This document shows, piece after piece, positions 1 through 64,000 of a DNA stretch of 64,000 nucleotides. How positions within the stretch are numbered: the first letter of the stretch is position 1; every line of letters starts with the position of its first letter. Source of the DNA: Nitrospirota bacterium (GTDB lineage Bacteria > Nitrospirota > Thermodesulfovibrionia > Thermodesulfovibrionales > JdFR-86); contig JARRLN010000002.1 in assembly GCA_037386965.1 (NCBI GenBank), forward strand, positions 11,443-75,442. Reading direction: 5' to 3'. The notes beneath the pieces were generated by a model. It was not told the DNA's origin, did not search any database, and worked only from the letters and a program-made list of their open reading frames with translations. A program made the position numbers and the translations under genes.

Positions 1-1
1 G

Positions 2-526
2 CTGAGGGAAATCCTCCTCACCATGACCCGGCTCATGGCCCCGGTCCTCTCCTTCACCGCCGAGGAGATCTGGCGGTTCACGAAGGACGCCCCCGCGGAG
101 AGCGTCTTCCTCGCGCCCTTCCCCGTGGTGGAGGAACGTTTCCTCGACCACGCCCTGGAGAGAAGATGGGAGACCCTCATGGCGGTGCGCAACGAGGTGA
201 ACAGGGCCCTCGAGCTCAAGCGGAAGGACCGGATGATAGGCAACTCCCTGGAGGCCGGGGTCGTCCTGCACGCGCAGGACCGGGAGCTCCTGGCCCTCCT
301 CGAAGGATACCGGGACTTCCTGCCCACCCTGTTCATCGTCTCGGCGGCCTCCCTGAGGGGCGAGGGCCACGGGGAATACGCGAGCGAAGAGGTCCCGGGC
401 CTGAGCGTGGGCGTGGAGCGGGCTCCCGGCCAGAAGTGCGCCCGGTGCTGGAACTGGTCCACCACGGTGGGGCAGGTGGCCGAGGCGCCGGAAATCTGCC
501 AGAGATGCTACGGAAACATTACATGA
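2..526 (+). CDS. ileS: Isoleucyl-tRNA synthetase, C-terminal fragment (5' end lies outside the window)
   Basis: Open frame from the window edge. The C-terminal Zn-binding pattern CARCWNW...CQRC is typical of type-1 IleRS. The ileS-lspA arrangement is classical and the stop overlaps the lspA start (ATGA). Confidence 0.85.
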   Translation: MREILLTMTRLMAPVLSFTAEEIWRFTKDAPAESVFLAPFPVVEERFLDHALERRWETLMAVRNEVNRALELKRKDRMIGNSLEAGVVLHAQDRELLALLEGYRDFLPTLFIVSAASLRGEGHGEYASEEVPGLSVGVERAPGQKCARCWNWSTTVGQVAEAPEICQRCYGNIT

Positions 527-1008
527 GAAAGCTCCCCCTGGCCCTCACCGTCTCCGCCGGCACCCTGGCCCTGGACCAGATAACGAAATTCCTGGCCGTG
601 CGCTTCATCTCTCCGGCCCACCCGGTGGATGTCCTGCCCTTCCTCACCCTGGTCAACGTCCGTAACACCGGGGCGGCCTTCGGTATGCTCAGCTCCCTGG
701 GCAACACCTTCTTCGTTGCGGCCACCCTTGCGGCCATGGCCCTGGTGGCCTTTCTCCTCATCCGGGGAGACGAGGACGCCGTGGGCCTTTCGCTCATCCT
801 CGGGGGCGGGCTTGCCAACCTCATCGACCGCCTGGCCCTGGGCCACGTGCGCGACTTCATAGACGTGCACGCGGGCTCCCTGCACTGGCCGGCCTTCAAC
901 GTGGCGGACAGCGCCCTCACGGTGGGCATCGCCCTTCTCATCCTTAACGCCCTCCGGAGCAGGCCCCGCCCGGACAGGCTCCTGAGGGACGAAAAAGGCA
1001 GCCCCTGA
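523..1008 (+). CDS. lspA: Lipoprotein signal peptidase II
   Basis: MRKLPLALTVSAGTLALDQITK..., NTGAAFG and FNVADS motifs, four hydrophobic segments. The start at ATG 523 overlaps the ileS stop. The longer ORF from 166 is an out-of-context upstream extension. Confidence 0.9.
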   Translation: MRKLPLALTVSAGTLALDQITKFLAVRFISPAHPVDVLPFLTLVNVRNTGAAFGMLSSLGNTFFVAATLAAMALVAFLLIRGDEDAVGLSLILGGGLANLIDRLALGHVRDFIDVHAGSLHWPAFNVADSALTVGIALLILNALRSRPRPDRLLRDEKGSP

Positions 1009-1048
1009 GGAGGGCTGCCTCGCGCGCGGGCCTTCGGTATCCTGCCGC

Positions 1049-1534
1049 CTACGTCTTTACGCCCTCGCGGGCGATGGCCACCTTGCCGGTCCTCACCAGC
1101 TCCTTGATGCCCATGGGCTTCATGAGGTTGATGAAGGCCTCTATCTTGTCCTCGTCGCCGGTTATCTCCACCGTGTAGGTGCGCTCCGAGGAGTCGACGA
1201 TCTTGCCCCTGAAGGTCTCGGCCAGCTGGAAGACCTCGAACTTTCTCTCCGGCCTGGGGGCCACCTTCAGGAGTATCATCTCCCTCTCCACGTGCTCCAG
1301 CTCCACCATGTCGGTGACCTTGATGACGTCGATGAGCTTGTTGAGCTGCTTGGTTATCTGTTCGATGATCTGGTCGTCCCCCCGGGTGACGATGGTCATC
1401 TGGGAAACCCTGGGATCGGTGGTCACGCCCACGGACAGGCTCTCGATGTTATAGCCCCTGCCGCTGAACAGGCCCGACACCCGGGAGAGCACGCCGAACT
1501 TGTTTTCCACGAGCAACGAAATGGTATGCCTCAT
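1049..1534 (-). CDS. ilvN: Acetolactate synthase small (regulatory) subunit
   Basis: 161 aa with an ACT-domain N-terminus ([29 protein letters not shown]). The start overlaps the ilvB stop (ATGA). Confidence 0.9.
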
Positions 1535-3264
1535 TTCACCGCCCTCAGTTTCTTCTTCTCGGGTTTCTCCTCCTCGGGAAACAGCATGTGGTCGATGGGC
1601 GCCCCCGCGGGCACCATGGGGTAGACCTTCTCCGTCCAGTCGACCACGAAGTCCATGACGACCGGCTTTCTGGTGGAGAAGGCCTCCTTGAGGACGGGCT
1701 CCACCTCCGAGGGCTTCTCGGCCCTAAGGCCCACGGCCCCGTACGCCTCGGCCACCTTCACGAAGTCCGGGGTGACGTCGAGGCTGGTGTGGGAGTAACG
1801 CTCCTGGAAGAACAGCTCCTGCCACTGCCTGACCATCCCCAGGTAGCGGTTGTTCAGGATGGCCACCTTCACCGGCAGGTTGTTGACCACCGCCGTGGCC
1901 AGCTCCTGGATGTTCATCTGGATGCTTCCGTCTCCGGCTATGTCGATGACCAGCTTCTCGGGCACGGCCATCTGCGCCCCGATGGCCGCCGGGAAGCCGT
2001 ATCCCATCGTCCCCAGCCCCCCGGAAGTCAGCCACTGCCGGGGCTTGTCGAACTTGTAGAACTGGGCGGCCCACATCTGGTTCTGTCCCACCTCGGTGGT
2101 GATGACGGCGTCGCCCCGGGTGAGCTCGTATATCTTCTGCACGACGAACTGGGGCTTGATGACCTTGTCGCTGGCCTCGTAGGAGAGGGGCCGCTCCTTT
2201 TTCCACGCCTCTATCTGGGCGAGCCACTTCTTCTTGACGGCCGCCCACTGCTCCTTCTTCTCGTCCTTGAGCACCTTGTTCAACTGCGTGAGCACGCGCT
2301 TGACGTCCCCCACCACCGGGATGTCCACCCGTATGTTCTTCCGTATGGAGGTGGGGTCGATGTCGATGTGGACGATCTTCGCATGGGGCGCGAAAGAGTC
2401 GGTCTTGCCCGTCACCCTGTCGTCAAACCGCATGCCGACGGCGACGAGGAGGTCCGACTCCTGGATGGCCTTGTTGGCGTAATAGGTGCCGTGCATCCCC
2501 GGCATCCCCAGGGAGAGCTTGTGGCTGCCCGGAAAACCGCCCAGGCCCATGAGGGTCATCGTCACCGGGATGCCCGTCATCTGGGCCAGCTCCCGGAGCT
2601 CCTTGTGCGCCCCCGAGAGGACCACTCCTCCTCCGGCCACGATGACCGGCCGGGTGGCCTTGGCGATGAGGGCGGCCGCCTTCTGTATCATCCATTTGTT
2701 GCCCTCGTACCGGGGCTTGTAGCTGCGTATGTCCATCGACTCGGGCCAGACGAACTCGGCCTTCCCCGCCGTAACGTCCTTGGGCAGGTCGATGAGCACC
2801 GGGCCGGGCCGCCCCGAGGAGGCGATATGGAAGGCCTCCCGGACGATGTGGGCCAAGTCCCCAACGTCCTTGACCAGGTAGTTGTACTTCGTGCACGGCC
2901 GGGTAATGCCCACGATGTCGGCCTCCTGGAAGGCGTCGTTGCCGATGAGCATGGTGGGTACCTGCCCGGAGAAGACCACCAGGGGGATGGAGTCCATGGA
3001 GGCCGTGGCGATTCCCGTCACCGTGTTGGTCGCCCCGGGGCCCGAGGTCACCAACGCCACGCCCACCTTCCCCGAGGCCCGGGCATAGCCGTCCGCTGCG
3101 TGTATGGCTCCCTGCTCGTGGCGGGTAAGGATGAGGTTGAGGTCTTTATCGTCATAGAGGAGGTCGAAGATGTTCAGCACCACGCCCCCGGGGTATCCGA
3201 AGATGTGCTTCACCCCCTCCTTCTTCAGGCTCTTAAGCAGAATCTCTGCGCCCGTTATCTTCAT
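1531..3264 (-). CDS. ilvB: Acetolactate synthase large (catalytic) subunit, ThDP-dependent
   Basis: [18 protein letters not shown]..., ThDP motif [12 protein letters not shown]...NN. ATG 3264 has a GGAG 11 nt upstream; the TTG at 3279 in the ORF track is a less likely start. Confidence 0.9.
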
Positions 3265-3430
3265 GTGCCGGAACTCCAAGCTCTTAAGTTTTGAGGTTTA
3301 TTCTACCACAAAGCCCCGGCGCGAAGGTCGCCCGGCACACGGGCGAGAGCCTCCGCAGCGACATGTTCTGAGCGAGAAAGCCGACCCGGCAACGGACCAT
3401 GAGCCCCCGGAAGCGCCGGAGGCCACCCCC

Positions 3431-4219
3431 TTACGGCCCGGCTGCCCTCACCTTGACGTACGCGGCCAGGCGCTCGAGGGCCTCCCGCACCGCCGGCCCA
3501 TCCGGCAGCACCCGGCCCAGACGGCCCAGGACGTCGCGCTTGAGCAGGATGCGGAAGCTCGTCCGGAAAGTGAGGTCATGGACCCAGGAAAGCTGCACAA
3601 GGACATAGTCCTTCCCGGTACGGCAGATGTCTATCGAAGGTATGCGTCCTTCCTTGACGGCGTCCAGCACCGCGTCCGTACAGGCGTCCTTGGGGCTGAG
3701 CCCCAGATTGGCGGCCGCCGAGCGCTCCCCGGGCGGGGTGTCGTGCCATTCGGAGAAGACGCGCCAGATGTCCAGCTTGTCCGCGTCCCGGATGAGCCTC
3801 AAGCAAAGCTCCGCCTCCGGCCGCCCGAGGTCCGGCACCCGGAAGGCGTTGTGATACCGCACCACGGCCAGGATGACATCCCTCTCGGCCTCGGGAAGCC
3901 CCGCCAGGAGCCCCTCCTCCTCGATGACCCTGGCCCCGAGGAGGCCGTGGTTCACGGAAGAGGCGTCCCGGAACGTTCCGTAGCGGGCGAGCTGGGGGAA
4001 ACGCCCCACGTCGTGAAGAAGCGCCGCGGCGGCCGCCACCCGGGCCTTCTCCCGGGAGAGGCCCTCTTCGCGAGCAATGCGCTCGGCGTTCCGAAGCACC
4101 TCCCGGGTGTGCCGCTCCTTCAGAAGGAAATTCCGCCGCTCCTCCTCGGACCGCGGGACGAAGGAGCGGACGTATCGGGAAAACCACCGGCGGAAGTCGC
4201 GCAGGTCGCTATCGAGCAT
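3431..4219 (-). CDS. HD-domain phosphohydrolase-family protein
   Basis: LLHDVGRF...DADKLD His/Asp signature of the HD superfamily. Starts 8 nt after the upstream selenoprotein gene stop. Confidence 0.7.
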   Translation of the reverse strand: MLDSDLRDFRRWFSRYVRSFVPRSEEERRNFLLKERHTREVLRNAERIAREEGLSREKARVAAAAALLHDVGRFPQLARYGTFRDASSVNHGLLGARVIEEEGLLAGLPEAERDVILAVVRYHNAFRVPDLGRPEAELCLRLIRDADKLDIWRVFSEWHDTPPGERSAAANLGLSPKDACTDAVLDAVKEGRIPSIDICRTGKDYVLVQLSWVHDLTFRTSFRILLKRDVLGRLGRVLPDGPAVREALERLAAYVKVRAAGP

Positions 4220-4227
4220 CGGGACGC

Positions 4228-5043
4228 TCAGCAGAGGTCAAGCTTCTCGTCCTCGTAGCTCTCCCGCCTCCACTTGTACGGAATGTCCCTGATCTCTCCC
4301 GGGGTCTTGATGGAATAGAGGGCCTCGAAGGCGCGAATGAGCACGGCGCGCTGCTGGTTTCTGTTGAAGGGCTCTCCGAGGGGATGGCCGAAGGGCCAGT
4401 GCAGGTATATGCTCCTGGGGGGCTTGACCTTCTCGGTATAGGCCCGCACGATGGAGATGCCCACGGTGGCGATGCCCGCCCTTTCTATCTCCCTTTGTAC
4501 CAGTGCCACGGACTGGTTGCAGATTCCTCACCCCGGCGTCAGGACGACGACGTCGACCCCCCGGGAGGCAAGCTCGCGGGCGCACCAGGGGGCGCTCTTC
4601 TCGACAAGGGTTTTGACGTGCGGCTCCTCGATGTGGCCCATGAAGCTGTAATGCAGCTCCGCCACCTTCCCCAGGGCCCCCTCCTCCTGAAACTCCCACA
4701 GCCTTTCGATGGGGAAGACAATGTTGATGTCCTTGTCGGCGTCCCTGTGGTCGTAGTAGTCGTGGGTAATCATCAGGCTCGTGAGAGGCCGCCGGACGTC
4801 GATGACCCTGACCGAGGGGTCGCCGTGGGGGTCTTGCATGTCGAAGGGTCTCTGGTCCTTGTGGTGCACGCCCGCCGTGGTGACAAGGGCCACCGTGGCC
4901 TCGCACAGGGGCTTGGGAGTGCTCCAGGGTATCTCTCCGGCGGTCTCCAGGGCCTCCCGGCCCTCGGAGACGAAGCGGGAGATGGCCGGAAAACGGCTCG
5001 TGGCCCTGGCCACCGCCTTGTTTATCGCCTTTTTTATGCTCAT
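4228..5043 (-). CDS. GrdB-family (glycine/sarcosine/betaine reductase component B-like) selenoprotein with in-frame UGA at 4530..4528
   Basis: ORFs 4528..5043 and 4228..4509 share one frame, separated only by TGA plus 6 sense codons. The read-through junction is VVVLTPG-U-GICNQSVALVQREIERAGIATVG (U-x-x-C). A hairpin follows. Confidence 0.7.
4499..4517 (-). promoter_or_regulatory. SECIS-like stem-loop 10 nt downstream of the in-frame UGA
   Basis: Minus-strand RNA ACCAGU-CCGUGGC-ACUGGU: a perfect 6-bp stem and a 7-nt G/U-containing loop, starting at nt +11 after UGA. Confidence 0.55.
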
Positions 5044-5222
5044 CTGTTTCCTTTATCCCCATTTGCCCCGGAGGCGGCGTATATCCCCATTATACGCGCA
5101 TGGGTGAGCCTTGTGCAGTACCTCGATAATGGCGGTTGCAGAGCCTTAACTTTTACTTCCCCTATGGCGAAAAAAAGTGTAAAATAGCCATGTAACACAC
5201 ACAACAACGGGGAGGGGGTTTC

Positions 5223-5498
5223 ATGAACAAAAAGAAGCTCATAAGAAAAATCTCCAATGACACAGGCCTGACCCTCAGGCAGGCGGGCTCTGCCGTGGAA
5301 GCCCTGCTGGACACCGTCACCGACAGTCTGAAGAGGGGAAAGAAGTTCCGACTGAGCGGTTTCGGCACATTCTCCATCGGCAGGAGAAGGTCACGCTGGG
5401 GACGCCACCCTCGCACGGGGGACAAAATCAAGATACTGGCTTCGAAGTTCCCGAAGTTCACCCCGGCTCGCAAGCTCAAGGACATGGTCAGAAAATAG
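5223..5498 (+). CDS. HU/IHF-family nucleoid-associated DNA-binding protein
   Basis: 91 aa; LSGFGTFSIGRRRSRWGRHPRTGDKIKI is the beta-arm signature. A G-rich RBS (GGGGAGGGGG) precedes the ATG. Confidence 0.9.
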   Translation: MNKKKLIRKISNDTGLTLRQAGSAVEALLDTVTDSLKRGKKFRLSGFGTFSIGRRRSRWGRHPRTGDKIKILASKFPKFTPARKLKDMVRK

Positions 5499-5749
5499 CG
5501 GTACTCCTCCGCCGCACCGGGAGCCGCCTTGCACCGGACGGCGGTTCCTTGGGGAGGATCGAAACGGTGGGGTTGAAAAAATCCGGCTCTGCCGCAGGAG
5601 CATTTCTTTTCCGCCGTTGCCACTGACGTCGCGACACAGCCCACTCACCTTCCGGACGGGCACCGATGCCCATCTCCTGGCGAGTGCAGGCCGCCGCCTT
5701 TTCCGGCGCCCTTCCAAGGGGCTTTTCAGCCGGGGGAAAGGTCCGGGGC

Positions 5750-7003
5750 CTACCGCTCTTCTTCCTCTTGCCGCCACAGGGAGCAGAAGGCCGCCTTCTC
5801 GTCGGGCAGGCAGGTCCGAAGCACGGACCACCTCAGGGTGAGGGGCGCCAGAAACGTGGTGGCAAAGGCCATGAGGATCAGCGCGGAGAACTGCACTTCC
5901 GTCAGCAGGGGCTCGGCGATGCTCCCCGCGGCGAGGAGCTCTTGGCTGAGCTTGATGACCACCGAGGCGATGACCAGCTCCACCGCCCCCCGGCCGTTCA
6001 AGCCGAAGCCCACCACGACGGATTCCCATACGTTGCGGCGGAAGGGGTAGAGCCCCAGGCCACAGCCCACCAGCTTGCCCAGCACGGCCACGGCGGTCAG
6101 GGCCGCGGCGAAGAGGACGAAGTGCCAGCTTGCCTCGAAATTGAGGTGAAACGAAAGGGAGGCGAAGAAAATGGGCACCAGGAAGCCATAGCTCAACCCG
6201 AAGAAGCGGTCGCTGATGGCGTCGAAAATCCCGGGGTCCATTATCTCCTTCCTGACGAACTGCCCCGCCAGGAAGGCCCCGATAATCAGGTGCAGGCCCG
6301 CCAGCTCAGCCAGGTACGCCATGGCCAGGGCGACGCTTATGGCGAAGGTGAAGGCCTTGCCCTCCTTGTCGTGGAGCTTGCGGGTAAAGCGGGGAAGGAC
6401 GTACTGTCCCGCCAGGATGGTGGCGGCAAAGAAGGCCACTACCTTGAAGACCACCCAGGCCACCCCGGCAACCTCCACGGTGCCGGTCCGGGCCAGTCCC
6501 AGAAGCACGGAGAGGGCCACCAGGGAGAAGATGTCGTCGGCGATGGCCGCCCCGATGATGATATGGCCGACGTAGGTCCGGTTTATGCGGAGGGAATGCA
6601 AGATGACGGCCTGCACAGCGATGGCGCTGATGGAAATGCCCATGCCCATGAAAAGGGCCTGGTAGACCGTGGCCCCGAAGAGCCTACCGGCCCCGTAGCC
6701 CAGGGCGAAGGGCAGGACGAACCCTCCGACGGCGGTGGCCAGGGAGGGCCAGAAGTGCTCCATGAGCTCCCTGGGGTCCATCTCCACGCCGGTATAAAAC
6801 ATCACGAAGAATATCCCCAGCTCCGCGATGAGTTCTATGGAAGGAGAGGTGGTAACGATTCCCAGAAGCGGGGGGCCGAGAATGACGCCGGCCAACAGCT
6901 CGCCCAGCATAACCGGAAGGCCGAACCGGCGGAAGATGGTCCCGAGAACCCAGGCAAGGACGAGAATAAGGAGGAGGTTGACGATGAGCTCGCCGGTAAT
7001 CAC
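5750..7003 (-). CDS. Cation:proton antiporter (CPA2/Kef-NapA-like)
   Basis: 417 aa polytopic membrane protein. The N-terminus LPVMLGELLAGVILGP is typical of the Na_H_exchanger family. GTG start. Confidence 0.75.
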   Translation of the reverse strand: MITGELIVNLLLILVLAWVLGTIFRRFGLPVMLGELLAGVILGPPLLGIVTTSPSIELIAELGIFFVMFYTGVEMDPRELMEHFWPSLATAVGGFVLPFALGYGAGRLFGATVYQALFMGMGISISAIAVQAVILHSLRINRTYVGHIIIGAAIADDIFSLVALSVLLGLARTGTVEVAGVAWVVFKVVAFFAATILAGQYVLPRFTRKLHDKEGKAFTFAISVALAMAYLAELAGLHLIIGAFLAGQFVRKEIMDPGIFDAISDRFFGLSYGFLVPIFFASLSFHLNFEASWHFVLFAAALTAVAVLGKLVGCGLGLYPFRRNVWESVVVGFGLNGRGAVELVIASVVIKLSQELLAAGSIAEPLLTEVQFSALILMAFATTFLAPLTLRWSVLRTCLPDEKAAFCSLWRQEEEER

Positions 7004-7053
7004 GCGCAGAGCCCCGCGGCCTCAGCCCTCACGCGGCTCCGGACATAACGCCA

Positions 7054-7215
7054 TCAGTATCCCACACCCGGGCCGGACCCGCCCCAGTAGGCGATAACAT
7101 AGTAAAGCGCCCAGGCCGCCACCAGCAGCGAGCCGATGACGAACCACAGGGGGGTCTTCTCCCGCATGTAGCTGCCGATGCGTATCTCCTTCTTCTCCCG
7201 GGTCTCCTCACTCAT
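7054..7215 (-). CDS. Small single-TM protein, FixP-N-terminal-helix/CcoQ-like (absent from the ORF track, 53 aa)
   Basis: MSEETREKKEIRIGSYMREKTPLWFVIGSLLVAAWALYYVIAYWGGSGPGVGY. The start overlaps the ccoS stop by 8 nt. P-L-W-F...A-L-Y-Y-V-I-A-Y-W resembles the NPLPRWW...ALGYLVLYP helix of CcoP. Confidence 0.45.
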   Translation of the reverse strand: MSEETREKKEIRIGSYMREKTPLWFVIGSLLVAAWALYYVIAYWGGSGPGVGY

Positions 7216-7363
7216 CGGAAAGCTCCCTCTGAAGCACGCGGTACTTTATCTCCTCCGCGTCCTCGTAATGGCCGCTGAGGACCGCCCATATGAACACGCA
7301 GAGCGCCCCAAGCCCCATCAGAACGGCGACGATGAATTCCAGTATCACAATCTCTTCGCCCAT
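7208..7363 (-). CDS. ccoS: cbb3 oxidase maturation protein CcoS/FixS (absent from the ORF track, 51 aa)
   Basis: MGEEIVILEFIVAVLMGLGALCVFIWAVLSGHYEDAEEIKYRVLQRELSDE: one TM followed by W-A-V-x-S-G-x-(Y/F)-(E/D)D, the CcoS family pattern. Confidence 0.65.
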   Translation of the reverse strand: MGEEIVILEFIVAVLMGLGALCVFIWAVLSGHYEDAEEIKYRVLQRELSDE

Positions 7364-7447
7364 GCCCGCTCCCCCGGGAAAGGCCTCCGCGGCGGCGCCC
7401 CGGCGGAGCAGCCACCCCTTCCCCTTTTCCTTTGGCTCACCTCAAGC

Positions 7448-8188
7448 TCACTGTTCTTCCCGCCGGACCTTCAGCTCTATCGTGCCCATGTCCGTTTTGC
7501 CGCCGGCCTTGACGGTGACGGGCTTCTCCACGGTCTCGGCCCCTTCCTGCCAAATGACCACCGTGTAGTCCCCGGGAGGGATGTCCCCGATGCTGAAGTC
7601 CCCGTCCTCCGAAGACAGGGCATAGTACGGGTTGTCGGCCACGTAAATCCAGGCCCTCATCCACTGGTGCACGTCGCATTTCACGTGCATGAGCCCGGCT
7701 GTATTTATCTTCTTTTCCACCTTGGCGCCCTTGAAGGGAAGGGCCACGTTGAAGACCGTATTGCCCCTGATGAAACCGTGCGTATTGTGTAAAATGGGAT
7801 CCGAATCCAGTATGGTCAGGGTATCCCCCACGGGCATCGCCTGGACGTGGGGTTCGAACGCGCACTTCTTGTTGTTCAGCGTATAGGTCCGCTTTGCCGG
7901 CCACCTCTTCCCGCTTTCCACGCTCTTCAGATAGACGACGGCGTCCTTCACCCCATTGTCATCGCCCACCTCGATGAGCGCCTCCTTCCGCATGCCGTCG
8001 CACACGCTCTTGTTCTTGTTGGGTATGATGGTCCGCTCGGGGGGCGACCCCTTGAAGATGACCCTCCCCACCACCGATCCACCGTCGGACACCGTCTCCT
8101 CCTTGTAGGCGTCCGCGGGTGCCGCAGAAAAAACAAGTACGGCGAGCAACATCGTCAAGGCGACACCTGCCGGTACTGTATGTCTCAC
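7448..8188 (-). CDS. Secreted cupredoxin-like protein (putative type-1 Cu site) with beta-sandwich (carboxypeptidase-regulatory-like) segments
   Basis: Signal peptide ending APADA. Candidate ligand set HNTH ... C-D-V-H-Q-W-M (C-x2-H-x2-M). C-terminal GDFSIGDIPPGDYTVVIWQEG. Confidence 0.6.
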   Translation of the reverse strand: MRHTVPAGVALTMLLAVLVFSAAPADAYKEETVSDGGSVVGRVIFKGSPPERTIIPNKNKSVCDGMRKEALIEVGDDNGVKDAVVYLKSVESGKRWPAKRTYTLNNKKCAFEPHVQAMPVGDTLTILDSDPILHNTHGFIRGNTVFNVALPFKGAKVEKKINTAGLMHVKCDVHQWMRAWIYVADNPYYALSSEDGDFSIGDIPPGDYTVVIWQEGAETVEKPVTVKAGGKTDMGTIELKVRREEQ

Positions 8189-8317
8189 TCTTCTGCCTCC
8201 TCTCGTTTCTCCATGGTCAGCCTCGCTCCGCCGGTTCGCCGCTTCCCTGGGCTCCTTTCCCCTGCTGCTTTCTCTGCCCTGCTTCCTGCGTCCCCTCGGG
8301 CGCTTTCTTCGCCGTCT

Positions 8318-9658
8318 TTACTCGGCGGCGAAGCTCAGCACATAGTACGACAGGGCCCAAGTGTCGCTCTCGGACTGAAGGAAGCTCCGATACGACGGCA
8401 TGGGGGTCCCGTTCAGCCCGGTCATCAAGGTCCGGAAGATATCCCCCGGCCGCGGGCCCACTTTCCACTGCCCGTTGGTGAAGTTCGCAGGCAGGATGGG
8501 GTTGCCCAGGTCGTCGGTCATACCCACGGCGGCGGGGCCGTCCCCCTCGCCGTCCTTGGCGTGACACTGCCAGCACTGGAATTTTTCGTACAGGTTCTTG
8601 CCGCGCGCAAGCATTGCCGGCGTGGGCTCCGGCGCCTCCGGGACGTAGACGGGCTTTCCGGGCTTCTCCTTCTTGAACGCCGGGGAGAACGTCTTTATGT
8701 ACTGGATGATGTCCCACCGCTCCGACTCCGGCAGCATGTTCCAGGGCGGCATGGCCGTCCCCCGAACACCGATGGTGATGGTCCGGTACAGGTCGGTGTC
8801 CAGGGGCAGCGAGCCCGTGGGCGTGGAGCGGAACTTGAAAACCCCCCGGGTGAAGTTCCGGGGCTTGACTTTCCGGAAGAACCTGGCCGCCGGGCCGTCG
8901 CCTTTCCCGTCCTTGCCGTGGCAGCCCGCGCAGCGGCGATTAAAGCTCTTCTTGCCCCGCGCGAGGGACGCATTGTCCGCGATGGCGTTGGACCCCTCGC
9001 CGGCCAACCGGGAGATATAGGCGTTTCTCCATTTCCCCCGGTTCATCCCCAGGAACTGGACGAAGGCGATGACGGCCTCCCCGTCCTCGTTGGGAACAAA
9101 CTCGGACTCCACGGGAAGGACGCGCTGGCGCTCCCCCTCGGTAAGCTTCCGCCCGGCCTCCTCCTGCTCCTCTTCCGCGGGCTTCTCATACTTCTTGTAA
9201 AACCACGGGAAGCCGGGCATGATGGAGTCGGGCACCACGAGGCGGGGGTTGAAAAAGTGGGCCCGGTGCCAGTCGTCCCCGTACTTGCCGCCCTCGCGGA
9301 TGATGTCGGGCCCTATGCGGCGGGTGCTCATGGTGTGGGGAATGTCGTACGCATACTCTCCCGCCTGAGAGACCGGCCCCCACCTGCGGTCCTCCCCGGC
9401 CACCGGACGGACATACATGGAATGGCAGTACCAGCAGCCCTCCCTGATGAATATCTCCCGGCCACGCTTGACCTTCCCCTGGTAGGGCCGGGCCTCGCCG
9501 TCCACCTCCTGAAGCAGCCCCAGGTCGGTGCGCACCCATGTGGACACCTTGGTCGTGTGCGTGTCCCTGGTGAAGTACGGGATGAGCGCCTGCACCCCGA
9601 TGGCCGCCATGATGAACACGAACCCCGCCGTGAGCGCTATTACTTTCGCCCGCTTCAC
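8318..9658 (-). CDS. ccoO: Fused CcoO-CcoP: cbb3 oxidase monohaem subunit II joined to a dihaem cytochrome c domain (3 CxxCH)
   Basis: N-terminal TM plus CWYCHS and ...GPDIIREGGKYGDDWHRAHFFNPR (the FixO signature). The C-terminal half carries CAGCHGKDGKGDG and CWQCHAKDGEGDG. Confidence 0.8.
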   Translation of the reverse strand: MKRAKVIALTAGFVFIMAAIGVQALIPYFTRDTHTTKVSTWVRTDLGLLQEVDGEARPYQGKVKRGREIFIREGCWYCHSMYVRPVAGEDRRWGPVSQAGEYAYDIPHTMSTRRIGPDIIREGGKYGDDWHRAHFFNPRLVVPDSIMPGFPWFYKKYEKPAEEEQEEAGRKLTEGERQRVLPVESEFVPNEDGEAVIAFVQFLGMNRGKWRNAYISRLAGEGSNAIADNASLARGKKSFNRRCAGCHGKDGKGDGPAARFFRKVKPRNFTRGVFKFRSTPTGSLPLDTDLYRTITIGVRGTAMPPWNMLPESERWDIIQYIKTFSPAFKKEKPGKPVYVPEAPEPTPAMLARGKNLYEKFQCWQCHAKDGEGDGPAAVGMTDDLGNPILPANFTNGQWKVGPRPGDIFRTLMTGLNGTPMPSYRSFLQSESDTWALSYYVLSFAAE

Positions 9659-10983
9659 TTCTTCCCCCTCAGAAGGTTAATGGCAACGAGCGCGATGCCC
9701 GTATCCATCGTTACGCCGGCAAGGGTCCTCATGAGCCAGTAGGGTTTCATGGAGTCCAGGCTGTGCACGAAGAAGACCCCCTGCTTGAGCATGGTCCCCT
9801 GTGCGAGGCCCTGAACGATGAGCCCGAAACCCATGGCCGTGATGCCGACGATAATGAGCCAGGTGCTCCACCGGGCCATGGTGGCGCTGAAGGGCTTGTC
9901 GCTGACGCGCGGCCAGACGTGGTAGCAGGCGGCAAGGGCGAAGACCACGTAGCCGCCGAAGACCGTGAGATGCGAATGGGCGATGACGAAGTCCGTAAAG
10001 TGGGTGGGCGTTTGAATGCTCCTCAGTGCTTCGAAGGAGCCCATCACGCTGCCGAAAAAATAGAAGAACGTGCCCACGACGAGAAGCTTCACGGTAAAGT
10101 TGTCTATGAAGGTGTGCCACCTGCCCTTCAAGGTGCCGTAAAAGTTCACCAGCACCGCCGCCACCGGGATGATGAGCATCAGGCTCGCCGCGATGGCGAC
10201 GGTCTCTGTCCAGTCCAGCACCGGGCTGAAGATGTAGTGGTGTATTCCCACGAAGGGGTAGAAAAGGGCCAGGGACCAGAACCCCAGAAGCCCCAGCCGG
10301 TGGCTGTACAGAGGGTTTCTGGAGGCGGCGGGCAAGAAGAAATAGACGACGGCCAGCCCTGTGGGCGTTATCCAGAGGCCCACCGTGTAATGGATGTACA
10401 GGCCGTGAAGCGAGACGTTGTTGATGCCGGCGACGTGATAGGGAAGAATAAAGTTTCCCACGAAGAGGCTCACGGTGGTCCATACCAGGGCCGCGATGAT
10501 GTACCAGGCCGAGACATAGAGCTTCTCCTCCTTGCGCACGGCCAGGGTCGCCAGAATCTGCACCATGAGGACCGCCACGGCCAGCCACAGGACCAGAGCA
10601 ACGGGCCAGGGGAACTCCGCCACCTCCACCCCGTCGTTGTACCCCAGGGCCAGGGTGACGAACCCCGCGGCCAGACCCAGGTTCCAGAGCCACATGAGGG
10701 GCCGGCCCACGCGCTCCCATTTCATCCGCACCCCTGTTATCTGGGGCACCATGTAGTAGGCCAACCCGATGAACAGGGTGGAGTACAGGGCGAAGATGAC
10801 CCCGTTTATATGCACCGGCCTCAAACGGCCGAATACCGTGTATTCGGTATTCAGGAAGTTCGGATAGTTGAATTTCAGGGAGACCAGGATGCCCACCACG
10901 GGGGCAAAGAAGGACCAGCCGAGACCCCAGAGAAGCCATCCCCTTACCAGAGGCTTATTGACCAGTGTACCTTCCCCGTCCAT
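9655..10983 (-). CDS. ccoN: cbb3-type (C-family) haem-copper oxidase catalytic subunit I
   Basis: 442 aa, 12 TM-like segments. His ligand patterns: RPVHINGV, HGLYIHYTVGLW, GIHHY, AHSHLTVFGG. The stop overlaps the ccoO start. Confidence 0.85.
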   Translation of the reverse strand: MDGEGTLVNKPLVRGWLLWGLGWSFFAPVVGILVSLKFNYPNFLNTEYTVFGRLRPVHINGVIFALYSTLFIGLAYYMVPQITGVRMKWERVGRPLMWLWNLGLAAGFVTLALGYNDGVEVAEFPWPVALVLWLAVAVLMVQILATLAVRKEEKLYVSAWYIIAALVWTTVSLFVGNFILPYHVAGINNVSLHGLYIHYTVGLWITPTGLAVVYFFLPAASRNPLYSHRLGLLGFWSLALFYPFVGIHHYIFSPVLDWTETVAIAASLMLIIPVAAVLVNFYGTLKGRWHTFIDNFTVKLLVVGTFFYFFGSVMGSFEALRSIQTPTHFTDFVIAHSHLTVFGGYVVFALAACYHVWPRVSDKPFSATMARWSTWLIIVGITAMGFGLIVQGLAQGTMLKQGVFFVHSLDSMKPYWLMRTLAGVTMDTGIALVAINLLRGKK

Positions 10984-11082
10984 GTCCCTCCTTTGGATAT
11001 GTGGTCCCCGGGCGCCCGGCTGCGCCCTCTCACGAAGGCACTCACCTTTGTTGCCACGCTTCGTCGGGAGCGGCTTGCTCCC

Positions 11083-11110
11083 ACTTTAACACTCCGAGGG
11101 CAAATGTCAA
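11083..11110 (-). promoter_or_regulatory. Candidate sigma70-type promoter for ccoN (TTGACA-N16-TAAAGT with TGn extended -10)
   Basis: Minus strand reads TTGACAtttgccctcggagTGtTAAAGT, about 100 nt upstream of the ccoN ATG. The -35 overlaps the ccoI stop codon. Confidence 0.35.
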
Positions 11111-13599
11111 GAGGCAAGGGACACCGCCCTCTCGCCCACTCTTTCTCCGCTTGCGGGAGCGCGGCGCCTCTCCACTCCGAGCCTCAGGGAGTTGGCGGCC
11201 ACCACCAGGGAACTGCCCGCCATCAGTGCGGCCGATGCGATGGGATGGATGAGCCCCGTCACCGCCAGGGGTAAAGCGACCAGATTATAGGAGAAGGCCC
11301 AGAAGAGGTTCTGCCTGACGGCCCCAAGCGTGTGGGAGGCTATCTTGAGGAGAGAAGGGAGAAGCCGAAGGTCCTCTCTCAGGAAGACCACGTCGGCGCT
11401 CTTTCGGGCGACGTCGGTCGCCTTACCCACCGCAACCCCCACATGGGCCTCGGCCAGCGCGGCAGCGTCGTTTATGCCGTCGCCCACCATCATCACCCTC
11501 CTGCCCGATTCCCGCAAAGCGCGGACGTATTGCGCCTTCTCGATGGGGGAGGCCCCGCCCCTGATAACGTCCGCCTCCCCGGCGCGTTCTTCCTCGCCCA
11601 GGAGGCCGGCCTCCACAGCCATTGTCCTTACGGCCTCCGGGATATCCCCGCTCCGCACTCGCACGTCCAGGCCCCTCGCCGCGAGGGCCCTCATGACCTC
11701 GCCCGCCTCGGGCCTCGGGGGGTCGGCCAGGGCGAACCACCCGGCAAGCCCGCCATCCTGGGCCAGGCCCACCACGGTCTTCCCCGCCCGGCTCAGGCCG
11801 GCCCGCATGTCTTCCTCCGCGGGCCTCCACGTGACGCCCCGCTCCCTGAGGAAACGCCCGCTCCCCAGCACGACGTTCCGCCCGCCGACCCTGCCCTCTA
11901 CGCCGCCTCCGGGGTGGGCCCTGAAATCCTCCACCGGAAGGAGGCCGCCCTCGGCGGCCCCTGCCAGGGCCCGTCCCAGGGCGTGCTCCGAACGGCTCTC
12001 CAGGGAGGCGGCCAGTAGACGGAGCTCCTCCTCGCCCATGCCCGTGGCCGCCACATCGGTGAGAGCGGGCCGCCCCATGCTCAGGGTGCCGGTCTTGTCG
12101 AAGACGACGACGTCCACCCCGCCCAGGGCCTCCAGCACGTCGCCCCCTCTGAGTAAAATCCCCTCCGAGGAGGCCCGCGAGGAGCCCCTCAGCATGGCCA
12201 TGGGAGTGGCCAGCCCCAGGGCGCAGGGGCAGGCGATGACCAGCACCGAGACGGCGTTCATGAGGGCGGCCGAGGTCCCCACGCCCCGCGAGAGCCAGTA
12301 AAGGAACGTCCCCGCCGCCACAGCGCAGACGGCGGGCACCGCCCATCCCACTACCTTGTCAGCCGCCCTCTGAACGGGGGCCTCCCGTCCCTGGGCCTCC
12401 TCGACCGCGCGGATGACCCGGGCCAGCACGGTGTCTCCGGTTCCCCCGCTGGCCCTGAGCGTGATGCTCCCCGTAAGGTTCGCGGTCCCGGCAAAGACCC
12501 GTTCCCCCGGGGCCTTTCCCACGGGCATGGGCTCGCCCGTAAGCATGGACTCGTCCACCTCGCCGCCGCCGGCCACCACCATGCCATCAAGGGGAACGGC
12601 CTCCCCCGGGATAACCTCGAGGAGGTCGCCCTCCCTGAGGGCAGACAGGGGAACGACCTGCCGCTCTCCGCCGCTCAGGACGGCCCGGGCCTGACAGGGC
12701 TGGAGGGACAGGAGGGCGCCCAGGGCCTCCTGTCCCTTGCCCCTGGCCCCCGCCTCAAGGAGCCGCCCGAAGAGGATGAGGGTGACGATCATCACCGCGG
12801 TGTCGAAGTAGACCTCCCCTCCCCTGAGCACCTGCACGGCACTGAAGGCGTACGCGCTCATGGAGCCCAGAAAGACCAAGGTGTCCATGGTGGCCGCGCG
12901 ATTGCGGATGCCCCGGAGAGTGTGGACGATGAAGGGATACCCGGAGTAAAAGAGCACCGGGGTCGCCAGGGCCCACATGACGGCCTGGATGAGCCTCTTG
13001 GCCCAGGGGTCCATGCCGTCGAAGTAGCCAATGTACAGGGCCAGAGAGAAAAGCATGACCTGAAGCGAGAAAAACCCCGCCGTCCCCAGGCGTATGAGGA
13101 GGCTCTTCCTTTCCCGGGCGATGGCCTCCGCAAAGCCGGAGGAGAAGGCGGGGCGGGGCGAATACCCCAGCGAGCTTATCCTTTCCAGAACGGCCCCGAG
13201 GTCCGTCCTCTCCGGGTCCCAGCGTACCCTTGCCCGGTGGGTCGCGTAGTTGACCCTGGCGGAGGTCACCCCCGCCTGCCTGCCCAGCACACGCTCGATG
13301 AGCCAGACGCAGGCCGCGCACCTTAGGCCCGAAAGCGAGAGGTCCAGTTGTCTTTCGCCCCCTGCGCTCAGGACCTGGTCCTCGAAGAGCGCCGGCGAGG
13401 CGGCCTCGAAGACCGGACGCCCGGGCCTCCATCCCTCCCGAAGGCCGTAGAAAGACGCGAGGCCCTGCCCGCAAAGAAGCTGGTAAACCCCACGGCAGCC
13501 CGTGCAGCAGAACGTCTTGTCGCCTTCCCGGACGGCCCCCGCCCCCGCGGCCTCCCCCAGGCAATGGGCACACGTCGGCGTATGCTCCGGCCTTTCCAT
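11107..13599 (-). CDS. ccoI: Copper-translocating P1B-type ATPase, CcoI/FixI-like
   Basis: N-terminal CAHC...FCCTGC metal-binding domain, HMA domain with CAAC, CPC (VIACPCALGLATP), DKTGTLS, GDGINDAAALA. Sits in the cco cluster. Confidence 0.85.
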   Translation of the reverse strand: MERPEHTPTCAHCLGEAAGAGAVREGDKTFCCTGCRGVYQLLCGQGLASFYGLREGWRPGRPVFEAASPALFEDQVLSAGGERQLDLSLSGLRCAACVWLIERVLGRQAGVTSARVNYATHRARVRWDPERTDLGAVLERISSLGYSPRPAFSSGFAEAIARERKSLLIRLGTAGFFSLQVMLFSLALYIGYFDGMDPWAKRLIQAVMWALATPVLFYSGYPFIVHTLRGIRNRAATMDTLVFLGSMSAYAFSAVQVLRGGEVYFDTAVMIVTLILFGRLLEAGARGKGQEALGALLSLQPCQARAVLSGGERQVVPLSALREGDLLEVIPGEAVPLDGMVVAGGGEVDESMLTGEPMPVGKAPGERVFAGTANLTGSITLRASGGTGDTVLARVIRAVEEAQGREAPVQRAADKVVGWAVPAVCAVAAGTFLYWLSRGVGTSAALMNAVSVLVIACPCALGLATPMAMLRGSSRASSEGILLRGGDVLEALGGVDVVVFDKTGTLSMGRPALTDVAATGMGEEELRLLAASLESRSEHALGRALAGAAEGGLLPVEDFRAHPGGGVEGRVGGRNVVLGSGRFLRERGVTWRPAEEDMRAGLSRAGKTVVGLAQDGGLAGWFALADPPRPEAGEVMRALAARGLDVRVRSGDIPEAVRTMAVEAGLLGEEERAGEADVIRGGASPIEKAQYVRALRESGRRVMMVGDGINDAAALAEAHVGVAVGKATDVARKSADVVFLREDLRLLPSLLKIASHTLGAVRQNLFWAFSYNLVALPLAVTGLIHPIASAALMAGSSLVVAANSLRLGVERRRAPASGERVGERAVSLAS

Positions 13600-14366
13600 C
13601 AGCCCAGCGCCCTCACGAGGATGAGCACCCCCATGAGAACGACGATACCCCCCGAGACCGCGGACAGCCTCTTCCTTGCCCGCTCACCCAGGAGCCCGGC
13701 CACCTTGCCGAAGGCCGCCAGGGGGGCCACCGTCCCCAGGCCGAAAAGAAACATCAGGGCCATGCCGCTTAAGAGGGCCGCTCCGTGAGTTTGGGCCTCC
13801 ACGCCCATCCCCAGGGCGGTCATCAGGACCGAATAGACCAAGCCGCAGGGCAGAAAACCCAGGGCCACACCCATGGGATAGAACGTCCCCACCGACGCCT
13901 CGCCCGCGAAAAGGCCCACGAGCCGCCCAAGTACGGGGAGACGCCCCACCCCTCTTTCGAGGTAGCCGGCCAGAGGCAGCCATCCCGCCGTGCTCGCCCC
14001 CATGAGGACGACGAACACCCCCGCCAGGGCCATGGGCATCTTCCCGAGCCAGTGCAGATGCTCCGCCGGGAGAACCCCGGCGGCCGTCACCGAGAAAGAG
14101 CCCGCGAGTGCCACGCCAGCCCCGAGGAGCACGTAGGTGGTTATTCTGCCGGCGTTATAAAGCGCGTGGGGAAGAAAGCTCCTGGCCGGCAGGACCAGCG
14201 AATAGGACGCCACGATGGGGCCGCACATGCCGATGCAATGGCCCAGGCCTCCGGTGAGTCCGGCAGCCAGGGTCAGGAGATAGATTTCCGGCATGCCCCA
14301 AGCGTACCGGAAAAAGAAATGACGGGCAAGCGCACCGGAAGAGCCTTCGCCGGGCTGTGTTACCAT
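13599..14366 (-). CDS. DsbD_2/TauE-like membrane protein with HCxxMCGP motif (cco-cluster accessory)
   Basis: GLGHCIGMCGPIV motif, about 6 TM. The stop overlaps the ccoI start by 1 nt (TGATG). An alternative start at 14294 (MPEIYLL) is equally plausible. Confidence 0.65.
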   Translation of the reverse strand: MVTQPGEGSSGALARHFFFRYAWGMPEIYLLTLAAGLTGGLGHCIGMCGPIVASYSLVLPARSFLPHALYNAGRITTYVLLGAGVALAGSFSVTAAGVLPAEHLHWLGKMPMALAGVFVVLMGASTAGWLPLAGYLERGVGRLPVLGRLVGLFAGEASVGTFYPMGVALGFLPCGLVYSVLMTALGMGVEAQTHGAALLSGMALMFLFGLGTVAPLAAFGKVAGLLGERARKRLSAVSGGIVVLMGVLILVRALG

Positions 14367-14391
14367 AAGGCATCTCTAAAAAAGGGGTCAC

Positions 14392-14946
14392 GTGGCGGAG
14401 ACATCATACAAGAAGTGGATATTGGGCCTAGTCCTTCTTCTCCTGGTGGGCGGGGCCGTCCTCGTGCTCACCGGCCTGCCTCGCCGGGGAGGGGAGCGGG
14501 AGCCCCTCGTCCCGGCGGCACCGGCAGAGGGATTTGCGGCGAAGGAGCGGAACCTGCGGGAGCAGATCCGGAACAGCCCGGAGCGGGCGGAGCTTTACGC
14601 GAGCCTGGGCGACCTGTACTTTGAGCAGCAGGATTTCGCCCGCGCGGCGGACGAATACGAAGAGGCCCTCAAGCGAAATCCGCAGGACGCGGACACCTAC
14701 AACGACCTGGGGCTGGCCCTCCACTACCTGGGGCAGGAGGACAAGGCCGTCGAAACATTGAGAAAAGGAACGGACGCGGACCCCTCCTACCAGCGTATCT
14801 GGCTCTCCCTGGGGTACGTCCTTCTCTCAAGCGGCAAAACCAGGGAGGCCCGGGATGCCCTAGAGAGAGCCGTCGAGCTGGGCCCTGAGACCACGATGGG
14901 CAGGGAGGCCCGGAAGTTCCTGCAGGGGCTGCCCCCGGCCCAATAA
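14392..14946 (+). CDS. Membrane-anchored TPR-repeat protein
   Basis: N-terminal TM WILGLVLLLLVGGAVLVLTG, then TPR-like repeats (AELYASLGDLYFEQQDFARAADEYEEALKRNPQDADTYNDLGLAL...). GTG start. Confidence 0.65.
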   Translation: MAETSYKKWILGLVLLLLVGGAVLVLTGLPRRGGEREPLVPAAPAEGFAAKERNLREQIRNSPERAELYASLGDLYFEQQDFARAADEYEEALKRNPQDADTYNDLGLALHYLGQEDKAVETLRKGTDADPSYQRIWLSLGYVLLSSGKTREARDALERAVELGPETTMGREARKFLQGLPPAQ

Positions 14947-14968
14947 GGCTTGCTTCGAAGAACCGGCC

Positions 14969-15967
14969 TCACCTTTTCCGTGGCGGCGCTTTCAGCCTCT
15001 GCACCGCCGTCTTTACCCTCTGGCGGGAGAAATCCCTCTCCTCGCAGAGAAAGCGGTAAACCCCTTCCTCGTCGGGCTCTTCGAAGGAGATGCCGTAGTC
15101 GTCCGTCACCTCGGGGCGCAGAAAGACGTCCCTTATTTCTTCGTAGCGCTCCGTCACCTTCCTCCCGACCTCGGCGGGAAGGTCCTCCAGGCGCCCGTGT
15201 TTCTTTAACAGGTTAAGGGCCGTCTTGGGACCGATGCCCCTGATGCCGGGGTTGAAGTCCGTCCCCATGAGGATGGCCAGGTCCACGAGCTGCTCCCTGC
15301 TTATGCCCAGCTTGTCCAGCATTCTCCCGGCATGGATTATCTCGGGGACGAGGGGGCGGGAGATTCCCTTGCTGGGGAGGCGCTCCCTGCCGGTGAAGGT
15401 GACGAACCTGACCAGGCGCGGCGCCCCGAAAAGAAGGGAGTCGAAGTCCTTGCTTCCCACGGCCCAGGCGTCCCCCCACGAGGCCATGTGGGCGGCCTGC
15501 GCTTCGCCCTCCCCCGGCGCCTGAACGAAGGGAATTCCCAGAAGGGCCAGGAGGCGTTTGGCATCCTCGGTCATCGAGGGGGTAAGCCGCGAGGTCATCA
15601 CGGCCTTGGAATAGGCCTCCGCGAGGTCTCCCCGCGCCCGTGCCTCCCGATACTCCCGCTCGTACCGCTCCCTCAGCCGCCGCCTCCCGGCCAGGACCTC
15701 CCGTTTGAGCCGCGGGGGCTTCCCGTCGAACACGAAGACCAGCCGGGCCCCGTGCTCGCTCACGAGCCGGGTAGAGCGGTACAGAAGGCCCACCAGGTGG
15801 GAGGTAACGTTGCCGCGGGAGTCCCGAAGCGGGGTGCCGTCGGGCTGGCGAATCAGGGCCAGAAACTGATACAGCTCCGCGTTTCCGTCCACGGCCAGGA
15901 CCCTGTCGCGGAGGGCCTCAAGAGTGCTCTCCTCCCTGAGGGCGATGGGTGCGAGGTTCACTCCCAT
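14969..15967 (-). CDS. fen: Flap endonuclease FEN1 (archaeal/eukaryotic XPG/Rad2 type), lacking a C-terminal PIP box
   Basis: MGVNLAPI..., LAVDGNAELYQFLALIRQPDGTPLRDSRGNVTSHL, FVFDGKPP, QAPGEGEAQAAHM, GSKDFDSLLFGAP, ILMGTDFNPGIRGIGPKTA. Collinear with archaeal FEN-1. ATG 15967 is preferred over the ORF-track start at 16000. Confidence 0.85.
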   Translation of the reverse strand: MGVNLAPIALREESTLEALRDRVLAVDGNAELYQFLALIRQPDGTPLRDSRGNVTSHLVGLLYRSTRLVSEHGARLVFVFDGKPPRLKREVLAGRRRLRERYEREYREARARGDLAEAYSKAVMTSRLTPSMTEDAKRLLALLGIPFVQAPGEGEAQAAHMASWGDAWAVGSKDFDSLLFGAPRLVRFVTFTGRERLPSKGISRPLVPEIIHAGRMLDKLGISREQLVDLAILMGTDFNPGIRGIGPKTALNLLKKHGRLEDLPAEVGRKVTERYEEIRDVFLRPEVTDDYGISFEEPDEEGVYRFLCEERDFSRQRVKTAVQRLKAPPRKR

Positions 15968-15974
15968 ACCGGCC

Positions 15975-17645
15975 TTACGCCTCCGCGGGCCGGGGCGCAA
16001 GCTGTCCCCTGTAAATTTTCCCGATGCTCTGGATGGTATCGGCCTCGCGGGGGGTCTTGTCCTCCCTCAGGCGGGCGATGCGGGCAAACCGGAGGGCATA
16101 GCCTCCCCGGTAACGGGGGCTTCTCTGGATGTCGGAGAAAAGCACCTCCACCACCACCCGGGGCTCCACGAAGACGGTGCCTCCGCGCTCGCCCCTCTTC
16201 AGGGCCAGAAGCCGCCTGGTCATCTCCTGAAACTCCCCATCCGTAAGGCCCTTGTACGTCTTTCCCACCATGACGAGCCCACCGCTTTCCTCGTCGCGCG
16301 CCGAAAGGTGGTAATTGCTCAGCCAGCCCCGTCTCCGCCCGTAGCCCCACTCCGCAGCCGTGATGACCAGGTCCAGGGAGATGGCTTTCTTCACTTTGAG
16401 CCAGAGCCCGCCCCGCATCCCCGGCCTATAGGGCGAACCGAGGGCCTTGGCCAGAAGCCCCTCGAAGCCTTCGTCCACGGCCCTCCTGAAGAAGGCTTCG
16501 CCCTCGGCCAGGCTCCGGGGCACGATGCGGGGGGCGAGGGACAGGCCCGTCCGGCGCAGGGCCTCCCAGCGCTCGGCGTAGGGGAGGTCTACGAGGAGTG
16601 AGCCGTCCTTGTAAAGGATGTCAAAGAAGAAAACCCGCACGGGAAGCTCCTCAATCATCCGCTTGAGGTCCCTTTTCCGCCCGAGCCTCCGGCTCAGGAC
16701 CTGAAAAGGCAGGGGACGGCCGTCCCTGTCCAGGGCCGCGACCTCGCCGTCCAGGACCGCGCTTTCCAGAGCGAGCGCGCTCCGCACGTCGCGCACAACC
16801 TCGGGGAAGACCGGCGTCAGGTCGCTCAGGCTCCGGGAGTAAAGGCGGCAATTCCCCGCATCGCAGTGCGCCTGGATGCGGGCGCCGTCTATCTTGTACT
16901 CCAGGGAAAAGGGAGCCTCCATGGCCCCGAAGACCTCCGCCACGTCCGTTGCCATCTCGGCCAGCATGGGCTTGACCGGCCGGAAAAGGCGGATGCTCTC
17001 TTCCCCGAGCCCTTCGGCGCCCCGGGCAATGGCCACCCCGGCCACGCGGCCCACGTCACCCGTGAGCATGTTGGCCCGGCGGAGAAGCTCGCCCTCGATG
17101 CCCAGGGTGCGGCCCAGCGACTCCAGGACCATGCCCTCCTCCACGCCGTGGCGCATCTCGCCCACCACGGCCTTGGCCAGGCACTTGGCCTCCAGGGGAC
17201 TGGCGCGGGCGAGGAGCCCCCTCAAGAGGTCGAGCTTTCGCGCCCGGGAGCCCGGCCCCGCAGCCCCGGCTATCTCCTCCAGGGCGCGGTAGACGCCGGA
17301 AATGGTAAGCCCGCCGCCCTCAGGGCGGTGCCCGCCCTCCTTGAGGAGGATGCGGACCGCCTCGCCGAAATCGGCCGCCCTGCGGAAGGCGTCCTCCACC
17401 CGGTCCCGGGTGAGAACGAGGAGGCCCGACAGGGCCTCGAAAAACGACGAGCCGCTTATGTTCAGGGTGCGGTGGTCGGCTTTGGGAAAGACGTCGCCCA
17501 GGACGAGGTGGACGGCGACGGGGACCTCCTCCGAAGGAAGCTCCATAAGAAATTCTCCCAGGAGCCGGGAAAGCTCCGTACGCTTCTTCGTCCTCTCCAG
17601 CTCCCGGCACAGGCCGGCGAGCCGGGCAAAAGGGGTCTCATCCAT
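15975..17645 (-). CDS. lig: ATP-dependent DNA ligase, three-domain Lig1/archaeal type
   Basis: 556 aa. Motif I EYKIDGARIQAH (KxDG), N-terminal DNA-binding domain, OB-fold C-terminus (LRFARIARLREDK). The stop lies 7 nt before the fen start. Confidence 0.85.
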   Translation of the reverse strand: MDETPFARLAGLCRELERTKKRTELSRLLGEFLMELPSEEVPVAVHLVLGDVFPKADHRTLNISGSSFFEALSGLLVLTRDRVEDAFRRAADFGEAVRILLKEGGHRPEGGGLTISGVYRALEEIAGAAGPGSRARKLDLLRGLLARASPLEAKCLAKAVVGEMRHGVEEGMVLESLGRTLGIEGELLRRANMLTGDVGRVAGVAIARGAEGLGEESIRLFRPVKPMLAEMATDVAEVFGAMEAPFSLEYKIDGARIQAHCDAGNCRLYSRSLSDLTPVFPEVVRDVRSALALESAVLDGEVAALDRDGRPLPFQVLSRRLGRKRDLKRMIEELPVRVFFFDILYKDGSLLVDLPYAERWEALRRTGLSLAPRIVPRSLAEGEAFFRRAVDEGFEGLLAKALGSPYRPGMRGGLWLKVKKAISLDLVITAAEWGYGRRRGWLSNYHLSARDEESGGLVMVGKTYKGLTDGEFQEMTRRLLALKRGERGGTVFVEPRVVVEVLFSDIQRSPRYRGGYALRFARIARLREDKTPREADTIQSIGKIYRGQLAPRPAEA

Positions 17646-17737
17646 CGCATGAAAAGTTTTTTTCTTTCACTCTACCACCCCGGCCGGATGAAAGAAAGAA
17701 ATGCCGGGGCAGGCGGAAGACGGGGATGCTCCGCTTC

Positions 17738-17763
17738 TTGACAGCCACACCCCGTTTTGATAG
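17738..17763 (+). promoter_or_regulatory. Promoter-like element TTGACAGCC-N9-TTTGATAG, ending 9 nt before the GAF-protein ATG
   Basis: Perfect -35 hexamer. 17 of 26 positions are identical at identical spacing to a second copy at 59650..59625 (minus strand). Confidence 0.4.
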
Positions 17764-17772
17764 CTTTCGGCT

Positions 17773-18837
17773 ATGGAAGCAGGCAAGTTCTGCACGCCCG
17801 ACATGTGCTCCCTCTGCGAAGAGATTGCCTCGGCGTACGGACTGGACGAGACCCTGAACGTGCTGGCCCGGAACATGGCAAACGCCCTGAACGCCAGGGC
17901 CTGCGCCATCTATCTCTTCGAGCGGGAGAAGCTTTCCCTCGTGCCCGCCGCCTCCCACGGCCTCCCAATTGGCCTCCTCCCGAGCGGTCCCCGCCCTGTG
18001 AAGGAGGGCTCGATTGAGCTCAGGGTGCTCGGGGGAGAGGTGGTGGACGTCCCGGACATCGCGGGAAGGTCCGACGTCCTGGACGGCGAAGCCCTGGCGT
18101 CGGCCGGCGTGCGGTCCGCCTCTTTCCACTGCCTCCGGGTGCGAGGCAGGGCCCTGGGCCTTGTGGCGGTGTACAGCGACGCACCCCGGGAGCTTTCGGA
18201 GGTGGAGAGGAGGACGGCCCGGACCCTGACCTCCCTGGGCGGGGTCCTTGCAGACAGGGCGACCATCTGGGAGAGGATGGAAACCCTCATCGAGACGGCG
18301 CGCTCCCTGAGCTCCACGCTCTCCCTGGACGAGGTCCTGGGCAGGCTCGTGGAGCGGGCGGCGGAGTCCCTGGACCTCAAGGCCGCTTCCATCAGGCTCC
18401 TGGGCCCCGAGAGGGAGAGGCTTGACATCAGGGCCACCTACGGGCTGAGCGACGCCTATCTGGCCAAGGGACCCGTGGAGGTGGCCAGAAGCCCCCTGGA
18501 CAGGGAATGCATCGCGGGCAACGTCGTCGAGATATCCGACGTCGAGCGCGACGGGAGGCTCCAGTATCAGGAGGCCATCCGGGAAGAAGGCATAGGGGCG
18601 CTGCTTTCCGTCCCCCTCACCTCGCGGGGCACGGTGCTCGGCGTCCTCAGGGTCTATACGGCTCATCCCTACAAGTTCTCCCGGTCCGAGGTCGATTACA
18701 TCTCCGCCCTGGCAAGCCACGGGGCGGCTGCCATCGAGAACGCGCGCCTCTTCGAGCACATCCAGAAAGAGTACGAGGAGCTGACCAGGGATGTCTGGAA
18801 ATGGTACGACTGGGGTGCGCGCTTCCCCCGGATGTAA
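17773..18837 (+). CDS. Tandem GAF-domain protein with no recognisable output domain
   Basis: 354 aa with two GAF-like halves (ALGLVAVYSD... and VLGVLRVYTAHPYKFS...). N-terminal Cys triad C-x4-C-x2-C. Confidence 0.65.
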   Translation: MEAGKFCTPDMCSLCEEIASAYGLDETLNVLARNMANALNARACAIYLFEREKLSLVPAASHGLPIGLLPSGPRPVKEGSIELRVLGGEVVDVPDIAGRSDVLDGEALASAGVRSASFHCLRVRGRALGLVAVYSDAPRELSEVERRTARTLTSLGGVLADRATIWERMETLIETARSLSSTLSLDEVLGRLVERAAESLDLKAASIRLLGPERERLDIRATYGLSDAYLAKGPVEVARSPLDRECIAGNVVEISDVERDGRLQYQEAIREEGIGALLSVPLTSRGTVLGVLRVYTAHPYKFSRSEVDYISALASHGAAAIENARLFEHIQKEYEELTRDVWKWYDWGARFPRM

Positions 18838-19876
18838 GGCCGTCCTCACGCCCAAGGAATCATTGCCGGGGCTCCTGGACTCCCTGCGCCCCGCATACGG
18901 GCTTGCCGGCCCGGTCCCCTTGGGAGAACAGACCGTCTTCAGCCGCGTGGACTCCGCCGGGCAATTGAAGATGGACTATTCCTCCACCATGGCTCCTCCG
19001 GGGAAGCTCTTCCTTTATCCGTCCAGGGAGAACATTCTCCGGTTCCGCACCGAAGGGGAAAGCGCGGAGGTGGAGAGTTTTCCGGCGGAGACGGCCAAGA
19101 CGCTGCTCCTCGGCGTGCACGCCTGCGACGTACACGCCGTCGTTTACCTGGACAAGGTCTTTCACAACGACCCCTTCTACCGCGCCAGAAGGGAAAATAC
19201 TCTTCTGGTGGCCATCAATTGCACGGAGCCCACCCCCTTCTGCTTTTGCTCCTCCGTGGGGACGGGCCCTTTCCTCAGGGCCGGGGAAGGCTATGACGCG
19301 GTGCTTACGGACCTCGGCGAGCACTACCTGGTGGAGCTCGTAAGCGACAGGGCCGGGGACCTTCTGCGCATCGAGGGCGAGGCCGTGGGAGAGAACGTCT
19401 GGCGGCGGAAGGCCGCGCGGGAAGAAGAGGTGCGCGGGAAAATCACCAAGAGGATGGATGTGGAGGGCCTGGACGAGCTTCTTCTTCGGAACACGGAGCA
19501 TCCCGTCTGGTCGGAGACGGCGGACAGCCGTTGCCTCTCCTGCGCCAACTGCGTGATGGTCTGCCCCACCTGCTTCTGCCACGACATCGTGGACCGCGTG
19601 GACATGGCGCTTACCGAGACCGTGCGCTTCAGGCACTGGGACGCCTGCCAGGACCAGAAGTTCGCCGCCGTGCACGGGGGCAACTTCAGGCGCACGCGGG
19701 CCGCACGGCTCAGGCAGTTCGTCATGCACAAGCTCGACTACACGGCCCAGTTCGACACCATGGGCACGGTGGGCTGCGGGCGGTGCATCCAGTGGTGCCC
19801 CACGCGCATCGACTTGACGGAGATGGCCAAGGAGATACAAAGGAGCCCCGGTGAAAAACCTTCTCTTGCCCGATAA
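18791..19876 (+). CDS. hyhB: Group 3b [NiFe]-hydrogenase beta subunit (AsrA-like 4Fe-4S protein)
   Basis: CLSCANCVMVCPTCFCHD and CGRCIQWCP clusters. First gene of a four-gene sulfhydrogenase-type set. Start uncertain (ATG 18791 overlaps the GAF gene by 47 nt; GTG 18815 is possible). Confidence 0.7.
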   Translation: MSGNGTTGVRASPGCKAVLTPKESLPGLLDSLRPAYGLAGPVPLGEQTVFSRVDSAGQLKMDYSSTMAPPGKLFLYPSRENILRFRTEGESAEVESFPAETAKTLLLGVHACDVHAVVYLDKVFHNDPFYRARRENTLLVAINCTEPTPFCFCSSVGTGPFLRAGEGYDAVLTDLGEHYLVELVSDRAGDLLRIEGEAVGENVWRRKAAREEEVRGKITKRMDVEGLDELLLRNTEHPVWSETADSRCLSCANCVMVCPTCFCHDIVDRVDMALTETVRFRHWDACQDQKFAAVHGGNFRRTRAARLRQFVMHKLDYTAQFDTMGTVGCGRCIQWCPTRIDLTEMAKEIQRSPGEKPSLAR

Positions 19877-20666
19877 GGCGGTCATAAGGGACATCAGGCG
19901 GGAGACCGGGGACGTCCGCACGTATACCCTCTCTTTGGAAGGAGACAGCCTTCATGCCCTGCCGGGGCAGTTCAACATGCTCGGATGGCCCGGCGTGGGC
20001 GAAGCACCCATCTCCGTGAGCTCGCTGCACGGCCCGGAGGGCATCCAGCACACCATACGGGCCGTGGGAAGGGTGACCAACTTCCTCGCCTCCATGGCCG
20101 AGGGTGACGAAATCTTCATCCGGGGCGCCTACGGGAGCCCCTGGCCCCTGAGGAACGCCGAGGACATGGAGCTTGTCCTGGTGGCCGGCGGCCTGGGGAT
20201 GGCGCCCCTGAGGCCCGTGGTGCAGTCCATCGTGCGAGGCGAACACCGGCCCGGAGACGTCACCCTCGTCTACGGGGCCCGCGACCCCCTGAGCATGCTT
20301 TTCAGGGACGAGCTGGACGGCTGGCGGAGACACTTTCGCCTGCACCTTACCGTGGACGAGGTCCCCGAGGGCGTCCCCTGGGACGGGGGGGTGGGCCTGG
20401 TCACCGAGTACATGGAGGACGTGGCGCAAAGGCCGTCGCAGGCCGTCGCCTTTCTCTGCGGGCCCGAGATCATGATGCGCTTTGCCGCCCGAAAGCTCCT
20501 CATGAAGGGCATGCCCCCGGGGCAGATATACGTCTCCATGGAGCGGCGGCTCAAGTGCGGCATCGCACAGTGCGGCCACTGCCAGCACGGAAGCGCCTTC
20601 GTCTGCAAGGACGGGCCCGTCTTCCGCTACGGCGACGTCGGCAGGTTCCCCGACGGCCTGCTTTAA
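19851..20666 (+). CDS. hyhG: Group 3b [NiFe]-hydrogenase gamma subunit (FAD/NAD(P)-binding, 2Fe-2S; AsrB-like)
   Basis: Ferredoxin-reductase-type fold (LVLVAGGLGMAPL) and C-terminal CGIAQCGHCQHG...C cluster. GTG start. Confidence 0.75.
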   Translation: MKNLLLPDKAVIRDIRRETGDVRTYTLSLEGDSLHALPGQFNMLGWPGVGEAPISVSSLHGPEGIQHTIRAVGRVTNFLASMAEGDEIFIRGAYGSPWPLRNAEDMELVLVAGGLGMAPLRPVVQSIVRGEHRPGDVTLVYGARDPLSMLFRDELDGWRRHFRLHLTVDEVPEGVPWDGGVGLVTEYMEDVAQRPSQAVAFLCGPEIMMRFAARKLLMKGMPPGQIYVSMERRLKCGIAQCGHCQHGSAFVCKDGPVFRYGDVGRFPDGLL

Positions 20667-20686
20667 AGGGCGCGCCAACCAACGCA

Positions 20687-21484
20687 ATGGAGAAGACACC
20701 GAACATGCAGCCGCGGAGAAAGCCCCGCCTGGGGTTCTTCAAGTACTCCTGCTGTGCGGGATGCGAGTTCACGCTCATCTTCTTCCAGAGGCGCATCGTG
20801 GAGACCCTCCGGGGCTTCGACTTCGCCTATTGCCGCATGGTCTCAAGCGCGGGCACGCCCGAAGGGCCCTTCGACCTCGCCCTGGTGGAAGGCACCATCA
20901 CCGAGGCCTGGCAGGCCGACGAGCTCAAGAAGATACGCCGGAGGAGCCGCCTTTTGCTGGCCATCGGCTCCTGTGCGGTAAACGGCGGCATACCCGCCAT
21001 CAAGGCCACGCATCCCGAGGACGACGTCCAGCGGCGGGTCTACCGGGACCTCGAAAACATCCATTCCATCCGGCCCCACGCCCTTGACGCCTATGTGCGC
21101 GTGGACGGCGAGATAAAGGGCTGCCCTCCCGGGGAGCGGGACCTGGAGGAGGCCCTCACTTCGGTGCTCATGCAAAAGAAGCCCGATTTCCTCGAGTACA
21201 GCGTCTGCATCGAGTGCAAGGCCAGAAACAACATCTGCATCCTGGTGGCCCACGGGATGCCCTGCATGGGGCCGGTGACCAACGCCGGCTGCGGCGCCCT
21301 CTGCCCCTCGAACCAGAGGGCGTGCTACTCCTGCTGGGGACCGATGAAGCAGGCCAACGGGCTGGCCCTGGCCAGGACGTTCGAGGCCCTGGGCCTTTCG
21401 CCGGAGGACATCGTGGGAAAGTTTACCCTGTTCGGCGCCGACACCGTACAGTACCGGCAGGTGCGGGAGCACTATGAAGCATAA
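20687..21484 (+). CDS. hyhS: Group 3b [NiFe]-hydrogenase small (delta) subunit
   Basis: MEKTPNMQPRRKPRLGFFKYSCCAGCEF... NuoB-like proximal-cluster cysteines and distal CIECKARNNIC ... C clusters. ATG 20687 chosen inside ORF 20555..21484. Confidence 0.8.
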   Translation: MEKTPNMQPRRKPRLGFFKYSCCAGCEFTLIFFQRRIVETLRGFDFAYCRMVSSAGTPEGPFDLALVEGTITEAWQADELKKIRRRSRLLLAIGSCAVNGGIPAIKATHPEDDVQRRVYRDLENIHSIRPHALDAYVRVDGEIKGCPPGERDLEEALTSVLMQKKPDFLEYSVCIECKARNNICILVAHGMPCMGPVTNAGCGALCPSNQRACYSCWGPMKQANGLALARTFEALGLSPEDIVGKFTLFGADTVQYRQVREHYEA

Positions 21485-22724
21485 GATAGCCTATCTGGCC
21501 CGCGTGGAGGGCGAGGCCGCCGTCACTTTCGAGATTAAGGACGGCAAGCTCTCCGAGCTGGTCCTGAACATCTGGGAGCCCCCCCGGTTTTTCGAGGGGT
21601 TTCTCGCCGGGCGCACGTTCGACGAGGTCCCGGACATCGTGGCCCGCATCTGCGGGATATGTCCCATATCGCACATGACGACGGCCATCCGCGCCCTTGA
21701 GAGGGCCTTGGGGCTCGAGCCGCCTCCCCAGACGGTGGCCCTCCAGGAGGTGATGGCCCTGAGCCAGATAGCGGCCAGCCACCTGGTGCACCTTTACATG
21801 CTTGCCCTCCCGGACTTCCACGGCATGGCCTCGGCCGCGGAGCTCCTGCCCCGTTTCGAGGGCGAAGTCGGAAGGTTCCTCAGGATGAAGGAAGTCCTGA
21901 ACGATGCAAGCGCGCTTTACGGCGGCAGGGCGCTGCATCCCGTATCCATGGTGGTGGCCGGTTTTACGAATCCCCCGTCGCAAGACCGGGTGGGGGACAT
22001 CGTAAGGAGACTCGAAGGCATAAAGGCCGACGCCCTGGAGACGGTGAAAATGGTGGCGGGGCTCCCGGTGCCGGACCTCACGAACGAAGCCGAGTACGCC
22101 GCCCTCAAAAGCGCGAACCGTTACGCCGTCAACGCCGGGAGGCTGGCCTCAAGCGGAGGCATCGACGCGCCCGAGGAGGACTACCCGGAGTACATCGAGG
22201 AAACACAGGTGCCCCACGCCAACGCCAAGCGGAACATGGTCAAGGGACGGGGGGCCCTGATGGTGGGGGCCTTGGCCAGGACGAACCTGAAATTCGCACA
22301 GCTCCATGACGACGCCAAGGCAGCCGCAGCCGGTGTGGGCTTCGGTCCGCCGGCGGACAACCCCTTTTTGAACAACCTGGCCCAGGCGGTGGAGGTGGTG
22401 CATGTCCTGAGCCGCATGATAGAGATACTCGCGACCCTTCCGGGCGGGCGGCCCTGGGTGGAGGTCCGTCCCCGGGAGGGCGAGGGCTCCGCCCTGACCG
22501 AAGCTCCCCGGGGCCTTCTCTTCCATTCCTACACCCTCGACCGGAGGGGCCACGTGGTCAGGGCCAACATCGTGACGCCCACGGCCCACAATTTCATGGG
22601 GCTGGAGGAAAACCTGAGAAAGCTCATCGAGAAACACGCCGGGGAGGAAAAGGACGAGATTGCCCTCCTCTCAGAGATGCTCGTCCGGGCCTACGACCCC
22701 TGCTTTTCCTGCTCCGTACACTGA
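21474..22724 (+). CDS. hyhL: Group 3b [NiFe]-hydrogenase large (alpha) subunit
   Basis: N-terminal RICGICPISH and C-terminal DPCFSCSVH Ni-Fe ligand motifs (both Cys, no Sec). 416 aa. Confidence 0.9.
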   Translation: MKHKIAYLARVEGEAAVTFEIKDGKLSELVLNIWEPPRFFEGFLAGRTFDEVPDIVARICGICPISHMTTAIRALERALGLEPPPQTVALQEVMALSQIAASHLVHLYMLALPDFHGMASAAELLPRFEGEVGRFLRMKEVLNDASALYGGRALHPVSMVVAGFTNPPSQDRVGDIVRRLEGIKADALETVKMVAGLPVPDLTNEAEYAALKSANRYAVNAGRLASSGGIDAPEEDYPEYIEETQVPHANAKRNMVKGRGALMVGALARTNLKFAQLHDDAKAAAAGVGFGPPADNPFLNNLAQAVEVVHVLSRMIEILATLPGGRPWVEVRPREGEGSALTEAPRGLLFHSYTLDRRGHVVRANIVTPTAHNFMGLEENLRKLIEKHAGEEKDEIALLSEMLVRAYDPCFSCSVH

Positions 22725-22769
22725 CGCCACCCACCGGCGGACGGACAAGCCGCTCAGGCGGTGCGGATT

Positions 22770-23206
22770 CCCTAGAGCAATTTAATAAATTATGTAGCCG
22801 AAGGCCTCCTTGTCGTAGCCGTTTGACCTGAGGCGGCTCGGCAGTGACTTCTTTGGAGGAACTGCCTATGGAGGGCGGCCGCCGTTGCATAAAGAAAGAG
22901 GTCTGCGAACGTTCCGGCCCGATAGGGCCGGTGCAGGGCGTTTCAAGAGGCTGTTCCACCCATTCGTCACTCACATAAGGCCGCCCGGACAGTAATAAGA
23001 CTCCTTGCCGCAGAATAATCCTCTCTTCCCCACTTTTGAACTAAGAGGGGAAGAGAGGATGGGTGAGTTGGGGAGATAGATAATTAAAAAAACCGGGGCC
23101 GGGGGCGGAGCGCCCCGTAATAACAATGCAACTCTTCTGACTCCCTAACCCACCTCTTCTCCCTCTCCCTTAAATCGGCCACAGGTCAAGTTAGATTGCT
23201 CTAGGG
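22770..23206. repeat. 437-bp AT-enriched segment bounded by perfect 12-bp inverted repeats CCCTAGAGCAAT / ATTGCTCTAGGG (MITE-like or structured-RNA locus)
   Basis: IR copies at 22770..22781 and 23195..23206. Internal hairpins at 22914..22931 (7 bp) and 23018..23060 (14 bp). No convincing ORF. Lies between convergent genes. Confidence 0.5.
23086..23117 (-). terminator. Intrinsic terminator downstream of the SRPBCC gene
   Basis: Minus strand reads CGGGGCGCTCCGCCCCCGGCCCCGG followed by TTTTTTT: a GC-rich hairpin plus U-tract, about 85 nt after the stop at 23201. Confidence 0.6.
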
Positions 23207-23641
23207 TGTTCCGGACTCCATCATCCGCTTGAGGTTTTTCAGGTCCTCTTTCATCTGCTCGCCGGTTACGACGTCAAGCACCGTGTCCTCCAGAAAAGAG
23301 TTGTACTTCCCCGGGGGTTTGTAGGAGAGCTCCACGGTCACTTCGGTGGCGCCCCCTTCCTTCTCCGCGAGGCTCAGCGCCCCCCTGTTTTGCACGCGGG
23401 AGCCCGGCAGCGAGCGCCACTCGATGACCTCGTTCTCCTCGTCCCGGACGATTTCCGACTCCCAGCCGAGGTCCCCCACGGGTGTCTTGATGGTCCAGCG
23501 GCTGCGCCCGCCCCCCAGGTCCTCGACGGAGTCCAGATGGTCGATAAAGCGGGGGAGGTTCTCGAAGTGCCGCCAGAACCCGTATATGTCGCCGGCCTTG
23601 CGTTTTATGGTGATGCTTTCCTTGACGTGTACTTCCGGCAT
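23201..23641 (-). CDS. SRPBCC-superfamily (polyketide cyclase/dehydrase-like) protein
   Basis: 146 aa. The pattern ...IYGFWRHFENLPRFIDHLDSVE...SRWTIKTPVG...WESEIV...IEWRS is typical of SRPBCC/CoxG-like ligand-binding proteins. Confidence 0.65.
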   Translation of the reverse strand: MPEVHVKESITIKRKAGDIYGFWRHFENLPRFIDHLDSVEDLGGGRSRWTIKTPVGDLGWESEIVRDEENEVIEWRSLPGSRVQNRGALSLAEKEGGATEVTVELSYKPPGKYNSFLEDTVLDVVTGEQMKEDLKNLKRMMESGTP

Positions 23642-23691
23642 GTCACCTTCCTCCTCGTCTCCAGCCGCGCATCAAGTGCCTGCCGCCTCCT

Positions 23692-25110
23692 CTAGGGGCC
23701 TCCCAGGCTCAACGCCTGGATAACCGCGATGAGGGAGCCAGGATAGACCCCGAACCACAGGAGGGCGAGGGCCAGGACGCCGAGGACCAGGCTCTCTCCC
23801 GCTCCGGCCAAAACCCGCTCCCCGGGGGCTGCCGGGGCATAGAGGGCAGCCACGATGCGCAGATAGTAGTACAGGCCGATGCCGCTGTTTACAAGGAGCG
23901 TCACTACCAGGGCCCAGTGGGCCGCGCCGACTCCGGCGGCAATGACATAGAACTTTCCGATGAATCCCGCCGTCAGGGGGATGCCCGCGAGGGAGAAAAG
24001 GACGAAGGTAAAAACACCGCCCAGCCACGGGCTCCGGCGGAAGAGCCCCCGGTACTCGTCGAGATGGCCCGTGCGCCGCTGTGCTTCGGAGAGGACCGTC
24101 ACCACGCCGAAGGCCCCGAGCATGGTCACCACGTAGGCGGTGATGTAAAACGTGACGGCCGTCGTCCGCATCTGGCCGCTTGCCAGGAAGGCCACCAGGA
24201 TATAGCCCATGTGGGCGATGGACGAGTACCCGAGAATGCGCCTGACGTTCTGCTGCCTGAGGGCCAGCAGATTGCCCACGAACATCGAAAGCACGGCGAT
24301 AACCGCCAGGACCGCAAAGAGGGGACCCGTCTCCGCAAAGCTCAGGCCCGAGAAATAGCGCACAAGAAGGGCGAACATCGCTCCCTTGGATATGGTGGCC
24401 ACGTAGCCCGCCACCGGGGCGGGGGCCCCCTCGAAGATGTCCGGCGTCCACATGTGAAAGGGGGCCACGCCCAGCTTGAACCCCACCCCGACGACCACCA
24501 TCCCCATGCCCGTCAGGGCCAGGGCCGACCCGGGGTGGGAGAGCCTCGAGGCCAGGGCGGCAAACTCCATGGTGCCCGCCTCCAGGTAAAGAAGGGCCAT
24601 CCCGAAAAGCAGAAAGGCCGACGAAACTCCCGCCAGGACGAGATACTTTACGCCGGCCTCTATGCCGGGCTCGTGCGCGCGCCGGTACCCGATGAGGGCG
24701 TAGAGCGAGACGCTCAGTATCTCCAGCCCGAGGAAGAAGGAGGCCAGGTGGGCCGCGGCCACCAGGACCATGGAGCCCAGGGAGGCCAAGAGAAGCAGTA
24801 TGTAGTACTCCTCGCGGATGCCGCCCCCCCTCTGGATGACGCCGTAGGACATTATGGCCACGGCCAGCGCGGAGACCAGGATGAGGGCGAGGTAGAAGAC
24901 CGCGTACGTGTCCAGGACAAGCAGGCTCGTCACCGGGTGCGGCAGGCCCGATAGTGAGCTCAGGGAGGCCGCGGAGAAGAAAAGCGCCGCCGCCGTGAGG
25001 CCGAAGGTCAGGTCGTAATGCCGCTTGACCGCCAGGGCGAGCATGACCAGGACCGGGGCGGCCCCCATGATGAGAAAGGGGATGAGGGGCAGAAGGTCAT
25101 TTGCTCTCAT
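23692..25110 (-). CDS. nuoN: NADH-quinone oxidoreductase subunit N
   Basis: 472 aa antiporter-like subunit and last gene of the nuo array. The start overlaps the nuoM stop. Confidence 0.9.
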   Translation of the reverse strand: MRANDLLPLIPFLIMGAAPVLVMLALAVKRHYDLTFGLTAAALFFSAASLSSLSGLPHPVTSLLVLDTYAVFYLALILVSALAVAIMSYGVIQRGGGIREEYYILLLLASLGSMVLVAAAHLASFFLGLEILSVSLYALIGYRRAHEPGIEAGVKYLVLAGVSSAFLLFGMALLYLEAGTMEFAALASRLSHPGSALALTGMGMVVVGVGFKLGVAPFHMWTPDIFEGAPAPVAGYVATISKGAMFALLVRYFSGLSFAETGPLFAVLAVIAVLSMFVGNLLALRQQNVRRILGYSSIAHMGYILVAFLASGQMRTTAVTFYITAYVVTMLGAFGVVTVLSEAQRRTGHLDEYRGLFRRSPWLGGVFTFVLFSLAGIPLTAGFIGKFYVIAAGVGAAHWALVVTLLVNSGIGLYYYLRIVAALYAPAAPGERVLAGAGESLVLGVLALALLWFGVYPGSLIAVIQALSLGGP

Positions 25111-26626
25111 GCATGCCCTCCATGGGCTCCGTCAGTGCCGCCTCCACCTGGGCGGCCTGCGACAGGCGGCTCAGGTTCTGGATGCCGTGCCGGGCGGTCC
25201 TGAGCACGGGCCCGGGATAGATGCCGATGGCGATGATGAGGGCAGCCATGACCGAGAGGGTGAGGACTTCCCGCACCCGGAGGTCGGGGAACTCAAGCCC
25301 CTCTCTCTTCCCGCCGAAAAAGGCCTGCTGCATGAACCAGAGGCCGTAGATGGCCGAGGCCACCAGCACTATGGCCGCGATGCCCGCCGCCCAGGGGTTC
25401 ACCTTGTATGCTCCCAGCAGAACCAGGAACTCCCCGACGAAATTCCCCATCCCGGGCAGCCCCACGGAGGCCAGGGCGAAGATCATGGCCATGCCCCCCA
25501 TGCGGGGTGCCGCCGACCAGAGGCCGCCCACGGCCGCCATCTCGCGGGAGCCCACCCGCTCCTGAAGCTCTCCGACCAGGACGAACAGCGCCCCGGTGCT
25601 TATGCCGTGGCTCACTATCTGCACCACCGCTCCCTCCAGGGCCCAGTTGTTCCAGATGCTGACGGCCAAGAGGACGAAGCCCATGTGGCTCACGCTCGTA
25701 TAGGCGACCAGCCGCTTGAGGTCGGTCTGGGAGAAGGCCATCACCGCCCCGTAGAGGATGCCCGCCACGGCCAGCACGACGCCCCCCCAGGCAAGGGCCG
25801 CCGCGGCTTCGGGGAAGAGGGGCACGGCGAAACGCAAAAGCCCGTACGCCCCGGTCTTCAACAGGAGCCCCGCCAAGATGACGCTCCCGGCCGTGGGGGC
25901 CTCGGTATGGGCGTCGGGCAGCCAGGTGTGGAAGAAGAACGCGGGCAGCTTTACGAGGAAGGCCGCCAGGAAACCGCCCATCAGCCAGAGCGAGGCCGTC
26001 CGGCCCAGGGAGGCCCGCAGAAGCTCCACGTAGTCGAAGGTATGTTCTCCCGTGGCCCGCCAATGGATGAAGTACAGCCCCAGGATGGCCGCGAGCATGA
26101 AAAGCCCGCTGAGCTGCGTGAAGATGAAGAACTTGACGGCGGCGTACTGGCGGTTCTCGTGTCCCCATATGGAGATGACGAAATACAGAGGCACCAGCAT
26201 GAGCTCCCAGAAGAAATAGAAAAGGAACAGGTCCAGGGCCAGGAAAACCCCGACAATCCCGGCCAGGCACCAGAGCAGGTTGAAGTAGAAAAACCCCACC
26301 CTCTCGGTTATCTCCGTCCACGAGGAGGCCACCGCCACCAGGCCCAGAAAAGCGGTCAGCGCGACGAGGATGACGCTCAGCCCGTCGGCGGCAAGGTGAA
26401 AGCCGATGCCCAGCTGGGGAATCCACCGCACCTGAAGCGAGGCCAGCCAGCCCCCTGCCTGGGCACCCTGTGCCGCGGCGGCCCCGAAAAGGGGCAGCAC
26501 CAGGGCGAAGTCGGCAAGAAGGGCGAAAAGCGCGACGTACCGGGGCGTGCCCTTCCAGAAACGGCCCGCCAGGGCCGCCCCGACGCCCCCCAAAAGAGGG
26601 ATGACCACGAGCAGGACGAGTATCAT
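25097..26626 (-). CDS. nuoM: NADH-quinone oxidoreductase subunit M
   Basis: 509 aa antiporter-like subunit (WLPDAHTEAPTAGSVILAG). The start overlaps the nuoL stop (ATGA). Confidence 0.9.
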   Translation of the reverse strand: MILVLLVVIPLLGGVGAALAGRFWKGTPRYVALFALLADFALVLPLFGAAAAQGAQAGGWLASLQVRWIPQLGIGFHLAADGLSVILVALTAFLGLVAVASSWTEITERVGFFYFNLLWCLAGIVGVFLALDLFLFYFFWELMLVPLYFVISIWGHENRQYAAVKFFIFTQLSGLFMLAAILGLYFIHWRATGEHTFDYVELLRASLGRTASLWLMGGFLAAFLVKLPAFFFHTWLPDAHTEAPTAGSVILAGLLLKTGAYGLLRFAVPLFPEAAAALAWGGVVLAVAGILYGAVMAFSQTDLKRLVAYTSVSHMGFVLLAVSIWNNWALEGAVVQIVSHGISTGALFVLVGELQERVGSREMAAVGGLWSAAPRMGGMAMIFALASVGLPGMGNFVGEFLVLLGAYKVNPWAAGIAAIVLVASAIYGLWFMQQAFFGGKREGLEFPDLRVREVLTLSVMAALIIAIGIYPGPVLRTARHGIQNLSRLSQAAQVEAALTEPMEGMHESK

Positions 26627-28491
26627 GCGAACACCATCATCATTCCCAGGACGAGGATGGCCCCGAAGGCCATCCCGGTGACGTACCAGCGCACCTTGCC
26701 AGACTGGGTGGCGCTGAGCCAGCCGTGCACGACGCCGTTGTACCAGGCCGCCCCCGTATAGAAGAGGTCCACGAAATCGTCCTTGTTGACGCGGGCCACA
26801 AAGAGAAACGGCCGCACGAGGAGCGCATCATAGAGGCGGTCGAAGCCCCATCCCCCGTGCAGGAGCGCCCGGAGCCCCCCGCCCGGCCCCGTCCGGGCCA
26901 GCGAGCGCACGGAGTCCGGCCTGAGCACGTAGAAATAAAAGGCAAGGTATATCCCCAGGAGCGAGGTGGCTGAGGTGACGAACTCTATCAGGATACGGGG
27001 GACCGGGAGGGTCCGCTCCTGGAGGGCCGGGAGGACACCGGCCGCTCCGGTCAGGGCGTGGGGCACGTTTATCCATCCTCCCGCGATGGACAATGTCGCC
27101 AGCGCCAGAAGGGGGACGCTCATGCGGAGGCCGGGCCGGTACACCACCCTGCCCCTGGCCTGGCCGAAGAAGACCAGAAAAACCATCCGGAAAGAATAAA
27201 CGGACGTTATCAGGGCCCCGGCGAGACCCGCCCCCCAGAGCCAAGGTCCGCCGTCCGTGGAAAAGAGGGCATCGCTTATGATGAGGTCCTTGCTGTAAAA
27301 CCCGGCGGTAATCAGGGGGAGCGCCGAGAGCGAGGACGCCCCTACGAGAAACGTCCAGAAGGCCAGGGGCAGTTTTCTCCTGAGCCCTCCCATGCGGAAC
27401 ATGTCCCTTTCGTGCTTCAGGGCATGGATGACCACGCCCGCGCTCAGGAACAGGAGGGCCTTGAAGAACGCATGGGTCATGAAATGGAATATGGCTGCGG
27501 CCCACGCTCCCACGCCGAGGGCCAGGAACATATAGCCTATCTGGCTCATCGTGGAGTAGGCCAGGGCACGCTTGATGTCGCGCTGGGCCAGGGCGCTCAT
27601 GCCCGCAAGCAACAGGGTCAGGGCTCCGATGACCGCAACGGCCAGCTGCACGGAGGGGGCCAGGGTGAAGATGACGTGGGTGCGGGCTATCAGGTAGACG
27701 CCGGCCGTCACCATGGTGGCGGCGTGGATGAGGGCGCTCACCGGCGTGGGGCCCGCCATGGCGTCGGGAAGCCAAGTCTGAAGGGGCAGCTGGGCCGACT
27801 TCCCCAGGGCGCCGAGCAGGAGGAGCCAGGCCGCCAGCGAGGCCGCGCCGGAGCCCGTCGCCCATTGTTTCTGGGCGACACCCATCAGTTCCTGTATCGT
27901 CGTGGTGCCCAGCGCGTGAAAGATGAGGAAAATCCCCACCGCCAGTGCGGCGTCCCCGACGCGCGTCACGATGAAGGCCTTCTGGGCGGCCCACCCGTTG
28001 GCGGGGTCCTTGTACCAATAGCCTATGAGCAGGTAGCTGCAAAGCCCCACGCCCTCCCAGCCCAGGTAAAGGAAGGTGAGGTTGTCGGCCAGGACCAGGA
28101 TGAGCATGGAAGCCACGAAGAGGTCCATGTAGGCGAAGAAGCGGCTGTAATCCTCCTCCTCCATGTACTCCGCCGAATAGACGAGGATGAGGAAGCCCAC
28201 CCAGGAGACCACCAGGGTCATGACCACGGAGAGGCCATCCAGGTAGAGCGCCACCCGGGGGGAGAAGCCCCCCACGTCAATCCACTGCCAGAGGACCAGG
28301 GTGAAACCCTTCGCCCCGGGGCCCAGGCCGGCGAACCCGAGGCCGCACGCCGCGGCGGCAATGGCGGCAAGGCCGACCGAACCCGCGCCCACCGCCGAGA
28401 CCGCCCGGCGGGGCATCAGGGGGCCCCAGACGGCCAGAAGGGCAAAGCCCGCCAGGGGAAGCGCCGGCACTATCCAGAGAAAGTCGAGCAC
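26623..28491 (-). CDS. nuoL: NADH-quinone oxidoreductase subunit L
   Basis: 622 aa (WLPDAMAGPTPVSALIHAATMVTAG) with a C-terminal lateral-helix region. GTG start. Confidence 0.9.
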   Translation of the reverse strand: MLDFLWIVPALPLAGFALLAVWGPLMPRRAVSAVGAGSVGLAAIAAAACGLGFAGLGPGAKGFTLVLWQWIDVGGFSPRVALYLDGLSVVMTLVVSWVGFLILVYSAEYMEEEDYSRFFAYMDLFVASMLILVLADNLTFLYLGWEGVGLCSYLLIGYWYKDPANGWAAQKAFIVTRVGDAALAVGIFLIFHALGTTTIQELMGVAQKQWATGSGAASLAAWLLLLGALGKSAQLPLQTWLPDAMAGPTPVSALIHAATMVTAGVYLIARTHVIFTLAPSVQLAVAVIGALTLLLAGMSALAQRDIKRALAYSTMSQIGYMFLALGVGAWAAAIFHFMTHAFFKALLFLSAGVVIHALKHERDMFRMGGLRRKLPLAFWTFLVGASSLSALPLITAGFYSKDLIISDALFSTDGGPWLWGAGLAGALITSVYSFRMVFLVFFGQARGRVVYRPGLRMSVPLLALATLSIAGGWINVPHALTGAAGVLPALQERTLPVPRILIEFVTSATSLLGIYLAFYFYVLRPDSVRSLARTGPGGGLRALLHGGWGFDRLYDALLVRPFLFVARVNKDDFVDLFYTGAAWYNGVVHGWLSATQSGKVRWYVTGMAFGAILVLGMMMVFA

Positions 28492-28495
28492 GCCG

Positions 28496-28804
28496 TCACC
28501 CTTTCATCCTGTTGACCTGGTCCATGTCCAGCGTCCTGTACCGGTGCGAGATGCCCAGGACGAAGGCCAGGCCCACCGACACTTCCGCCGCCGCCAAGGC
28601 CAGGATAAAGATGTACATGACCTGCCCGTCGGGCTGGCCCCAGCGAAACCCCGCCGCCACGAAGGCCAGGCCCGAGGCGTTGAGCATGACCTCTATGGAA
28701 AGGAGGATGAAGATGACCTCCCTTCTGAGGAGCACGCCGAAGAGGCCGATGATAAAGAGGACGCCGGCCAGGACCATCGCATGCTCGAACAATACGGCGG
28801 TCAT
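28496..28804 (-). CDS. nuoK: NADH-quinone oxidoreductase subunit K
   Basis: 102 aa, 3 TM, LSIEVMLNASGLAF and AAAEVSVGLA motifs. ATG 28804 inside the longer ORF 28496..29044. Confidence 0.9.
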   Translation of the reverse strand: MTAVLFEHAMVLAGVLFIIGLFGVLLRREVIFILLSIEVMLNASGLAFVAAGFRWGQPDGQVMYIFILALAAAEVSVGLAFVLGISHRYRTLDMDQVNRMKG

Positions 28805-29319
28805 CCCGGCCCTCCCCTCTTCTCCGGGACGTCCTCCCTCCGTCCCAGGTGATAGGCCCCGACAAGCCCGGCCAGAAGAAGCATCGAGCCCAGCTCCACG
28901 CCCAGCACGTACGGCCCGTAAAGGGCTATGCCTACCGCCTTGGGGAGGACTTCTTCCGCCCCGCCGGCAAGCCCGGTGGGGTGAAAAAGGATATACAGAA
29001 GCTCCCCGCCCAGAACGAGGGAAAGAAACGCCGGCCCTGCCCACATCTCCGGGACCATCCAGCGGGCGCCCCTCCGGGGAGGGACCTCGCCCAGGTTCAG
29101 AAGCATGATGACAAAGACGAAAAAGACCATGATGGCCCCGGCATAGATGATGACCTCCAAGGCGGCCACGAAGGGAGCGCCCAGTATGAAGAAAATGACG
29201 GCCACCGCAAGAAGCGAGACGATGAGGTACAAAAGCGCGTGGATGGGGTTTCGCCGGGTCACGGCAAGCATGGTGGCAAGGACGGCCACCACCGAGGTTA
29301 TGTAAAAAACGACTTCCAT
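28801..29319 (-). CDS. nuoJ: NADH-quinone oxidoreductase subunit J
   Basis: MEVVFYITSVVAVLATMLAVTRRNPIHALLYLI... ATG 29319 inside ORF 28801..29415. The stop overlaps the nuoK start. Confidence 0.85.
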   Translation of the reverse strand: MEVVFYITSVVAVLATMLAVTRRNPIHALLYLIVSLLAVAVIFFILGAPFVAALEVIIYAGAIMVFFVFVIMLLNLGEVPPRRGARWMVPEMWAGPAFLSLVLGGELLYILFHPTGLAGGAEEVLPKAVGIALYGPYVLGVELGSMLLLAGLVGAYHLGRREDVPEKRGGPG

Positions 29320-29338
29320 GCCTGCCCCTTTCGCTCCC

Positions 29339-29854
29339 TCAGGGCATGAGGTCCCTGACGTCCACGGGAGGCCGCTCGTCCACGGCCTCTCCCTTGTCTT
29401 TGCCCTTGACGGCAAGCCCCGCCACCTTGTAAAAGTTATAGCCGTGGTACTTGCCCTCGCCGTCTATGAGGAGGTCTTCCTTTTCGTAGACCAGGTTCTC
29501 CCGCCTGTACTCGCCGAACTCGGCGTCGGGGGTGAGCTGTATCGCGTAGGTCGGACAGGCCTCCTCGCAGAAACCGCAGAGGATGCAGCGGGAGAAGTTG
29601 ATGCGGAAAAAGGCGGGGTAGCGCCGGCCGTACTCGTCCTCGGCGGCCTGAAGCGCGATGCAGTCCACCGGGCAGGCCACGGCGCAGAGGTAGCAGGCCA
29701 CGCAGCGCTCCTCGCCCTCTGGGTCCCGCGAGAGGATGATGCGGCCCCGCCACCGCGGAGGCATATAGAGCTTCTGTTCCGGATACTGGACGGTCACCCG
29801 CCTCCGGGCGAGGTGGCGAAAAACGTTCCAGAGGGTTTTCAGTATGCTCAGCAC
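29339..29854 (-). CDS. nuoI: NADH-quinone oxidoreductase subunit I (2x[4Fe-4S])
   Basis: [12 protein letters not shown] and [15 protein letters not shown] 29854 lies 7 nt after the nuoH stop. The ORF-track ATG at 29902 would overlap nuoH by 41 nt. Confidence 0.85.
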
Positions 29855-29861
29855 GAATCTT

Positions 29862-30815
29862 TCACCCCATCGCGGCAAGCAGTATGCCGCCGGTGACCAC
29901 AAGGTTCAGAAGCGACAGGGGAAGCAACACCTTCCACCCGTATGCCATGAGCTGGTCGTATCGCGGCCGCGGCAGCGACGCCCTGAGCAGGATGATGAAG
30001 CAGACGACCGCGAACGTCTTCAGGGCGAACCACACCAGGGGCGGCAGATACGGCCCCAACCAGCCGCCGAAGAAAAGGGTGACCGTGAGCGCCGAGACGA
30101 GGGTCACCCCGATGTACTCGCCCACGAAGAAAAGGCCGAACTTCATCCCGGAGTACTCGGCGTGAAAACCCGCCACCAGCTCGCTCTCGGCCTCCGGCAG
30201 GTCGAAGGGCAGGCGGCGGGTCTCGGCCGTCCCGGCTATCAGGAAGACCACCAGCCCCAGAAACTGGGGGATGCAGAACCACAGGTCCTTCTGCGCTTCG
30301 ACGATGTCCGAGAGCCTGAAAGAGCCCGCCAGCATGACCACCCCCATGAGGGAGATGCCCATGAAGACTTCGTAGCTCACCATCTGCGCCGAGGCCCTCA
30401 ACCCTCCCAGGAGGGAGTACTTGCTGTTGGAGGACCATCCGGCGAAGGCTATGCTGTAGACCGCCAGGGAGGACAGGCCGAGGAAATAGAGGAGCCCCAC
30501 ATTGAGGTCGATGACCTCCAGCCCCGGGGCGAAGGGGATGACGGCAAAGGACAGAAGAGCGCCCAGCACGACGATGGTGGGCGCGAAGACGAAGAGGGCC
30601 TTATCCGCGAAGGGCGGTATCCAGTCCTCCTTGGCCAGGACCTTCAGCATGTCGGCCAGGACCTGCAGGATGCCGAAAGGCCCCACGCGGTTGGGACCGT
30701 ACCTGTCCTGCCAGAGCCCCAGAAGCCTGCGCTCAAGCCAGATGAGTCCCGGGGCCACGACCATCACCGCGACGAAGACAAAAAGGACCTTCAAGACGGG
30801 TATCAGAATTTCCAT
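29862..30815 (-). CDS. nuoH: NADH-quinone oxidoreductase subunit H
   Basis: [10 protein letters not shown]...[24 protein letters not shown] (NuoH signature). ATG 30815 inside ORF 29862..31265. Confidence 0.9.
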
Positions 30816-30817
30816 GG

Positions 30818-33523
30818 TCACCCCTTCCGGACCTCCCCCCAGAGGGGGCTTCTCATCCACCGGAGCCCCGGAAGGCCCGACGGCAGGCCGGCCACCCCGC
30901 GGGGAAGCTCGGGCTTGAGCACGAGGGGAAGCCTGAGGGTCGCCTCTCCCAAAACGACGAGAAGCTCCTCGCCTCCGGAGGCGCCGAGCCCCTGGGCGTC
31001 CTCCTCTCCCAGGGCTACGTAAGGCTTGGGCGCAAGCGCGGCGATGCCCGGAGCCCGCGCGCTCAGCTCCTCGGAGCCAAACACGTGATGAAGCGGACAG
31101 AGGAGCCACCGCCCCTCCCGCCGGGCGAAGGGCTCGGGGATGTCCCCATAGTAGGCGCCCTCCGCCGCCTCCGCGGCACGGAGAAGAGGGACGCCCGGGC
31201 TTCCGCCCCTGAGGACGCCCCCGACCTGTTTTTGATACTTGTCCACGGCCTGCACGGAGTTCCATCCGGGCGCCCAGAGGCGCGGGATGAGGGAAGGGGG
31301 CGGCGTCCCCGGGTATCCCTCCATGGAGAAGTCCAGCGGAGAGTCCGGGTCCTCGGGGGGCCTGGGCTCATGGAGGGTCCTGTCGGCGTGCATCGCCGTC
31401 CGGCCGCTGTAGCGGTGGGGCTGGCGGGGAACCCTGAGCCCCCGCACCCTGAAGCCCGCGGAAGGGGCGGCCCGGGCGACGCCCCGCATCCGGGGCAGCT
31501 TCTCCTCGATGCTCCTGAGGAGGGCATCCAGGGTCTCCCACCGCGCGGCCTCGGGCCAGCGGGCGGCCAGCATCATCTGCCGGAGCCACCGCCAGCTCTC
31601 CCGCACCCCCTCCGGGGGCGGGAAGACCTCGAAGAACCTCTGGGCCCGGCCCTCGCTGTTTACCAGCGTGCCGCTCCCTTCGGCGAACGTGGCGGCGGGG
31701 AGCACCAGGTCGGCCTTCTCCGCGGTGGGGCTTGCCAGGGAGTCAAGGACCACGATGCGGCAGGCATCCAGAAACTCCTCGGCCCGCGCGGCTTCCATCC
31801 TGGCGTAAAGGTCGGCCTCCAGGATGACGGCCGCCTCCACCCCTCCGCCCCTTACCGTCTCATACGCCTTCCCGAGCCCTTTTTCGCTCATCAGGGCGAG
31901 GCCGATGCTGTTACAGTCGAAAGCCGAGAGGTAAAGCCTGCACTCCTTTCCGGCCTCCGCCAAGGCGCGGGCCACGTTGGCCGCAGCGTGGACCGCCGCC
32001 GTCCCCGCGCCCGCGCCCGATATCACAAGGGGCCTTTTGGCCCGCTTGAGGTCGCCCGCTATGTCCTCGGCCAGGCTCCTCACGCCCTTCTGGAGGGCGG
32101 AGACCCCGGGGGCGCCGCCGGCCAGCGCATGGGCCACGGCGAAGCCCAGCCTGGCGATGTCCCCGGGCGAGGCCCGGTAGGTGCGGCTGGCGATGTCCTC
32201 TATCCGCGTGGCTGCGGGCGTGGCGATACTGAGGGGGTTTTGCTCCTCCCTCTGGGCGAAGGTCCGCAAGGCCGTGTCTTCCCAGCGGGGAATGCCGTAG
32301 GAAAGGGCCAGCTCGATGGGCCCCTGGCGAACGGACTGCCTCAGGGCAAGGGCCATCCGGGGGGCGGTGGCCGAGATGTCCTCGCCCAGGACGAAAACGG
32401 CATCCGAGGACTCCGCTTCCTGGAGCGTAGGCGCCGGGGCCGGGCAGGTGCGGCGTACGGCGAGGATGGCCAAGAGGGCCTGAAGCTCGCTCTCCGGGAC
32501 CCCGGCATAAAAGTTCTCCGGGCCCACCAGCTCCCGAAGGAGGAAGTTCGCCTCCACCGAAGCCCTCGGCGAGCCCACCCCCACCACCCGGGCCCCAAAG
32601 TGCAGGACGTCGGCCATCTGCCTCAGCGCCGTCTCCGGGTCCACCGGCACGCGCCCCCATCCGCTCTCCCTGAGCAGGGGGCGGCCGATGCGCTCCGGGC
32701 TGTTTACGAACTCGTAGCCGAAGCGGCCCCGGTCGCAGAGGAAATAGCCGTTGACGACGCTGTTGTAGCGGTTGCGTATCACCCGCAGGGATTCGTAGCG
32801 CTCCCCGGCGATGGTGTTGCACCCGTGGGCGCAGTGCACGCAGACGGACGGGGCGCTCTGAAGGTCCCATTTCCGCGTGTAGTGCCCCTTGAGGGTCTTG
32901 TCGGTGAAAACCCCCGTGGGGCAGACCTCGGCCAGGTTGCCGCTGAATTCGCTCTCCAGGACGCCGTCCTCGTACCGCCCGAAGTACACGTGGTCGTGGG
33001 AGCCCAGGACGTCCAGGTCCCGCCCCCCCGCGTATCCCTTGTAGAAGCGCACGCAGCGGTAACACTGAATGCAGCGGTTCATCTCGTGGTTGACGAGGGG
33101 GCCCAGGTACTGGTTGCGATACGTCCGCTTCGTGAACCTGTACCGCCTGTACACGTGCCCCGTCATCTCGGTCATGTCCTGCAGGTGGCACTCCCCGCCT
33201 TCGTCGCAGACAGGGCAGTCGTGGGGATGGTTTATCATCAGCCATTCGATGACCTTGGCGCGGAAAGCCCGGGCCTCAAGGTCGTCCACGGAAAGCCGCG
33301 TGCCGTCCTCCGCCAGGGTCATGCAGGACATGGCGAGCTCTCCCTTCGCGTCCTCCTCGTCCTTGAAGACCTTGACCGCGCAGAGCCTGCACGCGCCCAC
33401 GGAGTCAAGGGCGGGGTGCCAGCAGAAGTACGGGATGTCGAACCCCAGCGTGAGGCAGGCCTCAAGCAGGTTCTGCCCGTCTTCCACCTCGTACGGCACG
33501 TTATCCACGTAAATGGTGGCCAT
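30818..33523 (-). CDS. nuoG: NADH-quinone oxidoreductase subunit G (long, about 900-aa form)
   Basis: N-terminal 2Fe-2S/4Fe-4S Cys patterns ([34 protein letters not shown]) followed by a molybdopterin-like domain. Confidence 0.9.
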
Positions 33524-33524
33524 C

Positions 33525-34826
33525 CTAGAGCCCCGCCCTTCCGTACGTGCAGCGTTTCTCCCGGATGTGCCTCATGAAATCGTCCTCGAAGTACCTGAGC
33601 GCGCTTCTCAGGGGCTCCATGGCCCCCGGGGCCAGAAAACAGAACGTGCGGCCCGACCCCAGGTCGCGGCAGTGCTCCCTCAGGATGTCCATGTCGCCGG
33701 GCTCCCCCTCGCCCCTCTCGATGGCCTCCAGGATGCGGGCTATCCACGGGAGGCCCTCCCGGCAGGGGGTGCACCAGCCGCAGGACTCCCGGCTGAAGAA
33801 GTCCATGAGGCTCCACGTGGTACCTATTGGGCACGTCCTGTCGTCCAGGACGACCACCGTCCCGGTCCCCAGCCTGCTTCCGCTTTCCGGCATGCTGTCG
33901 AAATCCATCTTCGTATCCAGATGCCCCTTGAGGACGAACTCCGTGGAGGCCCCACCCGGGATGGCCGCCCTGAACCGGTATCCCTCGCGCATGCCTCCGG
34001 CGTGCTCCTCCAGAAGCTCCCGCATCGTGGTGCCCATGGGAAGCTCCCAGGCACCCGGCCTTTGCACCCGGCCGGCCATCGTGTAGAGCTTGGTCCCTCC
34101 CTCCTTGGTCCGGCTCAGGCCCTTGTACCACGCGGCTCCGTTCTTTACGATGTGGGGGACGTTGCATATCGTCTCGACGTTGTTGTTCACGGTGGACTTT
34201 CCCCAAAGGCCGCAGACGGAGAGGTGCGGAGGTTTGGCCCGGGGGAAGGGGCGCCTGCCCTCCAGGGCCGTCATCATCGTGGCCTCCTCCCCGCACATGT
34301 AGCGTCCGGCGCTTGAGTGCACGTGCAGGCGGAGGCTGAAGTCCGTGCCCATGATGTTTTCGCCCAGGAAATTGCCGTCGTAAGCCTCCGCTATGGCCCG
34401 TTCCAGGCGCTTCCGCGCGGCGTGATACGCCCACCGGAGAAAAATGACCGCAGTGCTGGCCTCCAGGGCGTAGGAGGCTATGGCCATGCCCTCTATCAGC
34501 AGGTGGGGGTTGCCCTCCATCAAGACCCTGTCCTTGAAGGAGCCGGGCTCCATCTCGTCGGCGTTACAGGTGTAGTACTTGGGATGGCGGGCCTTCTCAC
34601 CCATGGGCATGAAGCTCCATTTCTTCCCGGTGGGGAATCCCGCCCCTCCCCGCCCCCGGAGGCCGGAGGCCAGGACTTCCTTGGTGACCTCCCCGGGCTT
34701 CATCTCCTTGAGGGCCCTCCTCAGGCCCTCGTAGCCTCCGGCTTTCCGGTACTCCCCGAGGGTCGGCGCGGCGCCGTCGGCCCTGAAGGCCCCGGTCAAC
34801 GGTTTTCTCTCCGTGCCCGCCGTCAC
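33525..34826 (-). CDS. nuoF: NADH-quinone oxidoreductase subunit F (NADH/FMN-binding)
   Basis: GLRGRGGAGFPTGKKW and ESCGWCTPCREG motifs. GTG 34826 overlaps the nuoE stop (GTGA). The ORF-track extension to 35051 is unsupported. Confidence 0.9.
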   Translation of the reverse strand: MTAGTERKPLTGAFRADGAAPTLGEYRKAGGYEGLRRALKEMKPGEVTKEVLASGLRGRGGAGFPTGKKWSFMPMGEKARHPKYYTCNADEMEPGSFKDRVLMEGNPHLLIEGMAIASYALEASTAVIFLRWAYHAARKRLERAIAEAYDGNFLGENIMGTDFSLRLHVHSSAGRYMCGEEATMMTALEGRRPFPRAKPPHLSVCGLWGKSTVNNNVETICNVPHIVKNGAAWYKGLSRTKEGGTKLYTMAGRVQRPGAWELPMGTTMRELLEEHAGGMREGYRFRAAIPGGASTEFVLKGHLDTKMDFDSMPESGSRLGTGTVVVLDDRTCPIGTTWSLMDFFSRESCGWCTPCREGLPWIARILEAIERGEGEPGDMDILREHCRDLGSGRTFCFLAPGAMEPLRSALRYFEDDFMRHIREKRCTYGRAGL

Positions 34827-35284
34827 TTGTAGTCCTCCAGGATGCTGTCTATCTTCTCCGGGGTCAGGTCTCCGTAAAGCTCCTCGTCCACCATCATGGC
34901 GGGGGCCACGCCGCAGGCCCCTATGCAGCAGACGGGAAGCAGGGTAAACTGCCCGTCCTCCGTCGTCTCCCCGAAGCCCACGCCCAGCCGCGTGCTCAGG
35001 TGCTCGAAAACCTCCCTGTAGCCCATTATCCAGCAGCAGAAGGAGTCGCACAGCAGAATGACGTGCTTGCCCACCGGCCTTCTGAAGATGAGGCTGTAGA
35101 AGGTGGCGATGCTGTCCACCTCGGCGGGCGACATCCCCAACATCTCGGCCACCTCGGGGAGCTCGCCGGAGATCCAGCCCCGGTGTCTCTGGACGACCTT
35201 CAGGGCGTCGGAGACGGCCTCTCTCTTGTGCACGACGTCCTTGAGGCTCTTTCTTATCTCTTCCTTTTCTTCTTCCGTGAGCAT
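34823..35284 (-). CDS. nuoE: NADH-quinone oxidoreductase subunit E (2Fe-2S)
   Basis: 153 aa; CDSFCCW...CIGACGVAPAMMV thioredoxin-like 2Fe-2S pattern. Confidence 0.9.
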   Translation of the reverse strand: MLTEEEKEEIRKSLKDVVHKREAVSDALKVVQRHRGWISGELPEVAEMLGMSPAEVDSIATFYSLIFRRPVGKHVILLCDSFCCWIMGYREVFEHLSTRLGVGFGETTEDGQFTLLPVCCIGACGVAPAMMVDEELYGDLTPEKIDSILEDYK

Positions 35285-35309
35285 CCCGTCTTCTCCCGCA
35301 AACGACGGT

Positions 35310-37082
35310 TCATTTGTCTATGTCGGCCAGGATGAAGTCCACGCTTCCCAGGATGGCCAGGAGGTCCTGTATCATGAGCCCCCGGCTTATCGCCGGGACC
35401 ATCTGCATATGGGCAAAGGACGGGGTGCGGATGTGCACCCGGTACGGCATGGTGTCTCCGTCGCTTATGAGGTAGTAGCCGTTGGAGCCCTTGCTGGCCT
35501 CGACCGCCTGGAAGGCCTCCCCCGCCGGCACCACGGGCCCCCAGCTGACGTTCAGAAAGTGGTCGATGAGGGTCTCGATATGAACCATGGTCTTTTCCTT
35601 GAGGGGCGGCGTCGAGGCGGGATGCTCCGCCTTGTACGGGCCGGAGGGCATGTTCATGAGGCACTGCTGCACGATTCTCAGGCTCTGGCGCATCTCCTGC
35701 ACCCGGACCACGGCGCGGTCGTAACTGTCCCCTCCCTCGGCCGTGGGGATATCGAACTCGAACCAGTCGTAGCCGGAGTACGGCCTCTTCTTCCTGAAGT
35801 CCCACTCCACGCCCGTCGCCCGGAGGCCCGGACCCGTCACGCCCCACTGGACCGCCTCCTCGGCGGCATAGCGGCCGATGCCCTTGGTACGGGCCTTCAG
35901 GATGCTGTTCTGCATGACGATGCGGTCGTACTCCCTGAGCCGCCGGGGCAGGTAGCGGATAAGGTCCCTGACCAGCTTCTCCCACCCCCGGGGAAGGTCC
36001 TCGGCGACCCCGCCGATGCGGAACCAGCCCGGATGCATCCGCCCCCCGGTGACCGCCTCGACGATACGGAAGATGACCTCCCTGTCGTTGAAGGTATAAA
36101 AGACCGGGGACATGGCCCCCAGGTCCTGGGCGAAGGTGCCGTACCAGACCAGGTGGCTTGCCAGGCGGAAAAGCTCCGAGACGAGGACGCGGATGACCTT
36201 GGCCCTCTCGGGCACCTCGATACCGGCGAGCTTCTCCACGGCAAGGACGTAGGGCAGGTTGTTGAGCACGCCGCCCAGGTAGTCGATGCGGTCGGTATAG
36301 GGGATGTAGGTATGCCAGGACTGCCTCTCCCCCATCTTCTCGGCCCCCCGGTGGTGAAATCCGATATCCGGCACGGCGTTGACGATGAACTCCCCGTCAA
36401 GCTCCAGAATGATGCGCAGGAGGCCGTGGGTGCCGGGGTGCTGGGGACCGAGGTTCAGGAAAAGATACTCCGTGTCCTCCCGCCTCCTCCTGAGCCCCCA
36501 GTCCTCGGGCCGGAACTCAAGCTTCCGGAACTCCATGGCCTCCTTCTCCTCCGGAAGCTCGTAGGGCTCCATCTCGGTGGCGCGGGCGGGGTGGTCCTTC
36601 CTGAGGGGATGGCCCTTCCACCCCGCCGGCATGAGGATGCGCCTCAAATCGGGGTGGCCGTCGAAGGATATGCCGAACATGTCCCACACTTCGCGCTCGT
36701 ACCAGTCGGCGTTGGGCCAGAGGCCGACGGCGGTCCCGACGGAGAGGCGGTCCTCGCCGAGGGGCACCTTTACCCTGATGTCCTCGTTCCTCTCCAGGGA
36801 CAGGAGGTGGTAAAGAACGGTGAAATCATCCCGGGGGAGGCCGTGCGCCTCCGAGCGCACCCGCTCGTCCACCGCCGTTATGTCGTAGAGCATCCGATAG
36901 GGCTCCTTTGCCTCGCTCTTGAGGAAGCGCAGGACGTCGAGCGCCTTGTGCCGGGACACCCAGACGGTGGGCACGCCGTCGGCGGCCTGCTCGGCCGTTA
37001 TGGCCTCCGGCCCGAAGGACGCCGTGAGCTCCCGGACGACCCTTTTCTCCTCTTTGACTGCCTGCGCTCTTTCCTGTCCCAT
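35310..37082 (-). CDS. nuoCD: Fused NADH-quinone oxidoreductase subunits C and D
   Basis: 590 aa. The N-terminal 30-kDa (NuoC) region is followed by the NuoD region ([15 protein letters not shown] ... ILADIDK C-terminus). Confidence 0.9.
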
Positions 37083-37097
37083 GCGTTCAGGCGCTCG

Positions 37098-37739
37098 CTA
37101 CACGTGCTCCGGCGGGCGGAGCCTGCCGGTCTTCCGCCGCTCCGCCCTCTTGAGGTCCCGCATGGAGGGCATCTCGGGCCTGTGCACCCCTTGGGAGCCC
37201 AGGGCCCAGGTGAGGGGCCTGCCCTCCTTTCGCACGAGCTTCTGAAGCAGGAGAAGCCCCTCCATGAAGGCCACCGGGCTGGGCGGGCAGCCCGGCACAT
37301 AGACGTCCACGGGAAGGAACTGGTCCACCCCCTGCACCACGCTGTAGATGTCGTACATGCCCCCGGAGTTCGCACAGGAGCCCATGGAGATGACCCAGCG
37401 GGGCTCCATCATCTCCTCATGGAGCCTCTTGATGACGGGGGCCACCTTCTTGAAGACCGTGCCCGCCACTACCATCACGTCGGCCTCCCTCGGGGTTCCC
37501 CGGATGACCTCGGCCCCGAAGCGCGCGATGTCGTACACGCTGGTGATGCTGGTGGCCATTTCCACATAGCAGCAGGAGAGGCCGAAGTTGAAGGGCCACA
37601 GGGAATTGCTCCGGCCCCAGGCGATGAGGTCCTTGAGCCTGGCCAGAAGGATGCTCCGGCTTACCGCCTCCGCAAGGGACGCCCGGGGCTGCCAGGGCCG
37701 GCTTATCTTCCAGGAGCCGTATTCACGCTCTTCCTTCAT
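37098..37739 (-). CDS. nuoB: NADH-quinone oxidoreductase subunit B (N2 cluster)
   Basis: [17 protein letters not shown] and VPGCPP motifs. Confidence 0.9.
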
Positions 37740-38124
37740 CCTGCCTCCCCGTGACCTGCGGGCGCGGCCAGTCCAGCGCCCCCACCCGCCAGAGGTACGC
37801 CAGCGCGGCCAGAAGGACCGCTATGAATATCACCATCTCGATGTAGCCGGCCCAGCCCGCCTCCCGCACGGCCACGGACCACGAAAAGATGAAGACCGAC
37901 TCCAGGTCGAAGACGACGAAGAACATGGCCACCAGATAGTACTGGATGTCGAAGCGGAGCCTGCTGGTCCCTATGGGGGCCATGCCCGACTCGTAGGGCT
38001 CCTCGGTGGCCCTCTCCGCCCGCCGCTGCCCCAGAAGGTACGACACGACGAGCATCACGGCCACCGTGACCACGACAAGCCCCAGATAAACCGCCAGCGG
38101 CCAGTAGATGGTGTCCCCCTTCAT
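37723..38124 (-). CDS. nuoA: NADH-quinone oxidoreductase subunit A
   Basis: [16 protein letters not shown]..., [19 protein letters not shown] 38124 lies 1 nt after the cytochrome b-c stop. Confidence 0.85.
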
Positions 38125-38125
38125 C

Positions 38126-40360
38126 TCAGGACCCCTCCTCCGTCTTTCCCCCGGGGCTTCCCGCCAGCCGCCTCTTGCTCCAGAGGCCACCCAGGCCGAG
38201 GAGCATGAGGGCATAGAGCGCCGCCACCACCGCGAAGAACGTGCGGGGGGAGACCCCCGGGTCTATGAGCTTGCCCCTGTCCACCCCGTTGAGCTTCAAA
38301 ACGTAGGTTATGATGTTTGCTATCTCCTGCTGGGTCAGGGACTTGCTGTCCCCGAAATTAGGCATGTGCAGGGCAGGGCCCGGACCCGGGGGGACCGAGC
38401 CGTGCTGGATGAACCTGTCGATGTTCTTGGCGAAGGTCAGCGGGTCGTCGCTGTACAAGGCCCGGTCGATGGGATTGAGAGTCGGCACGTGGCCGCTTTG
38501 CGAGCCGGGGTTGAACGCTCCCTTCGTCCCCTCGGGGCCGTGGCAGCGCTGGCACTGCTCCTTGAAGAGAACCCCTCCGTGCCCGGCGCTTCCCACGACG
38601 TAGGCGGCCGGGCCCACCTCCCGGGGGTTGGCCTTCCCCTTGGGGCTGGGCAGGGGAGGACCCTCTTCTGCCGGTGCGGGCGCGGCCTCCGTCTTTTCCG
38701 GCGCCTTGGGCCTCGATCTTTCCTCTTTGGGCGAAGTTTTGGCCTGGGCTTTCGGTTGCTCCTTGGACGAGGCCTCGGCCTGGGCCTTGGCTACGGGTGG
38801 CCCGGCCGCGGTGACGCCGTTTAGCTTCATGACGTAGGCGATGACGTCGGCTATCTGCCGGGCTTTGAGGGTCTCGCTGAACGAGGGCATGGATATCTCG
38901 GGGTTCGGCCCCTTGGGGACGGAGCCGTGCTCGACGAAACGGTCCACGTTCCTGGCGAACTCGGCGGGGTCGCTGCTGTACAGGCTGCGGGCAATGGGGT
39001 TGAGGTCAGGGACATGCCCCATGCTGGAGCCCGGGTCTGGATGTCCGTGCTTTCCCTCCGCGCCATGGCAGGCTGCGCATATCTCTGCGAAGAGGCTCTT
39101 GCCCCGTTCCGGGTCTCCCGTGAGGGTCACGGCCTTGCCCACCGCCCTCGGATTTACATTACCCTCGGGCGCCGGCAGCTTGGGGTCTCCCCCCGCAGGC
39201 GCCTGGGCGGCCTCGCCCAGGCCGGCAAGGAGCAGGCCCGCGAGGTGCTCTCCCACGGGGTCGCCGCCGCCCTGCCGGGCCTGTGTCTGCCCTCCCGCTG
39301 GCGCCCTGCCGTACCCCTTGCTCAGGTAACCCTTTATGCTCAGGGCCAGGATGACGGCCCCGACGATAATGGCAAACGATATGGCCACCGGCCGCCTGAA
39401 AGGGTTTTTCTCGGGGCTGCGGTCGACGAAGGGCAACAGGACGAGAATGGCCACCAGGGCCCCGGGCACGGCCACCGCGCCCACAGGCTCCCAGGGGCCC
39501 TGGAAGTACTTCAGGGCCTCGTAGAGAAAGAGAAAGTTCCATTCCGGCTTGGGCACGTAGGAGGTGTCCAGCCTGTCGGCGGGGCCGCTGTAGTCCGGAG
39601 GGAGGAATACCACGAGAGCAATCAGAATAAAGAATATGAAGGAAGCGAAAAGCGCGTCCTTCAAGGCCTGGTCCGGCCAGAACGGGCCGGTGGTCCTTCT
39701 TTTCTCTTCCTTCCAGGGCCCCACGCTCCCCCCGCGGCGCATGGCCACGATGTGAAAGCCGAAAAGGAGCGTGAGCAGAAGGGGAAACACGGCCACGTGC
39801 AGGCCGAAGAGGCGGCTCAGGGCGAGCTGCCCCATGGTCTCCCCTCCCCGGAGAAAAACCCTGAGGTAATTGCCCACCACCGGCACCACGCCGGCGATGT
39901 TCGTGCCCACCTGGCCCGCCCAGTAGCCCGCCTGGTCCCAGTGCAGGGGAGCACCGGTAAAACTGAGGGCCATGAGCGTAAGGAACAGCGCTACGCCGAA
40001 AAGCCAGGTAAGCTCTCGCGGCCTCTTGTACGCCCCCCAGAGAAAGGCCCTGGCCATGTGCAGGCCGACCACCATGATGATGAGCTGGGCTCCCCAGTAG
40101 TGCAGGCCGTGGATGAGCCAGCCGAAGGGCACCTCTCGCCTGAGGTAGGTGAGGCTGTTGTATGCCTCGTGCTCCGTGGGAACGTAGTAGAAAAGCTGCA
40201 TGACCCCCGTAAGGGCCTGAAGCGAAAAGAGGACCAGGACCGCGCTGCCGAAGCTGTAAGAGAAACTGGCGCCGCCGGGTATCTCCTCGTCCAGAACAAT
40301 GTGGGCCACGCTCGAGAAAGGCCATCTCTGAGCCAGCCAATTCTTTATCGACGTCCGCAT
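38126..40360 (-). CDS. Cytochrome b (b6 plus subunit-IV-type, full length) fused to a tandem dihaem cytochrome c domain and a C-terminal TM anchor
   Basis: Helix B has His...13 residues...His; helix D has LH-x14-H (b6-type spacing). Qo-loop motif PEWNF. A low-complexity A/P/K/E linker follows. CAACH and CQRCH sit in two clearly duplicated about 100-aa domains. ATG 40360 inside ORF 38126..40624. Confidence 0.8.
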   Translation of the reverse strand: MRTSIKNWLAQRWPFSSVAHIVLDEEIPGGASFSYSFGSAVLVLFSLQALTGVMQLFYYVPTEHEAYNSLTYLRREVPFGWLIHGLHYWGAQLIIMVVGLHMARAFLWGAYKRPRELTWLFGVALFLTLMALSFTGAPLHWDQAGYWAGQVGTNIAGVVPVVGNYLRVFLRGGETMGQLALSRLFGLHVAVFPLLLTLLFGFHIVAMRRGGSVGPWKEEKRRTTGPFWPDQALKDALFASFIFFILIALVVFLPPDYSGPADRLDTSYVPKPEWNFLFLYEALKYFQGPWEPVGAVAVPGALVAILVLLPFVDRSPEKNPFRRPVAISFAIIVGAVILALSIKGYLSKGYGRAPAGGQTQARQGGGDPVGEHLAGLLLAGLGEAAQAPAGGDPKLPAPEGNVNPRAVGKAVTLTGDPERGKSLFAEICAACHGAEGKHGHPDPGSSMGHVPDLNPIARSLYSSDPAEFARNVDRFVEHGSVPKGPNPEISMPSFSETLKARQIADVIAYVMKLNGVTAAGPPVAKAQAEASSKEQPKAQAKTSPKEERSRPKAPEKTEAAPAPAEEGPPLPSPKGKANPREVGPAAYVVGSAGHGGVLFKEQCQRCHGPEGTKGAFNPGSQSGHVPTLNPIDRALYSDDPLTFAKNIDRFIQHGSVPPGPGPALHMPNFGDSKSLTQQEIANIITYVLKLNGVDRGKLIDPGVSPRTFFAVVAALYALMLLGLGGLWSKRRLAGSPGGKTEEGS

Positions 40361-40365
40361 AATTC

Positions 40366-40890
40366 CTATACGGGCACCTTCTTCGAAATGCCTACCTTGT
40401 AGCGGACCCACTCGACCAGGAGAGTATGATTCTCGACCTTGTGGGGCATGGTGTCCAGGGGTCGCGGCGCCGGGCCGGCCAGCACGCGGCCGTCCTTGGC
40501 ATAAACGCTGCCGTGGCAGGGGCACTCGAAGTGTCCGGTCTTGGGGTCCCACTTGTAGTAGCACCCCATGTGGGGACAGATGGGCGAGAACGTGGTCACG
40601 CCCTCGGGATGCTTTATCACCCACACCCTGTGCTCGACCACCTCATGGTAGTACGCTTTCTTCTCCCGCACGTCGAAGTGCAGGTCCATTGGCTGGCCCA
40701 CGGGCAGGTTTTGAAGGTCGGTCACCTTCTCGAAGGGGTTCTTCTCGGCGGGCGGAGAGGTAAAAAGGTTCTTGACGAAAGGGACCCCCAGGAGAAGGCC
40801 GTTCAGGGCCCCCAGGGCTCCGAGGGTCCACTTGAGAAACCGCCTCCGCCCTTTCGGCACGTCCCGTTCTTCCGTCCTTGCAGGCTCCAT
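40366..40890 (-). CDS. Rieske 2Fe-2S subunit of a cytochrome bc-type complex (Tat signal)
   Basis: RRRFLKWTLGALGAL twin-arginine signal; CPHMGC ... CPCHGS Rieske boxes. ATG 40890 inside ORF 40366..40980. Confidence 0.85.
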   Translation of the reverse strand: MEPARTEERDVPKGRRRFLKWTLGALGALNGLLLGVPFVKNLFTSPPAEKNPFEKVTDLQNLPVGQPMDLHFDVREKKAYYHEVVEHRVWVIKHPEGVTTFSPICPHMGCYYKWDPKTGHFECPCHGSVYAKDGRVLAGPAPRPLDTMPHKVENHTLLVEWVRYKVGISKKVPV

Positions 40891-41031
40891 TTTCTCCGTT
40901 CCTCTTTGATATCTGCGAAAAGCCGCTTTTCGAAGGTAACGCTTGATTAGGATGGTAGAGCATTTTCCCCTACCCGTCAACGGGAAAAGAAGAAAAAAGA
41001 ACGGGACGGCCCGAAACCGTTGAAAGGGAAA

Positions 41032-41883
41032 CTACGTTCGGTCCATCTCGATTTTCCTCACGGCGTTTCCCTTCTCGTCGAAGGTGCAGGCGGCAAGGAA
41101 AGGGTCGTGGTAGAAGGTAAACCAGGCGCCTTCCTCCACGCCCTTTCTCTCCAGCTCCTCCTTCCGGGCGATGGCATCCAGGGGGAAGTTGTCATAGGCC
41201 ATCACCCAGAGGGGATTGAAGTGCAGGTGGGTGGGAAGGAGGTCGGCCAGGTGAAGAGCCGTCTGTCCTCCGGAGGCCACCCTTACGACCTGATGCCCCC
41301 GGGTGTGCCCGCCCGTAGGGTGCACCGTGACGCCCTCGCAAACGGTGTGCTCGCCGTCGACGAGACGGAGGTTGACGCCCTGCACGAGGCCCTCGAAGTT
41401 CGCGGCCCAGTAGGAGCCGGCAGCGCGCCTGTTCGGGCTCGCGGCGTCTTCCCATTCGGCCCGCTGCACGATGTGCCGGGCACGGGGAAAGGCGAGCTCC
41501 CGCCTGCCGTCCCTCTTGAGCACGACCCCGCCGGCATGGTCGAAATCCAGGTGGGTGAGGACGACGTGGGTGACGTCCCCGGGGGCAAGCCCCAGGGCCG
41601 CGAGCGACCCGGGGACGTCCCATTCCTTTGTCACCCGGTATATCCTCTTCTGTTTCTCCGTGAGCTTGTTGCCAAGCCCCGTGTCCACCAGGACGAGGGC
41701 CGAGGGGGTCTTGACGAGGACCGGCGCGTTCGGAAGCCGGATGTAGTTGTCCTCCACGGGCGGGAGTTTCTTCGCCCAGAGCACCTTGGGCACCACGCCG
41801 AACATGGTTCCGCCGTCAAGCTCGAACACCCCGCCCTCAAGCCAGCGAAGCTCGAAGTCCCCTATCCGCAAAGCCTCCGCCAT
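41032..41883 (-). CDS. MBL-fold metallo-hydrolase
   Basis: 283 aa; THLDFDHAGG (HxHxDH variant) and later His/Asp ligands. Confidence 0.75.
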   Translation of the reverse strand: MAEALRIGDFELRWLEGGVFELDGGTMFGVVPKVLWAKKLPPVEDNYIRLPNAPVLVKTPSALVLVDTGLGNKLTEKQKRIYRVTKEWDVPGSLAALGLAPGDVTHVVLTHLDFDHAGGVVLKRDGRRELAFPRARHIVQRAEWEDAASPNRRAAGSYWAANFEGLVQGVNLRLVDGEHTVCEGVTVHPTGGHTRGHQVVRVASGGQTALHLADLLPTHLHFNPLWVMAYDNFPLDAIARKEELERKGVEEGAWFTFYHDPFLAACTFDEKGNAVRKIEMDRT

Positions 41884-42163
41884 GTCCTATCCCCGGGGGC
41901 GTGAACCGTCGCCCCCGGAATTCCCCGCCCTTCCCGGTTAATGCCCGGCACCTCCAGCGCCGTTACCGCGTACTATAAGAACCCGTCATGCCCGAAATCA
42001 AGAAGGCGGGACGAAGACCCTGTGCCCCGTGCGGAAGGGCGCCGGCATCCCTCACCCGGCAGACACCGCACCGAAGCCCCCCTCTGACCAAGATAATCAT
42101 CCATCTATTCAAGCACTTTGGGCTTTGCCCATGAAACGAGAGAGCACCGGAGGCACCTGGATG

Positions 42164-42193
42164 TTGCCCTCGCACAAGCCTTCGATTTATAAT
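42164..42193 (+). promoter_or_regulatory. Candidate sigma70 promoter (TTGCCC-N18-TATAAT)
   Basis: Perfect TATAAT at 42188..42193, followed by GGAGGG (42205) and GTG 42217. Supports the shorter start for the downstream gene. Confidence 0.4.
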
Positions 42194-42201
42194 AATTTTA
42201 G

Positions 42202-43215
42202 ATGGAGGGTTCAGGCGTGCTTACCAATCGCGGCCGACGTGCCTTGAAGGGCGCATTCTTCGCCTTGCTCCTTGCCATCCCGCTCCTGGCTCCGGCCCTC
42301 CCGACCTCCGAGGCGCACGCTGCCCGGAAAGGCGACAGGGCAGAGGAGCGCGTCCTTTATACGAAGAACAGCCTCTACCAATACCTTGTCGTTGCCGATG
42401 ACCTCCAGAAACAGGAGCGGTACATCTATAACTCCAAACGTGATTACATGCAGGGAGGCACGTCCCTCAAACACCCCGACGCCCTGCTCTTTGAGTACAC
42501 CCGCCTGTCCTTCATCGCCCTTGCCTTCCTCGACAGGACCCCCAAGAAGGTCCTCTTTGTCGGGCTCGGTGCGGGGTCCATGCCCCGCTGGTTTCACCGG
42601 TACTATCCCCAGGCGAAGGTGGACGTCGTGGAGATAGACCCGGAGATTTTCAAGATAGCCAAGAAGTATTTTTCCTTCCGCGAGGACGAGCGGATGAAGG
42701 TGCACATAATGGACGGCCGCCGCTTCATCAAGCGCTCCCGGGAAAAGTACGACATGGTCTTCCTCGACGCCTACCAGACGGACTACATCCCCTTCCACCT
42801 GACCACGGTGGAATTTCTCAAGGAGGTCAGGCGCATCCTGGCCGACGACGGGGTGGTGGCCTCCAACATCGTCTCGGAGCGGAGGAACAAGTACTTCTAC
42901 GCCATGATAAAGACCTACGTCGAGGTCTTCCCCCACCTTTACATTTATAAGGCCCTGCATTCGGAAAACAACATTTTTATCGCCCCGGCCTACGGCAGGA
43001 AGAAGAAAGCCGAGGACATACGGGCGAGGGCCCGCCAGCTTGAGGGGGAGAAGAGCTTCGACTTCGACCTGCCCTCCCTCAACGACTACTACGGATATTA
43101 CACGTTTTTCAAGATGCCGCCGGACACTCCGCTTCTCACCGACGACTTCGCCCCGGTGAACCTTTACAGATACATGGGAGTGGAGGAAAATAAGGGCGGG
43201 AGAAAAGCACGGTGA
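42202..43215 (+). CDS. Spermidine-synthase-like (class I SAM-dependent aminopropyl/methyl-transferase fold) protein with N-terminal signal/anchor
   Basis: VLFVGLGAGSMPR, VDVVEIDPEI, MDGRRFI and YDMVFLDAY motifs. The likely true start is GTG 42217 (RBS GGAGGG 7 nt upstream). Confidence 0.7.
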   Translation: MEGSGVLTNRGRRALKGAFFALLLAIPLLAPALPTSEAHAARKGDRAEERVLYTKNSLYQYLVVADDLQKQERYIYNSKRDYMQGGTSLKHPDALLFEYTRLSFIALAFLDRTPKKVLFVGLGAGSMPRWFHRYYPQAKVDVVEIDPEIFKIAKKYFSFREDERMKVHIMDGRRFIKRSREKYDMVFLDAYQTDYIPFHLTTVEFLKEVRRILADDGVVASNIVSERRNKYFYAMIKTYVEVFPHLYIYKALHSENNIFIAPAYGRKKKAEDIRARARQLEGEKSFDFDLPSLNDYYGYYTFFKMPPDTPLLTDDFAPVNLYRYMGVEENKGGRKAR

Positions 43216-43835
43216 TAAAATTCGTGGTCTTCGTCTGCGGGGCGCTGGTCATGTCCTACGAGATACTGGGAAGCCGGGTGCTCGCGCCGGACTTCGGAAG
43301 CTCGGTGTTCGTCTGGGGGAGCCTGATAAGCGTCTTTCTGGGCGGGCTGTCCTGCGGGTACTATCTCGGAGGCAAGGTGGCCGACGTCCGGCCCTCGACG
43401 AAGAAGCTGGGGGTCATCATCCTCGTTCCGGCAGGCATGTTCCTGGCCTTCCCCCTGTACGGGACGGCCGTTGCGGACTGGATATTCGTGAAGGACCTGG
43501 GCATCCGGCTGAGCCCCCTTCTGGCCTCCCTCATCCTGTTCTTCCCCCCCGCCGTGCTCCTGGGCATGGTGAGCCCCTATACGGCCAAGCTCATGCTCTG
43601 CAGCCTCCACACCTCGGGCAGCACCGTGGGAACCCTCTACGCCCTTTCTACCTTCGGGAGCATCGTGGGCACGCTGTTTACGTCGTTTTATCTCATCACC
43701 GTGGCCGGGGTGACCAGGCTCATCATGGGACAGGGAGTGGTCCTGCTGGCCATCACCATTCCCCTTATTTTCATGAAGCTGAGCTGCCCGGTCGCCGAGC
43801 CCGACAGTCCGCCTCCCCAAGGCGAACGCCCGTAA
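43212..43835 (+). CDS. Polytopic membrane protein resembling the membrane module of fused MFS/spermidine-synthase proteins
   Basis: 207 aa, 5-6 TM, YEILGSRVLAPDFGSSVFVWGSLISVFLGGLS. The start overlaps the upstream stop (GTGA). Confidence 0.55.
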   Translation: MIKFVVFVCGALVMSYEILGSRVLAPDFGSSVFVWGSLISVFLGGLSCGYYLGGKVADVRPSTKKLGVIILVPAGMFLAFPLYGTAVADWIFVKDLGIRLSPLLASLILFFPPAVLLGMVSPYTAKLMLCSLHTSGSTVGTLYALSTFGSIVGTLFTSFYLITVAGVTRLIMGQGVVLLAITIPLIFMKLSCPVAEPDSPPPQGERP

Positions 43836-43858
43836 GCCCAAACTCCCCGGAGCACGCG

Positions 43859-45739
43859 TCAGAGGACGCTCAGCGCCTGGTCCGCGGCGCGCCGCCCCTC
43901 CTGCGTGGCGGCCACCCAGTGCTGGTGGCCGTTCAAATCGGCGTGGCCGAAGGAGATGCGCCCGAAGGGCTCCCGGATGACCTCCGGGGGCGCGGGACGG
44001 TCCCCCGTCCCGAAGTAGAAACCCGGCTGAGGGACTACGTACCCATAGAGCCAGCGGTTCAGGATGATGCCGGCAACGTCGGTCTCCGGGTTGAACCCCG
44101 CGGGGCCGAAGAGCCGGCTGAGGTGCGAGAGGATGCGCTCCTCGTACCGGGCGTAGCTCGTCTCCAGGAGCTCCTTTCTTCCCCGCTCCACCTGCTCCGC
44201 GACGGGGAGCCCGGGCCGCTGGAAGGAAACATAGAAGGTGAGCACGATGGGCTTGTCGGGGTGAAGCGGGGGACTGTACTCGCCCACCACCATGGGCCGC
44301 CTGATATTGCAGGAGAAGCCGAACCCCTCGAACCAGCGGCAGGCGGTGTAGCCCAAGTGGTAGAGAAATCGCCAGTTGGTCAGCGCCACGTTGACGATGA
44401 GCATGGGGGCGAAGGTCATCTGCGCGAAGGCGTCCCGATGCCCCGCGGGAAGCCCCTGCACTATCCTCCTGGCGCTGTAGCTTCCCGTGGCCGCCACCAC
44501 CGCCCCGGCCTTCAGGCGGAAGGCCTTCCCGTCCCTGAGATAGGTGACCAGGACATGCTCGGACTTCGCCGGGTCCCCCTCGTGCTGCACGCGGAGCACC
44601 GAGGCCCCGGCCCGGAAGCGCACGCGGTTGTCCGGCTTGTCAAGGGCCGCCCAGCGCACGGGGCGGTTCTGTATGTCCTCAAACTTTTTCTTCCCTTCGA
44701 TGGCCTCGGGGATGAGGGCCTTGATGAAGAAACGGGAGAACCCGTCGTTGCCCCCGGGGAAGGAGTCCCAGTGGTTCGTCTTGAGGCTCCTGTGCCCCCT
44801 GAAATTGGGGAAACCGGGCATGTAAACCTGGTGGGCGGCGTATGCCGATATGACGTCGCACCCCAGCCCCACGGTGCTGGCCAGTATGGGATGGGCGAAG
44901 CGGGGAACCTCCGGGGAAAGGCCCATGACCTTTTGCAGGTACTGCTCATAGGTCATGCCGTCGAGCCACCGCTCGTAGTGCTCTCCCGTGTAGAAGCGCT
45001 CCTTGGAGTTTCTCCACCTGAGGAAGTCCCGGCGGACCGCCTCGGGATAGGGAGTGCCCTTGAAGGCGTTCTCCCAGATGCCGCCCACCCAGTGCCCGGT
45101 CCCCCGGCCCTGGCCGCCGAAGAAATACCCGATGCTCTTCGAGGTAAACCATATCCTGTAGCCGAAGTTGGTCCTGTCGAAATCCAGGTCCTTTCCCCGC
45201 ACCTGCAGGTCCTGGTACGTGAAGTGCCGCGGGACGCCTAGCTCGTCGTATATCTCGTAGCCGGGGATTCCCGGCGTAAGGACGCCAAAGGAGTTCGACC
45301 CCTGGGGGGCAATGAGGCGCACGCCGTTTACGACGAACTCGTTGCGCTTGGCCACCCCTCCGAAGATGGGGTGGTTCTCCAGGATGAGGCACCGCGCCCC
45401 CCGGGGCGCCTTTTTCTTGAACTCATGGGCGGCGGAAAGTCCCGAGAGCCCTCCGCCGGCAATCACGAGGTCGAAGGCCTCGCCGGTGTCCACCAGGTCG
45501 GCGGAGGAGGAAGGGGCCGCACCCTTGGTGATGGCCTCCAGCACCTGCATCACCTGCCGCGTGTTGCCGTGAGAGGTGGCATAATCCCCGAGGCCCCCAC
45601 ACCCCGTCCGGGGAAGCACGGCCGCCAGGAGCCTCCCCGGGGCCGGCAGGCGCAGAAGCGAGGCCCCCGTGCCCAGGAGGACCGCGTTCAGGAAATCCCG
45701 CCGGGTGATGCCCGCTTTCGCCTTGCGCGTCCGCTTCAT
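43859..45739 (-). CDS. Tat-exported NAD(P)/FAD-dependent oxidoreductase (amine/spermidine-dehydrogenase-like)
   Basis: MKRTRKAKAGITRRDFLNAVLLGTGA Tat signal; FDLVIAGGGLSGLSAA dinucleotide fold. ATG 45739 has RBS GGGAGGAG. The ORF-track start at 45856 is unsupported. Confidence 0.65.
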   Translation of the reverse strand: MKRTRKAKAGITRRDFLNAVLLGTGASLLRLPAPGRLLAAVLPRTGCGGLGDYATSHGNTRQVMQVLEAITKGAAPSSSADLVDTGEAFDLVIAGGGLSGLSAAHEFKKKAPRGARCLILENHPIFGGVAKRNEFVVNGVRLIAPQGSNSFGVLTPGIPGYEIYDELGVPRHFTYQDLQVRGKDLDFDRTNFGYRIWFTSKSIGYFFGGQGRGTGHWVGGIWENAFKGTPYPEAVRRDFLRWRNSKERFYTGEHYERWLDGMTYEQYLQKVMGLSPEVPRFAHPILASTVGLGCDVISAYAAHQVYMPGFPNFRGHRSLKTNHWDSFPGGNDGFSRFFIKALIPEAIEGKKKFEDIQNRPVRWAALDKPDNRVRFRAGASVLRVQHEGDPAKSEHVLVTYLRDGKAFRLKAGAVVAATGSYSARRIVQGLPAGHRDAFAQMTFAPMLIVNVALTNWRFLYHLGYTACRWFEGFGFSCNIRRPMVVGEYSPPLHPDKPIVLTFYVSFQRPGLPVAEQVERGRKELLETSYARYEERILSHLSRLFGPAGFNPETDVAGIILNRWLYGYVVPQPGFYFGTGDRPAPPEVIREPFGRISFGHADLNGHQHWVAATQEGRRAADQALSVL

Positions 45740-45852
45740 CGCTCCTCCCATGATAGTACAAGGTTCGCTCTTTGTGAAGAGCCGAGGCGGGACGGGTTCG
45801 GGTGTCCGAGCGGCGGGTGTGAGAGGCCGGTCCGCGCAGTGCCCGAGGGGCC

Positions 45853-46521
45853 TCAATTGTCGGGCGAGTCCAGCCTTATGATGCCCTTCTGGATGGCGAA
45901 CTTGATGAGCTCGGCGCGCGAGTGGGTGTTCAACTTCTCGGCGATGTGCGTGTGATGGGTGACCACGGTCTTCACGCTGATGTCCAGGAAGCTCGCTATC
46001 TCCTTGTAGCTCTTCCCCTCGGCGATGAGCTTGATGATCTCCCGCTCCCTCAGGGTTATCTTCTCCAGGGGGTCTTCCACCTTCGGAGGCCCCTTGCCCA
46101 GGTAGCCGTCCACCACCGCGGAGGCGATGGAAGGCGAAAGATAGAACCCGCCGTCCCTGACCCCGCGGATGGCGTTGATGAGCTCCCCGCCCACGGCCTT
46201 CTTCAGGATGTACCCCGAAACGCCGGCCTTGAGGAACCGCGAGACGTACTCCTTGTCGTCGTACTGGCTCAGGACCAGCACCCGCACCCCGGGGTGCTTC
46301 TTGAGTATCTCGGCCGTGGCCTCCAGGCCCCCGATGCCGGGCATGGCGATGTCCATGACCACCACGTCGGGGAAAAGCTCGTTGACCTTCTCGATGGCCT
46401 CCTTGCCGTCGGCGGCCTCGCCCACGACCTCCACGTCCTCGTACATGCTCAGGATGAGGGCGATGCCCTCCCGCACCATGGCATGGTCGTCAACGATGAC
46501 TATCCGGGTCCGTCTGTCCAT
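45853..46521 (-). CDS. Response regulator, NarL/FixJ (LuxR-type HTH) family
   Basis: Receiver domain (IVIVDDH...VVVMDIAMPG) plus a C-terminal LuxR HTH (LTLREREIIKLIAEGKSYKEIA). Confidence 0.9.
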   Translation of the reverse strand: MDRRTRIVIVDDHAMVREGIALILSMYEDVEVVGEAADGKEAIEKVNELFPDVVVMDIAMPGIGGLEATAEILKKHPGVRVLVLSQYDDKEYVSRFLKAGVSGYILKKAVGGELINAIRGVRDGGFYLSPSIASAVVDGYLGKGPPKVEDPLEKITLREREIIKLIAEGKSYKEIASFLDISVKTVVTHHTHIAEKLNTHSRAELIKFAIQKGIIRLDSPDN

Positions 46522-48361
46522 TGCCTCCCCGCAGAAACTCCAGCGGAATGTTCACCCGTATGCGCGTGCCCCGCCCTCCCTCGAGGTACCGGGAGCGCAG
46601 GCACATCCTGCCTCCCAGAAGCAGCACCCGCTCCTTCATGCCCAGAAGGCCGTAGCCCTCCGAACCGCCGGACCTGTAGACGAGCTCCTCGTCAAAGCCC
46701 ACCCCGTCGTCCTCGACGTTGATGACCAGGTCGGCGTCCTCCCTGAAAAGGTCGACCTCCACCCGGGTGGCCCCGGCGTGCCTGTCTATGTTGATGATGG
46801 CCTCCTGCACGATGCGGAAGACCATGAGCTGGCTCCTCTCGTCCATGTCGAAGGCCCCGCTTTCGGCAAAGTCGCCGGAGGAGCGCAAGGTATAGGGAAT
46901 GCCCTTTGTCCCGAGGCTCCTGTCCAGCATCCAGCGGATGGCGGACTCAAGCCCCAGGTCGTCCAGCACCGGCGGCCTCAGGTCCTTTATCACGCGCTTG
47001 ATGCCGTCCAGGAGCTGCTCCACCCGGGTAATCTGGTGGCGGAGCATATCCGGGGTGAGCTTGCCTTCCTCCAGGGACAGCAGGGCCATCTCCAGAGACA
47101 TCCCCAGGGCGGTGACCGTCTGGCTGGTCTCGTCGTGCAGCTCCCGGGCGATGCGCTTCCTCTCCTCCTCCTGTGTCACCATGGACTGCCTGAGGAGGCT
47201 GGCGAGCTGCTTCCTCCTCTTCATGAGCTCCCGGGTGCGCTCCTCCACGCGCCTTTCCAGCTCGTCGCTGTGTTGCCGGAGCCTGTCCAGGGAGTCCTTC
47301 AGCCGGAGCCGCATGCGCTCCACGCTGCCGGCCAGGGCGCCTATCTCGTCATCGCTTCTCACCTCAACCGGCTCATCCAGGTTGCCCCGTCCTATCCTGC
47401 GGGCCGCCCCGGTCAGCGCCTGGACCGGCCGCACGATGCTCCGGCTCAGGCCCACCGCCAGGAGCACGCCCGTAAACAGATAGACCACGCTCAGGATTCC
47501 CAGTATCCTGTGAAGCCTGCTCAGGTTGGCGTAGACCACCGACTGGGGCTCCCTGACCGATATGCCCCAGGGGGCCAGCCCCAGCGAGGCGAAGGCAAGG
47601 ACGTCCTCGGTGCGCCCCTCGCTTTGGCCCTGGGCTCCCTCGTGGCAGCGGTGGCAGCGGGTCACCGTGGAGGCGCCTTTCTCGATGAGGTTTCTCAGGT
47701 AGAGGTTATGGTCCACGCCGGTCAGTATGCGCGTGGGGTCGTTGCTCGAGATGATCATGCCGTGGCTGTCTATGAGCTCGATGCAGGTGCCCTCGGTGGA
47801 GGGCGTGGAGCCGATGATACGGGTAAACATGTAGCTTGCGGGGTTTATCTCCCCGCCGGCCAGCCCGATGAGACTGCCGGAGTGGTCCTTGAGGGGGACC
47901 AGGCCGAAAATGACCTTCTTGCCCGTGGTCTGGAGGGTGTAGACGTCGGATATGAGCGGCCTCTGCTCCGCCATGGCCCTGTTGACGTACGGGATGCTCA
48001 GAAGGTTGGTGCCGGAAGCGAACCTGTGGGGGTAGGACAGGACGATGTTTCCCTGCAGGTCCAGGAGGAACACGCCGTCGGTGAAGATGGAGTACTCGTA
48101 GGCGCGCCTGAGGGCCCTTCTCTCGGGCGCCCAGTCGCCGTCGTCCAGGTCGACGCTCCCGCTCAGGGAAATGTCCTGAAGCCTCGTGAGGTTGCGCTCC
48201 AGGACGTACTCCACGTCCTTGCCCAGGATGGTGGTCAGCATGAGGCGGCTTTGCATGAAGGAGTGGATGATATTGTTCGCTATGAGGTGGCTTATGACCC
48301 CGAGGCTCACCTGTATGACGGCCAAGCTGACAAGGATGAAAAAAAGTATCCTCTTCTGCAT
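46490..48361 (-). CDS. Sensor histidine kinase (Cache-like periplasmic domain containing CxxCH, HAMP, HisKA_3, HATPase)
   Basis: Two TM segments flank a roughly 250-aa periplasmic domain. CHRCH at codons 236-240. H-box ELHDETSQ. C-terminal GYGLLGMKERV. Confidence 0.85.
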   Translation of the reverse strand: MQKRILFFILVSLAVIQVSLGVISHLIANNIIHSFMQSRLMLTTILGKDVEYVLERNLTRLQDISLSGSVDLDDGDWAPERRALRRAYEYSIFTDGVFLLDLQGNIVLSYPHRFASGTNLLSIPYVNRAMAEQRPLISDVYTLQTTGKKVIFGLVPLKDHSGSLIGLAGGEINPASYMFTRIIGSTPSTEGTCIELIDSHGMIISSNDPTRILTGVDHNLYLRNLIEKGASTVTRCHRCHEGAQGQSEGRTEDVLAFASLGLAPWGISVREPQSVVYANLSRLHRILGILSVVYLFTGVLLAVGLSRSIVRPVQALTGAARRIGRGNLDEPVEVRSDDEIGALAGSVERMRLRLKDSLDRLRQHSDELERRVEERTRELMKRRKQLASLLRQSMVTQEEERKRIARELHDETSQTVTALGMSLEMALLSLEEGKLTPDMLRHQITRVEQLLDGIKRVIKDLRPPVLDDLGLESAIRWMLDRSLGTKGIPYTLRSSGDFAESGAFDMDERSQLMVFRIVQEAIINIDRHAGATRVEVDLFREDADLVINVEDDGVGFDEELVYRSGGSEGYGLLGMKERVLLLGGRMCLRSRYLEGGRGTRIRVNIPLEFLRGGNGQTDPDSHR

Positions 48362-48415
48362 CCCATGGCCGCCGGCCCTGATCGGCCGCCGGCCTGCACC
48401 TCCTGGATACTTTTA

Positions 48416-48437
48416 TTATAAACCTATGTGTTTATAA
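48416..48437. promoter_or_regulatory. Operator-like palindrome TTATAAAC-N6-GTTTATAA overlapping a perfect minus-strand TATAAT (48420..48415)
   Basis: 8-bp perfect inverted repeat in the only AT-rich stretch between the cytochrome b gene and the histidine kinase gene. Confidence 0.35.
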
Positions 48438-48463
48438 AATCTATAAATTCCCGCTTGAGAGGA

Positions 48464-49180
48464 TTATACGAACCCCTCCCCTTCCCCGGCCGGGACGTCC
48501 TCCTCCCGCCCTTGAAGGGCGTCGAGCTCCAGGGGATGCTCCCGCCGCATGCGCTCCCTTGAAATGTAGCCCGTAAAGATGCTCTTGTCCAGGGGGAAGA
48601 CGTCGGGGCTGAAAATGGAGTTGTATCCGTGCCAGACCGCAACGAGGATGAAAATGAGCATGGCCGCGTTGCTGTGCAGGGCCTTGGCCACGGGTATGCC
48701 CTCTCCGGGCAGATAGTGGGTTGCCTGGATGGGGAACCAGAGCACAAATCCCGTCGCTATCATGACCACCGCCATGGTGACGATACCCCAGTACTCCAGC
48801 TTCTGCTGGTAGGTGTAGCGCCCGCAGCGGGCGGGCCTGTCCTCGGCGCCCACATAATATTTTATGTTCTGCACCGCGTCGCGGAAGTCCTTCCTGCTGA
48901 TGAGCATGGTGGGCTCCCACCTGAAGAGCGAAAGCCCCAGGGCTGCCGCCAGCACATGCACCGCCATCAGGGCGGCGTAGGAGGCCCCCACGTACCTGTG
49001 GATGAGCCTCACGTAATCTATGCCTCCCAGGGATTCGACGACCCACCGCGAGGCCTCCACGTAGTAAAACCTCTGCGCAAGCCCTGTCACCACGAGCACG
49101 ATGATGGCCACCATGTGCACCCAGTGCTCGCCCACCCGGTAGGGGCTGAACCTCCGCACCTTGTCTCCCCTGGTCTGCAT
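48464..49180 (-). CDS. Membrane dihaem cytochrome b, FdnI/HydC (PF01292-like) family
   Basis: MQTRGDKVRRFSPYRVGEHWVHMVAI..., four TM with conserved His (HWVH, LIHRY, ALHSN, VWHGY). ATG 49180 has RBS AAGGAGG. Confidence 0.75.
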   Translation of the reverse strand: MQTRGDKVRRFSPYRVGEHWVHMVAIIVLVVTGLAQRFYYVEASRWVVESLGGIDYVRLIHRYVGASYAALMAVHVLAAALGLSLFRWEPTMLISRKDFRDAVQNIKYYVGAEDRPARCGRYTYQQKLEYWGIVTMAVVMIATGFVLWFPIQATHYLPGEGIPVAKALHSNAAMLIFILVAVWHGYNSIFSPDVFPLDKSIFTGYISRERMRREHPLELDALQGREEDVPAGEGEGFV

Positions 49181-49190
49181 GGGCACCTCC

Positions 49191-50609
49191 TTATCGGTTC
49201 GAGACCACCCGCCACAGGTGAAGCAGTATCTGCAAGACAAGGCCGACCACCAGGACGGGAAGGAATATCTTGAAGGCCAGGTTCACGAGATAGACCCCGG
49301 GCGCATGGGAGAGGCTCGGCACGTAATGCGAGAGCCAGGCATCGGGGAAATCGCTGGTCGCTCCGGAGTGGCACTGCCGGCAGCTTTTCACCAGCCGCTC
49401 CTTCAGGACATTGGCGTCCGGCCCCGTGGTGCTGGTTATGTCGTGGTAGCCATGGCAGTCGGTGCAGACGGCCACCGGCCGCGAGGGCCCCTTCTGCTCC
49501 CTGTAAAAGGACAGCGTGACCCCGTGGAAGTCCGAGAGATAGGTCTTCAGGACCTCCGTGGAAAGGCCGTATTTCTTCACCACCGCGGGGTCGGCGTGGC
49601 AGTTGCTGCACATGTCGGGGACCTTCTCGTGCTCGGGCTTGTTGACGCTGTGTATCTGGTGGCAGTCCATGCAGACCGGCACGTCGGTGTTCTGCTCGTT
49701 GAAAAGCGCCGCGCCGTGCACGCTCCGGGCATAGGTCTTAAAGGTCTTCGGGTGGCAGCCCCGGCATTTCCAGGCGCTGGACACCCTGTCCCGTGCCGCA
49801 TGCCGCACCGCGTGGGAGCCGTGGCAGTCCACGCACACCGGGGACCCCAGCTTCCCTTCGCAGAGAGTGACGTAATGTATGCTCTTCAGGGTCTTCGCGT
49901 ATTTGTCGAAGTGGCACCTCCGGCAGGTCTCGGAGTTCGCTATGGTGAAATCCCTCCCGGAGGTGAAGCTTCGCTCCGGGTGGCTTTCGGCCGAGAAGCC
50001 GAAATGGCAGTCCGAGCACGAGAGGTTGCCGTGCACGGAGCCGTGGATGTCCTCAAGGCTCACCTCGAGGGAGACCGTCTGGGCGCCCACGGCCAGGGAC
50101 ATGTCCTTGTCGTGGCAGCCCATGCAGTACTGCTCCTCGCTTTCGAATTTCCTCCCCTGGGCCACCACCGTGATGCCATGGGCCCCGTGGCAGTCGGAGC
50201 AGAGGACCGGCTCGCCCGCCTCCTTTTCCCGGGCGATGAGGAGAGCGTGGGCGGGACTCTTCCGCAGCTCTTCTGCGGGATGGCACCGCCGGCAGACGCG
50301 GAGCGTCCGCGTCCTGAAGAGCCGCTCGCTCCTGAAGCTCCTGCGAGGGTGCACGCCCGGCCCGAAACCCTCGTGGCAGCCGCTGCAGCCCAGCTCGCGG
50401 TGCACCGATTTCCGGAAATCCTCGGCGCTGACGTGGGCCTCGCGCCTCCCGCCGTCGCCGAAGGTCATGACTATGCCCCGTTTCCCGTGGCACTGGAGGC
50501 AGCCCGTGACTTCCCTGGAGAGGTCGGCTGCCCGGGCCTCCGGGGCGAGAAACCCCAGAAGGGCCCCCTCTAAGAAAAGAAAAAACCCTATCCATGCGAA
50601 TGGCCCCAT
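49191..50609 (-). CDS. Multihaem cytochrome c, 13 CxxCH motifs, signal peptide and C-terminal TM anchor
   Basis: CxxCH motifs, in order: CLQCH, CSGCH, CRRCH, CSDCH, CMGCH, CSDCH, CRRCH, CVDCH, CRGCH, CMDCH, CSNCH, CTDCH, CRQCH. ATG 50609 inside ORF 49191..51443. Confidence 0.85.
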   Translation of the reverse strand: MGPFAWIGFFLFLEGALLGFLAPEARAADLSREVTGCLQCHGKRGIVMTFGDGGRREAHVSAEDFRKSVHRELGCSGCHEGFGPGVHPRRSFRSERLFRTRTLRVCRRCHPAEELRKSPAHALLIAREKEAGEPVLCSDCHGAHGITVVAQGRKFESEEQYCMGCHDKDMSLAVGAQTVSLEVSLEDIHGSVHGNLSCSDCHFGFSAESHPERSFTSGRDFTIANSETCRRCHFDKYAKTLKSIHYVTLCEGKLGSPVCVDCHGSHAVRHAARDRVSSAWKCRGCHPKTFKTYARSVHGAALFNEQNTDVPVCMDCHQIHSVNKPEHEKVPDMCSNCHADPAVVKKYGLSTEVLKTYLSDFHGVTLSFYREQKGPSRPVAVCTDCHGYHDITSTTGPDANVLKERLVKSCRQCHSGATSDFPDAWLSHYVPSLSHAPGVYLVNLAFKIFLPVLVVGLVLQILLHLWRVVSNR

Positions 50610-50728
50610 GGTCACCTTCCCCGGAATAACCCCCGGGGCCTCGGCGAGGCCCCGGGGGGCTTTCTCGTGGAGCCAGCAGGCCTCCCCCGGAGAAGCTTCG
50701 CGTGTCCTATCCTCCGGAGGAGCGGCAT

Positions 50729-51973
50729 TCAGTGGGCCTCCTTGTACTCCGGCTCTTCCCGGACGACGGGCATCCGGTTGACTATCCAGCGGAATATCAG
50801 TATGTGCAGCGTCAGCAGCGCACCCACGATGGCGACCTCCGTCCAGGGGGGCACGATGTGCTCGATATGGTGGGGCAGGTTCCAGTTGAAGGCAACGATG
50901 GAGACATTCAGCCGGTTGACGAGGATGCCCATGACGGCCCAGAAGGCCCCGAACCGCACCGCCAGGGCGCTTGCGGCCTTTACGCCGTAGGTCAGCACCA
51001 GGGCCGGTGCGAGGACGAACCCCAGTATCTCCAGGAGATACCAGTAGCCGTACGGCGTCAAAAGCGCGCCCCAGAGGTCCGCATGGGCCACGGCCACCAG
51101 CTTCATGGCGAAGTAGACATACATGGCCGCGACGGCGCCCTTGCCGAGCCCCAGGGTCAGCCTGTCCAGGTTGCCCCGGTAGGTCTCGTCCGTCGCACCC
51201 CTCAGATACCTGGCCACCAGGGTGCTGACCGCGATGACCATCGCGAGGGCGGCGTAGACACTGGATATCAGGAACAGTTGCGGGATGTAGGAGCTGTACC
51301 ACAGCGGGTGCAGCTTGCCCGGCGCAAGCAGGAACATCGCCCCCAGAGCCGACTGGTGCAGCGTGGAGAGGATGATGCCCGCGATGGTCATGGCTATGGT
51401 AATCCTGACCGCCCAGAGGCGGACCCTCCTGGCCCTGAGCCACTCAAGGATGGTGGTGCTGAACTCAAGGAACTGCACGGTCAGGTAGGTGGCGACATGC
51501 CAGGCCACCAGGAAAAGGACCGAGGCGGTGCCGAACTGCACCACCATGGGATAGTAGATGCGCCACGGCCTTCCCAGGTCCACCAGGAGGTACAGGACGG
51601 CGAACAGGTATCCCATGAACCCCGTCAGCACCCCCAGCCGCACCAGAGGCTTGTAGGCCTTGAACCCGAAAATGTAATACATGGTGGCCATGACGAAGCC
51701 CGTGGCCGAGAGGGGCACCCCTCCGAAGAGGCCCCATCCCAGCAGCAGCCCCCACGGGTACTCGTACGATGCGTGGGTCACGCTCTCCAGGCCGAAGAGG
51801 AACCGCACGGCGATGACCGGGAGGCCCACGGCCAGGACAGCGCCGGCCACGACGTTGAACGGCGTCACCAGGGAGCGCATGTACTCCGGCCAGGACATCC
51901 CCATGAGGAGCTTGCCCATGAACCAGGAGCGAAAGTCAGTCTTCTTCAGGGCGTATTCGGCCTCACCGTTCAT
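50729..51973 (-). CDS. NrfD/PsrC/HmcC-family integral membrane quinone-interacting subunit
   Basis: 414 aa, about 10 TM. The start overlaps the FeS-subunit stop (ATGA). Confidence 0.8.
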   Translation of the reverse strand: MNGEAEYALKKTDFRSWFMGKLLMGMSWPEYMRSLVTPFNVVAGAVLAVGLPVIAVRFLFGLESVTHASYEYPWGLLLGWGLFGGVPLSATGFVMATMYYIFGFKAYKPLVRLGVLTGFMGYLFAVLYLLVDLGRPWRIYYPMVVQFGTASVLFLVAWHVATYLTVQFLEFSTTILEWLRARRVRLWAVRITIAMTIAGIILSTLHQSALGAMFLLAPGKLHPLWYSSYIPQLFLISSVYAALAMVIAVSTLVARYLRGATDETYRGNLDRLTLGLGKGAVAAMYVYFAMKLVAVAHADLWGALLTPYGYWYLLEILGFVLAPALVLTYGVKAASALAVRFGAFWAVMGILVNRLNVSIVAFNWNLPHHIEHIVPPWTEVAIVGALLTLHILIFRWIVNRMPVVREEPEYKEAH

Positions 51974-52944
51974 TTTCTCACCTCCTCGCTGCCGGCCCCT
52001 TCCTTCTCCGTCTCGTGGTTCTCACGGTGGCGGACGGCGGCATACAGCATCCCGAAGAAGGCCGGCCATATCACGAAGACCGAGGGCACGGCCGCGAGGA
52101 ACCCCTTGGCGTAGGAAATGGGAGGTTGCATCGGGACGTCCTTCGGAAATCCGACCTGTTCGAAGGGAACGGGGGACAGGTACAGCCAGTTCAGGCCGCC
52201 GGCCTCTTTTTCTCCGTATATGTGGTCGACGTACGTATCCGGGCTCCGGAGAATTCTCTGCCGGGCCAGCTTCAGAAGGTCGTCGCGCCTGCCGAAGGTC
52301 ACCGCCCCCATGGGGCAGGCCGCCGCGCAGGCGGGCTTGAGCCCGTCCCTTATCCGGCCCAGGCACATTATGCACTTTTCCACCTTCGGCTCTAGGGCGC
52401 TCTCGTAATCATATGTGGGCACGTAGAAGGGGCAGGCGATCATGCAGTAGCGGCAGCCGAAGCAGAGGTCCTCGTTGTAGTGGACCGGACCCTCCGGGGT
52501 TTTGGTGTACGCATGAATGGGGCAGGCCGAGGCGCAGGCCGGCTCCATGCAGTGGTTGCACTGTATCTTTCTGTAAACAACCTTTCCCCCGGGCGTCTCG
52601 TAGCGGTTGACCACGGTATAGACCCCGGGGGTGGTCCTCCTCTCCTCGTCGAACACCGACGAGTCGGTGAAGGGCGTCTCGGGCTCCGGCAGGTCGTTGG
52701 CCTCGTTGCAGGCCTTCTCGCAGCTCCGGCAGCCCACGCAGAGGCTCAGGTCGGTGAGCATGCCGTAGCTTCCGGGGTAGCCGGTGAAGTTCTCCGAGCC
52801 CCCGGCCTTCTTCGGGTGTCCCAGAACGGCCGTTCCTCCGGCCAGGGCCATGGAGCCCAGGAAGGCCCGCCTGCTGAGGCCCCGGGAGCGGCCCTTTCCC
52901 TTGTCTTTCTTCATCCTTTTCTTTTCATCTGGTGTTTTTCCCAT
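51970..52944 (-). CDS. Tat-exported 4x[4Fe-4S] ferredoxin-like subunit (HybA/HmcB/PsrB-like) with C-terminal TM
   Basis: RSRGLSRRAFLGSMALAGG Tat signal. Clusters CVGCRSCEKAC, CNHCMEPACASACP, CFGCRYCMIACP and CIMC...CAAACP. Confidence 0.85.
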   Translation of the reverse strand: MGKTPDEKKRMKKDKGKGRSRGLSRRAFLGSMALAGGTAVLGHPKKAGGSENFTGYPGSYGMLTDLSLCVGCRSCEKACNEANDLPEPETPFTDSSVFDEERRTTPGVYTVVNRYETPGGKVVYRKIQCNHCMEPACASACPIHAYTKTPEGPVHYNEDLCFGCRYCMIACPFYVPTYDYESALEPKVEKCIMCLGRIRDGLKPACAAACPMGAVTFGRRDDLLKLARQRILRSPDTYVDHIYGEKEAGGLNWLYLSPVPFEQVGFPKDVPMQPPISYAKGFLAAVPSVFVIWPAFFGMLYAAVRHRENHETEKEGAGSEEVRK

Positions 52945-52963
52945 GAAACACCTCCGGCCTCCT

Positions 52964-53404
52964 CTACCGATGGGTACGGTTGTGGCACGTAAGGGCGCAG
53001 TTCTCGGGGGCTCCCAGCACGCCCATGTCCCGGTGACACGAGAAGCAAGCCCGGTGGTAGGCCACCTTCAGGGAAGGGACCTCCACCGACGCGCCCCCGG
53101 CCTTCCCGTGGCAGCTTCCACAGGGGAGGAAGGCCGCCTTGGCCGTCTGCCTGAACTGCTCCGGGGCAACGTCATGGCAGCCGTTGCAGGTGGATGCGGC
53201 CGTGGGGTGCGTGTGGTGGCACTTTGCGCACTCGCCGGCCAACATGACGTGCATGGGGTGGTCGAACCGCACCGCCTGATACCTGTCCACCAGGCTGTCC
53301 AGCACGATGGCCCCGGGGGGAGGTCCCCCCTGCCCGGCCCGGGCGAGCCAGGCGGGCAGGAGAACAACAGCCGCCAGAAACACTGTAGCCGTCATCTTCG
53401 CCAT
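52964..53404 (-). CDS. Small periplasmic multihaem cytochrome c (c3/c7-like; 4 CxxCH plus 1 CxxxCH)
   Basis: CAKCH, CNGCH, CGSCH, CFSCH and CALTCH. ATG 53404 with RBS AAGGAGG, inside ORF 52964..53449. Confidence 0.8.
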   Translation of the reverse strand: MAKMTATVFLAAVVLLPAWLARAGQGGPPPGAIVLDSLVDRYQAVRFDHPMHVMLAGECAKCHHTHPTAASTCNGCHDVAPEQFRQTAKAAFLPCGSCHGKAGGASVEVPSLKVAYHRACFSCHRDMGVLGAPENCALTCHNRTHR

Positions 53405-53414
53405 GGGACCCTCC

Positions 53415-53813
53415 TTAGCTCTCCCGTCCGCCCTTGCCCTCGCGGGCATTCTTCTTGCGGCCGGTGAAGTACGCCTCCACGGGGCTCCACCCGTAGGACG
53501 AGCCCGCGCCCAGGAGCCTGCCCAGGCCGTTGACGACCGCGATGGCGATGGCGGCGACGAAGGTCAGGGGCAGAAGGGTCACGTACAAAAGACCGATGAA
53601 GGGTGCGGACACCATCCGTCCGACGCTCCTCATGGTCTCCCGGTACCCGGTGGACCTGATGTACTGCGCATCCTCCCGGGTGGCCTGGGCCAGGCCCTGG
53701 AACGGACGCGGCTTGAGGAGTTCCCAGAGGAGAATAAACCCGGCTATTGCGCTGATGGCCAGGATATACTCCACCGCCTTGACGTGGGTGAGGAAATCAA
53801 ACAGGGTGTTCAT
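53415..53813 (-). CDS. Small 2-TM membrane protein, uncharacterised family (paralogue A)
   Basis: 132 aa with a GGAGG RBS. The C-terminal motif P-F-I-G-L-L-Y-V-x-L-L-P ... W-x3-EAY-F-T-GRKK is shared with 53904..54269. Confidence 0.6.
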   Translation of the reverse strand: MNTLFDFLTHVKAVEYILAISAIAGFILLWELLKPRPFQGLAQATREDAQYIRSTGYRETMRSVGRMVSAPFIGLLYVTLLPLTFVAAIAIAVVNGLGRLLGAGSSYGWSPVEAYFTGRKKNAREGKGGRES

Positions 53814-53903
53814 CGCTTCCTCCTTTCCCTTTGCTGGGGGACAGGACCTCCGGTAAGCACTCCCGCCTCGGCCGGAGCCCTGTCCCGGGTTTTTTCCCGC
53901 TGT

Positions 53904-54269
53904 TTATTCATCCTTCTTCGACTCCTTCTTCCTTTTCTTTTTCTTCCTGCCCGAAAGGTACGCCTCCGAGGTCCTCCAGTCGAAAGAGAAGCTCCTTCCC
54001 GCGAGGCCGGCCAAGCCCTTGACCGCATGCGCAGCGGCCAGGGATGCCACCGTTGCGATGGCCAGGAAGGGAAGGACAATCACGTACGCAAGCCCCACAA
54101 TCGGCCCCACCAGAAGCAGCAGGACCGTGGGGACCCTGTAGTACGTGGTATCCTCGCCGCCGGGAAGCATGCCGTCCTCACGCAGGTCCTGCCAGCGGCC
54201 GTTGGAGAAATCCCAGTACGTGCCTTTCTTCACCTTATGGCCTCCTTTGTACCGGAGCATCGTCATCAC
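53904..54269 (-). CDS. Small membrane protein, uncharacterised family (paralogue B) with a poly-Lys tail
   Basis: 121 aa; P-I-V-G-L-A-Y-V-I-V-L-P ... W-x3-EAY-L-S-GRKKKKRKKESKKDE. Confidence 0.55.
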   Translation of the reverse strand: MMTMLRYKGGHKVKKGTYWDFSNGRWQDLREDGMLPGGEDTTYYRVPTVLLLLVGPIVGLAYVIVLPFLAIATVASLAAAHAVKGLAGLAGRSFSFDWRTSEAYLSGRKKKKRKKESKKDE

Positions 54270-54402
54270 CTCCTTTCCCTGATTCCATTTTCACCAATGC
54301 GGAGGGGCGATGTATATCGGAAGAAGTTCGTACAACGGAGGGAAAAAAATCCGAGAGAACAAGGAAAAAATCAGTAAATTCGAGGCAATGGAAGGAAAGG
54401 GC

Positions 54403-54933
54403 TCAGTCCACCATGCTCGAGGCCATCCGGATGAGCTCGAAGGGGGGTCCGGCCATGACCAGCCGAAAGGTGTAGCCCCCCTCCTTCCAGGAAAGGCTGC
54501 TGCAGGTGCCGCCGGAGGCGCAATCGCCCACCCTGAGCGTGGCCCTCCGGCCCTTGAGGTCGTAGGGGACCTCCTCGCGCACCCTCTGGAGCCTGATGGC
54601 CTCGACATCCAGGGGATGCCCGCCCTCGGCCACCTGGGTGAGGAGCAGGCCTATCTTGCCGGTGTCCGCCTCGGCGAACTCCATGGCCACCGCCACGAAG
54701 GGCTCGCCCTGGGCCAGGATGCGGGCGGGCGGCCAGCGGAAGCTCTCCGGGAAGTAGGAAGGCACGTGAAGGTCCTCCAGGTGAAGCGAGGTGCGCACGG
54801 CCTCCAGGCTCTCGTACCGCCGCAGGCTCTCCTCGTGCAGGAGCACGGGCAGCCAGTTCATGAGCCTCAGGAGCGCAACGACCAGGGCGACCAGCACGAG
54901 GAAGGCGAAAAACCCTGTCACGGCCTTTTTCAT
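54403..54933 (-). CDS. Membrane-anchored hypothetical protein
   Basis: MKKAVTGFFAFLVLVALVVALL anchor; RBS GGAGGG before ATG 54933. Begins 11 nt after the M56 peptidase gene stop. Confidence 0.55.
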   Translation of the reverse strand: MKKAVTGFFAFLVLVALVVALLRLMNWLPVLLHEESLRRYESLEAVRTSLHLEDLHVPSYFPESFRWPPARILAQGEPFVAVAMEFAEADTGKIGLLLTQVAEGGHPLDVEAIRLQRVREEVPYDLKGRRATLRVGDCASGGTCSSLSWKEGGYTFRLVMAGPPFELIRMASSMVD

Positions 54934-54944
54934 CGACCCTCCGC

Positions 54945-55943
54945 TTAAACGATAAAGTAGCACACGGCGCCCGCCGCCGCCAGCGTGAGCACCACCTGCG
55001 CCCAACTCCCTTCCCCGCGAGGATTGCCGGCCGCCTCCTCCCCCCGCAGGCGGGCAATCCGTTCCCTGAGGACCGCAGCGTGCGTCATGTGGCTCACGTT
55101 GGCCCCGATTGTGCCATCCTCGGACAGGGGCGTTTCCTCCTCCCGGAGGAACGCCTCCAGCGTGGAGGCCAGGGCGCCGGGGTTCCCGGTCATCCGGACG
55201 GCCTCGTCGTCGCAGACCTTCTCCTCGTCCTCCACCATTTTCCGGAACTCCAGGAGCACAACGGGATTGAAGAACATGAGGACCCGGAAAACGAAGGCCA
55301 CAAGAAGCAGGGGCCGCCTGCTCCTTGCTATGTGGGCCGTCTCATGGGCGACGGCGGCCTGCAGCTCCTCCCTGGAGAGGCTCTCCACGAGGCCGGTGGA
55401 TACAAAGACGGCGGGCTTTCTCCCCGTGGACGAGAAAAGCACGAGGTCCTCGTCATCGATGACTTCCATCTCCGGGGCCGGGAAGGGAAGACCCGCCAGG
55501 GCCGCCTCCAGGCCGGCGTCGTCCCCGGCCTCCTCGCCCGCCTCCCCTTCCCCGCCGCCCCGGCCCGTCTTGAGGGCGCCCCTCAGGACGGGCACAAGCT
55601 CCTGGAAGGCGAAGAGGGCGACGGTGCCCAAAAGAAGGAGGACGAAGAGGACGCCGAGGGGAAAAAGCCCCCAGGGCTCAAGGTCCAGCCACCGCCGGGT
55701 GTCCAGGAGCGCCCCCAGCCTGAACGAAAGGGAGCCCCGCGCCGGGTTCAGGAGCTGGTAAAGCGGGTAGGAGAAGACCGGAAACAGGATGGCCACCAGG
55801 CGCAGCCTCAGCTGCCAGGCCGGGCTCCTCGTCCCCCACGCCCCGATGGAGCTTTCCACCAGAAGCGCGGCCACAAGCGAGTGCACGAAAGCCTGCACAA
55901 TGTAGGAGCCTATGGCGGTATCGAAAAAATAGGAAATATCCAT
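54945..55943 (-). CDS. M56 (BlaR1-like) family membrane metallopeptidase, no adjacent BlaI-type repressor
   Basis: Polytopic N-terminus, HExxH as AVAHETAHIARSRR, C-terminal TM. Confidence 0.65.
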   Translation of the reverse strand: MDISYFFDTAIGSYIVQAFVHSLVAALLVESSIGAWGTRSPAWQLRLRLVAILFPVFSYPLYQLLNPARGSLSFRLGALLDTRRWLDLEPWGLFPLGVLFVLLLLGTVALFAFQELVPVLRGALKTGRGGGEGEAGEEAGDDAGLEAALAGLPFPAPEMEVIDDEDLVLFSSTGRKPAVFVSTGLVESLSREELQAAVAHETAHIARSRRPLLLVAFVFRVLMFFNPVVLLEFRKMVEDEEKVCDDEAVRMTGNPGALASTLEAFLREEETPLSEDGTIGANVSHMTHAAVLRERIARLRGEEAAGNPRGEGSWAQVVLTLAAAGAVCYFIV

Positions 55944-56143
55944 TCCACGGGTCTCAACTGCGAGGGACGGGACCGCGCACCCCCCGGCCGGGACCGTTTA
56001 ATAATAGCAGATAACCGGCGCGGGGAAGAAGAAAGGACGGCCGCGGGAAAGCGCAAAGCCCGATGCCGGCGTTATGGAGAAGCCCCCGGAACACCCCGGC
56101 CCGGGATGATACAATAAGACAAAGGGGGCCTTGAGAGTACCCG

Positions 56144-56578
56144 ATGGCATATCGAGTGGCGAGGGAGAGGTTCGAAGCCCTGGTGGAGGAGGCCCTCCGG
56201 AGCCTCCCCGAAGAGTTCAAGCGGCATTTCGAAAACATCATCGTGGAGGTCAGCGATTACCCCACCCGGGAAGAAGCGCGGCGTGCGGGTGTCCCGCGGG
56301 AGGGGCTTCTGGGGCTTTTCGAGGGCGTTCCCCATCCCCACCGGGGAGGCTTCTTCGACCTGCCTCCCGTCCTCCCCGCCAGAGTGGTCCTCTATCAGAA
56401 GAACATCGAGGCGTTCTCCCAGAGCGAGGAGGAGCTTGTGCAGGAGGTCCGCTGGACCCTCATGCACGAGGTGGGACATTACTTCGGTCTCACCGAGGAG
56501 GAGGCTCATTGCGCGGTGCGCTTCTCGCTCGGCGTGGACAACGACGAGGGCAGGGGCTCGAGAGGGGGCACGCGGTGA
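56144..56578 (+). CDS. Small zincin-like metallopeptidase-family protein (PF06262/DUF1025-like)
   Basis: ENIIVEVSDYP ... VVLYQKNIE ... TLMHEVGHYFGLTEEE. Confidence 0.65.
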   Translation: MAYRVARERFEALVEEALRSLPEEFKRHFENIIVEVSDYPTREEARRAGVPREGLLGLFEGVPHPHRGGFFDLPPVLPARVVLYQKNIEAFSQSEEELVQEVRWTLMHEVGHYFGLTEEEAHCAVRFSLGVDNDEGRGSRGGTR

Positions 56579-57114
56579 CCGCGTTCGTGCGGAATCCGGC
56601 CAGGCTCCGAATCGCGCACGACAACCTCTCCGTGGTCCAGGGAGATGTCCTCCATCCCGCCGAGGTCGAGGCGGCGGTGAAGGGCCGGGACGCGGTCCTC
56701 TCGGCACTGGGTTTAAGCAAGGGCTCTCCCAAGACCATCTGTGCCGACGGGACCGGGAACATAATCTCCGCCATGAAGAGGCACGGCGTGAAACGTCTCG
56801 TCGTTCAGTCCGCGTTCGGCGCCGGAGAGACGAGAAAGCGGGGGCTTTATGCGCGGCTCCTGTGGATTTTAATCGCCCCGAGGATGAAGGACAAGGAGGC
56901 GATGGAAGCAGCGGTAAGGGAGAGCGGACTGCAGTGGGTAATCGTTCGCCCGGTCAGGCTGACGGACGGTCCCGAAACGGGGTCGTACAGGACGGGAACG
57001 CGCCTGAAACCCGGCCCGTTTCCGAAGGTCTCCCGGGCCGATGTCGCCGATTTCATGCTGCGGCAGATGCAAAGCGACGAGTTTCTGCGCCAGGCGCCCA
57101 CCATAACTGGTTAA
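56575..57114 (+). pseudogene. NAD(P)H-binding (NmrA/atypical-SDR-like) protein lacking the N-terminal Rossmann glycine motif; truncated gene or remnant
   Basis: The homologous region begins at ...GHAVTAFVRNPARL. No GxxGxxG-encoding sequence lies in frame upstream. The only start is GTG 56575, overlapping the upstream stop (GTGA). Confidence 0.45.
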
Positions 57115-57212
57115 ACGCATCGTGCGGAACGGGGGCCACAATACAGACGAGCCTCGGACGCATGAGGCGGGGCGGGCGCCTGGCCCTGTTTGGAGAGTCG
57201 CGGGTTTCCCGC

Positions 57213-58031
57213 TCAGGGGCGCCGCTCCTGAGAGAGGGACAGGATGTAGTTGACGAGGTCCCAGAGGTCCCTCTCGTTTCCCTCGAAGAAGGCTTCATAC
57301 GAAGGCATCGGGGAGCCGTTCATGCCCGTCACCAGGGTCCTGTAGATATCCTCCGGGCGGTCGCCGTTTTTGAACGAAGCCGGCCTGGTCAGGTCCGCCG
57401 GGGCTATGAGGAATCCCCAGTCGTCCCTGAGCGTGGGCGCCGAACCGCCGTCTCCCCGCCCCCCGCCGCCGTGGCACGCGAAGCACTGCAATTTCTGGTA
57501 GACCTGGTATCCCCTCTGGGCGCTGGCGGGCGTCATGGGCTTGGGATATCCCACAATCGGGACAGGTTGTGGATTCGCGTTTTCAAAGCCCGGGAAGAAA
57601 CCTTTGACAAAGTAAATGATTTTCCAGCGGTCGGCCACGCCGAGCCCCGTGAAGGGAGGCATGAATCCCCGCACGCCAGCCGTCACCGTCCGAAACAGGT
57701 CTTCGTCCGTCGGGAGCTCTCCGCTCGGCGTGGACCGGAACTTGAACACCCCGTCGGCAAAGACGCGCGGGCGAGGGGCGAAATCCCGCGCGAGGTAGAC
57801 CGCAGCCGGGCCGTCGCCCTCTCCCTTGACCCCGTGGCACAGGGCGCAGGACCTGTCATACATGGCCTTGCCTTGGGCGCGCGTGGTTTCGTTTACGGGC
57901 GGCCTCTTCGAATACTGCGCCACCGGAATCGGCAGCTCCTGGGCTGCCTCCGTGCGGCCCGGAACCGCCAACAGGACGGAAAGCCCCGCCAAGGCTGCCG
58001 TAAGAATGGAAATGAGCTTTGTCCGTATCAT
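57213..58031 (-). CDS. Periplasmic dihaem cytochrome c, paralogous to the CcoP-like half of the fused CcoO-CcoP
   Basis: Signal peptide. CALCHGVKGEGDG and CFACHGGGGRGDG. FKFRSTPSGELPTDEDLFRTVTAGVRG matches FKFRSTPTGSLPLDTDLYRTITIGVRG at 8318..9658. Confidence 0.85.
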   Translation of the reverse strand: MIRTKLISILTAALAGLSVLLAVPGRTEAAQELPIPVAQYSKRPPVNETTRAQGKAMYDRSCALCHGVKGEGDGPAAVYLARDFAPRPRVFADGVFKFRSTPSGELPTDEDLFRTVTAGVRGFMPPFTGLGVADRWKIIYFVKGFFPGFENANPQPVPIVGYPKPMTPASAQRGYQVYQKLQCFACHGGGGRGDGGSAPTLRDDWGFLIAPADLTRPASFKNGDRPEDIYRTLVTGMNGSPMPSYEAFFEGNERDLWDLVNYILSLSQERRP

Positions 58032-58044
58032 GGCCTGTCCTCCG

Positions 58045-59535
58045 TTAAAACGCCATGTCGACGCCGACGGACGCGATGTATTGGAGGTTCCTCGCCGGGC
58101 TCTCCGCACTCCCGAGCCCGGGCGGCAGCTTCTTGGAGCCCGCAAGGTTGAAATGAGACCGCGCGTAAAGTCCGATGTTGGGCACCGGGTAGAACTTGGC
58201 CAGCACGCCCAGGAACGAGGCGTCTTGGTTCACCTTCGGCCCCCCCTGCTGAAGCGCGGGCGGCAGCTCCGCGAGGCCGCCGGGGTCCATGAAATCGTAC
58301 CGGGCGCCCAGGAGCCACTGGCGGTTCACCAGCCAGTCGGCCTCCACGCTGAGGCCGAAGGCGTCCTCGTCCCATTTGGAAAGGCTGCCCGGCGCGCCTG
58401 CAAACCGGACGTCGCCTATCCAGTCCCAGATGCCGGTGCCGTAGATGTCCAGGTACTTGTAGTGCCATCTTGCCGCGACGCCGAAGCGGTCCCAGTCCAC
58501 GGGCTCCGCATAGACGAAAGGCCCCGTCGCACTACCCGATGGATTAAGGGTGGGCCGGGCCGCGTCCTGGGCGTGGTAGTAGAACCCGGAGACCTGCACG
58601 TCGGAGAAAGGGCCCACGATGTCGTACCGGAGCATGCCGTAGATATCCCACCGGGTGTCCTGCGAGTCCTCGGCGGTGTCCCCCTGCGCCACGCCCACCT
58701 GGTAGAGGAAGGACGGGCCGAAGGGCCTCCCGTAGACCGTCGCCCCTTTGCTTGCGGGCACGTCGAACAGGAAGGGCTCGAAGGGGAGTATGGCGAACCC
58801 CTCGACCCCCTCCCTTGCCGGTCCGGTGGTCAGCCCGTACATCTTGCTTGAAAACGCGAAGGGAAGCATGGGGATGCGCTTTATTTCCGGGGGAAAAACA
58901 TCGGTCTCCGCATCGGGCGGTATGGGGTCCAGCTGCTGGCGGTGCGTGGGGAACGAGTAAAACGCCGACGGGTCGAAGTTTCCTATCTTGAAATTCGCAA
59001 GCTGGTAGCCGCCCAGGTTGTCGAATACGAGGAATACCCGCTCGAAGCCCAGGCCGCTTCCTTCCTCCTCGGCGTTGAACTCCCCCTCGATGAAGAAGCT
59101 GATGTTCCTGGCCGCCGTGCCGGCAAAGAAGAGGTTTATAATCTTGGGAAACACGACGTCGAAGTCCTCCTGCTTGTCGTCCTCGGTCTCCCTGAACCCG
59201 GCCTTTCTGACCTCGGCGCGCAGCCTCACGGCGGTAAAGTTGGTGACCTGGCCGAGGGTGGCGCCGCCCACGGGGCCGCCCAAAAGCTCCTTGAGCGTTC
59301 TGCCGCCCTCCTCGGTAGCGGGCATCTGGTAGCCGTTTTCCTGGAACCTCTGGCCGAAGGGGTTCAACCTGGGCTCCCGCGTATGGCAGGCGTTGCACGT
59401 CAGGTTGTACTTCCGGCCAAAGGCCGGTATGGCGTCGGCATCCCTCACGTCCAGCAGGCACAGGGACAACGAAAAGGCAGCCAGCAGAGAGGCAAACGCC
59501 ACCCACCCGCAAACCCCGGTGCGTGTCTTTTCCAT
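58045..59535 (-). CDS. Fused monohaem cytochrome c / outer-membrane beta-barrel protein (Cyc2-like architecture)
   Basis: Signal peptide, then FGRKYNLTCNACHTREPRLNPFGQRFQENGY (single CxxCH). About 430 aa of alternating, Gly/aromatic-rich sequence follows, ending ...ASVGVDMAF (terminal Phe). ATG 59535 with RBS GGGAGG. Confidence 0.7.
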   Translation of the reverse strand: MEKTRTGVCGWVAFASLLAAFSLSLCLLDVRDADAIPAFGRKYNLTCNACHTREPRLNPFGQRFQENGYQMPATEEGGRTLKELLGGPVGGATLGQVTNFTAVRLRAEVRKAGFRETEDDKQEDFDVVFPKIINLFFAGTAARNISFFIEGEFNAEEEGSGLGFERVFLVFDNLGGYQLANFKIGNFDPSAFYSFPTHRQQLDPIPPDAETDVFPPEIKRIPMLPFAFSSKMYGLTTGPAREGVEGFAILPFEPFLFDVPASKGATVYGRPFGPSFLYQVGVAQGDTAEDSQDTRWDIYGMLRYDIVGPFSDVQVSGFYYHAQDAARPTLNPSGSATGPFVYAEPVDWDRFGVAARWHYKYLDIYGTGIWDWIGDVRFAGAPGSLSKWDEDAFGLSVEADWLVNRQWLLGARYDFMDPGGLAELPPALQQGGPKVNQDASFLGVLAKFYPVPNIGLYARSHFNLAGSKKLPPGLGSAESPARNLQYIASVGVDMAF

Positions 59536-59624
59536 CGGCAAAACCTCCCGTTATCGGCGGACCAGAGTCCGTTTTCCGTGAAACCCGGGAAAATTCAAGC
59601 ACAGTCCGGCTGCATTTCATTTAC

Positions 59625-59650
59625 CTATCAAAGAACATGCAGGCTGTCAA
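59625..59650 (-). promoter_or_regulatory. Promoter-like element TTGACAGCC-N9-TTTGATAG, about 90 nt upstream of the porin-cytochrome gene
   Basis: Second copy of the element at 17738..17763, with identical fixed positions and spacing. Confidence 0.4.
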
Positions 59651-59755
59651 TAGAAAATTCCTTAACCCCGCATTGTTAAGCCCTGATTATCACACCCTTG
59701 GAAGCCCGACCGGAAGGCGGGGCGGCACGGCCGCCGGTCCCGGCTTGCCGGAAAC

Positions 59756-60247
59756 CTACTCGATTTTTCTGAACGACCTCTTCCGCGAGCCGCACACCGG
59801 ACACTTCCCGGGCGGGTCGCCCTCCACGGTTAATCCGCACACCTTGCAGATATGGTAGTCCGCTTCTTCGAGGGCCCCGATGTTCTCACGCGCCCTTTCA
59901 AGGAGGCGGGCAAAGACCTTTCCCGCCTCAAACGCGTAACAGAAGGATTTCGTGGCCCAGGTGTCAGCCGCCGCTATGGCGTCGTCCATCATGGGGAGAT
60001 ACATCTTCTGAAACTCCTCAATTTCAGCGAGTGCGGTCTTGAGGTTTTCCTCCGTGTCCCTTACGGCACCCCGTGCCCGCAGATGGTTCCTGGCGTGGAT
60101 GGCCTGGCTCTCTGCGGCGGCCCTGAAGAGCCTGGCCGCCTGCCTCCGGCCCTCCTTTTCCGCTTTCCATGCAAAGGCGAGGTATTTCCCGTTTGCCAGC
60201 GACTCTGCGGCAAGGGCATTATCGATGTCTTTTTCGAGCGCGGTCAT
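59756..60247 (-). CDS. Rubrerythrin-family protein (ferritin-like helical bundle plus C-terminal rubredoxin-like CxxC...CxxC)
   Basis: AAESLANGKY, AEIEEF, and C-terminal CKVCG...CPVCG. Some canonical di-iron E/H ligand positions appear substituted. Confidence 0.7.
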   Translation of the reverse strand: MTALEKDIDNALAAESLANGKYLAFAWKAEKEGRRQAARLFRAAAESQAIHARNHLRARGAVRDTEENLKTALAEIEEFQKMYLPMMDDAIAAADTWATKSFCYAFEAGKVFARLLERARENIGALEEADYHICKVCGLTVEGDPPGKCPVCGSRKRSFRKIE

Positions 60248-61287
60248 TATTCCTCCTCCGGCTTCTCCGTCCTATTCACGGCATCGCGCACCGCCCACAC
60301 GTGGAAATGAGCGCCCCGTTTCTGGCCCACGCCCACGGCCCCCTTTGTAAGGTACAGGGCCCAGGCCCAGTCCGGCTCGAACATGCTCGTCGTGGACGAC
60401 CAGTATGCCTCCCGCACGTCTTGGAAGGGATGTCCGGCAGGCAGGGCCGGGCTGTGGGTGCTGGCGTCCACAAGGGATTCCAGCTCGTTTATGTTGGGCA
60501 GCCGCCAGCCCGTCCCTTCTTTTCCGCTCCGGTTGAGCTCCTCCACGGCCCCGAGGGCCTCTTTCCAGGTGGCCTTGCCCCCCGAAAGGTCCGCCTCCTT
60601 GCGCCAGAAGAGGTGTGTGAGACGGTCATGCACCACGCCGCCCGAGACGGCAAACCGGGGCTCCGGCCATGCATGCCCCGTACGGAACTCTCCGTCCTGC
60701 CCGGAGCCCGCGCAGGCAATGACATCTCCACCCGCGTCATGGCATTCCCTCTGCCCGGTGGCGGGCAGGACGCCCCGGCCTTCGCCGCGCACCGGCCAGA
60801 GCAGAAAGAACTGCTCCTTTTGCCCGTAGAACATGCGGGCGCCCTCCATGTGTACGTACCACGCATAGGCAGTATTGATGGCAGCCGTCGTGGACGTCCA
60901 GTACCAGCCCAGGAAGACGTTTTCAAAAGGATGGCCCTCGGGAAGCGCGGGGTTCTTCGTCTTGTGGCTCATCAGGCTTCTCAGCTCGCGCCGGTTGGGG
61001 AGCCTCCAGTCGCCGCATCCGAAGGCCTTCTCGCGGTTCATCCTTGCGACGAAATCAAGCGCCTCCCTCCACGTGAGGGGGAACTCCGCAAGGTTGGCGT
61101 CCCGGGTCCAGACGAGGCCCGTCAGGCGGTCAAAGACCGCCTCCTCCCCGGGCTCGAACCTGGGCACGGGCCACGAAACGCCCCTTCTGAGCTCCGCATC
61201 CTGCCCGCTTCCCCGGCAGGGGACCTCCTGGCCCTGCGTATCGTGACACGTCTCCTGGCCCGTCCACAGGTAGCATCGGCCCTTCAT
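60247..61287 (-). CDS. Tandem DUF1566 (Lcl C-terminal-like) domain protein
   Basis: Two internal repeats, each C-x-D...C-x-GSGQD(A/G)E...W...PRF...WRLPN..EL.SL. No obvious signal peptide. Confidence 0.6.
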   Translation of the reverse strand: MKGRCYLWTGQETCHDTQGQEVPCRGSGQDAELRRGVSWPVPRFEPGEEAVFDRLTGLVWTRDANLAEFPLTWREALDFVARMNREKAFGCGDWRLPNRRELRSLMSHKTKNPALPEGHPFENVFLGWYWTSTTAAINTAYAWYVHMEGARMFYGQKEQFFLLWPVRGEGRGVLPATGQRECHDAGGDVIACAGSGQDGEFRTGHAWPEPRFAVSGGVVHDRLTHLFWRKEADLSGGKATWKEALGAVEELNRSGKEGTGWRLPNINELESLVDASTHSPALPAGHPFQDVREAYWSSTTSMFEPDWAWALYLTKGAVGVGQKRGAHFHVWAVRDAVNRTEKPEEE

Positions 61288-61352
61288 TACCCATCACCCC
61301 GACTAATTAACCGCCCCCTTGCGCCGATGGCTCCGGTCGCCGGCGTACCGCG

Positions 61353-63776
61353 TCAAGAAAGTCCACGGTGCGGCGAGAATGCCTTTCTGAGCTCAAGCCA
61401 GCCGATGGCCGCAAGCGCTATCGCGAAAATGATGCCGAACTGGCTTACCGAAAGCGCGGCAAGCTTGAAATATGAGGCAAGCACCGGAACACTGGTCCCG
61501 GCAAACAGGAATATGAAGGCGGAAACGGCCCATGCGCCCATTACCCTGTTGGAAAGCAGGCCCAGTCTCCAGAGCGGCTCCTTTTCCGAACGGGAAACAA
61601 AAGCAAGAAGGACGTGGCCGATGATCCATCCGGAAAAGGCAAAAGTCTGCGTTTGGGCGAAGCTGAGATGCCGGGACAGCGCGTAGAGATAACAGACCGA
61701 TACCGCGGCAAAAAGCCCCAGCCCGGAGAGGCCGATTTTCTTGAGCAGCGCAGAGTCGAGGAACCTTTCCCGGGGGTTTCGCGGAGGACGGCTGTAAATC
61801 GTCCCTTCGGCCAGCTCGGCGACAAAGGCCGCCGAAGCCCCCAGGTCCATGAACAGCTCGAGCACGATAATCTGAATGGGGGCAAAGGGAAAAGGGACAC
61901 CCATGAGAACCGGCAGGAGGAAGGAAAGGACGAGAGCGAGCTTCGCCGAGAGATAGTAGGCCGTCCCCTTGCGCACGTTGTCGAAGAATTTGCGGCCCTC
62001 GAAAATGCCCCGCGCGATGGTGGTAAAGTTGTCGTCCGCCAAAACCGCGTCGGCCGCTTCCCTGGCGGCGTCCGTCCCCCGCTCTCCCATCGCGATGCCC
62101 ACGTCCGCAGCCTTGAGCGCGAGGGTGTCGTTGACACCGTCTCCCGTGACCTCGACGATTTCGCCGTTTCTCTGGAGGGCTTGCGCCAAGCGGTATTTGT
62201 GCTGCGGGCTGGTCCTTGCGAAAACGGAGGTTTCCTTCACCGCCTCGGACAATGCTTCATCCGAGAGCGCGTCCAGTTCGGCCCCGGTAAGGGCTTTCTC
62301 CCCGGGAATCCCCACGCTTCTAGCGATGAAGGAAGCGGTCGCGGGGTGGTCGCCCGTTACCATGACGATCCGTATGCCCGCCCGTTTTGCCGCCGCCACC
62401 GCCTCCCGTACGCCCGGCCGCGGCGGGTCTTCCAGGGAAACCAGGCCGACGAAGTCCATGTCGTGCTCCAATTGCAGGAGCGGCTCTCCGGATTCCGCCG
62501 GGGAGATAATTTTTCGAGCGACGGCGATTACTCTTCTTCCCTTCGCCGTTTCTTCCTTGAGCGCGGCCTCCGCCTTGCCATCAGGCACTTCTGTAAAGCG
62601 CAGGACCTCCTCCGGCGCGCCGCTCATGAACAGAATATGCTCTCCGTCCACTTCGCGGACAACCGCCCGCGTTTTCCTGCCGTCACCGAAGGCGCGCTCG
62701 CGGACTATGGCGCCTTCGGGCTGCGCTATCGCCAGCGCGGCGGCCCTCTTGCCCACCGCCCTATCGGTCGGCGAGAGGGAAAACTCGGTGAGGGCGAGCA
62801 GTGCCGCTTTCACGACGTCCTGCTCTCGGTCGCCCGGGGATACCGAGGCAACCTGCATTTCGTTTTCGGTAATCGTTCCCGTCTTGTCGGTGAGGATGAC
62901 CGTGGCGTTTCCCAGCACCTCCGCCGCCCGTATCTTTTTGACCAGGAACCCTCTTTGAGAGAGCTCATAGCTCCCCAGCCCCAGCACCATCGTAATGATG
63001 ATGGGCAACTCCTCGGGAATGGTCGCGAAGGCGAGCGCAAGGCCGGTCAAAACGCTCTGTCGAAAATCCGCGCCGCGCAAGAATCCCAGCACGGCTATCG
63101 CGACGCTTATAAAAAGAGCGATGACGAGCAGCCGTTTCGACAAAGCCTTCATCGCTACCTGAAGAGGCGTTTTGGGCTCCTTGATTTCTTCGGCAAGCAC
63201 CGCGATGTTGCCGAATCTGCTACGGGCCCCCGTGGCAAAGACTTCCGCCTTTCCTTCCCCGGAGACGACGAGCGTCCCGGCGTATACCTCGTCGCCCGCG
63301 TTCTTCTCACGGGAGAACGATTCGCCGGTGAGCACCGACTCGTCAACCTGAAGGCTGACCGCCGCGAAGAGCTTGCTGTCGGCTGCGATGCGCGCGCCGG
63401 GCGTCAAGACCAGAATATCGCCCGGCACTATGGCTTCAGTTTTTACCTCCGTGACGCTTCCGTCCCGGAATACCTTCGTCCGGGGTGCGGCGAGCTTCGC
63501 GAGCGATTCTATCGCCTTTTTCGCCCGGTACTCGTTCCAGACCTCGACGAAAACCAGCGCGACGATGATAATGAAGATGGTGAGCGCGTCCCCCAGGCTC
63601 CCCCAGATTGCGTAAAAAAAGCCAACGACCAGCAGGAGCAGGATGAGCGGCTCGGTTATTTCTTCTGCGGCAATGGAGAAAAAACTCAACCGCGCCGGCT
63701 TGCTTAACCGGTTCGGGCCGAACTCCTTGACTCTTCTCTGTGCTTCTGCAAAGGAAAGGCCGGTTTTTTCTTTCAT
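61353..63776 (-). CDS. Cation-transporting P-type ATPase (P2-like)
   Basis: 807 aa; TGES, DKTGTITENEM, IPEELP (TM4), VTGDGVNDTLALKAADVGIAMG, about 10 TM. Confidence 0.85.
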   Translation of the reverse strand: MKEKTGLSFAEAQRRVKEFGPNRLSKPARLSFFSIAAEEITEPLILLLLVVGFFYAIWGSLGDALTIFIIIVALVFVEVWNEYRAKKAIESLAKLAAPRTKVFRDGSVTEVKTEAIVPGDILVLTPGARIAADSKLFAAVSLQVDESVLTGESFSREKNAGDEVYAGTLVVSGEGKAEVFATGARSRFGNIAVLAEEIKEPKTPLQVAMKALSKRLLVIALFISVAIAVLGFLRGADFRQSVLTGLALAFATIPEELPIIITMVLGLGSYELSQRGFLVKKIRAAEVLGNATVILTDKTGTITENEMQVASVSPGDREQDVVKAALLALTEFSLSPTDRAVGKRAAALAIAQPEGAIVRERAFGDGRKTRAVVREVDGEHILFMSGAPEEVLRFTEVPDGKAEAALKEETAKGRRVIAVARKIISPAESGEPLLQLEHDMDFVGLVSLEDPPRPGVREAVAAAKRAGIRIVMVTGDHPATASFIARSVGIPGEKALTGAELDALSDEALSEAVKETSVFARTSPQHKYRLAQALQRNGEIVEVTGDGVNDTLALKAADVGIAMGERGTDAAREAADAVLADDNFTTIARGIFEGRKFFDNVRKGTAYYLSAKLALVLSFLLPVLMGVPFPFAPIQIIVLELFMDLGASAAFVAELAEGTIYSRPPRNPRERFLDSALLKKIGLSGLGLFAAVSVCYLYALSRHLSFAQTQTFAFSGWIIGHVLLAFVSRSEKEPLWRLGLLSNRVMGAWAVSAFIFLFAGTSVPVLASYFKLAALSVSQFGIIFAIALAAIGWLELRKAFSPHRGLS

Positions 63777-64000
63777 ATCAAGAGATGGCGTCCGGTAAGA
63801 AATCGATACAGCATCAATAATATACTAAAAACCGTTCCTTGAACAGGCCGGACGAAATCAGGGCATCCTTCCCGTCGATGAAAGCTGTTCCACGCTCGTC
63901 GTCCCCTTATGAAATACCCGATACAGGTTTGTGTCAAAGCCCTTCATTCGGTTATCTCCTCGTGAACCCTCCTTGACGGCCTTCGTTCTTTGGTGGAAGC

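Follow-up and report, generated by a model that had tools for sequence, protein, structure and literature searches.

Gene content of the respiratory island

The window, 64,000 nucleotides of DNA from an uncultured bacterium of the Thermodesulfovibrionales (JdFR-86) living in a salt-marsh root zone, represents a respiratory gene island. All seven parts listed in a preliminary description of this DNA (a cytochrome-porin, a soluble dihaem cytochrome c, two inner-membrane cytochrome complexes, a cbb3 oxidase with a cupredoxin, NDH-1, an NAD(P)-linked hydrogenase and a kinase with a putative periplasmic haem) were found between positions 7054 and 59650, based on gene calls on GC3 and subsequent assignment by Pfam and NCBIfam profiles (Table 1). 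This 53-kb stretch holds nearly all parts of an iron-oxidiser-style electron chain. Electron-transfer or maturation genes account for about 36 of its ~52 genes (~70%) and are spread over at least six separate transcription units, a density that, as a rough estimate, far exceeds chance for a 2.5-Mb genome. Genes for a DNA ligase, FEN, a spermidine synthase-like protein and an MBL hydrolase lie in between.

Table 1. Features of the island, with window coordinates, strand and basis of assignment
Feature	Coordinates	Strand	Basis
Small TM protein	7054-7215	-	Beside FixS/CcoS
FixS/CcoS	7208-7363	-	PF03597
Secreted cupredoxin domain with CarboxypepD_reg-like beta-sandwich	7448..8188	-	Copper ligands, AF2 fold, Foldseek
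CcoO fused to dihaem (CcoP-like) cytochrome c	8318..9658	-	FixO and two Cytochrome_CBB3 domains; 3 CXXCH
CcoN, divergent C-family haem-copper oxidase catalytic subunit, 442 aa	9655..10983	-	E 1.7e-49 to solved CcoN chains
CcoI-like heavy-metal P-type ATPase and DsbD_2 membrane protein	11107..14366	-	E1-E2_ATPase, HMA, ATPase-cat_bd; DsbD_2
Double-GAF protein upstream of hydrogenase	17773..18837	+	Pfam
Four-subunit group-3b-like [NiFe] hydrogenase (beta, gamma, delta, alpha)	18791..22724	+	Fer4_22; NAD_binding_1 and DHODB FeS; Oxidored_q6; NiFeSe_Hases
nuoA, B, CD, E, F, G, H, I, J, K, L, M, N: complete NADH-type NDH-1	23692..38124	-	Pfam
Cytochrome b (N and C domains) fused to dihaem cytochrome c, C-terminal TM anchor	38126..40360	-	Pfam, sequence
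Rieske 2Fe-2S protein with TAT signal	40366..40890	-	PF00355
LuxR-type response regulator	45853..46521	-	Response_reg and GerE
Histidine kinase: dCache with CHRCH haem-c motif, HAMP, HisKA_3, HATPase	46490..48361	-	Pfam; CXXCH at residue 236
Membrane cytochrome b (HmcE-like position)	48464..49180	-	PF01292 Ni_hydr_CYTB
13-haem cytochrome c, C-terminal TM helix	49191..50609	-	13 CXXCH; Cytochrome_C7, c3_2, Paired_CXXCH
HmcC-like NrfD-family membrane quinone-interacting subunit	50729..51973	-	NF045714 HmcC 400.9 bits (cut-off 550); PF03916
HmcB-like periplasmic 4Fe-4S protein with TAT signal	51970..52944	-	NF045715 HmcB 401.5 bits (cut-off 420); RRAFL motif
Small 4-5-haem cytochrome c (c3/c7-like)	52964..53404	-	4 CXXCH and 1 CX3CH; Cytochrome_C7, c3_2
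HmcD-like small membrane protein	53415..53813	-	PF28260 DVU_0533, weak
Periplasmic dihaem cytochrome c (Cyc1-like position), 272 aa	57213..58031	-	Two Cytochrome_CBB3/Cytochrom_C domains and signal peptide
Cyc2-type fused cytochrome-porin, 496 aa	58045..59535	-	Signal peptide and single CXXCH

The Cyc2-type protein, whose motif reads AIPAFGRKY-NLT-CNACH-TRE-PRL, has its closest named homologue in Tel_03480 of Ca. Tenderia electrophaga (48% identity), which has been termed cyc2 (PMC5371394). Its AF2 model contains 16 strands (pLDDT 75) and was matched by Foldseek to 16-strand porins, OprP among them. The dihaem cytochrome c gene starts 13 nt after the cyc2 stop codon and is preceded by a GGAGG; its product is a paralogue of the oxidase's own electron-entry domain, the CcoO-fused dihaem portion, to which it is 48% identical. 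A rubrerythrin gene adjoins cyc2.

The cbb3 cluster (7054-14366, minus strand) comprises the small TM protein, FixS, the cupredoxin, the CcoO fusion, CcoN, the CcoI-like ATPase and the DsbD_2 protein, the latter two with a predicted role in oxidase and cytochrome maturation. In CcoN, the six His ligands and the Tyr of helix 7 all align with those of solved CcoN chains. The oxidase subunits score far under NCBIfam equivalog cut-offs (216 bits for CcoN against TIGR00780, cut-off 583), so that O2 reduction is proposed from the conserved ligands only. In the cupredoxin, H124, H127, C161, H164 and M167 are invariant among 35 homologues; its AF2 model (pLDDT 92.5) has amicyanin, plastocyanin, pseudoazurin and a purple cupredoxin as best Foldseek matches.

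All 14 NDH-1 subunits are encoded in 13 genes, since nuoCD is fused, and a single nucleotide separates the TGA stop of the cytochrome b/c gene from the ATG of nuoA. The hydrogenase, which carries the motifs RICGICPISH and, at the C-terminus, DPCFSCSVH and has the sulfhydrogenases HydA and ShyA as best NCBIfam matches, is predicted to be a cytoplasmic, NAD(P)-linked enzyme of the group-3b type. The multihaem complex (48464-53813, minus strand), previously counted as five genes, is indeed present and consists of six: HmcD-like protein, 4-5-haem cytochrome, HmcB-like and HmcC-like proteins, 13-haem cytochrome and cytochrome b. Its gene count was the only point of the parts list that required correction.

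Conservation of the modules in relatives

Conservation of the clustering held for the individual modules: the complete island is not kept in the relatives reached, and each of the modules that make it up is conserved separately elsewhere. One of these modules concerns Cyc2, for which loci of relatives with at least 51% identity were surveyed. In this sample, the dihaem cytochrome c directly follows cyc2 in 17 of 17 loci, the same cupredoxin family lies at most 9 kb from cyc2 in 11 of 11, and CcoN lies at most 8 kb away in 5 of 8. The genes cyc2-dihaem c-cupredoxin-(cytochromes c)-CcoN-CcoO form one co-directional cassette in relatives, in which the order of the Acidithiobacillus ferrooxidans rus operon recurs, whereas the window holds them in two loci 47 kb apart, cyc2 and dihaem c in one and cupredoxin, ccoO/P and ccoN in the other. 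The window carries a split rus-operon-like set. Downhill electron flow to cbb3, as proposed in the preliminary description, gains from these counts a support that reaches beyond the original evidence.

The small TM protein and FixS/CcoS pair also follows the oxidase genes in relative locus L090, and in one relative Cu/Zn SOD and desulfoferrodoxin come after the oxidase cluster. The Hmc-like genes form a conserved block with those of the kinase and the regulator: the kinase adjoins Hmc-like genes in relative loci L092, L093 and L094, and the HmcD-like protein keeps its position in L092. The putative periplasmic haem of the kinase would sit at the CHxCH motif in the Cache domain, which occupies the same alignment column in 94 of 133 homologues.

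Rieske-cytb/c-nuoA adjacency was found in 19 of 71 informative loci, and all 19 belong to Nitrospirota, including Thermodesulfovibrionales and Dissulfurispiraceae; the cytochrome b-dihaem c fusion is likewise widespread in this phylum. Judged from these neighbourhoods, the bc-nuo operon is a Nitrospirota-wide lineage trait that includes anaerobic sulfur-cycling clades, and its adjacency therefore carries no information on the direction of electron flow.

Proposed electron flow in a sulfate-reducer-type cell

The DNA appears to come from gsp_15, a genomospecies of the family JdFR-86 (Thermodesulfovibrionales) obtained from Spartina roots (Rolando et al. 2024). The published table records for it dsrAB, aprAB, sqr and all of the Wood-Ljungdahl set but no cbbL/S (RuBisCO) (Rolando et al. 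2024); the rTCA cycle lies outside the table's survey, so that another autotrophic route may exist. These genes mark the background as that of an anaerobic sulfate reducer rather than of a classical microaerophilic iron-oxidising autotroph.

From gene content, family assignments, folds and conserved neighbourhoods we infer a flow direction, an electron donor and conditions of use, and give about even chances to what we regard as the best overall explanation: a trace-O2 chain from Cyc2 to cbb3 in a sulfate-reducer-type cell, with bc and NDH-1 as an ordinary quinone chain. Once traces of O2 reach the otherwise anaerobic cell, outer-membrane Cyc2 would accept electrons one at a time, with dissolved Fe(II) or a comparable external source as the donor; oxidation of Fe(II) by a Cyc2 of Thermodesulfovibrionia has been shown experimentally (PMC13647500). 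The electrons may then pass through the periplasmic dihaem c to the cupredoxin and/or the CcoO-fused dihaem domain, and on to the high-affinity cbb3 oxidase, which would both conserve energy and remove O2. The bc complex and NDH-1 would form a quinone-level chain that probably runs forward, from NADH through menaquinone, bc and cytochrome c to cbb3; its reversal would be possible and is not indicated. The Hmc-like complex could join the periplasmic cytochrome pool to menaquinone under the control of the haem kinase. A Gly in place of the consensus Ala in the Cyc2 signature (FGR instead of FAR) counts against this explanation, as do the 47-kb gap between the two halves of the cassette, the low equivalog scores of the oxidase subunits and the auxiliary role assigned to Cyc2 in Tenderiales.

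Elaborated, the preliminary description would instead yield a primarily microaerophilic metal-oxidising or electron-uptake lithoautotroph, in which Cyc2 electrons split at the periplasmic cytochrome pool, most running down to cbb3 and the rest being driven uphill by the pmf through bc (or the Hmc-like complex) and NDH-1 to NADH for CO2 fixation. Every part required is present, bc and nuo are co-transcribed, the same logic has been proposed for Zetaproteobacteria (PMC7029218) and Tenderia (PMC5371394), and Ca. Mariimomonas, of the same class, has been proposed as a Cyc2-using chemolithoautotroph. The cassette sustains the downhill part of this scheme, but we consider the whole unlikely. Uphill flow finds no specific support in a bc-nuo linkage shared across Nitrospirota, and the pumping subunits of complex I are the canonical three, without the extra-pump forms that have been tied to reverse flow in Nitrospira and Manganitrophus. 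Moreover, the candidate for carbon fixation in gsp_15, alongside dsrAB and aprAB, is the O2-sensitive, ferredoxin-requiring Wood-Ljungdahl pathway, and NADH from reverse flow would not yield reduced ferredoxin. This background comes close to, without being, that of a strict anaerobe or heterotroph in which the genes stay silent.

Oxygen defence only, which we rate as improbable, would give cbb3 the task of scavenging O2 as conditions in the root zone oscillate, its electrons coming from NADH or H2 via NDH-1, menaquinone and bc, with Cyc2 and its dihaem partner outside respiration as a redox-active porin, in iron sensing or uptake, or in outward electron transfer. Such a role would suit the anaerobe-type background, the rubrerythrin gene and the SOD and desulfoferrodoxin behind the oxidase cluster of a relative, and O2/ROS defence is a common interpretation of the cbb3 and bd oxidases in sulfate reducers (PMC13657043). 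However, the tight and recurrent cyc2-dihaem c-cupredoxin-cbb3 cassette is hard to explain without Cyc2 electrons reaching the oxidase, and the paralogy of the dihaem c to the electron-entry domain points the same way. Finally, that independent respiratory operons became neighbours by chance in this one species, a co-location without functional meaning, is very improbable given the share of electron-transfer genes across at least six units and the two units that are halves of a cassette contiguous elsewhere, although the flanks of the bc-nuo operon, oxidase cluster and Hmc-like block vary among relatives and housekeeping genes are scattered among the modules.

Relation to known systems

Comparable cases have already been published, and Cyc2-bearing Thermodesulfovibrionia were proposed earlier as iron oxidisers (2026). 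Ca. Mariimomonas ferrooxydans (PMC13647500) shares the class Thermodesulfovibrionia with the window host; its Cyc2, for which Fe(II) oxidation was demonstrated, occurs alongside genes for carbon fixation and for the reduction of sulfate and nitrate. It differs in belonging to another order, in its Cluster 3 Cyc2 and in its anoxic setting, where nitrate has been proposed as acceptor; a cbb3 cassette is not described for it (PMC13647500).

The rus operon of A. ferrooxidans, in the order cyc2-cyc1-cup-coxBACD (PMC10654088; in full cyc2-cyc1-cup/acoP-coxBACD-rus), likewise joins an outer-membrane monohaem cytochrome-porin to a periplasmic dihaem c, a cupredoxin and a haem-copper oxidase. Its oxidase is of the aa3 type, whereas that of the window is a divergent cbb3 (C-family); the window set lacks rusticyanin, its cupredoxin has an extra CarboxypepD_reg-like domain, and its host is a neutrophilic, marine-sediment, high-GC Nitrospirota. 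The neutrophilic Cyc2 model for Zetaproteobacteria and Gallionellaceae, in which electrons run from Cyc2 through Cyc1 to cbb3 and in reverse through bc1 and complex I, has the parts list and logic of the preliminary description (PMC7029218, PMC8406198), but those bacteria are obligate or dedicated microaerophilic Calvin-cycle autotrophs, unlike the sulfate-reducer-type, Wood-Ljungdahl population of the window.

With Desulfovibrio Hmc/Nhc the multihaem complex shares HmcB-, HmcC- and HmcD-like proteins and a membrane cytochrome b with periplasmic multihaem cytochromes. Its scores fall under the equivalog cut-offs, the 16-haem HmcA is replaced by the 13-haem membrane-anchored cytochrome and the small 4-5-haem protein, the cytoplasmic HmcF is missing, and the complex is coupled to the haem-Cache kinase and regulator.

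The electron-uptake chain of Ca. Tenderia electrophaga (cyc2 Tel_03480; cbb3-1/2 region) contains the closest named Cyc2. Cyc2 has been judged auxiliary in Tenderiales; Tenderia cyc2 adjoins neither the dihaem c nor the oxidase, and Tenderia uses the Calvin cycle and ACIII. Its region of dihaem, monohaem, truncated-CcoN, CcoN and CcoO genes resembles the cassette in relative locus L100.

Cyc2 and the proposed path to the cbb3 oxidase

We found a conserved gene neighbourhood in relatives of the window's cyc2, which supports well the downhill electron flow to a cbb3 oxidase that the preliminary description had proposed. Metagenome contigs were scanned with a Cyc2 alignment and the flanks were searched with the window's own proteins. 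Among Cyc2 homologues of at least 51% identity, counted per informative loci, a dihaem c gene lies directly downstream of cyc2 in all 17, the same cupredoxin family follows within 9 kb in 11 of 11 (within 2 kb in 8 of these 11), and CcoN is encoded within 8 kb downstream in 5 of 8. Two comparison loci carry co-directional cassettes by Pfam: L097 has cyc2, dihaem c, cupredoxin, CcoN and CcoO/P, while L100 has cyc2, dihaem c, cupredoxin, a second dihaem c, a monohaem c, a truncated CcoN, CcoN and CcoO. The gene order of the relatives' cassette is that of the rus operon cyc2-cyc1-cup-coxBACD of Acidithiobacillus (PMC10654088), but the oxidase is of the cbb3 type in the relatives, whereas the rus operon has an aa3 oxidase. 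The cassette is absent around the more distant Cyc2 homologues examined, Tenderia's among them.

A contiguous, co-directional rus-like cassette was not found in the window, where the set is split between two loci 47 kb apart, with cyc2 and the dihaem c gene at 57-59.5 kb and the cupredoxin and cbb3 genes at 7-11 kb. The window's dihaem c shares 48% identity with the dihaem domain fused to CcoO. Because of this likeness and the conserved cassette, a path from Cyc2 via the dihaem c and the cupredoxin or CcoO domain to cbb3 is the best-supported route, and the same gene-level evidence favours inward over outward electron flow. Transfer from Cyc2 via Cyc1 to an oxidase is the standard model (PMC8406198, PMC7029218); Cyc2 homologues are already known across Nitrospirota, and in 2026 a lineage of Thermodesulfovibrionia was described whose Cyc2 is active in experiments (PMC13647500).

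Location of the features discussed, in the window or in a comparison locus
Feature	Sequence	Position	Strand	Content
GrdB-like ORF (PF07355)	window	4228-5043	-	in-frame TGA at 4528-4530
Oxidase cluster	window	7054-14366	-	small TM protein, FixS, cupredoxin protein, CcoO fusion, CcoN, CcoI-like ATPase, DsbD_2
Nuclease and DNA ligase	window	14969-17645	-	XPG/FEN-1-like; three-domain ATP-dependent (Lig1/archaeal type)
[NiFe] hydrogenase	window	18791-22724	+	group-3b layout: FeS beta, NAD(P)/FAD gamma, small delta, large alpha
Methyltransferase and membrane protein	window	42202-43835	+	spermidine-synthase-like with signal/anchor; polytopic
FAD/NAD(P)-binding oxidoreductase	window	43859-45739	-	626 aa; twin-arginine signal RRDFL
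Small protein pair	window	53904-54933	-	120 and 176 aa, no family
Small protein pair	L092	136-1565		
Multihaem complex	window			HmcB-like FeS, HmcC-like NrfD, HmcD-like, 4-5-haem cytochrome, 13-haem cytochrome, cytochrome b
Dihaem c gene, gap region	window	57241-57392		
Dihaem c gene, gap region	L002	12143-12175		
Cyc2-like cytochrome-porin	window	58045-59535		496 aa; signal peptide, single CXXCH
Extra cassette genes	L100	13201-17406		second dihaem c, monohaem c, truncated CcoN (194 aa), full CcoN, CcoO
Cupredoxin+CarboxypepD_reg family	L090	10001-12339		
Cupredoxin+CarboxypepD_reg family	L091	8001-11801		

The cytochrome-porin has no family match in Pfam or NCBIfam, and was compared with the Cyc2 definition of Keffer et al. 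2021 (PMC8406198), which places AXPXFAR[Q/K][T/Y] upstream of the haem site, and with the further features of a signal peptide, PXL four residues past CXXCH and a 16-strand porin barrel. By eye, its signal peptide shows a hydrophobic h-region and then DADA|IP, and its sole CXXCH lies at residue 47 of 496, in agreement with a haem site near the N-terminus and a length of at least 365 aa. The motif AIPAFGRKY matches the signature at 8 of 9 positions, with Gly in place of Ala; FAR is kept in at least 90% of 39 aligned homologues, and this Ala-to-Gly change was not found in relatives. PXL is present (CNACH-TRE-PRL, with P55 and L57 invariant in the alignment), and the AF2 model shows 16 strands (pTM 0.77), which Foldseek matches to 16-strand porins such as OmpF, Omp32 and OprP, with E between 1e-12 and 5e-10. 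Of the named relatives, Tel_03480 is nearest (48% identity); it is the homologue of cyc2 in Ca. Tenderia electrophaga, which oxidises cathodes (PMC5371394). From sequence and model, we place the protein in the Cyc2 family, with the one deviating motif residue as a caveat and with a putative role in Fe(II) oxidation.

At the other end of the path, CcoN aligns over its full length with the solved cbb3 CcoN chains (E 1.7e-49), and in this alignment none of the six His ligands is lost and the cross-link Tyr of helix 7 is kept as well. The equivalents of CcoO and CcoP, a FixO domain and two c-type domains, are combined in one 446-aa protein, and the CcoI-like member of the cluster is a copper ATPase by family. 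Since the subunits score far under the NCBIfam equivalog cut-offs (TIGR00780, 216 against 583 bits; TIGR00781, 126 against 201), the oxidase is assigned to a divergent C-family subfamily that presumably reduces O2. Its FixO partner and CcoN-type ligands led us to reject a reading as a NOR.

The cupredoxin forms the N-terminal half of a secreted protein, of which Pfam recognised only the C-terminal domain, and phmmer against the PDB gave a marginal amicyanin match (E 0.26). H124/H127, C161, H164 and M167 are invariant in 35 homologues and include an amicyanin-like C-x2-H-x2-M loop. The AF2 model (pLDDT 92.5) has amicyanin, plastocyanin, pseudoazurin and purple cupredoxin as its top PDB matches in Foldseek, with a TM score of about 0.7 for amicyanin and plastocyanin. 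The predicted protein thus combines the fold with the His, Cys, His, Met set of a type-1 copper cupredoxin, and would bind copper.

Three observations concern these genes in other genomes. The extra dihaem c, monohaem c and truncated CcoN that precede the full CcoN and CcoO in L100 are present in many Cyc2 cassettes, and this type of oxidase part resembles the cbb3-1/2 region of Tenderiales and freshwater iron oxidisers. Elsewhere, members of the cupredoxin+CarboxypepD_reg family are encoded next to a Metallophos protein and a SoxA/TsdA-like cytochrome or, in another genome, next to SoxYZ, a rhodanese and an aa3 oxidase, which hints at a wider role in periplasmic sulfur/thiosulfate oxidation chains. 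In the NCBI copy GCA_037386885.1 the dihaem c gene is short by 121 nt and its product has 218 instead of 272 aa; the window, JGI and Logan copies are intact, and the gap reflects either variation between strains or a fault of assembly.

The bc-nuo linkage and the uphill branch

The window encodes a complete nuoA-N set with subunit families in order, including the NADH module NuoEFG, as in a 14-subunit NDH-1. Directly upstream of nuoA come a Rieske gene and then the gene of a cytochrome b-dihaem c fusion, with only 1 nt between the TGA stop of the latter and the nuoA ATG. A scan of GTDB species genomes with a cytochrome b/c alignment yielded 80 loci; together with two further comparison loci (L007 and L008), 71 had enough downstream DNA to be informative. 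In 19 of the 71, nuoA follows within 1.6 kb (within 300 bp in nine of them); it is farther off in four, and nuoL lies upstream in six. The nuoA-adjacent loci all belong to Nitrospirota, with Thermodesulfovibrionales, Dissulfurispiraceae and Nitrospira among them, and the whole Rieske-cytb/c-nuoA..L order is kept in relatives at 53-57% identity.

By this distribution, the bc-nuo linkage is ancestral in the Nitrospirota lineage and common to anaerobes. It therefore gives no evidence for reverse flow, and the uphill path through the bc complex and complex I that the preliminary description had proposed is possible but unsupported. Such a path would also fit poorly with a carbon-fixation candidate that depends on reduced ferredoxin and is O2-sensitive. 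The linkage is often taken as a sign of reverse flow, and its plain ancestral status in Nitrospirota calls for caution.

Hmc-like complex and haem-Cache kinase

The multihaem complex, previously described with five genes, is present but comprises six. Its FeS subunit comes closest to HmcB and its NrfD subunit to HmcC, both from the Hmc complex of Desulfovibrio, with scores under the NCBIfam equivalog cut-offs (401.5 against 420 and 400.9 against 550 bits). The block holds no HmcF-like gene and no 16-haem HmcA; in place of the latter, the window has a 13-haem cytochrome anchored in the membrane by a TM segment and the 4-5-haem protein. An ACIII reading was rejected on account of the short HmcB/HybA-type FeS subunit and the best matches to HmcB and HmcC.

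The kinase carries a CHRCH motif inside its dCache domain. Of 133 homologues (50%-identity library), 94 have this motif in the matching alignment column, and the predicted haem-binding sensor is therefore characteristic of the family rather than an accident of one sequence. A PDB sequence search with the sensor returned KinD-like Cache domains alone; a haem-Cache structure was not among them. Another metagenome (L092) holds a ten-gene block of Hmc-like genes, two small upstream ORFs, kinase and regulator, and reduced forms of the Hmc-kinase-regulator block occur in two further loci (L093 and L094). The two small proteins preceding the window's Hmc-like genes keep their position in L092 and probably belong to the Hmc-like module. 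Kinase and regulator are also adjoined by an oxidoreductase whose family match is limited to an N-terminal Rossmann motif.

Lifestyle of the population and other window genes

Genes were called by third-position GC and annotated with Pfam and NCBIfam; the window has 65% G+C and contains no tRNA genes and no Rfam RNA families. Exact protein matches lead to near-identical copies (99.4-99.9% nucleotide identity) in a Nitrospirota MAG, GCA_037386885.1 (JARRLO010000002.1), as well as in several assemblies of JGI and Logan, and Spart_118_MAG (Rolando et al. 2024) is a relative at 61% identity by cytochrome b/c protein. The population is probably gsp_15, a Thermodesulfovibrionales genomospecies of family JdFR-86 with 2.5 Mb and 63% G+C (Rolando et al. 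2024). Data File S3 of that study lists for gsp_15 a complete Wood-Ljungdahl set (CODH/ACS, fhs, folD, metF, acsBCDE) as well as sqr, dsrAB and aprAB, and no cbbL/S, nif or sox genes; Nitrospirota dsrAB are of the reductive type (Rolando et al. 2024).

All items of the preliminary parts list are present, and about 36 of the 52 genes of the 53-kb co-location, in at least six units, share the electron-transfer theme. In the relatives compared, the modules recur but the island as a whole does not: different genes flank the bc-nuo operon and the oxidase cluster there, and the co-location, though real and very dense, therefore appears to be population-specific rather than a conserved super-operon.

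Taken together, our data favour an otherwise anaerobic metabolism of the sulfate-reducer type to which a facultative microaerobic branch has been added, a reading to which we give an even chance. An obligate lithoautotroph shares the Cyc2-to-cbb3 path and is improbable, given the unsupported uphill path and the ferredoxin-dependent, O2-sensitive carbon-fixation candidate. Pure oxygen defence, with Cyc2 in a different role, is similarly unlikely. In its favour, Thermodesulfovibrionia are usually considered anaerobes, cbb3 oxidases of sulfate reducers are mostly read as oxygen defence (PMC13657043), and SOD and desulfoferrodoxin genes follow the oxidase cluster in a relative; against it speaks the recurrent linkage of CcoN to cyc2. 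Mere coincidence of the co-location, for all the differing flanks, is very improbable at such gene density.

The facultative microaerobic branch may be extended, tentatively and with some doubt, to a dual-mode life of this JdFR-86 bacterium on Spartina roots: anaerobic sulfate reduction would alternate with Fe(II) oxidation that conserves energy, or with extracellular electron uptake, by way of a cbb3-based rus analogue when O2 released by roots meets Fe(II), and the haem-Cache kinase and Hmc-like complex would serve as redox switch. If the Cyc2-to-cbb3 path works, iron oxidation or electron uptake reaches sulfate-reducer-type Nitrospirota in salt-marsh root zones, where the cycles of Fe, S and O2 meet and affect plant health. 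The points of use are the cbb3-based, cupredoxin-containing rus analogue and the tie between haem-Cache kinase and Hmc-like complexes. The cyc2-dihaem c-cupredoxin-cbb3 cassette occurs in many genomes from marine sediments. It has greater specificity than cyc2 by itself and could mark aerobic electron uptake that depends on Cyc2.

The hydrogenase has the four subunits of group 3b (Pfam) with intact Ni-binding L1/L2 motifs, and its best NCBIfam matches, HydA and ShyA, score under the equivalog cut-offs. The GrdB-like ORF probably encodes a selenocysteine protein, as suggested by the context TPG-U-GIC (U-x-x-C motif) of its TGA; a simple fold of the 60 nt downstream gave no convincing SECIS hairpin (z +1.5). 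The methyltransferase-membrane protein pair between bc operon and kinase lies outside the electron-transfer theme, and the adjoining nuclease and ligase genes, between the oxidase and hydrogenase clusters, are an unusual pair in a bacterium.

Follow-up and report, generated by a model that had tools for sequence, protein, structure and literature searches.

Two genes, encoding an ATP-dependent DNA ligase (LigB) and a flap endonuclease of the FEN1 type (hereafter FEN), were found side by side on the minus strand of the window, which is the whole 64-kb stretch of DNA that was analyzed. The ligase gene (15975..17645) codes for a 556-aa protein that comprises a DNA-binding, a nucleotidyltransferase and an OB domain, identified with Pfam and TIGR00574. 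The FEN gene (14969..15967) codes for a protein of 332 aa with the N and I nuclease regions, a helical arch and an H3TH region. In the preliminary description, the FEN1 gene was located 7 nt downstream of a three-domain ATP-dependent ligase, and we observed the same arrangement of two minus-strand reading frames: the stop codon of the ligase gene is separated from the start codon of FEN by the spacer GGCCGGT (15968..15974), forming the junction TAA-GGCCGGT-ATG. The full open reading frame of FEN extends over 14969..16000. The start was placed at the ATG at 15967 (MGVNLAPI...) because the homologues all begin with MGV, and the TTG at 16000, which overlaps the ligase gene, was rejected for the same reason. 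An AAGG sequence is present at -9 to -6 of this ATG, 5 nt upstream of the start.

No terminator was predicted between the ligase and FEN genes. Together with the 7-nt spacer, this implies that the genes are co-transcribed. They would thus form a two-gene operon, in which translational coupling is possible. Upstream, a divergent intergenic region of 127 nt (17646..17772) lies between the ligase gene and a gene coding a GAF-domain protein on the plus strand (17773..18837), and presumably contains the operon promoter. The sigma-70 consensus was not found in this 127-nt region, in a scan that is uninformative for Nitrospirota. Downstream, the two-gene unit ends with a gap of 22 nt (14947..14968) between the FEN stop codon and a convergent TPR gene on the plus strand (14392..14946). 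Both genes of the pair are already named in the PGAP annotation.

FEN was compared with family models and structures. It scored 416 bits against TIGR03674 (fen_arch), the NCBI model of archaeal FEN1, with a cutoff of 351.95 and coverage of residues 1-328. It also matched PF00752 (XPG_N), PF00867 (XPG_I) and PF01367 (H3TH) in the expected order, and aligned to the P. horikoshii FEN-1 of solved structure with E=1e-95. The peptides DGNAELYQFL, QAPGEGEAQAA, GSKDFDSLLFGAP and GTDFNPGIRGIGPKTA, and the end ...QRLKAPPRKR, were all present in the protein. With these peptides found and the TIGR03674 cutoff passed, the initial proposal that FEN is collinear with archaeal FEN1 across the N, I and H3TH regions stands.

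Alignment to human FEN1, with the list of active-site residues taken from the literature (PMC5499597), placed the nuclease active site between D27 and D237 (15257..15889, minus strand). The acidic residues D27, D81, E153, E155, D174, D176 and D237 correspond to human D34, D86, E158, E160, D179, D181 and D233; the arch residues K88 and R95 correspond to K93 and R100, and Y33 to Y40. All seven acids, whose absence would have spoken against a FEN1 assignment according to the preliminary description, were thus in place, along with K88, R95 and Y33. Conservation of the catalytic residues was assessed over about 200 homologues. The seven acidic residues, K88 and R95 were invariant in alignments of 121 and 39 sequences. 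The same residues were invariant in an alignment of 86 sequences except for E153, which was conserved in at least 90%. Y33 was nearly invariant in the 121-sequence alignment and invariant in the other two. The AF2 model of FEN had a pLDDT of 91.4, with the arch helices at residues 88-111 and 115-123, and its top Foldseek match was the DNA-bound A. fulgidus FEN-1 (1rxw; TM 0.89/0.96, rmsd 1.6 A). By these alignments and the model, FEN is an intact archaeal-type FEN1 and is predicted to cleave 5'-flaps.

The ligase matched PF04675 (residues 5-177), PF01068 (226-419) and PF04679 (438-530), i.e. Pfam DNA_ligase_A_N, A_M and A_C, which cover the DNA-binding, NTase and OB domains. All three domains of the ligase as first described were therefore found, and motif I, EYKIDGARIQAH, was also present with the adenylated lysine K251 (codon at 16893..16895). 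The KxDG core of motif I, E249-Y-K251-I-D253-G254, was invariant in 46 ligase sequences. The protein scored 308 bits against TIGR00574 (cutoff 218) and aligned over its full length to the Thermococcus ligase 4eq5 with E=3e-124. The family scores of FEN and the ligase put both assignments far beyond chance. Against NF002868, the equivalog model of the M. tuberculosis LigB type (PRK03180), the ligase scored 468 bits, under the cutoff of 641, and the superfamily model TIGR00574 was the only one passed. In the tree, the ligase grouped in the bacterial Lig B-type clade. Judged by domains and tree, the window ligase is an archaeal-like member of the bacterial Lig B class.

Motifs for docking on a sliding clamp were searched for in both proteins. 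The C-terminal tail of FEN, APPRKR (14972..14989), is short, basic and predicted to be disordered, with a pLDDT of 44 for the last residues. The PIP motif Q-x-x-[LIM]-x-x-[FWY]-[FWYL] was absent from this tail, in which the protein ends as ...RLKAPPRKR, and was present in all archaeal neighbors of FEN in the tree. The lack of a QxxLxxWF motif noticed at first sight was thereby borne out, since the closest archaeal homologues carry one. In the P. furiosus ligase, the PCNA-binding motif is 103-QKSFF-107 in the DNA-binding domain (PMC6212441). At the aligned site of the window ligase, residues 104-112 (17310..17336, minus strand) read GGHRPEGGG, and no motif of the QKSFF type was present there. 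The alignment showed Q..LF or Q..LI at this site in the Bathyarchaeia ligases, and the PCNA motif was also missing from 25 of the 26 LigBs of bacteria shown in it. These alignments indicate that the motifs for docking on PCNA were lost from both proteins after their descent from archaea. A β-clamp motif (QL[SD]LF or QLxLxL) was also sought in the FEN tail and the C-terminus of the ligase, and none was found, so that the FEN1 tail carries neither a PCNA-like nor a β-clamp motif. FEN contains a single string of the form Q-[FL]-x-[LA]-L, QFLAL at residues 34-38, which lies in a buried core helix and is also found in archaeal FEN1.

Tails of other bacterial FEN1s were more variable. Of the 64 whose tails reach 5 residues or more, 30 terminate in L[FW], L[PG]F or a similar sequence, preceded by a variable linker. 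Ends of the form …[S/T/K/R]LF-COOH resemble the C-terminal part of the β-clamp motif QL[SD]LF and lack the Q-L with which the canonical motif begins (positions 1-2); the window FEN has no such end. This tail, carried by about half of the longer-tailed bacterial FEN1s, may be a β-clamp motif. In one lineage, some 5 kb separates the FEN gene from dnaN.

The PIP-less FEN1s of bacteria formed a clade that counts at least 120 clusters (90% identity) from at least four phyla, and the carriers included Nitrospirota, Acidobacteriota, Casimicrobiaceae and Brocadia. In the FEN tree, this clade grouped with Bathyarchaeia in which the gene is linked to a ligase gene in the order fen->lig (group bootstrap 100/100). 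In the ligase tree, the clade of the window ligase was sister to the ligases of the same FEN-linked Bathyarchaeia, with Thermococcus outside. The window FEN shared 50-60% identity with its Bathyarchaeia-like relatives, and the window ligase 42-52% with its own. Both trees favored archaeal ancestry, in agreement with the horizontal acquisition suggested earlier, and both proteins were apparently acquired from Bathyarchaeia-like archaea. Strict monophyly of bacterial FEN1 had an NJ bootstrap of 22-34%, or 70% if one rogue sequence may intrude, and because of this low value we do not claim a single transfer of FEN. With this weak support for monophyly and the sparse archaeal sampling in the ligase tree, co-transfer of fen and lig as a pair is only plausible. 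The archaeal fen->lig arrangement was found in about 12 loci from GTDB and about 20 from metagenomes, with the genes adjacent and on the same strand. The gene order of the bacterial pair is inverted relative to that in archaea.

The lig->fen pair was found in three other bacterial loci. In L005, the two genes overlap by 4 nt, and genes for PolX and a Hel308-type helicase are nearby. In L009, the gap is 24 nt. In L024, from Vicinamibacterales, the gap is 0 nt, and FEN1 is paired with a ligase of a different lineage, the PRK03180 type, which passes NF002868 with 644 bits (cutoff 641). Some 25 further loci of bacterial FEN1, and four of the seven LigB loci inspected, had no partner next door. The preliminary description would have been refuted by a pair conserved nowhere else, which is not the case: the pair recurs in three bacterial loci and in about 30 archaeal loci of reversed order, but it is a minority arrangement, most FEN1 and LigB genes being unlinked. 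As unlinked loci are common, the two enzymes can work, or at least persist, apart. A related standalone LigB gene abuts a gene for endonuclease III. A FEN-lig locus labeled as Methylomirabilota (L023) was rejected as a bacterial example: diphthamide synthase is encoded on its contig and its FEN bears a PIP motif, so that the DNA is probably archaeal and mis-binned. A Brocadia locus is ambiguous, with merely a 52-residue ligase fragment upstream of FEN at a contig end.

From these data we infer the substrates, the coupling of FEN1 with LigB and the physiological role as follows. A gap-filling polymerase would displace the 5' strand, or a 5' end containing RNA or damage would be present. FEN1 would thread the 5' flap through its helical arch and cut one nucleotide into the duplex by two-metal catalysis at D27, D81, E153, E155, D174, D176 and D237, leaving a ligatable nick. 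The three-domain LigB would encircle this nick and seal it via a K251-AMP intermediate. Co-transcription would provide FEN1 and LigB together, and a sliding clamp would be unneeded. Lig B is reported to seal nicks autonomously (PMC7470946), and on PCNA the archaeal FEN passes DNA to Lig (PMC6212441). Candidate tasks would be long-patch base excision, removal of ribonucleotides or primer remnants, and gap repair. No gene for a polymerase, a glycosylase or another repair protein was found near the pair in the window. The absence of clamp-docking motifs in both proteins makes accessory, clamp-independent cut-and-seal repair the most likely role, beside Pol I and LigA, and the pair is probably not part of the main replicative pathway. 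Taken together, we consider it probable that the pair is an accessory PCNA-independent repair operon of archaeal descent for flap cutting and nick sealing.

One rival reading takes the locus as an artefact or foreign DNA, i.e. a mis-binned or chimeric archaeal fragment, cargo of a virus or mobile element, or part of an anti-phage defense system. Mis-binning does happen in this gene family, as the Methylomirabilota contig showed. Proteins identical to the window pair, however, are listed under 'Nitrospirota bacterium' on 6-7 contigs reaching 154 kb, and an independent contig of 99.3% identity has the same flanks and an identical 7-nt spacer. Between these twin contigs, the two genes together show 18 synonymous and 9 non-synonymous codon differences. 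The pair lies within 64 kb of standard bacterial genes, such as nuoCD/G/L/N, those of a cbb3 oxidase and ilvB; GC is uniform over the window, and GC and GC3 of the pair equal those of the genome. The concern that the contig might be archaeal or chimeric does not apply to this repeatedly assembled Nitrospirota MAG. Scans of the 64-kb window for tRNA genes and Rfam elements found none, and there was no integrase or transposase near the pair. The best viral FENs, found on giant-virus contigs, were at most 30% identical, and a viral or mobile origin was ruled out on these grounds. PADLOC returned no match for FEN or the ligase, by which a role in anti-phage defense was also ruled out. An artefact or foreign DNA is thus highly improbable and effectively already refuted.

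Three other readings accept the pair as bacterial. The enzymes could be two independent accessory proteins whose adjacency is archaeal synteny inherited without functional coupling; FEN alone would then act, for example on R-loops, flaps or 5' ends, in the manner of Xni/ExoIX-like nucleases. The majority of bacterial FEN1s and of LigBs of the clade are indeed unlinked, and adjacency in the presumed donors makes a relic possible. The bacterial order lig->fen, however, is inverted relative to the archaeal fen->lig, yet the spacing is tight in all four cases, and the pairing in L024 with a different ligase lineage argues for selection on the pairing and not for passive retention. We regard independent enzymes as unlikely. 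The pair could instead serve in lagging-strand maturation, backing up or replacing the Pol I 5'-nuclease and LigA through recruitment to the replisome by means other than a PIP motif. The archaeal homologues are replicative enzymes of Okazaki maturation (PMC3914693, PMC6212441), and the β-clamp-like ends of 30 longer-tailed FEN1s and the lineage with its gene near dnaN point the same way. Against this, neither the APPRKR tail of the window FEN nor its ligase carries a clamp-like motif, the LF tails lack the Q-L of the canonical motif, the bacterial distribution is sporadic, and ATP-dependent ligases of bacteria reportedly always occur together with LigA (PMC7470946). Lagging-strand maturation is quite unlikely for the window pair. 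A broader and doubtful idea is that the archaeal Okazaki pair has been domesticated in several bacterial phyla and rewired away from PCNA. In some lineages the LF-COOH tail would dock FEN1 on the β-clamp, and in operon-linked forms such as the window pair FEN1 and LigB would instead cooperate directly in a clamp-free cut-and-seal complex. The LF-COOH ends proposed as replacements of PIP are those of Vicinamibacterales, Terriglobia and the lineage with FEN near dnaN.

Bacteria are taught in textbooks to use the 5'-nuclease of Pol I and LigA, and FEN1 and Lig1 are regarded as markers of archaeal and eukaryotic replication. We searched the literature for bacterial FEN1, a LigB-FEN operon and a β-clamp-FEN connection, and found no description. 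The bacterial FEN1 clade shows that part of the archaeal lagging-strand toolkit has passed from one domain to the other and been retained. The clade offers a natural experiment on how clamp-dependent enzymes adapt to a host with a different clamp, and on which kinds of flap processing bacteria require in addition to Pol I. Compact FEN1 and ligase pairs from mesophiles, possibly clamp-independent, are also candidate reagents. Even if the pair does no more than accessory repair, it still adds to the known gene contexts of Lig B.

Among known systems, PolA-family nucleases (the N-terminal domain of Pol I, Xni/ExoIX and FenA) carry out the reaction predicted for FEN, structure-specific cleavage of 5'-flaps, and are members of the same PIN-like/H3TH superfamily. 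They are, however, 5_3_exonuc_N proteins and not XPG_N/XPG_I proteins, and the window FEN matches them only over H3TH. Mycobacterial LigC-PrimPolC is likewise an operon-linked accessory ATP-dependent ligase with an end-processing or gap-filling partner, used in repair beside LigA (PMC7470946). Its partner is a primase-polymerase and not a nuclease, and its ligase is a minimal two-domain enzyme.

The bacterial Lig B class described by Williamson et al., which includes M. tuberculosis LigB, has the DBD-NTase-OB architecture found in the window ligase (PMC7470946). The class is similar to archaeal ligases and presumably came from archaea, with reported carriers in Acidobacteria, Chloroflexi and Actinobacteria (PMC7470946). 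The described Lig B cluster, of the proteobacterial type, consists of Lhr helicase, metallophosphoesterase and exonuclease (PMC7470946), and no such genes were found in the 64-kb window. The partner of the window Lig B is FEN1, a context not mentioned in the Lig B papers.

The fen->lig pair of Bathyarchaeia-like archaea contains the closest archaeal relatives of both window proteins, also adjacent on the same strand. It has the opposite order and keeps the PCNA motifs, Q..L..W[FL] in FEN and Q..LF in the ligase. The FEN1-Lig1 Okazaki pair of archaea and eukaryotes works on PCNA, whereas the window host is a bacterium without PCNA, the PIP and QKSFF-type motifs are absent, and the role is presumably accessory. 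The two families, their domain sets, catalytic residues and fold are the same in both, and the window pair would follow the same logic of flap cleavage and then sealing.

The ligase and flap endonuclease (FEN) genes lie on the minus strand at 15975..17645 and 14969..15967, where the preliminary description had placed them, and all peptide strings quoted there were found in the two proteins. The ligase ORF runs from 17645 to 15975 and encodes 556 aa containing EYKIDGARIQAH, with the motif I lysine at K251. The FEN ORF encodes 332 aa and ends ...QRLKAPPRKR. A mechanical ORF listing started FEN at a TTG at 16000. This start was rejected; all homologues begin MGV..., and therefore the ATG at 15967 is the true start. 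The junction sequence, ...GCG TAA GGCCGGT ATG GGA..., confirmed the 7-nt spacer, and AAGG is located five bases ahead of the FEN ATG. A pattern scan predicted no terminator at the junction or between lig and fen; its matches fell only within coding sequences, at a frequency not above that of shuffled controls. A double-GAF gene, divergent from the ligase gene and separated from it by a shared 127-nt intergenic region, opens a plus-strand stretch (17773..22724) that continues with a cluster of four genes for an NAD(P)-linked [NiFe] hydrogenase (Fer4_22, NAD_binding_1/DHODB, an Oxidored_q6 small and a NiFeSe large subunit).

FEN scored 416 bits against the NCBIfam model of archaeal flap endonuclease-1 (TIGR03674; curated cutoff 352) and contained XPG_N, XPG_I and the H3TH segment. 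Solved structures of archaeal FEN-1 matched it from one end to the other (P. horikoshii 1mc8 at E=1e-95), and its identity to human FEN1 was 36%. The seven acidic residues of human FEN1 are D34, D86, E158, E160, D179, D181 and D233 (PMC5499597). All seven are present in the alignment, as D27, D81, E153, E155, D174, D176 and D237, so the catalytic acidic residues are not lacking. K88 and R95 correspond to the human arch residues K93 and R100, and Y33 to the stacking Y40. Across three alignments, of 121, 39 and 86 homologues, the acidic, arch and stacking residues varied little or not at all. The AlphaFold2 model (pLDDT 91.4, pTM 0.89) had an ordered helical arch and a disordered end of six residues; superposition on A. 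fulgidus FEN-1 in its DNA-bound form (1rxw) gave TM 0.89/0.96 at an rmsd of 1.6 Å. Judged from sequence and predicted fold, the window FEN is a bona fide FEN1 by each criterion tested save the PIP box (the C-terminal PCNA-interaction motif), whose absence from the tail was confirmed.

The preliminary description of a three-domain ATP-dependent ligase also held, as DNA-binding, adenylation and OB domains were all matched. The protein passed the dnl1 superfamily model, and ligases of Thermococcus and Pyrococcus could be aligned to it along its whole length (E about 1e-124). Its closest equivalog was the Mycobacterium-type LigB, but below cutoff (468 bits vs 641).

The window is bacterial DNA on a sound contig. 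Records of 'Nitrospirota bacterium' MAGs contain the exact sequences of FEN (MEJ2182354.1), ligase (MEJ2182355.1), NuoCD and NuoL; 6-7 contigs, the longest of 154 kb, carry them, and PGAP names the first two 'flap endonuclease-1' and 'ATP-dependent DNA ligase'. An independent JGI contig of 9.8 kb (L093), 99.3% identical, had the same gene order (hydrogenase, GAF, lig, fen, TPR, DsbD); of the codons in its lig and fen that differed from those in the window, 18 were synonymous and 9 non-synonymous. Among the products encoded in the window are fused NuoCD, NuoG, NuoL, NuoN, cbb3-type oxidase, IlvB, [NiFe] hydrogenase and two-component regulators, and GC was uniform (0.60-0.69), as was GC3 (0.84-0.85 in lig and fen). 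An archaeal or chimeric contig was thus not borne out by the MAG records, the twin contig, the bacterial neighbours or the GC. No tRNA, Rfam element, integrase or transposase was found near the pair, PADLOC gave zero matches, and the nearest viral FENs were at most 30% identical.

Several other features of the window were recorded. In the cbb3-type oxidase region (8318..14366, minus strand), the CcoN-like subunit has 442 aa, and CcoO, of 446 aa, is fused to additional cytochrome c domains. The region also encodes a DsbD_2 membrane protein and a P-type ATPase of heavy-metal (copper) type, 830 aa long, whose N-terminus bears a Cys-rich domain. An 832-aa fusion that joins a cytochrome b6-like N-terminal part to several c-type cytochrome modules (38126..40624, minus strand) lies immediately upstream of the nuo operon (23692..38214; NuoCD fused, NuoG of 901 aa). 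ORFs at 41020..41904 and 43212..43835 (plus) and 58045..59541, 54403..55005 and 52964..53449 (minus) showed coding-like GC3 and had no Pfam match at E<=1e-5; in the first, first-position GC was unusual (0.84).

Apart from the 99% identical twin, the best FEN homologues were 60-65% identical and of two kinds. The first, of 326-341 aa, stops just past the last helix, and its sources include Candidatus Brocadia and Casimicrobiaceae; the second, from Bathyarchaeia, has 342-356 aa and ends Q-x-x-L-x-x-W-[FL]. A profile of the short kind retrieved many more, Terriglobia among them, and a scan of GTDB species representatives added Vicinamibacterales, other Acidobacteriota and Brocadiaceae. In neighbor-joining trees of the core, with the tail excluded, FENs without a PIP box formed one clade, which grouped with specific Bathyarchaeia and Hermodarchaeota FENs (bootstrap 100/100). 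Strict monophyly of the bacterial FENs received 22-34/100, or 70/100 if an archaeal-labelled rogue (L035) was allowed in, and because of this weak bootstrap a single transfer is not claimed. We take the bacterial FENs to be of archaeal, Bathyarchaeia-like origin, not necessarily by a single transfer. The rogue, which has a degenerate PIP box (RRLEDFG), entered the bacterial clade in 64% of bootstrap replicates. Two FEN1 copies were present in each of two MAGs, Vicinamibacterales SMAG_U10128 (L014 and L021) and Euryarchaeota G01_MAG_00007 (L035 and L036), and the FEN of a Brocadiaceae locus (L038) was apparently truncated, with about 156 codons before a stop in the extracted sequence.

Archaea whose FENs group with the bacterial clade carry a ligase gene directly after fen on the same strand, at a spacing of -7 to +27 nt. 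This conserved adjacency was seen at about 12 loci from GTDB and at about 20 from metagenomes; archaeal cases are L012, L015, L016, L018, L020, L022, L027, L034, L037, L039 and L042, and the metagenome loci include L109, L117, L119, L120, L126, L128, L133-L139, L142, L153, L155, L156 and L160. Other Bathyarchaeia FENs, elsewhere in the tree, have no adjoining ligase. The window ligase fell in a clade of 48 bacterial LigBs, with Betaproteobacteria and Anaerolineae among the source names, and this clade was sister to exactly the FEN-linked archaeal ligases, with Thermococcus and a second Bathyarchaeia ligase outside; given the thin archaeal sampling, this placement is suggestive rather than conclusive. 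Among archaea, the Bathyarchaeia-like lineage with fen before lig is the one most closely related to both proteins of the window pair.

In bacterial pairs the order is reversed, lig before fen. Beyond the window (gap 7 nt), pairs were found in L005 (GCA_976014235.1, contig CDMAWN010000032.1, 1..9983; 4-nt overlap), L009 (24 nt) and the Vicinamibacterales locus L024 (0 nt), so the pairing recurs elsewhere. The L024 ligase is of another lineage, being 40% identical to the window ligase and passing the PRK03180 cutoff. L005 is a bacterial contig, with bacterial MetK and phospholipid genes. PolX, lig-fen, a 5-FTHF cyclo-ligase gene and an archaeal-type Hel308 helicase (828 bits on PRK02362) come in this order there, PolX 4 kb before the pair and Hel308 0.8 kb after it, and together they resemble a small archaeal-type repair island. 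Upstream of the Brocadia FEN (L007, JBKBTA010000142.1) only a 52-residue ligase fragment (1..301), equivalent to residues 404-455, was found at the contig end. About 25 more bacterial FEN loci had no ligase within their flanks, and four of seven LigB loci inspected lacked FEN, one of them adjoining an endonuclease III gene. The lig-fen pair is real and recurrent, but a minority arrangement. Since it occurs with two ligase lineages, always tightly spaced, the pattern argues for selection on the linkage and against a passive relic. Another locus, L023 (DATKOK010000147.1, labelled Candidatus Methylomirabilota), was set aside: its FEN has a PIP box and a ligase gene downstream, diphthamide synthase and an EF-2-like gene are also present, and the contig is probably archaeal and was placed in a bacterial MAG by mis-binning.

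In P. furiosus, the ligase docks on PCNA by way of 103-QKSFF-107, a motif of the DNA-binding domain (PMC6212441, PMC13136779). At the aligned site, FEN-linked Bathyarchaeia ligases have Q-x-x-L-F or Q-x-x-L-I, and the bacterial LigB clade has G-F-x-P-S-G-E-like sequences (GGHRPEGGG in the window). The absence of this motif from the ligase, together with that of the PIP box from FEN, fits a pair that has ceased to use PCNA, in keeping with a bacterial host. No beta-clamp motif of the QL[SD]LF type was present in either window protein, the FEN tail included. Among 123 non-redundant FEN1s without a PIP box, 59 were almost tailless and 64 had tails of at least 5 residues. Nearly half of the latter (30/64) carry, past a variable P/S/G/Q-rich linker, a terminal L[FW] or L[PG]F, or an L[FW] followed by 1-3 residues (...AFRERTLF, ...VSMGKLF, ...AAPRLPF, ...PPRLLF). 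These tails are spread over several subclades, in one of which the FEN gene is about 5 kb from dnaN; the window FEN has none. Their last three positions match [SD]-L-F of the beta-clamp motif, whereas positions 1-2 mismatch, and the tail may be a substitute docking motif or the remnant of a PIP box. Tails in ...[S/T/K/R]L[F/W]-COOH or ...LPF-COOH were recorded in P0007, P0016, P0020, P0038, P0068, P0098, P0116, P0249, P0255, P0298 and other proteins, and at loci L006, L008, L021, L024, L025, L108, L110, L122, L123, L125 and L131.

Because both families are conserved, the FEN1 would cut a 5' flap to leave a nick, which the ligase would close using ATP. Such a pair might carry out primary Okazaki maturation; we favour an accessory repair role (such as long-patch BER, gap repair, or clearing 5' ends that are damaged or consist of RNA), because LigA is reportedly always present alongside bacterial ATP-dependent ligases and Lig B can seal nicks on its own (PMC7470946). 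The sporadic bacterial distribution, the lack of a clamp motif in the window proteins, and the PolX, Hel308 and Nth genes adjoining relatives in other genomes likewise speak for accessory repair and against primary Okazaki maturation.

In the literature searched, whose coverage was incomplete, we found no description of a bacterial archaeal-type FEN1, a LigB-FEN1 operon or Bathyarchaeia fen-lig linkage; both genes already bear their names from automatic annotation. The window ligase is a member of 'Lig B', a published bacterial class of archaeal-like ligases with a presumed archaeal source (PMC7470946). A cluster of Lhr, MPE and exonuclease genes has been described for this class, whereas the window ligase lies outside such a cluster.

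Follow-up and report, generated by a model that had tools for sequence, protein, structure and literature searches.

Rieske and cytochrome b-c genes adjoining the complex I genes in Nitrospirota: a probable shared operon

Bacteria normally keep the genes of their quinone-reducing and quinol-oxidising complexes apart, and in the model organisms the pet, fbc or qcr genes are located away from nuo. The qcrCAB genes of Actinobacteria encode a dihaem cytochrome cc (QcrC), which is part of a III2IV2 supercomplex. The textbook case of reverse flow is the petI operon of Acidithiobacillus ferrooxidans, for whose bc1 complex a reverse mode, towards complex I, has reportedly been proposed. The reported partners of this operon are genes for a cytochrome c and a short-chain dehydrogenase, and nuo is not among them. 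Fusions of cytochrome b with cytochrome c were described by Kao and Hunte (2014; PMC4122944) as the ‘PEWY-cyt c / PDWY-cyt c’ clades, found in Nitrospira, Acidobacteria, Planctomycetes and Firmicutes. The haloarchaeal Rieske/cytb-Nar clusters noted by Baymann et al. (2012; PMC3509893) are a precedent for placing Rieske/cytb genes beside a partner in the chain. A literature search found no published description of complex III and complex I genes organised as one operon.

The window, the 64-kb stretch of Nitrospirota DNA analysed here, carries such an arrangement on its minus strand. The order is a Rieske gene (40890-40366), a gene for a fusion of cytochrome b with a dihaem cytochrome c (40360-38126), nuoA (38124-37723) and the remaining nuo genes. 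Pfam searches and the sequence itself confirmed the coordinates, the gene identities and the same-strand adjacency upstream of nuoA that the initial annotation had given.

The gene array and its redox modules

The Rieske and fusion genes are separated by 5 nt, and the fusion gene and nuoA by 1 nt. The gaps that follow are −17, 15, 25, −4, 1, 2, 7, 19, −4, 4, −4 and −14 nt, which bears out the earlier description of tiny or negative spacing along the array (−17 to +25 nt throughout). The single large gap, of 141 nt, is 5′ of the Rieske gene. All genes lie on one strand, with every gap too small for a terminator plus a promoter, as expected of an operon.

The Rieske [2Fe-2S] subunit (40366..40890, minus strand; 174 aa; PF00355) has an RRRFLK twin-arginine motif and the cluster-binding boxes CPHMGC...CPCHGSVY, in agreement with the CxH...CxxH pattern. 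It matches the NCBIfam bc1/b6f Rieske models, but with scores below their cut-offs.

The cytochrome b-c fusion (38126..40360, minus strand; 744 aa) matches Pfam Cytochrome_B, Cytochrom_B_C and two copies of Cytochrom_C. It consists of an unsplit cytochrome b with a b6-like N-terminal half, followed by a pair of class I cytochrome c domains and, at the C-terminus, a membrane helix (hydrophobic segment, residues 703-721). The ligand pairs for haems bL and bH on helices B and D of the cytochrome b, His87/His101 and His188/His203, are all invariant in 32 homologs, and the 14-residue spacing of the ligands in helix D is as in b6. A c-type cytochrome is present as the third redox module, with CxxCH at residues 428 and 603. 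Identity between the two c domains is 55%, and homologs of the fusion carry from one to three such domains. The closest structural relatives by sequence are cytochromes b6, which align end to end over residues 4-215. Because of this alignment, and because W8, R12, W13 and P14 are invariant in the 32 homologs, the start at 40360 proposed by the initial annotation is preferable to the GenBank call (727 aa, starting 17 codons later).

The Qo-site motif of the fusion is PEWN. Compared with the canonical PEWY, it retains P, E and W but has Asn in place of Tyr, a substitution seen consistently in the clade; Asn is the fourth residue (PEWN/PDWN) in 101 of 108 homologs. With such a motif, the quinol site may differ from the norm in its kinetics or in the direction in which it works. 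Fusions of cytochromes b and c whose Qo motif departs from the canonical one form a large uncharacterised family.

The nuo genes, also on the minus strand, encode all 14 core subunits, NuoA-N, in 13 genes. Six genes were assigned by Pfam: nuoA (37723..38124; PF00507, Oxidored_q4), nuoB (37098..37739; PF01058), which overlaps nuoA by 17 nt, the fused nuoCD (35310..37082; PF00329 and PF00346 within one protein), nuoE (34823..35284; PF01257), nuoF (33525..34826; PF01512 and PF10589), whose GTG start overlaps the nuoE stop (GTGA), and nuoG (30818..33523; PF22117, PF10588 and PF00384). NuoH (29862..30815), NuoI (29339..29854; GTG start codon inferred), NuoJ (28801..29319) and NuoK (28496..28804) were called from their place in the array and from their similarity to genes of related loci in which the Pfam families are present, such as PF00146 in the NuoH counterpart of the relative L084. 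NuoL (26623..28491; full length) was assigned by an NCBIfam equivalog model (NF005141, 686 bits against a cut-off of 556), and NuoM (25097..26626; TIGR01972, 534 bits against 264) and NuoN (23692..25110; TIGR01770, 376 bits against 333) by subfamily models.

The N-module of NuoE, NuoF (FMN/NADH site) and NuoG is present, unlike in the 11-subunit NDH/Fpo-like enzymes, and the enzyme is thus one that handles NADH. The antiporter-like subunits NuoL, NuoM and NuoN (622, 509 and 472 aa) each score best against their own model. With only one of each, a ‘2M’ or MrpD-substituted variant of complex I was ruled out.

Located 50 nt past nuoN is a gene for an SRPBCC/polyketide-cyclase-like protein (23201..23641, minus strand; PF03364 and PF10604), which is possibly the last gene of the transcription unit. 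Next to the array, four genes encode a NiFe hydrogenase that includes an NAD-binding subunit. The window also holds a cluster of multihaem cytochrome, NrfD and FeS genes, along with other periplasmic cytochromes.

The cytochrome b-c/nuoA junction and the proposed transcription unit

At the junction, tccTGAgATGaag, the TGA stop of the fusion gene (38128-38126) is followed by a single base (38125) and the nuoA ATG (38124-38122), giving TGAgATG; the 1-nt gap claimed earlier is thus seen directly. A Shine-Dalgarno-like sequence, GGAGGAGGGG (38141-38132, minus strand), lies within the 3′ end of the cytochrome gene, seven bases before the nuoA ATG. The fold of the region (38122..38141) is unremarkable. 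An internal terminator ahead of nuoA had been put forward as something to look for, and the 1-nt junction leaves no space for one. A scan for sigma-70-type promoters found no promoter-like site on the operon strand near the junction.

It is extremely unlikely that the gene sets are neighbours but independent units, nuo having its own promoter within the cytochrome gene, or that they were joined by mis-assembly of a metagenome bin. Tight packing of genes is usual in high-GC genomes, the promoter scan covers sigma-70-type sites only, and some relatives have junction gaps of 40-86 nt, all of which would suit independent units. Yet across a 1-nt gap with no terminator read-through could hardly fail to occur, whether or not an internal promoter is also present, and mis-assembly is excluded by the same contig organisation in the GenBank record and in ~30 other independently assembled species. 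The 3′ part of the cytochrome gene may nevertheless contain an additional promoter.

The region upstream of the Rieske gene, which the initial annotation had singled out for a promoter, contains one promoter-like site, TTGACG-17-TACCAT (40952..40980, minus strand), in the 141-nt gap, with 9/12 matches to the consensus. Shuffled sequence gave 1.9 sites per 19.9 kb with both strands counted, or ~0.007 chance sites in the 141-nt gap on this strand; the scan was limited to sigma-70-type sites. A weak terminator-like hairpin with a T-rich tail (41006..41020, minus strand) lies just after the neighbouring metallo-beta-lactamase (YtnP-like) gene (41032-41883), but it folds at only −5.2 kcal/mol, no better than shuffles.

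At the other end, after the SRPBCC gene, a GC-rich hairpin followed by U7 (23086..23117, minus strand) is a candidate intrinsic terminator. Its fold, at −13 kcal/mol, is no better than that of shuffled sequence and it is absent from the list of a simple terminator scan, in which terminator-like matches were at chance level overall (17 found, 14.9 expected). A strong 14-bp inverted repeat (23017..23063; −33 kcal/mol, z = −4.3) lies between the convergent hydrogenase and SRPBCC genes, and an Rfam search with it returned chance-level matches only.

Co-transcription of the Rieske and cytochrome b-c genes with nuo is well supported by inference from this organisation. Transcription would most likely start at the promoter-like site 5′ of the Rieske gene, read through the 1-nt junction and end at the hairpins past the small SRPBCC gene. 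Translation of nuoA would be initiated from the Shine-Dalgarno-like sequence within the last codons of the cytochrome gene, a form of translational coupling. The first part of the array encodes a Rieske/cytochrome b complex of three cofactor modules, made up of the Rieske protein and a cytochrome b that ends in two duplicated c-type domains for haem and a membrane-anchoring segment. The second part encodes the full set of subunits of an NADH-oxidising complex I (NuoA, B, CD, E, F, G, H, I, J, K, L, M and N). The predicted outcome is co-regulated output of an NADH-driven quinone-reducing enzyme and of the enzyme that re-oxidises the quinone pool to cytochrome c.

Linkage in relatives and the case for a supercomplex

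Synteny was surveyed with one genome per species, and only loci with enough flank were counted as testable. Among 35 testable Nitrospirota-labelled loci, the Rieske and cytochrome b-c genes are upstream of nuoA in 20, directly downstream of nuoN in 10 and unlinked in five, a total of 30/35 linked. Of the loci labelled as other phyla, 31/33 testable ones are without the linkage. In the cytochrome b tree the linked loci fall in one Nitrospirota clade. The adjacency had been open to dismissal as a peculiarity of this assembly; its recurrence in ~30 independent species-level assemblies rules out both that and chance adjacency.

The junction gap is −4 to +9 nt in nine of the 13 species without an intervening gene, the window included, and 40-86 nt in the remaining four relatives. 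In L084, at ~55% protein identity, the TGAgATG junction is identical. The 10 species with the reverse order have gaps of 65-243 nt, with one of 848 nt. A gene for an NAD-dependent 6-phosphogluconate dehydrogenase (gnd_rel; TIGR00872, 390 bits against a cut-off of 297) is found between the modules in nine relatives and in L020, and in 21 loci it is no more than 10 kb away; in L006 it follows the cytochrome b-c gene, and the contig ends before nuoA. The order in L020 is Rieske-cytbc-gnd-SCO1-COX1-COX3-COX2-CtaB-HtrA-nuoA, which places a haem-copper (caa3-type) oxidase operon between the modules. With larger gaps, inserted genes and reverse order all found in relatives, tight coupling to nuo is not obligatory.

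A physical supercomplex of complexes I and III could underlie the linkage, with co-translation from one mRNA favouring co-assembly and the fused dihaem cytochrome c wiring the unit to an oxidase, the part that the dihaem QcrC plays in the actinobacterial III2IV2 supercomplexes. The retention of the linkage in both gene orders across ~30 species would point to selection for closeness of the genes and not for any single promoter, and junctions of the translational-coupling type are common. The c-type cytochrome is fused and membrane-anchored, making a soluble carrier unnecessary, and in L020 complexes III, IV and I are encoded in one co-directional array. The proposal is nonetheless very improbable: co-regulation alone explains the linkage, the arrangement tolerates gnd_rel and oxidase genes between its two modules, and no extra subunit or extension able to form an interface was identified. 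An extended form, which is itself decidedly doubtful, would have the clade express complexes III and I, and in one species also IV, as one unit for a dedicated NADH-to-oxidase supercomplex. The dihaem cytochrome c might then serve as a built-in wire, and the PEWN site might be tuned for channelled or reversible quinone turnover.

Direction of electron flow and comparison with known systems

The direction of electron flow is not readable from sequence, since both enzymes are reversible in principle. The genomic context points to a forward aerobic or microaerobic chain from NADH through cytochrome c to an oxidase. This reading is based on the cbb3 oxidase genes in the window (ccoN/ccoOP, 8318-10983), the oxidase operon between the modules in L020 and the NADH-producing gnd_rel inserted in relatives.

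The initial annotation had suggested that co-expression might serve, for example, reverse electron transport from quinol to NAD+ in a lithotroph. In a lithoautotroph with such uphill transport, the part of the flux that runs downhill through the Rieske/cytb enzyme to an oxidase would build the proton-motive force with which complex I pushes electrons from quinol to NAD+ for CO2 fixation. Many Nitrospirota are lithoautotrophs for which a reversed complex I has been proposed (PMC9040806; PMC3578206). The multihaem cytochrome/NrfD/FeS cluster and the periplasmic cytochromes could supply the quinone or cytochrome c pool of such a branched chain, to which stoichiometric co-expression would be suited, and the PEWN motif leaves room for atypical behaviour at the quinol site. 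Several features nevertheless make reverse transport unlikely. An oxidase for a high-potential donor (nitrite oxidoreductase, Cyc2 or similar) was not seen within the 64 kb, and neither were iron-oxidation genes, unlike in the A. ferrooxidans case. The complex I is of the canonical 14-subunit type with a single NuoM, as against the modified types linked to reverse flow (PMC9040806). The dehydrogenase and oxidase genes between the modules of relatives fit NADH oxidation, and the NiFe hydrogenase with its NAD-binding subunit could reduce NAD(P)+ from H2 directly.

Of the earlier interpretation, the operon reading stands on the shared strand, the 1-nt gap, the Shine-Dalgarno-like sequence and the conserved junction; reverse electron transport is conceivable but unsupported, and nothing in the window requires it. 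The genes probably form one ~17.8 kb operon of 15-16 genes that encodes a complex III-like enzyme and complex I for an ordinary forward chain. Its most likely role would be electron transfer from NADH through quinone to cytochrome c, feeding haem-copper oxidases such as the cbb3 enzyme encoded 27 kb away.

The linked arrangement is a genomic marker for a Nitrospirota clade. As a natural test case, the lineage bears on whether the genes of respiratory complexes are linked for co-regulation alone or for co-assembly into supercomplexes as well. The importance of the locus would rise only if complexes I and III were shown to form a physical unit, or the reverse mode to be obligate.

The E. coli nuoA-N and Thermus thermophilus nqo1-14 operons share their subunit set and the gene order A, B, C/D, E-N with the operon described here, and the fused NuoCD is as in E. 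coli, together with the NADH-oxidising NuoEFG module. The present operon differs from both in starting with two complex III genes before nuoA, at gaps of 5 and 1 nt. An unsplit cytochrome b with C-terminal class I cytochrome c is shared with the fusion clade of Kao and Hunte (PMC4122944), but the PEWN/PDWN variant is absent from the main text of that paper and linkage to nuo is unmentioned in it. The likeness to actinobacterial qcrCAB lies in two class I c-type haem domains that replace a soluble carrier, and in weak similarity to the QcrB and QcrC models, with all scores far under the cut-offs. Here, however, the dihaem module is part of the cytochrome b polypeptide and not a separate subunit, the N-terminal half is b6-like and the genes are linked to nuo, not cta. 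The partner of the haloarchaeal Rieske/cytb genes is an electron acceptor, nitrate reductase, whereas the partner here is a quinone-reducing donor, complex I. The components are known textbook respiratory complexes and no new biochemistry is implied; the linkage of the Rieske and cytochrome b-c genes to nuo is a genuine feature of this lineage, made up of ordinary enzymes and not a novel type of system.

Organisation and boundaries of the array

The array lies on the minus strand of a Nitrospirota metagenome-assembled genome, in a window with a GC content of ~64%. It opens with the gene for a Rieske protein (40366-40890), followed by a gene encoding the N- and C-terminal domains of cytochrome b and then two cytochrome c domains (38126-40360). 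NuoA (37723-38124) comes next, with NuoB, a fused NuoCD, NuoE, NuoF and NuoG downstream, all identified by Pfam. NuoL was assigned by an NCBIfam equivalog model and NuoM and NuoN by NCBIfam subfamily models, each above its cut-off, while NuoH to NuoK were assigned through their position and matches to related loci. The complex I is of the canonical NADH-oxidising type, with one copy each of NuoL, NuoM and NuoN. The stop codon of the cytochrome gene (38128-38126) is separated by one base from the ATG of nuoA (38124-38122), the junction reading tccTGAgATGaag. The sequence GGAGGAGGGG is found seven bases upstream of this ATG, within the cytochrome gene. With starts picked from translations, the spacings between successive genes, Rieske through nuoN, are 5, 1, -17, 15, 25, -4, 1, 2, 7, 19, -4, 4, -4 and -14 nt.

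The initial annotation had described these genes and their junction correctly in all particulars, as judged by the Pfam and NCBIfam identities, the junction bases and the intergenic distances. Its cytochrome start at 40360 is also better than that of the database: residues W8, R12, W13 and P14 are invariant across 32 homologs, and the alignment with cytochrome b6 covers residues 4-215 and begins at the third residue of b6. Compared with the conserved N-termini, the GenBank start codons on the contig are 10 codons late for the Rieske gene and 17 codons late for the cytochrome gene, so that the gap between them appears as 56 nt instead of 5. The cytochrome protein has 100% identity to a GenBank protein of GCA_037386945.1 (contig JARRLP010000005.1).

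The sole sizeable gap, of 141 nt, separates the Rieske gene from a YtnP-like metallo-beta-lactamase gene (41032-41883), which is unrelated to the respiratory array. Within this gap are a weak hairpin trailed by T-rich sequence (41020-41006), a promoter-like site, TTGACG-17-TACCAT (40980-40952), and the ribosome-binding site AGGAACGGAG before the Rieske ATG. Chance would supply ~0.007 promoter-like sites in the gap on that strand, as calculated from the rate at which the scan found such sites in shuffled sequence. The site falls in the region that the initial annotation, in proposing a single Rieske-cytochrome-nuo transcription unit, had singled out to be examined for a promoter. The scan over 20 kb gave no promoter-like site near the cytochrome/nuoA junction, and its terminator-like matches were at chance level (17 found, 14.9 expected). 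A special structure at this junction was considered and rejected, its fold being no better than shuffled controls. An Rfam scan of 22500-42300 gave chance-level matches only and no leader RNA.

At the other end, a small SRPBCC-family gene lies 50 nt after nuoN. Beyond it, between convergent genes, there is a GC hairpin followed by U7 (23117-23086), then a strong inverted repeat of 14 bp (23063-23017; -33 kcal/mol, z = -4.3). The repeat and the adjoining hairpin probably form a bidirectional terminator region. The folding of the two terminator candidates, the hairpins at 41020-41006 and 23117-23086, did not go beyond shuffled controls, and the 23017-23063 hairpin alone exceeds them.

Further modules are present in the window. 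A gene for a GAF-domain protein and a four-gene NiFe hydrogenase (17773-22724, plus strand) run towards the nuo unit and meet it at its end, in convergent orientation. The hydrogenase genes encode a 4Fe-4S subunit, an NAD-binding/FeS subunit, a small subunit and a large subunit, a layout which we take to be that of the cytoplasmic NAD(P)-linked group 3 hydrogenases. The cluster at 48464-53449 (minus strand) encodes a small multihaem cytochrome c, a 4Fe-4S protein, an NrfD-type membrane protein, a large multihaem cytochrome c and a cytochrome b561, and is predicted to be a second quinone-interacting module. It is adjoined by a two-component system at 45853-48361.

Conservation of the linkage

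The 32 cytochrome homologs were aligned and the GTDB collection was then scanned with one genome per species, which yielded 80 loci, each with as much as 10 kb of flanking sequence. The array genes of the window were located in these loci by tblastn, and loci with enough flank were tabulated as testable. Among the 35 testable loci labelled Nitrospirota, Thermodesulfovibrionales or Dissulfurispiraceae, the Rieske/cytochrome module is upstream of nuoA on the same strand in 20, directly after nuoN on the same strand in 10 and unlinked in five. The 33 testable loci from other phyla (Bacteroidota, Ignavibacteria, Kryptoniota, Zixibacteria, Aminicenantes, Desulfobacterota-type, Chloroflexota and Gemmatimonadota) or without a label include one upstream of nuoA (an unlabelled 'bacterium'), one directly after nuoN (labelled Chloroflexota) and 31 unlinked. 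An assembly artefact or single-contig oddity is ruled out by the synteny and the GenBank record; the adjacency is clearly not unique to this assembly, as ~30 species share the linkage. The metallo-beta-lactamase gene was not found beside the cluster in related loci, nor was the SRPBCC gene, for which the flanks are mostly too short to tell.

One of the 20 loci with the module upstream of nuoA has an 8-kb insert between the modules. Thirteen species, the window included, have the two modules side by side without an intervening gene; the junction gap is -4 to +9 nt in nine of them and 40-86 nt in four, with start codons picked heuristically. The Thermodesulfovibrionales genome GCA_054682015.1, whose cytochrome has ~55% identity, retains the same 13-gene nuo array and an identical TGAgATG junction. 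Gaps in the after-nuoN arrangement are mostly 65-243 nt. When the cytochrome b part is used to build a neighbour-joining tree, all linked loci fall in one Nitrospirota clade, in which the nuoN-Rieske order occupies basal groups and the Rieske-nuoA order a large derived clade. A physical supercomplex of complexes I and III would be an attractive reason for the persistence of the linkage, which survives in both gene orders.

Direction of electron flow

The organisation implies that an enzyme which reduces the quinone pool, complex I, would be co-expressed with one which re-oxidises it, the Rieske/cytochrome b-c module. It implies no particular direction of electron flow. The initial annotation suggested reverse electron transport, and the linked enzymes may conceivably work in this way: such transport has been proposed for Nitrospirota lithoautotrophs (PMC9040806, PMC3578206), and the window does hold multihaem cytochrome/NrfD modules. 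However, nothing within the 64 kb calls for reverse flow, and the adjacent hydrogenase, with its NAD-binding subunit, also speaks against it.

An ordinary forward chain is favoured by the oxidase, dehydrogenase and sugar-gene context. A cbb3-type oxidase cluster (8318-14366, minus strand) comprises ccoN (9655-10983), a FixO/dihaem ccoO-P fusion (8318-9658), a heavy-metal P-type ATPase and a DsbD_2 cytochrome biogenesis protein. At L020, a related locus labelled Nitrospira sp., one strand (9484-21967) carries Rieske, cytochrome b-c, gnd, SCO1, COX1, COX3, a COX2-cytochrome c fusion, CtaB (haem O synthase), HtrA and nuoA onwards, which brings complexes III, IV and I into a single co-directional array. 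The gnd gene (gnd_rel), which opens this larger insert, encodes an NAD-dependent 6-phosphogluconate dehydrogenase (TIGR00872; 390 bits, cut-off 297). It is the sole insert between the modules in nine other species (homologous loci L001, L003, L004, L005, L007, L035, L038, L040 and L050), and follows the cytochrome gene in L006, where the contig stops short of nuoA. In 21 loci it is at most 10 kb away, and the window lacks it. The Candidatus Sulfobium homolog, which has no linkage to nuo, is flanked by glucoamylase and glucose-6-phosphate dehydrogenase genes. Together with the two oxidases and the dehydrogenase gene, these flanks would tie the cluster to NADH-producing oxidation of sugars or storage compounds.

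The cytochrome b-c fusion and known systems

By the criteria tested, the parts of the array belong to complex I and the Rieske/cytochrome b superfamily. The Rieske protein has a twin-arginine motif (RRRFLK) and the boxes CPHMGC and CPCHGSVY. The fusion has four haem-ligand histidines, H87/H101 and H188/H203, spaced by 13 and 14 residues, the latter presumably a b6-type spacing, and lacks an N-terminal cysteine for haem ci. Its CxxCH motifs are at residues 428 and 603, and a hydrophobic segment (703-721) is present at the C-terminus. The two c domains in its C-terminal third (38126-39150, minus strand) share 55% identity and are thus a tandem duplication. Homologs have one (59 proteins), two (36), three (24) or four (1) CxxCH motifs, so that haem c domains vary freely in number across the family. 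The one non-canonical feature is the Qo-site motif, near-universally PEWY, which is PEWN here (39536-39547, minus strand; residues 272-275). Of 108 homologs with a findable motif, 101 have P[ED]WN, a variant that does not appear in the main text of a Qo-motif survey (PMC4122944).

What is new is the organisation, a predicted lineage-wide fusion of the complex III and complex I operons, often with junctions of the translational-coupling type. The finding is solid and conserved, yet it is an observation of gene order, and any functional meaning given to it is tentative. A full-text literature search found no description of nuo-Rieske/cytochrome b linkage, an absence which is no proof that it is undescribed. 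Clustering of Rieske/cytochrome b genes with other enzymes has precedent, although the partner there is an acceptor enzyme such as nitrate reductase (PMC3509893). Cytochrome b-c fusions of this sort have likewise been described, as the 'PEWY-cyt c / PDWY-cyt c' clades (PMC4122944), from which the present fusion differs in its quinol-site motif.
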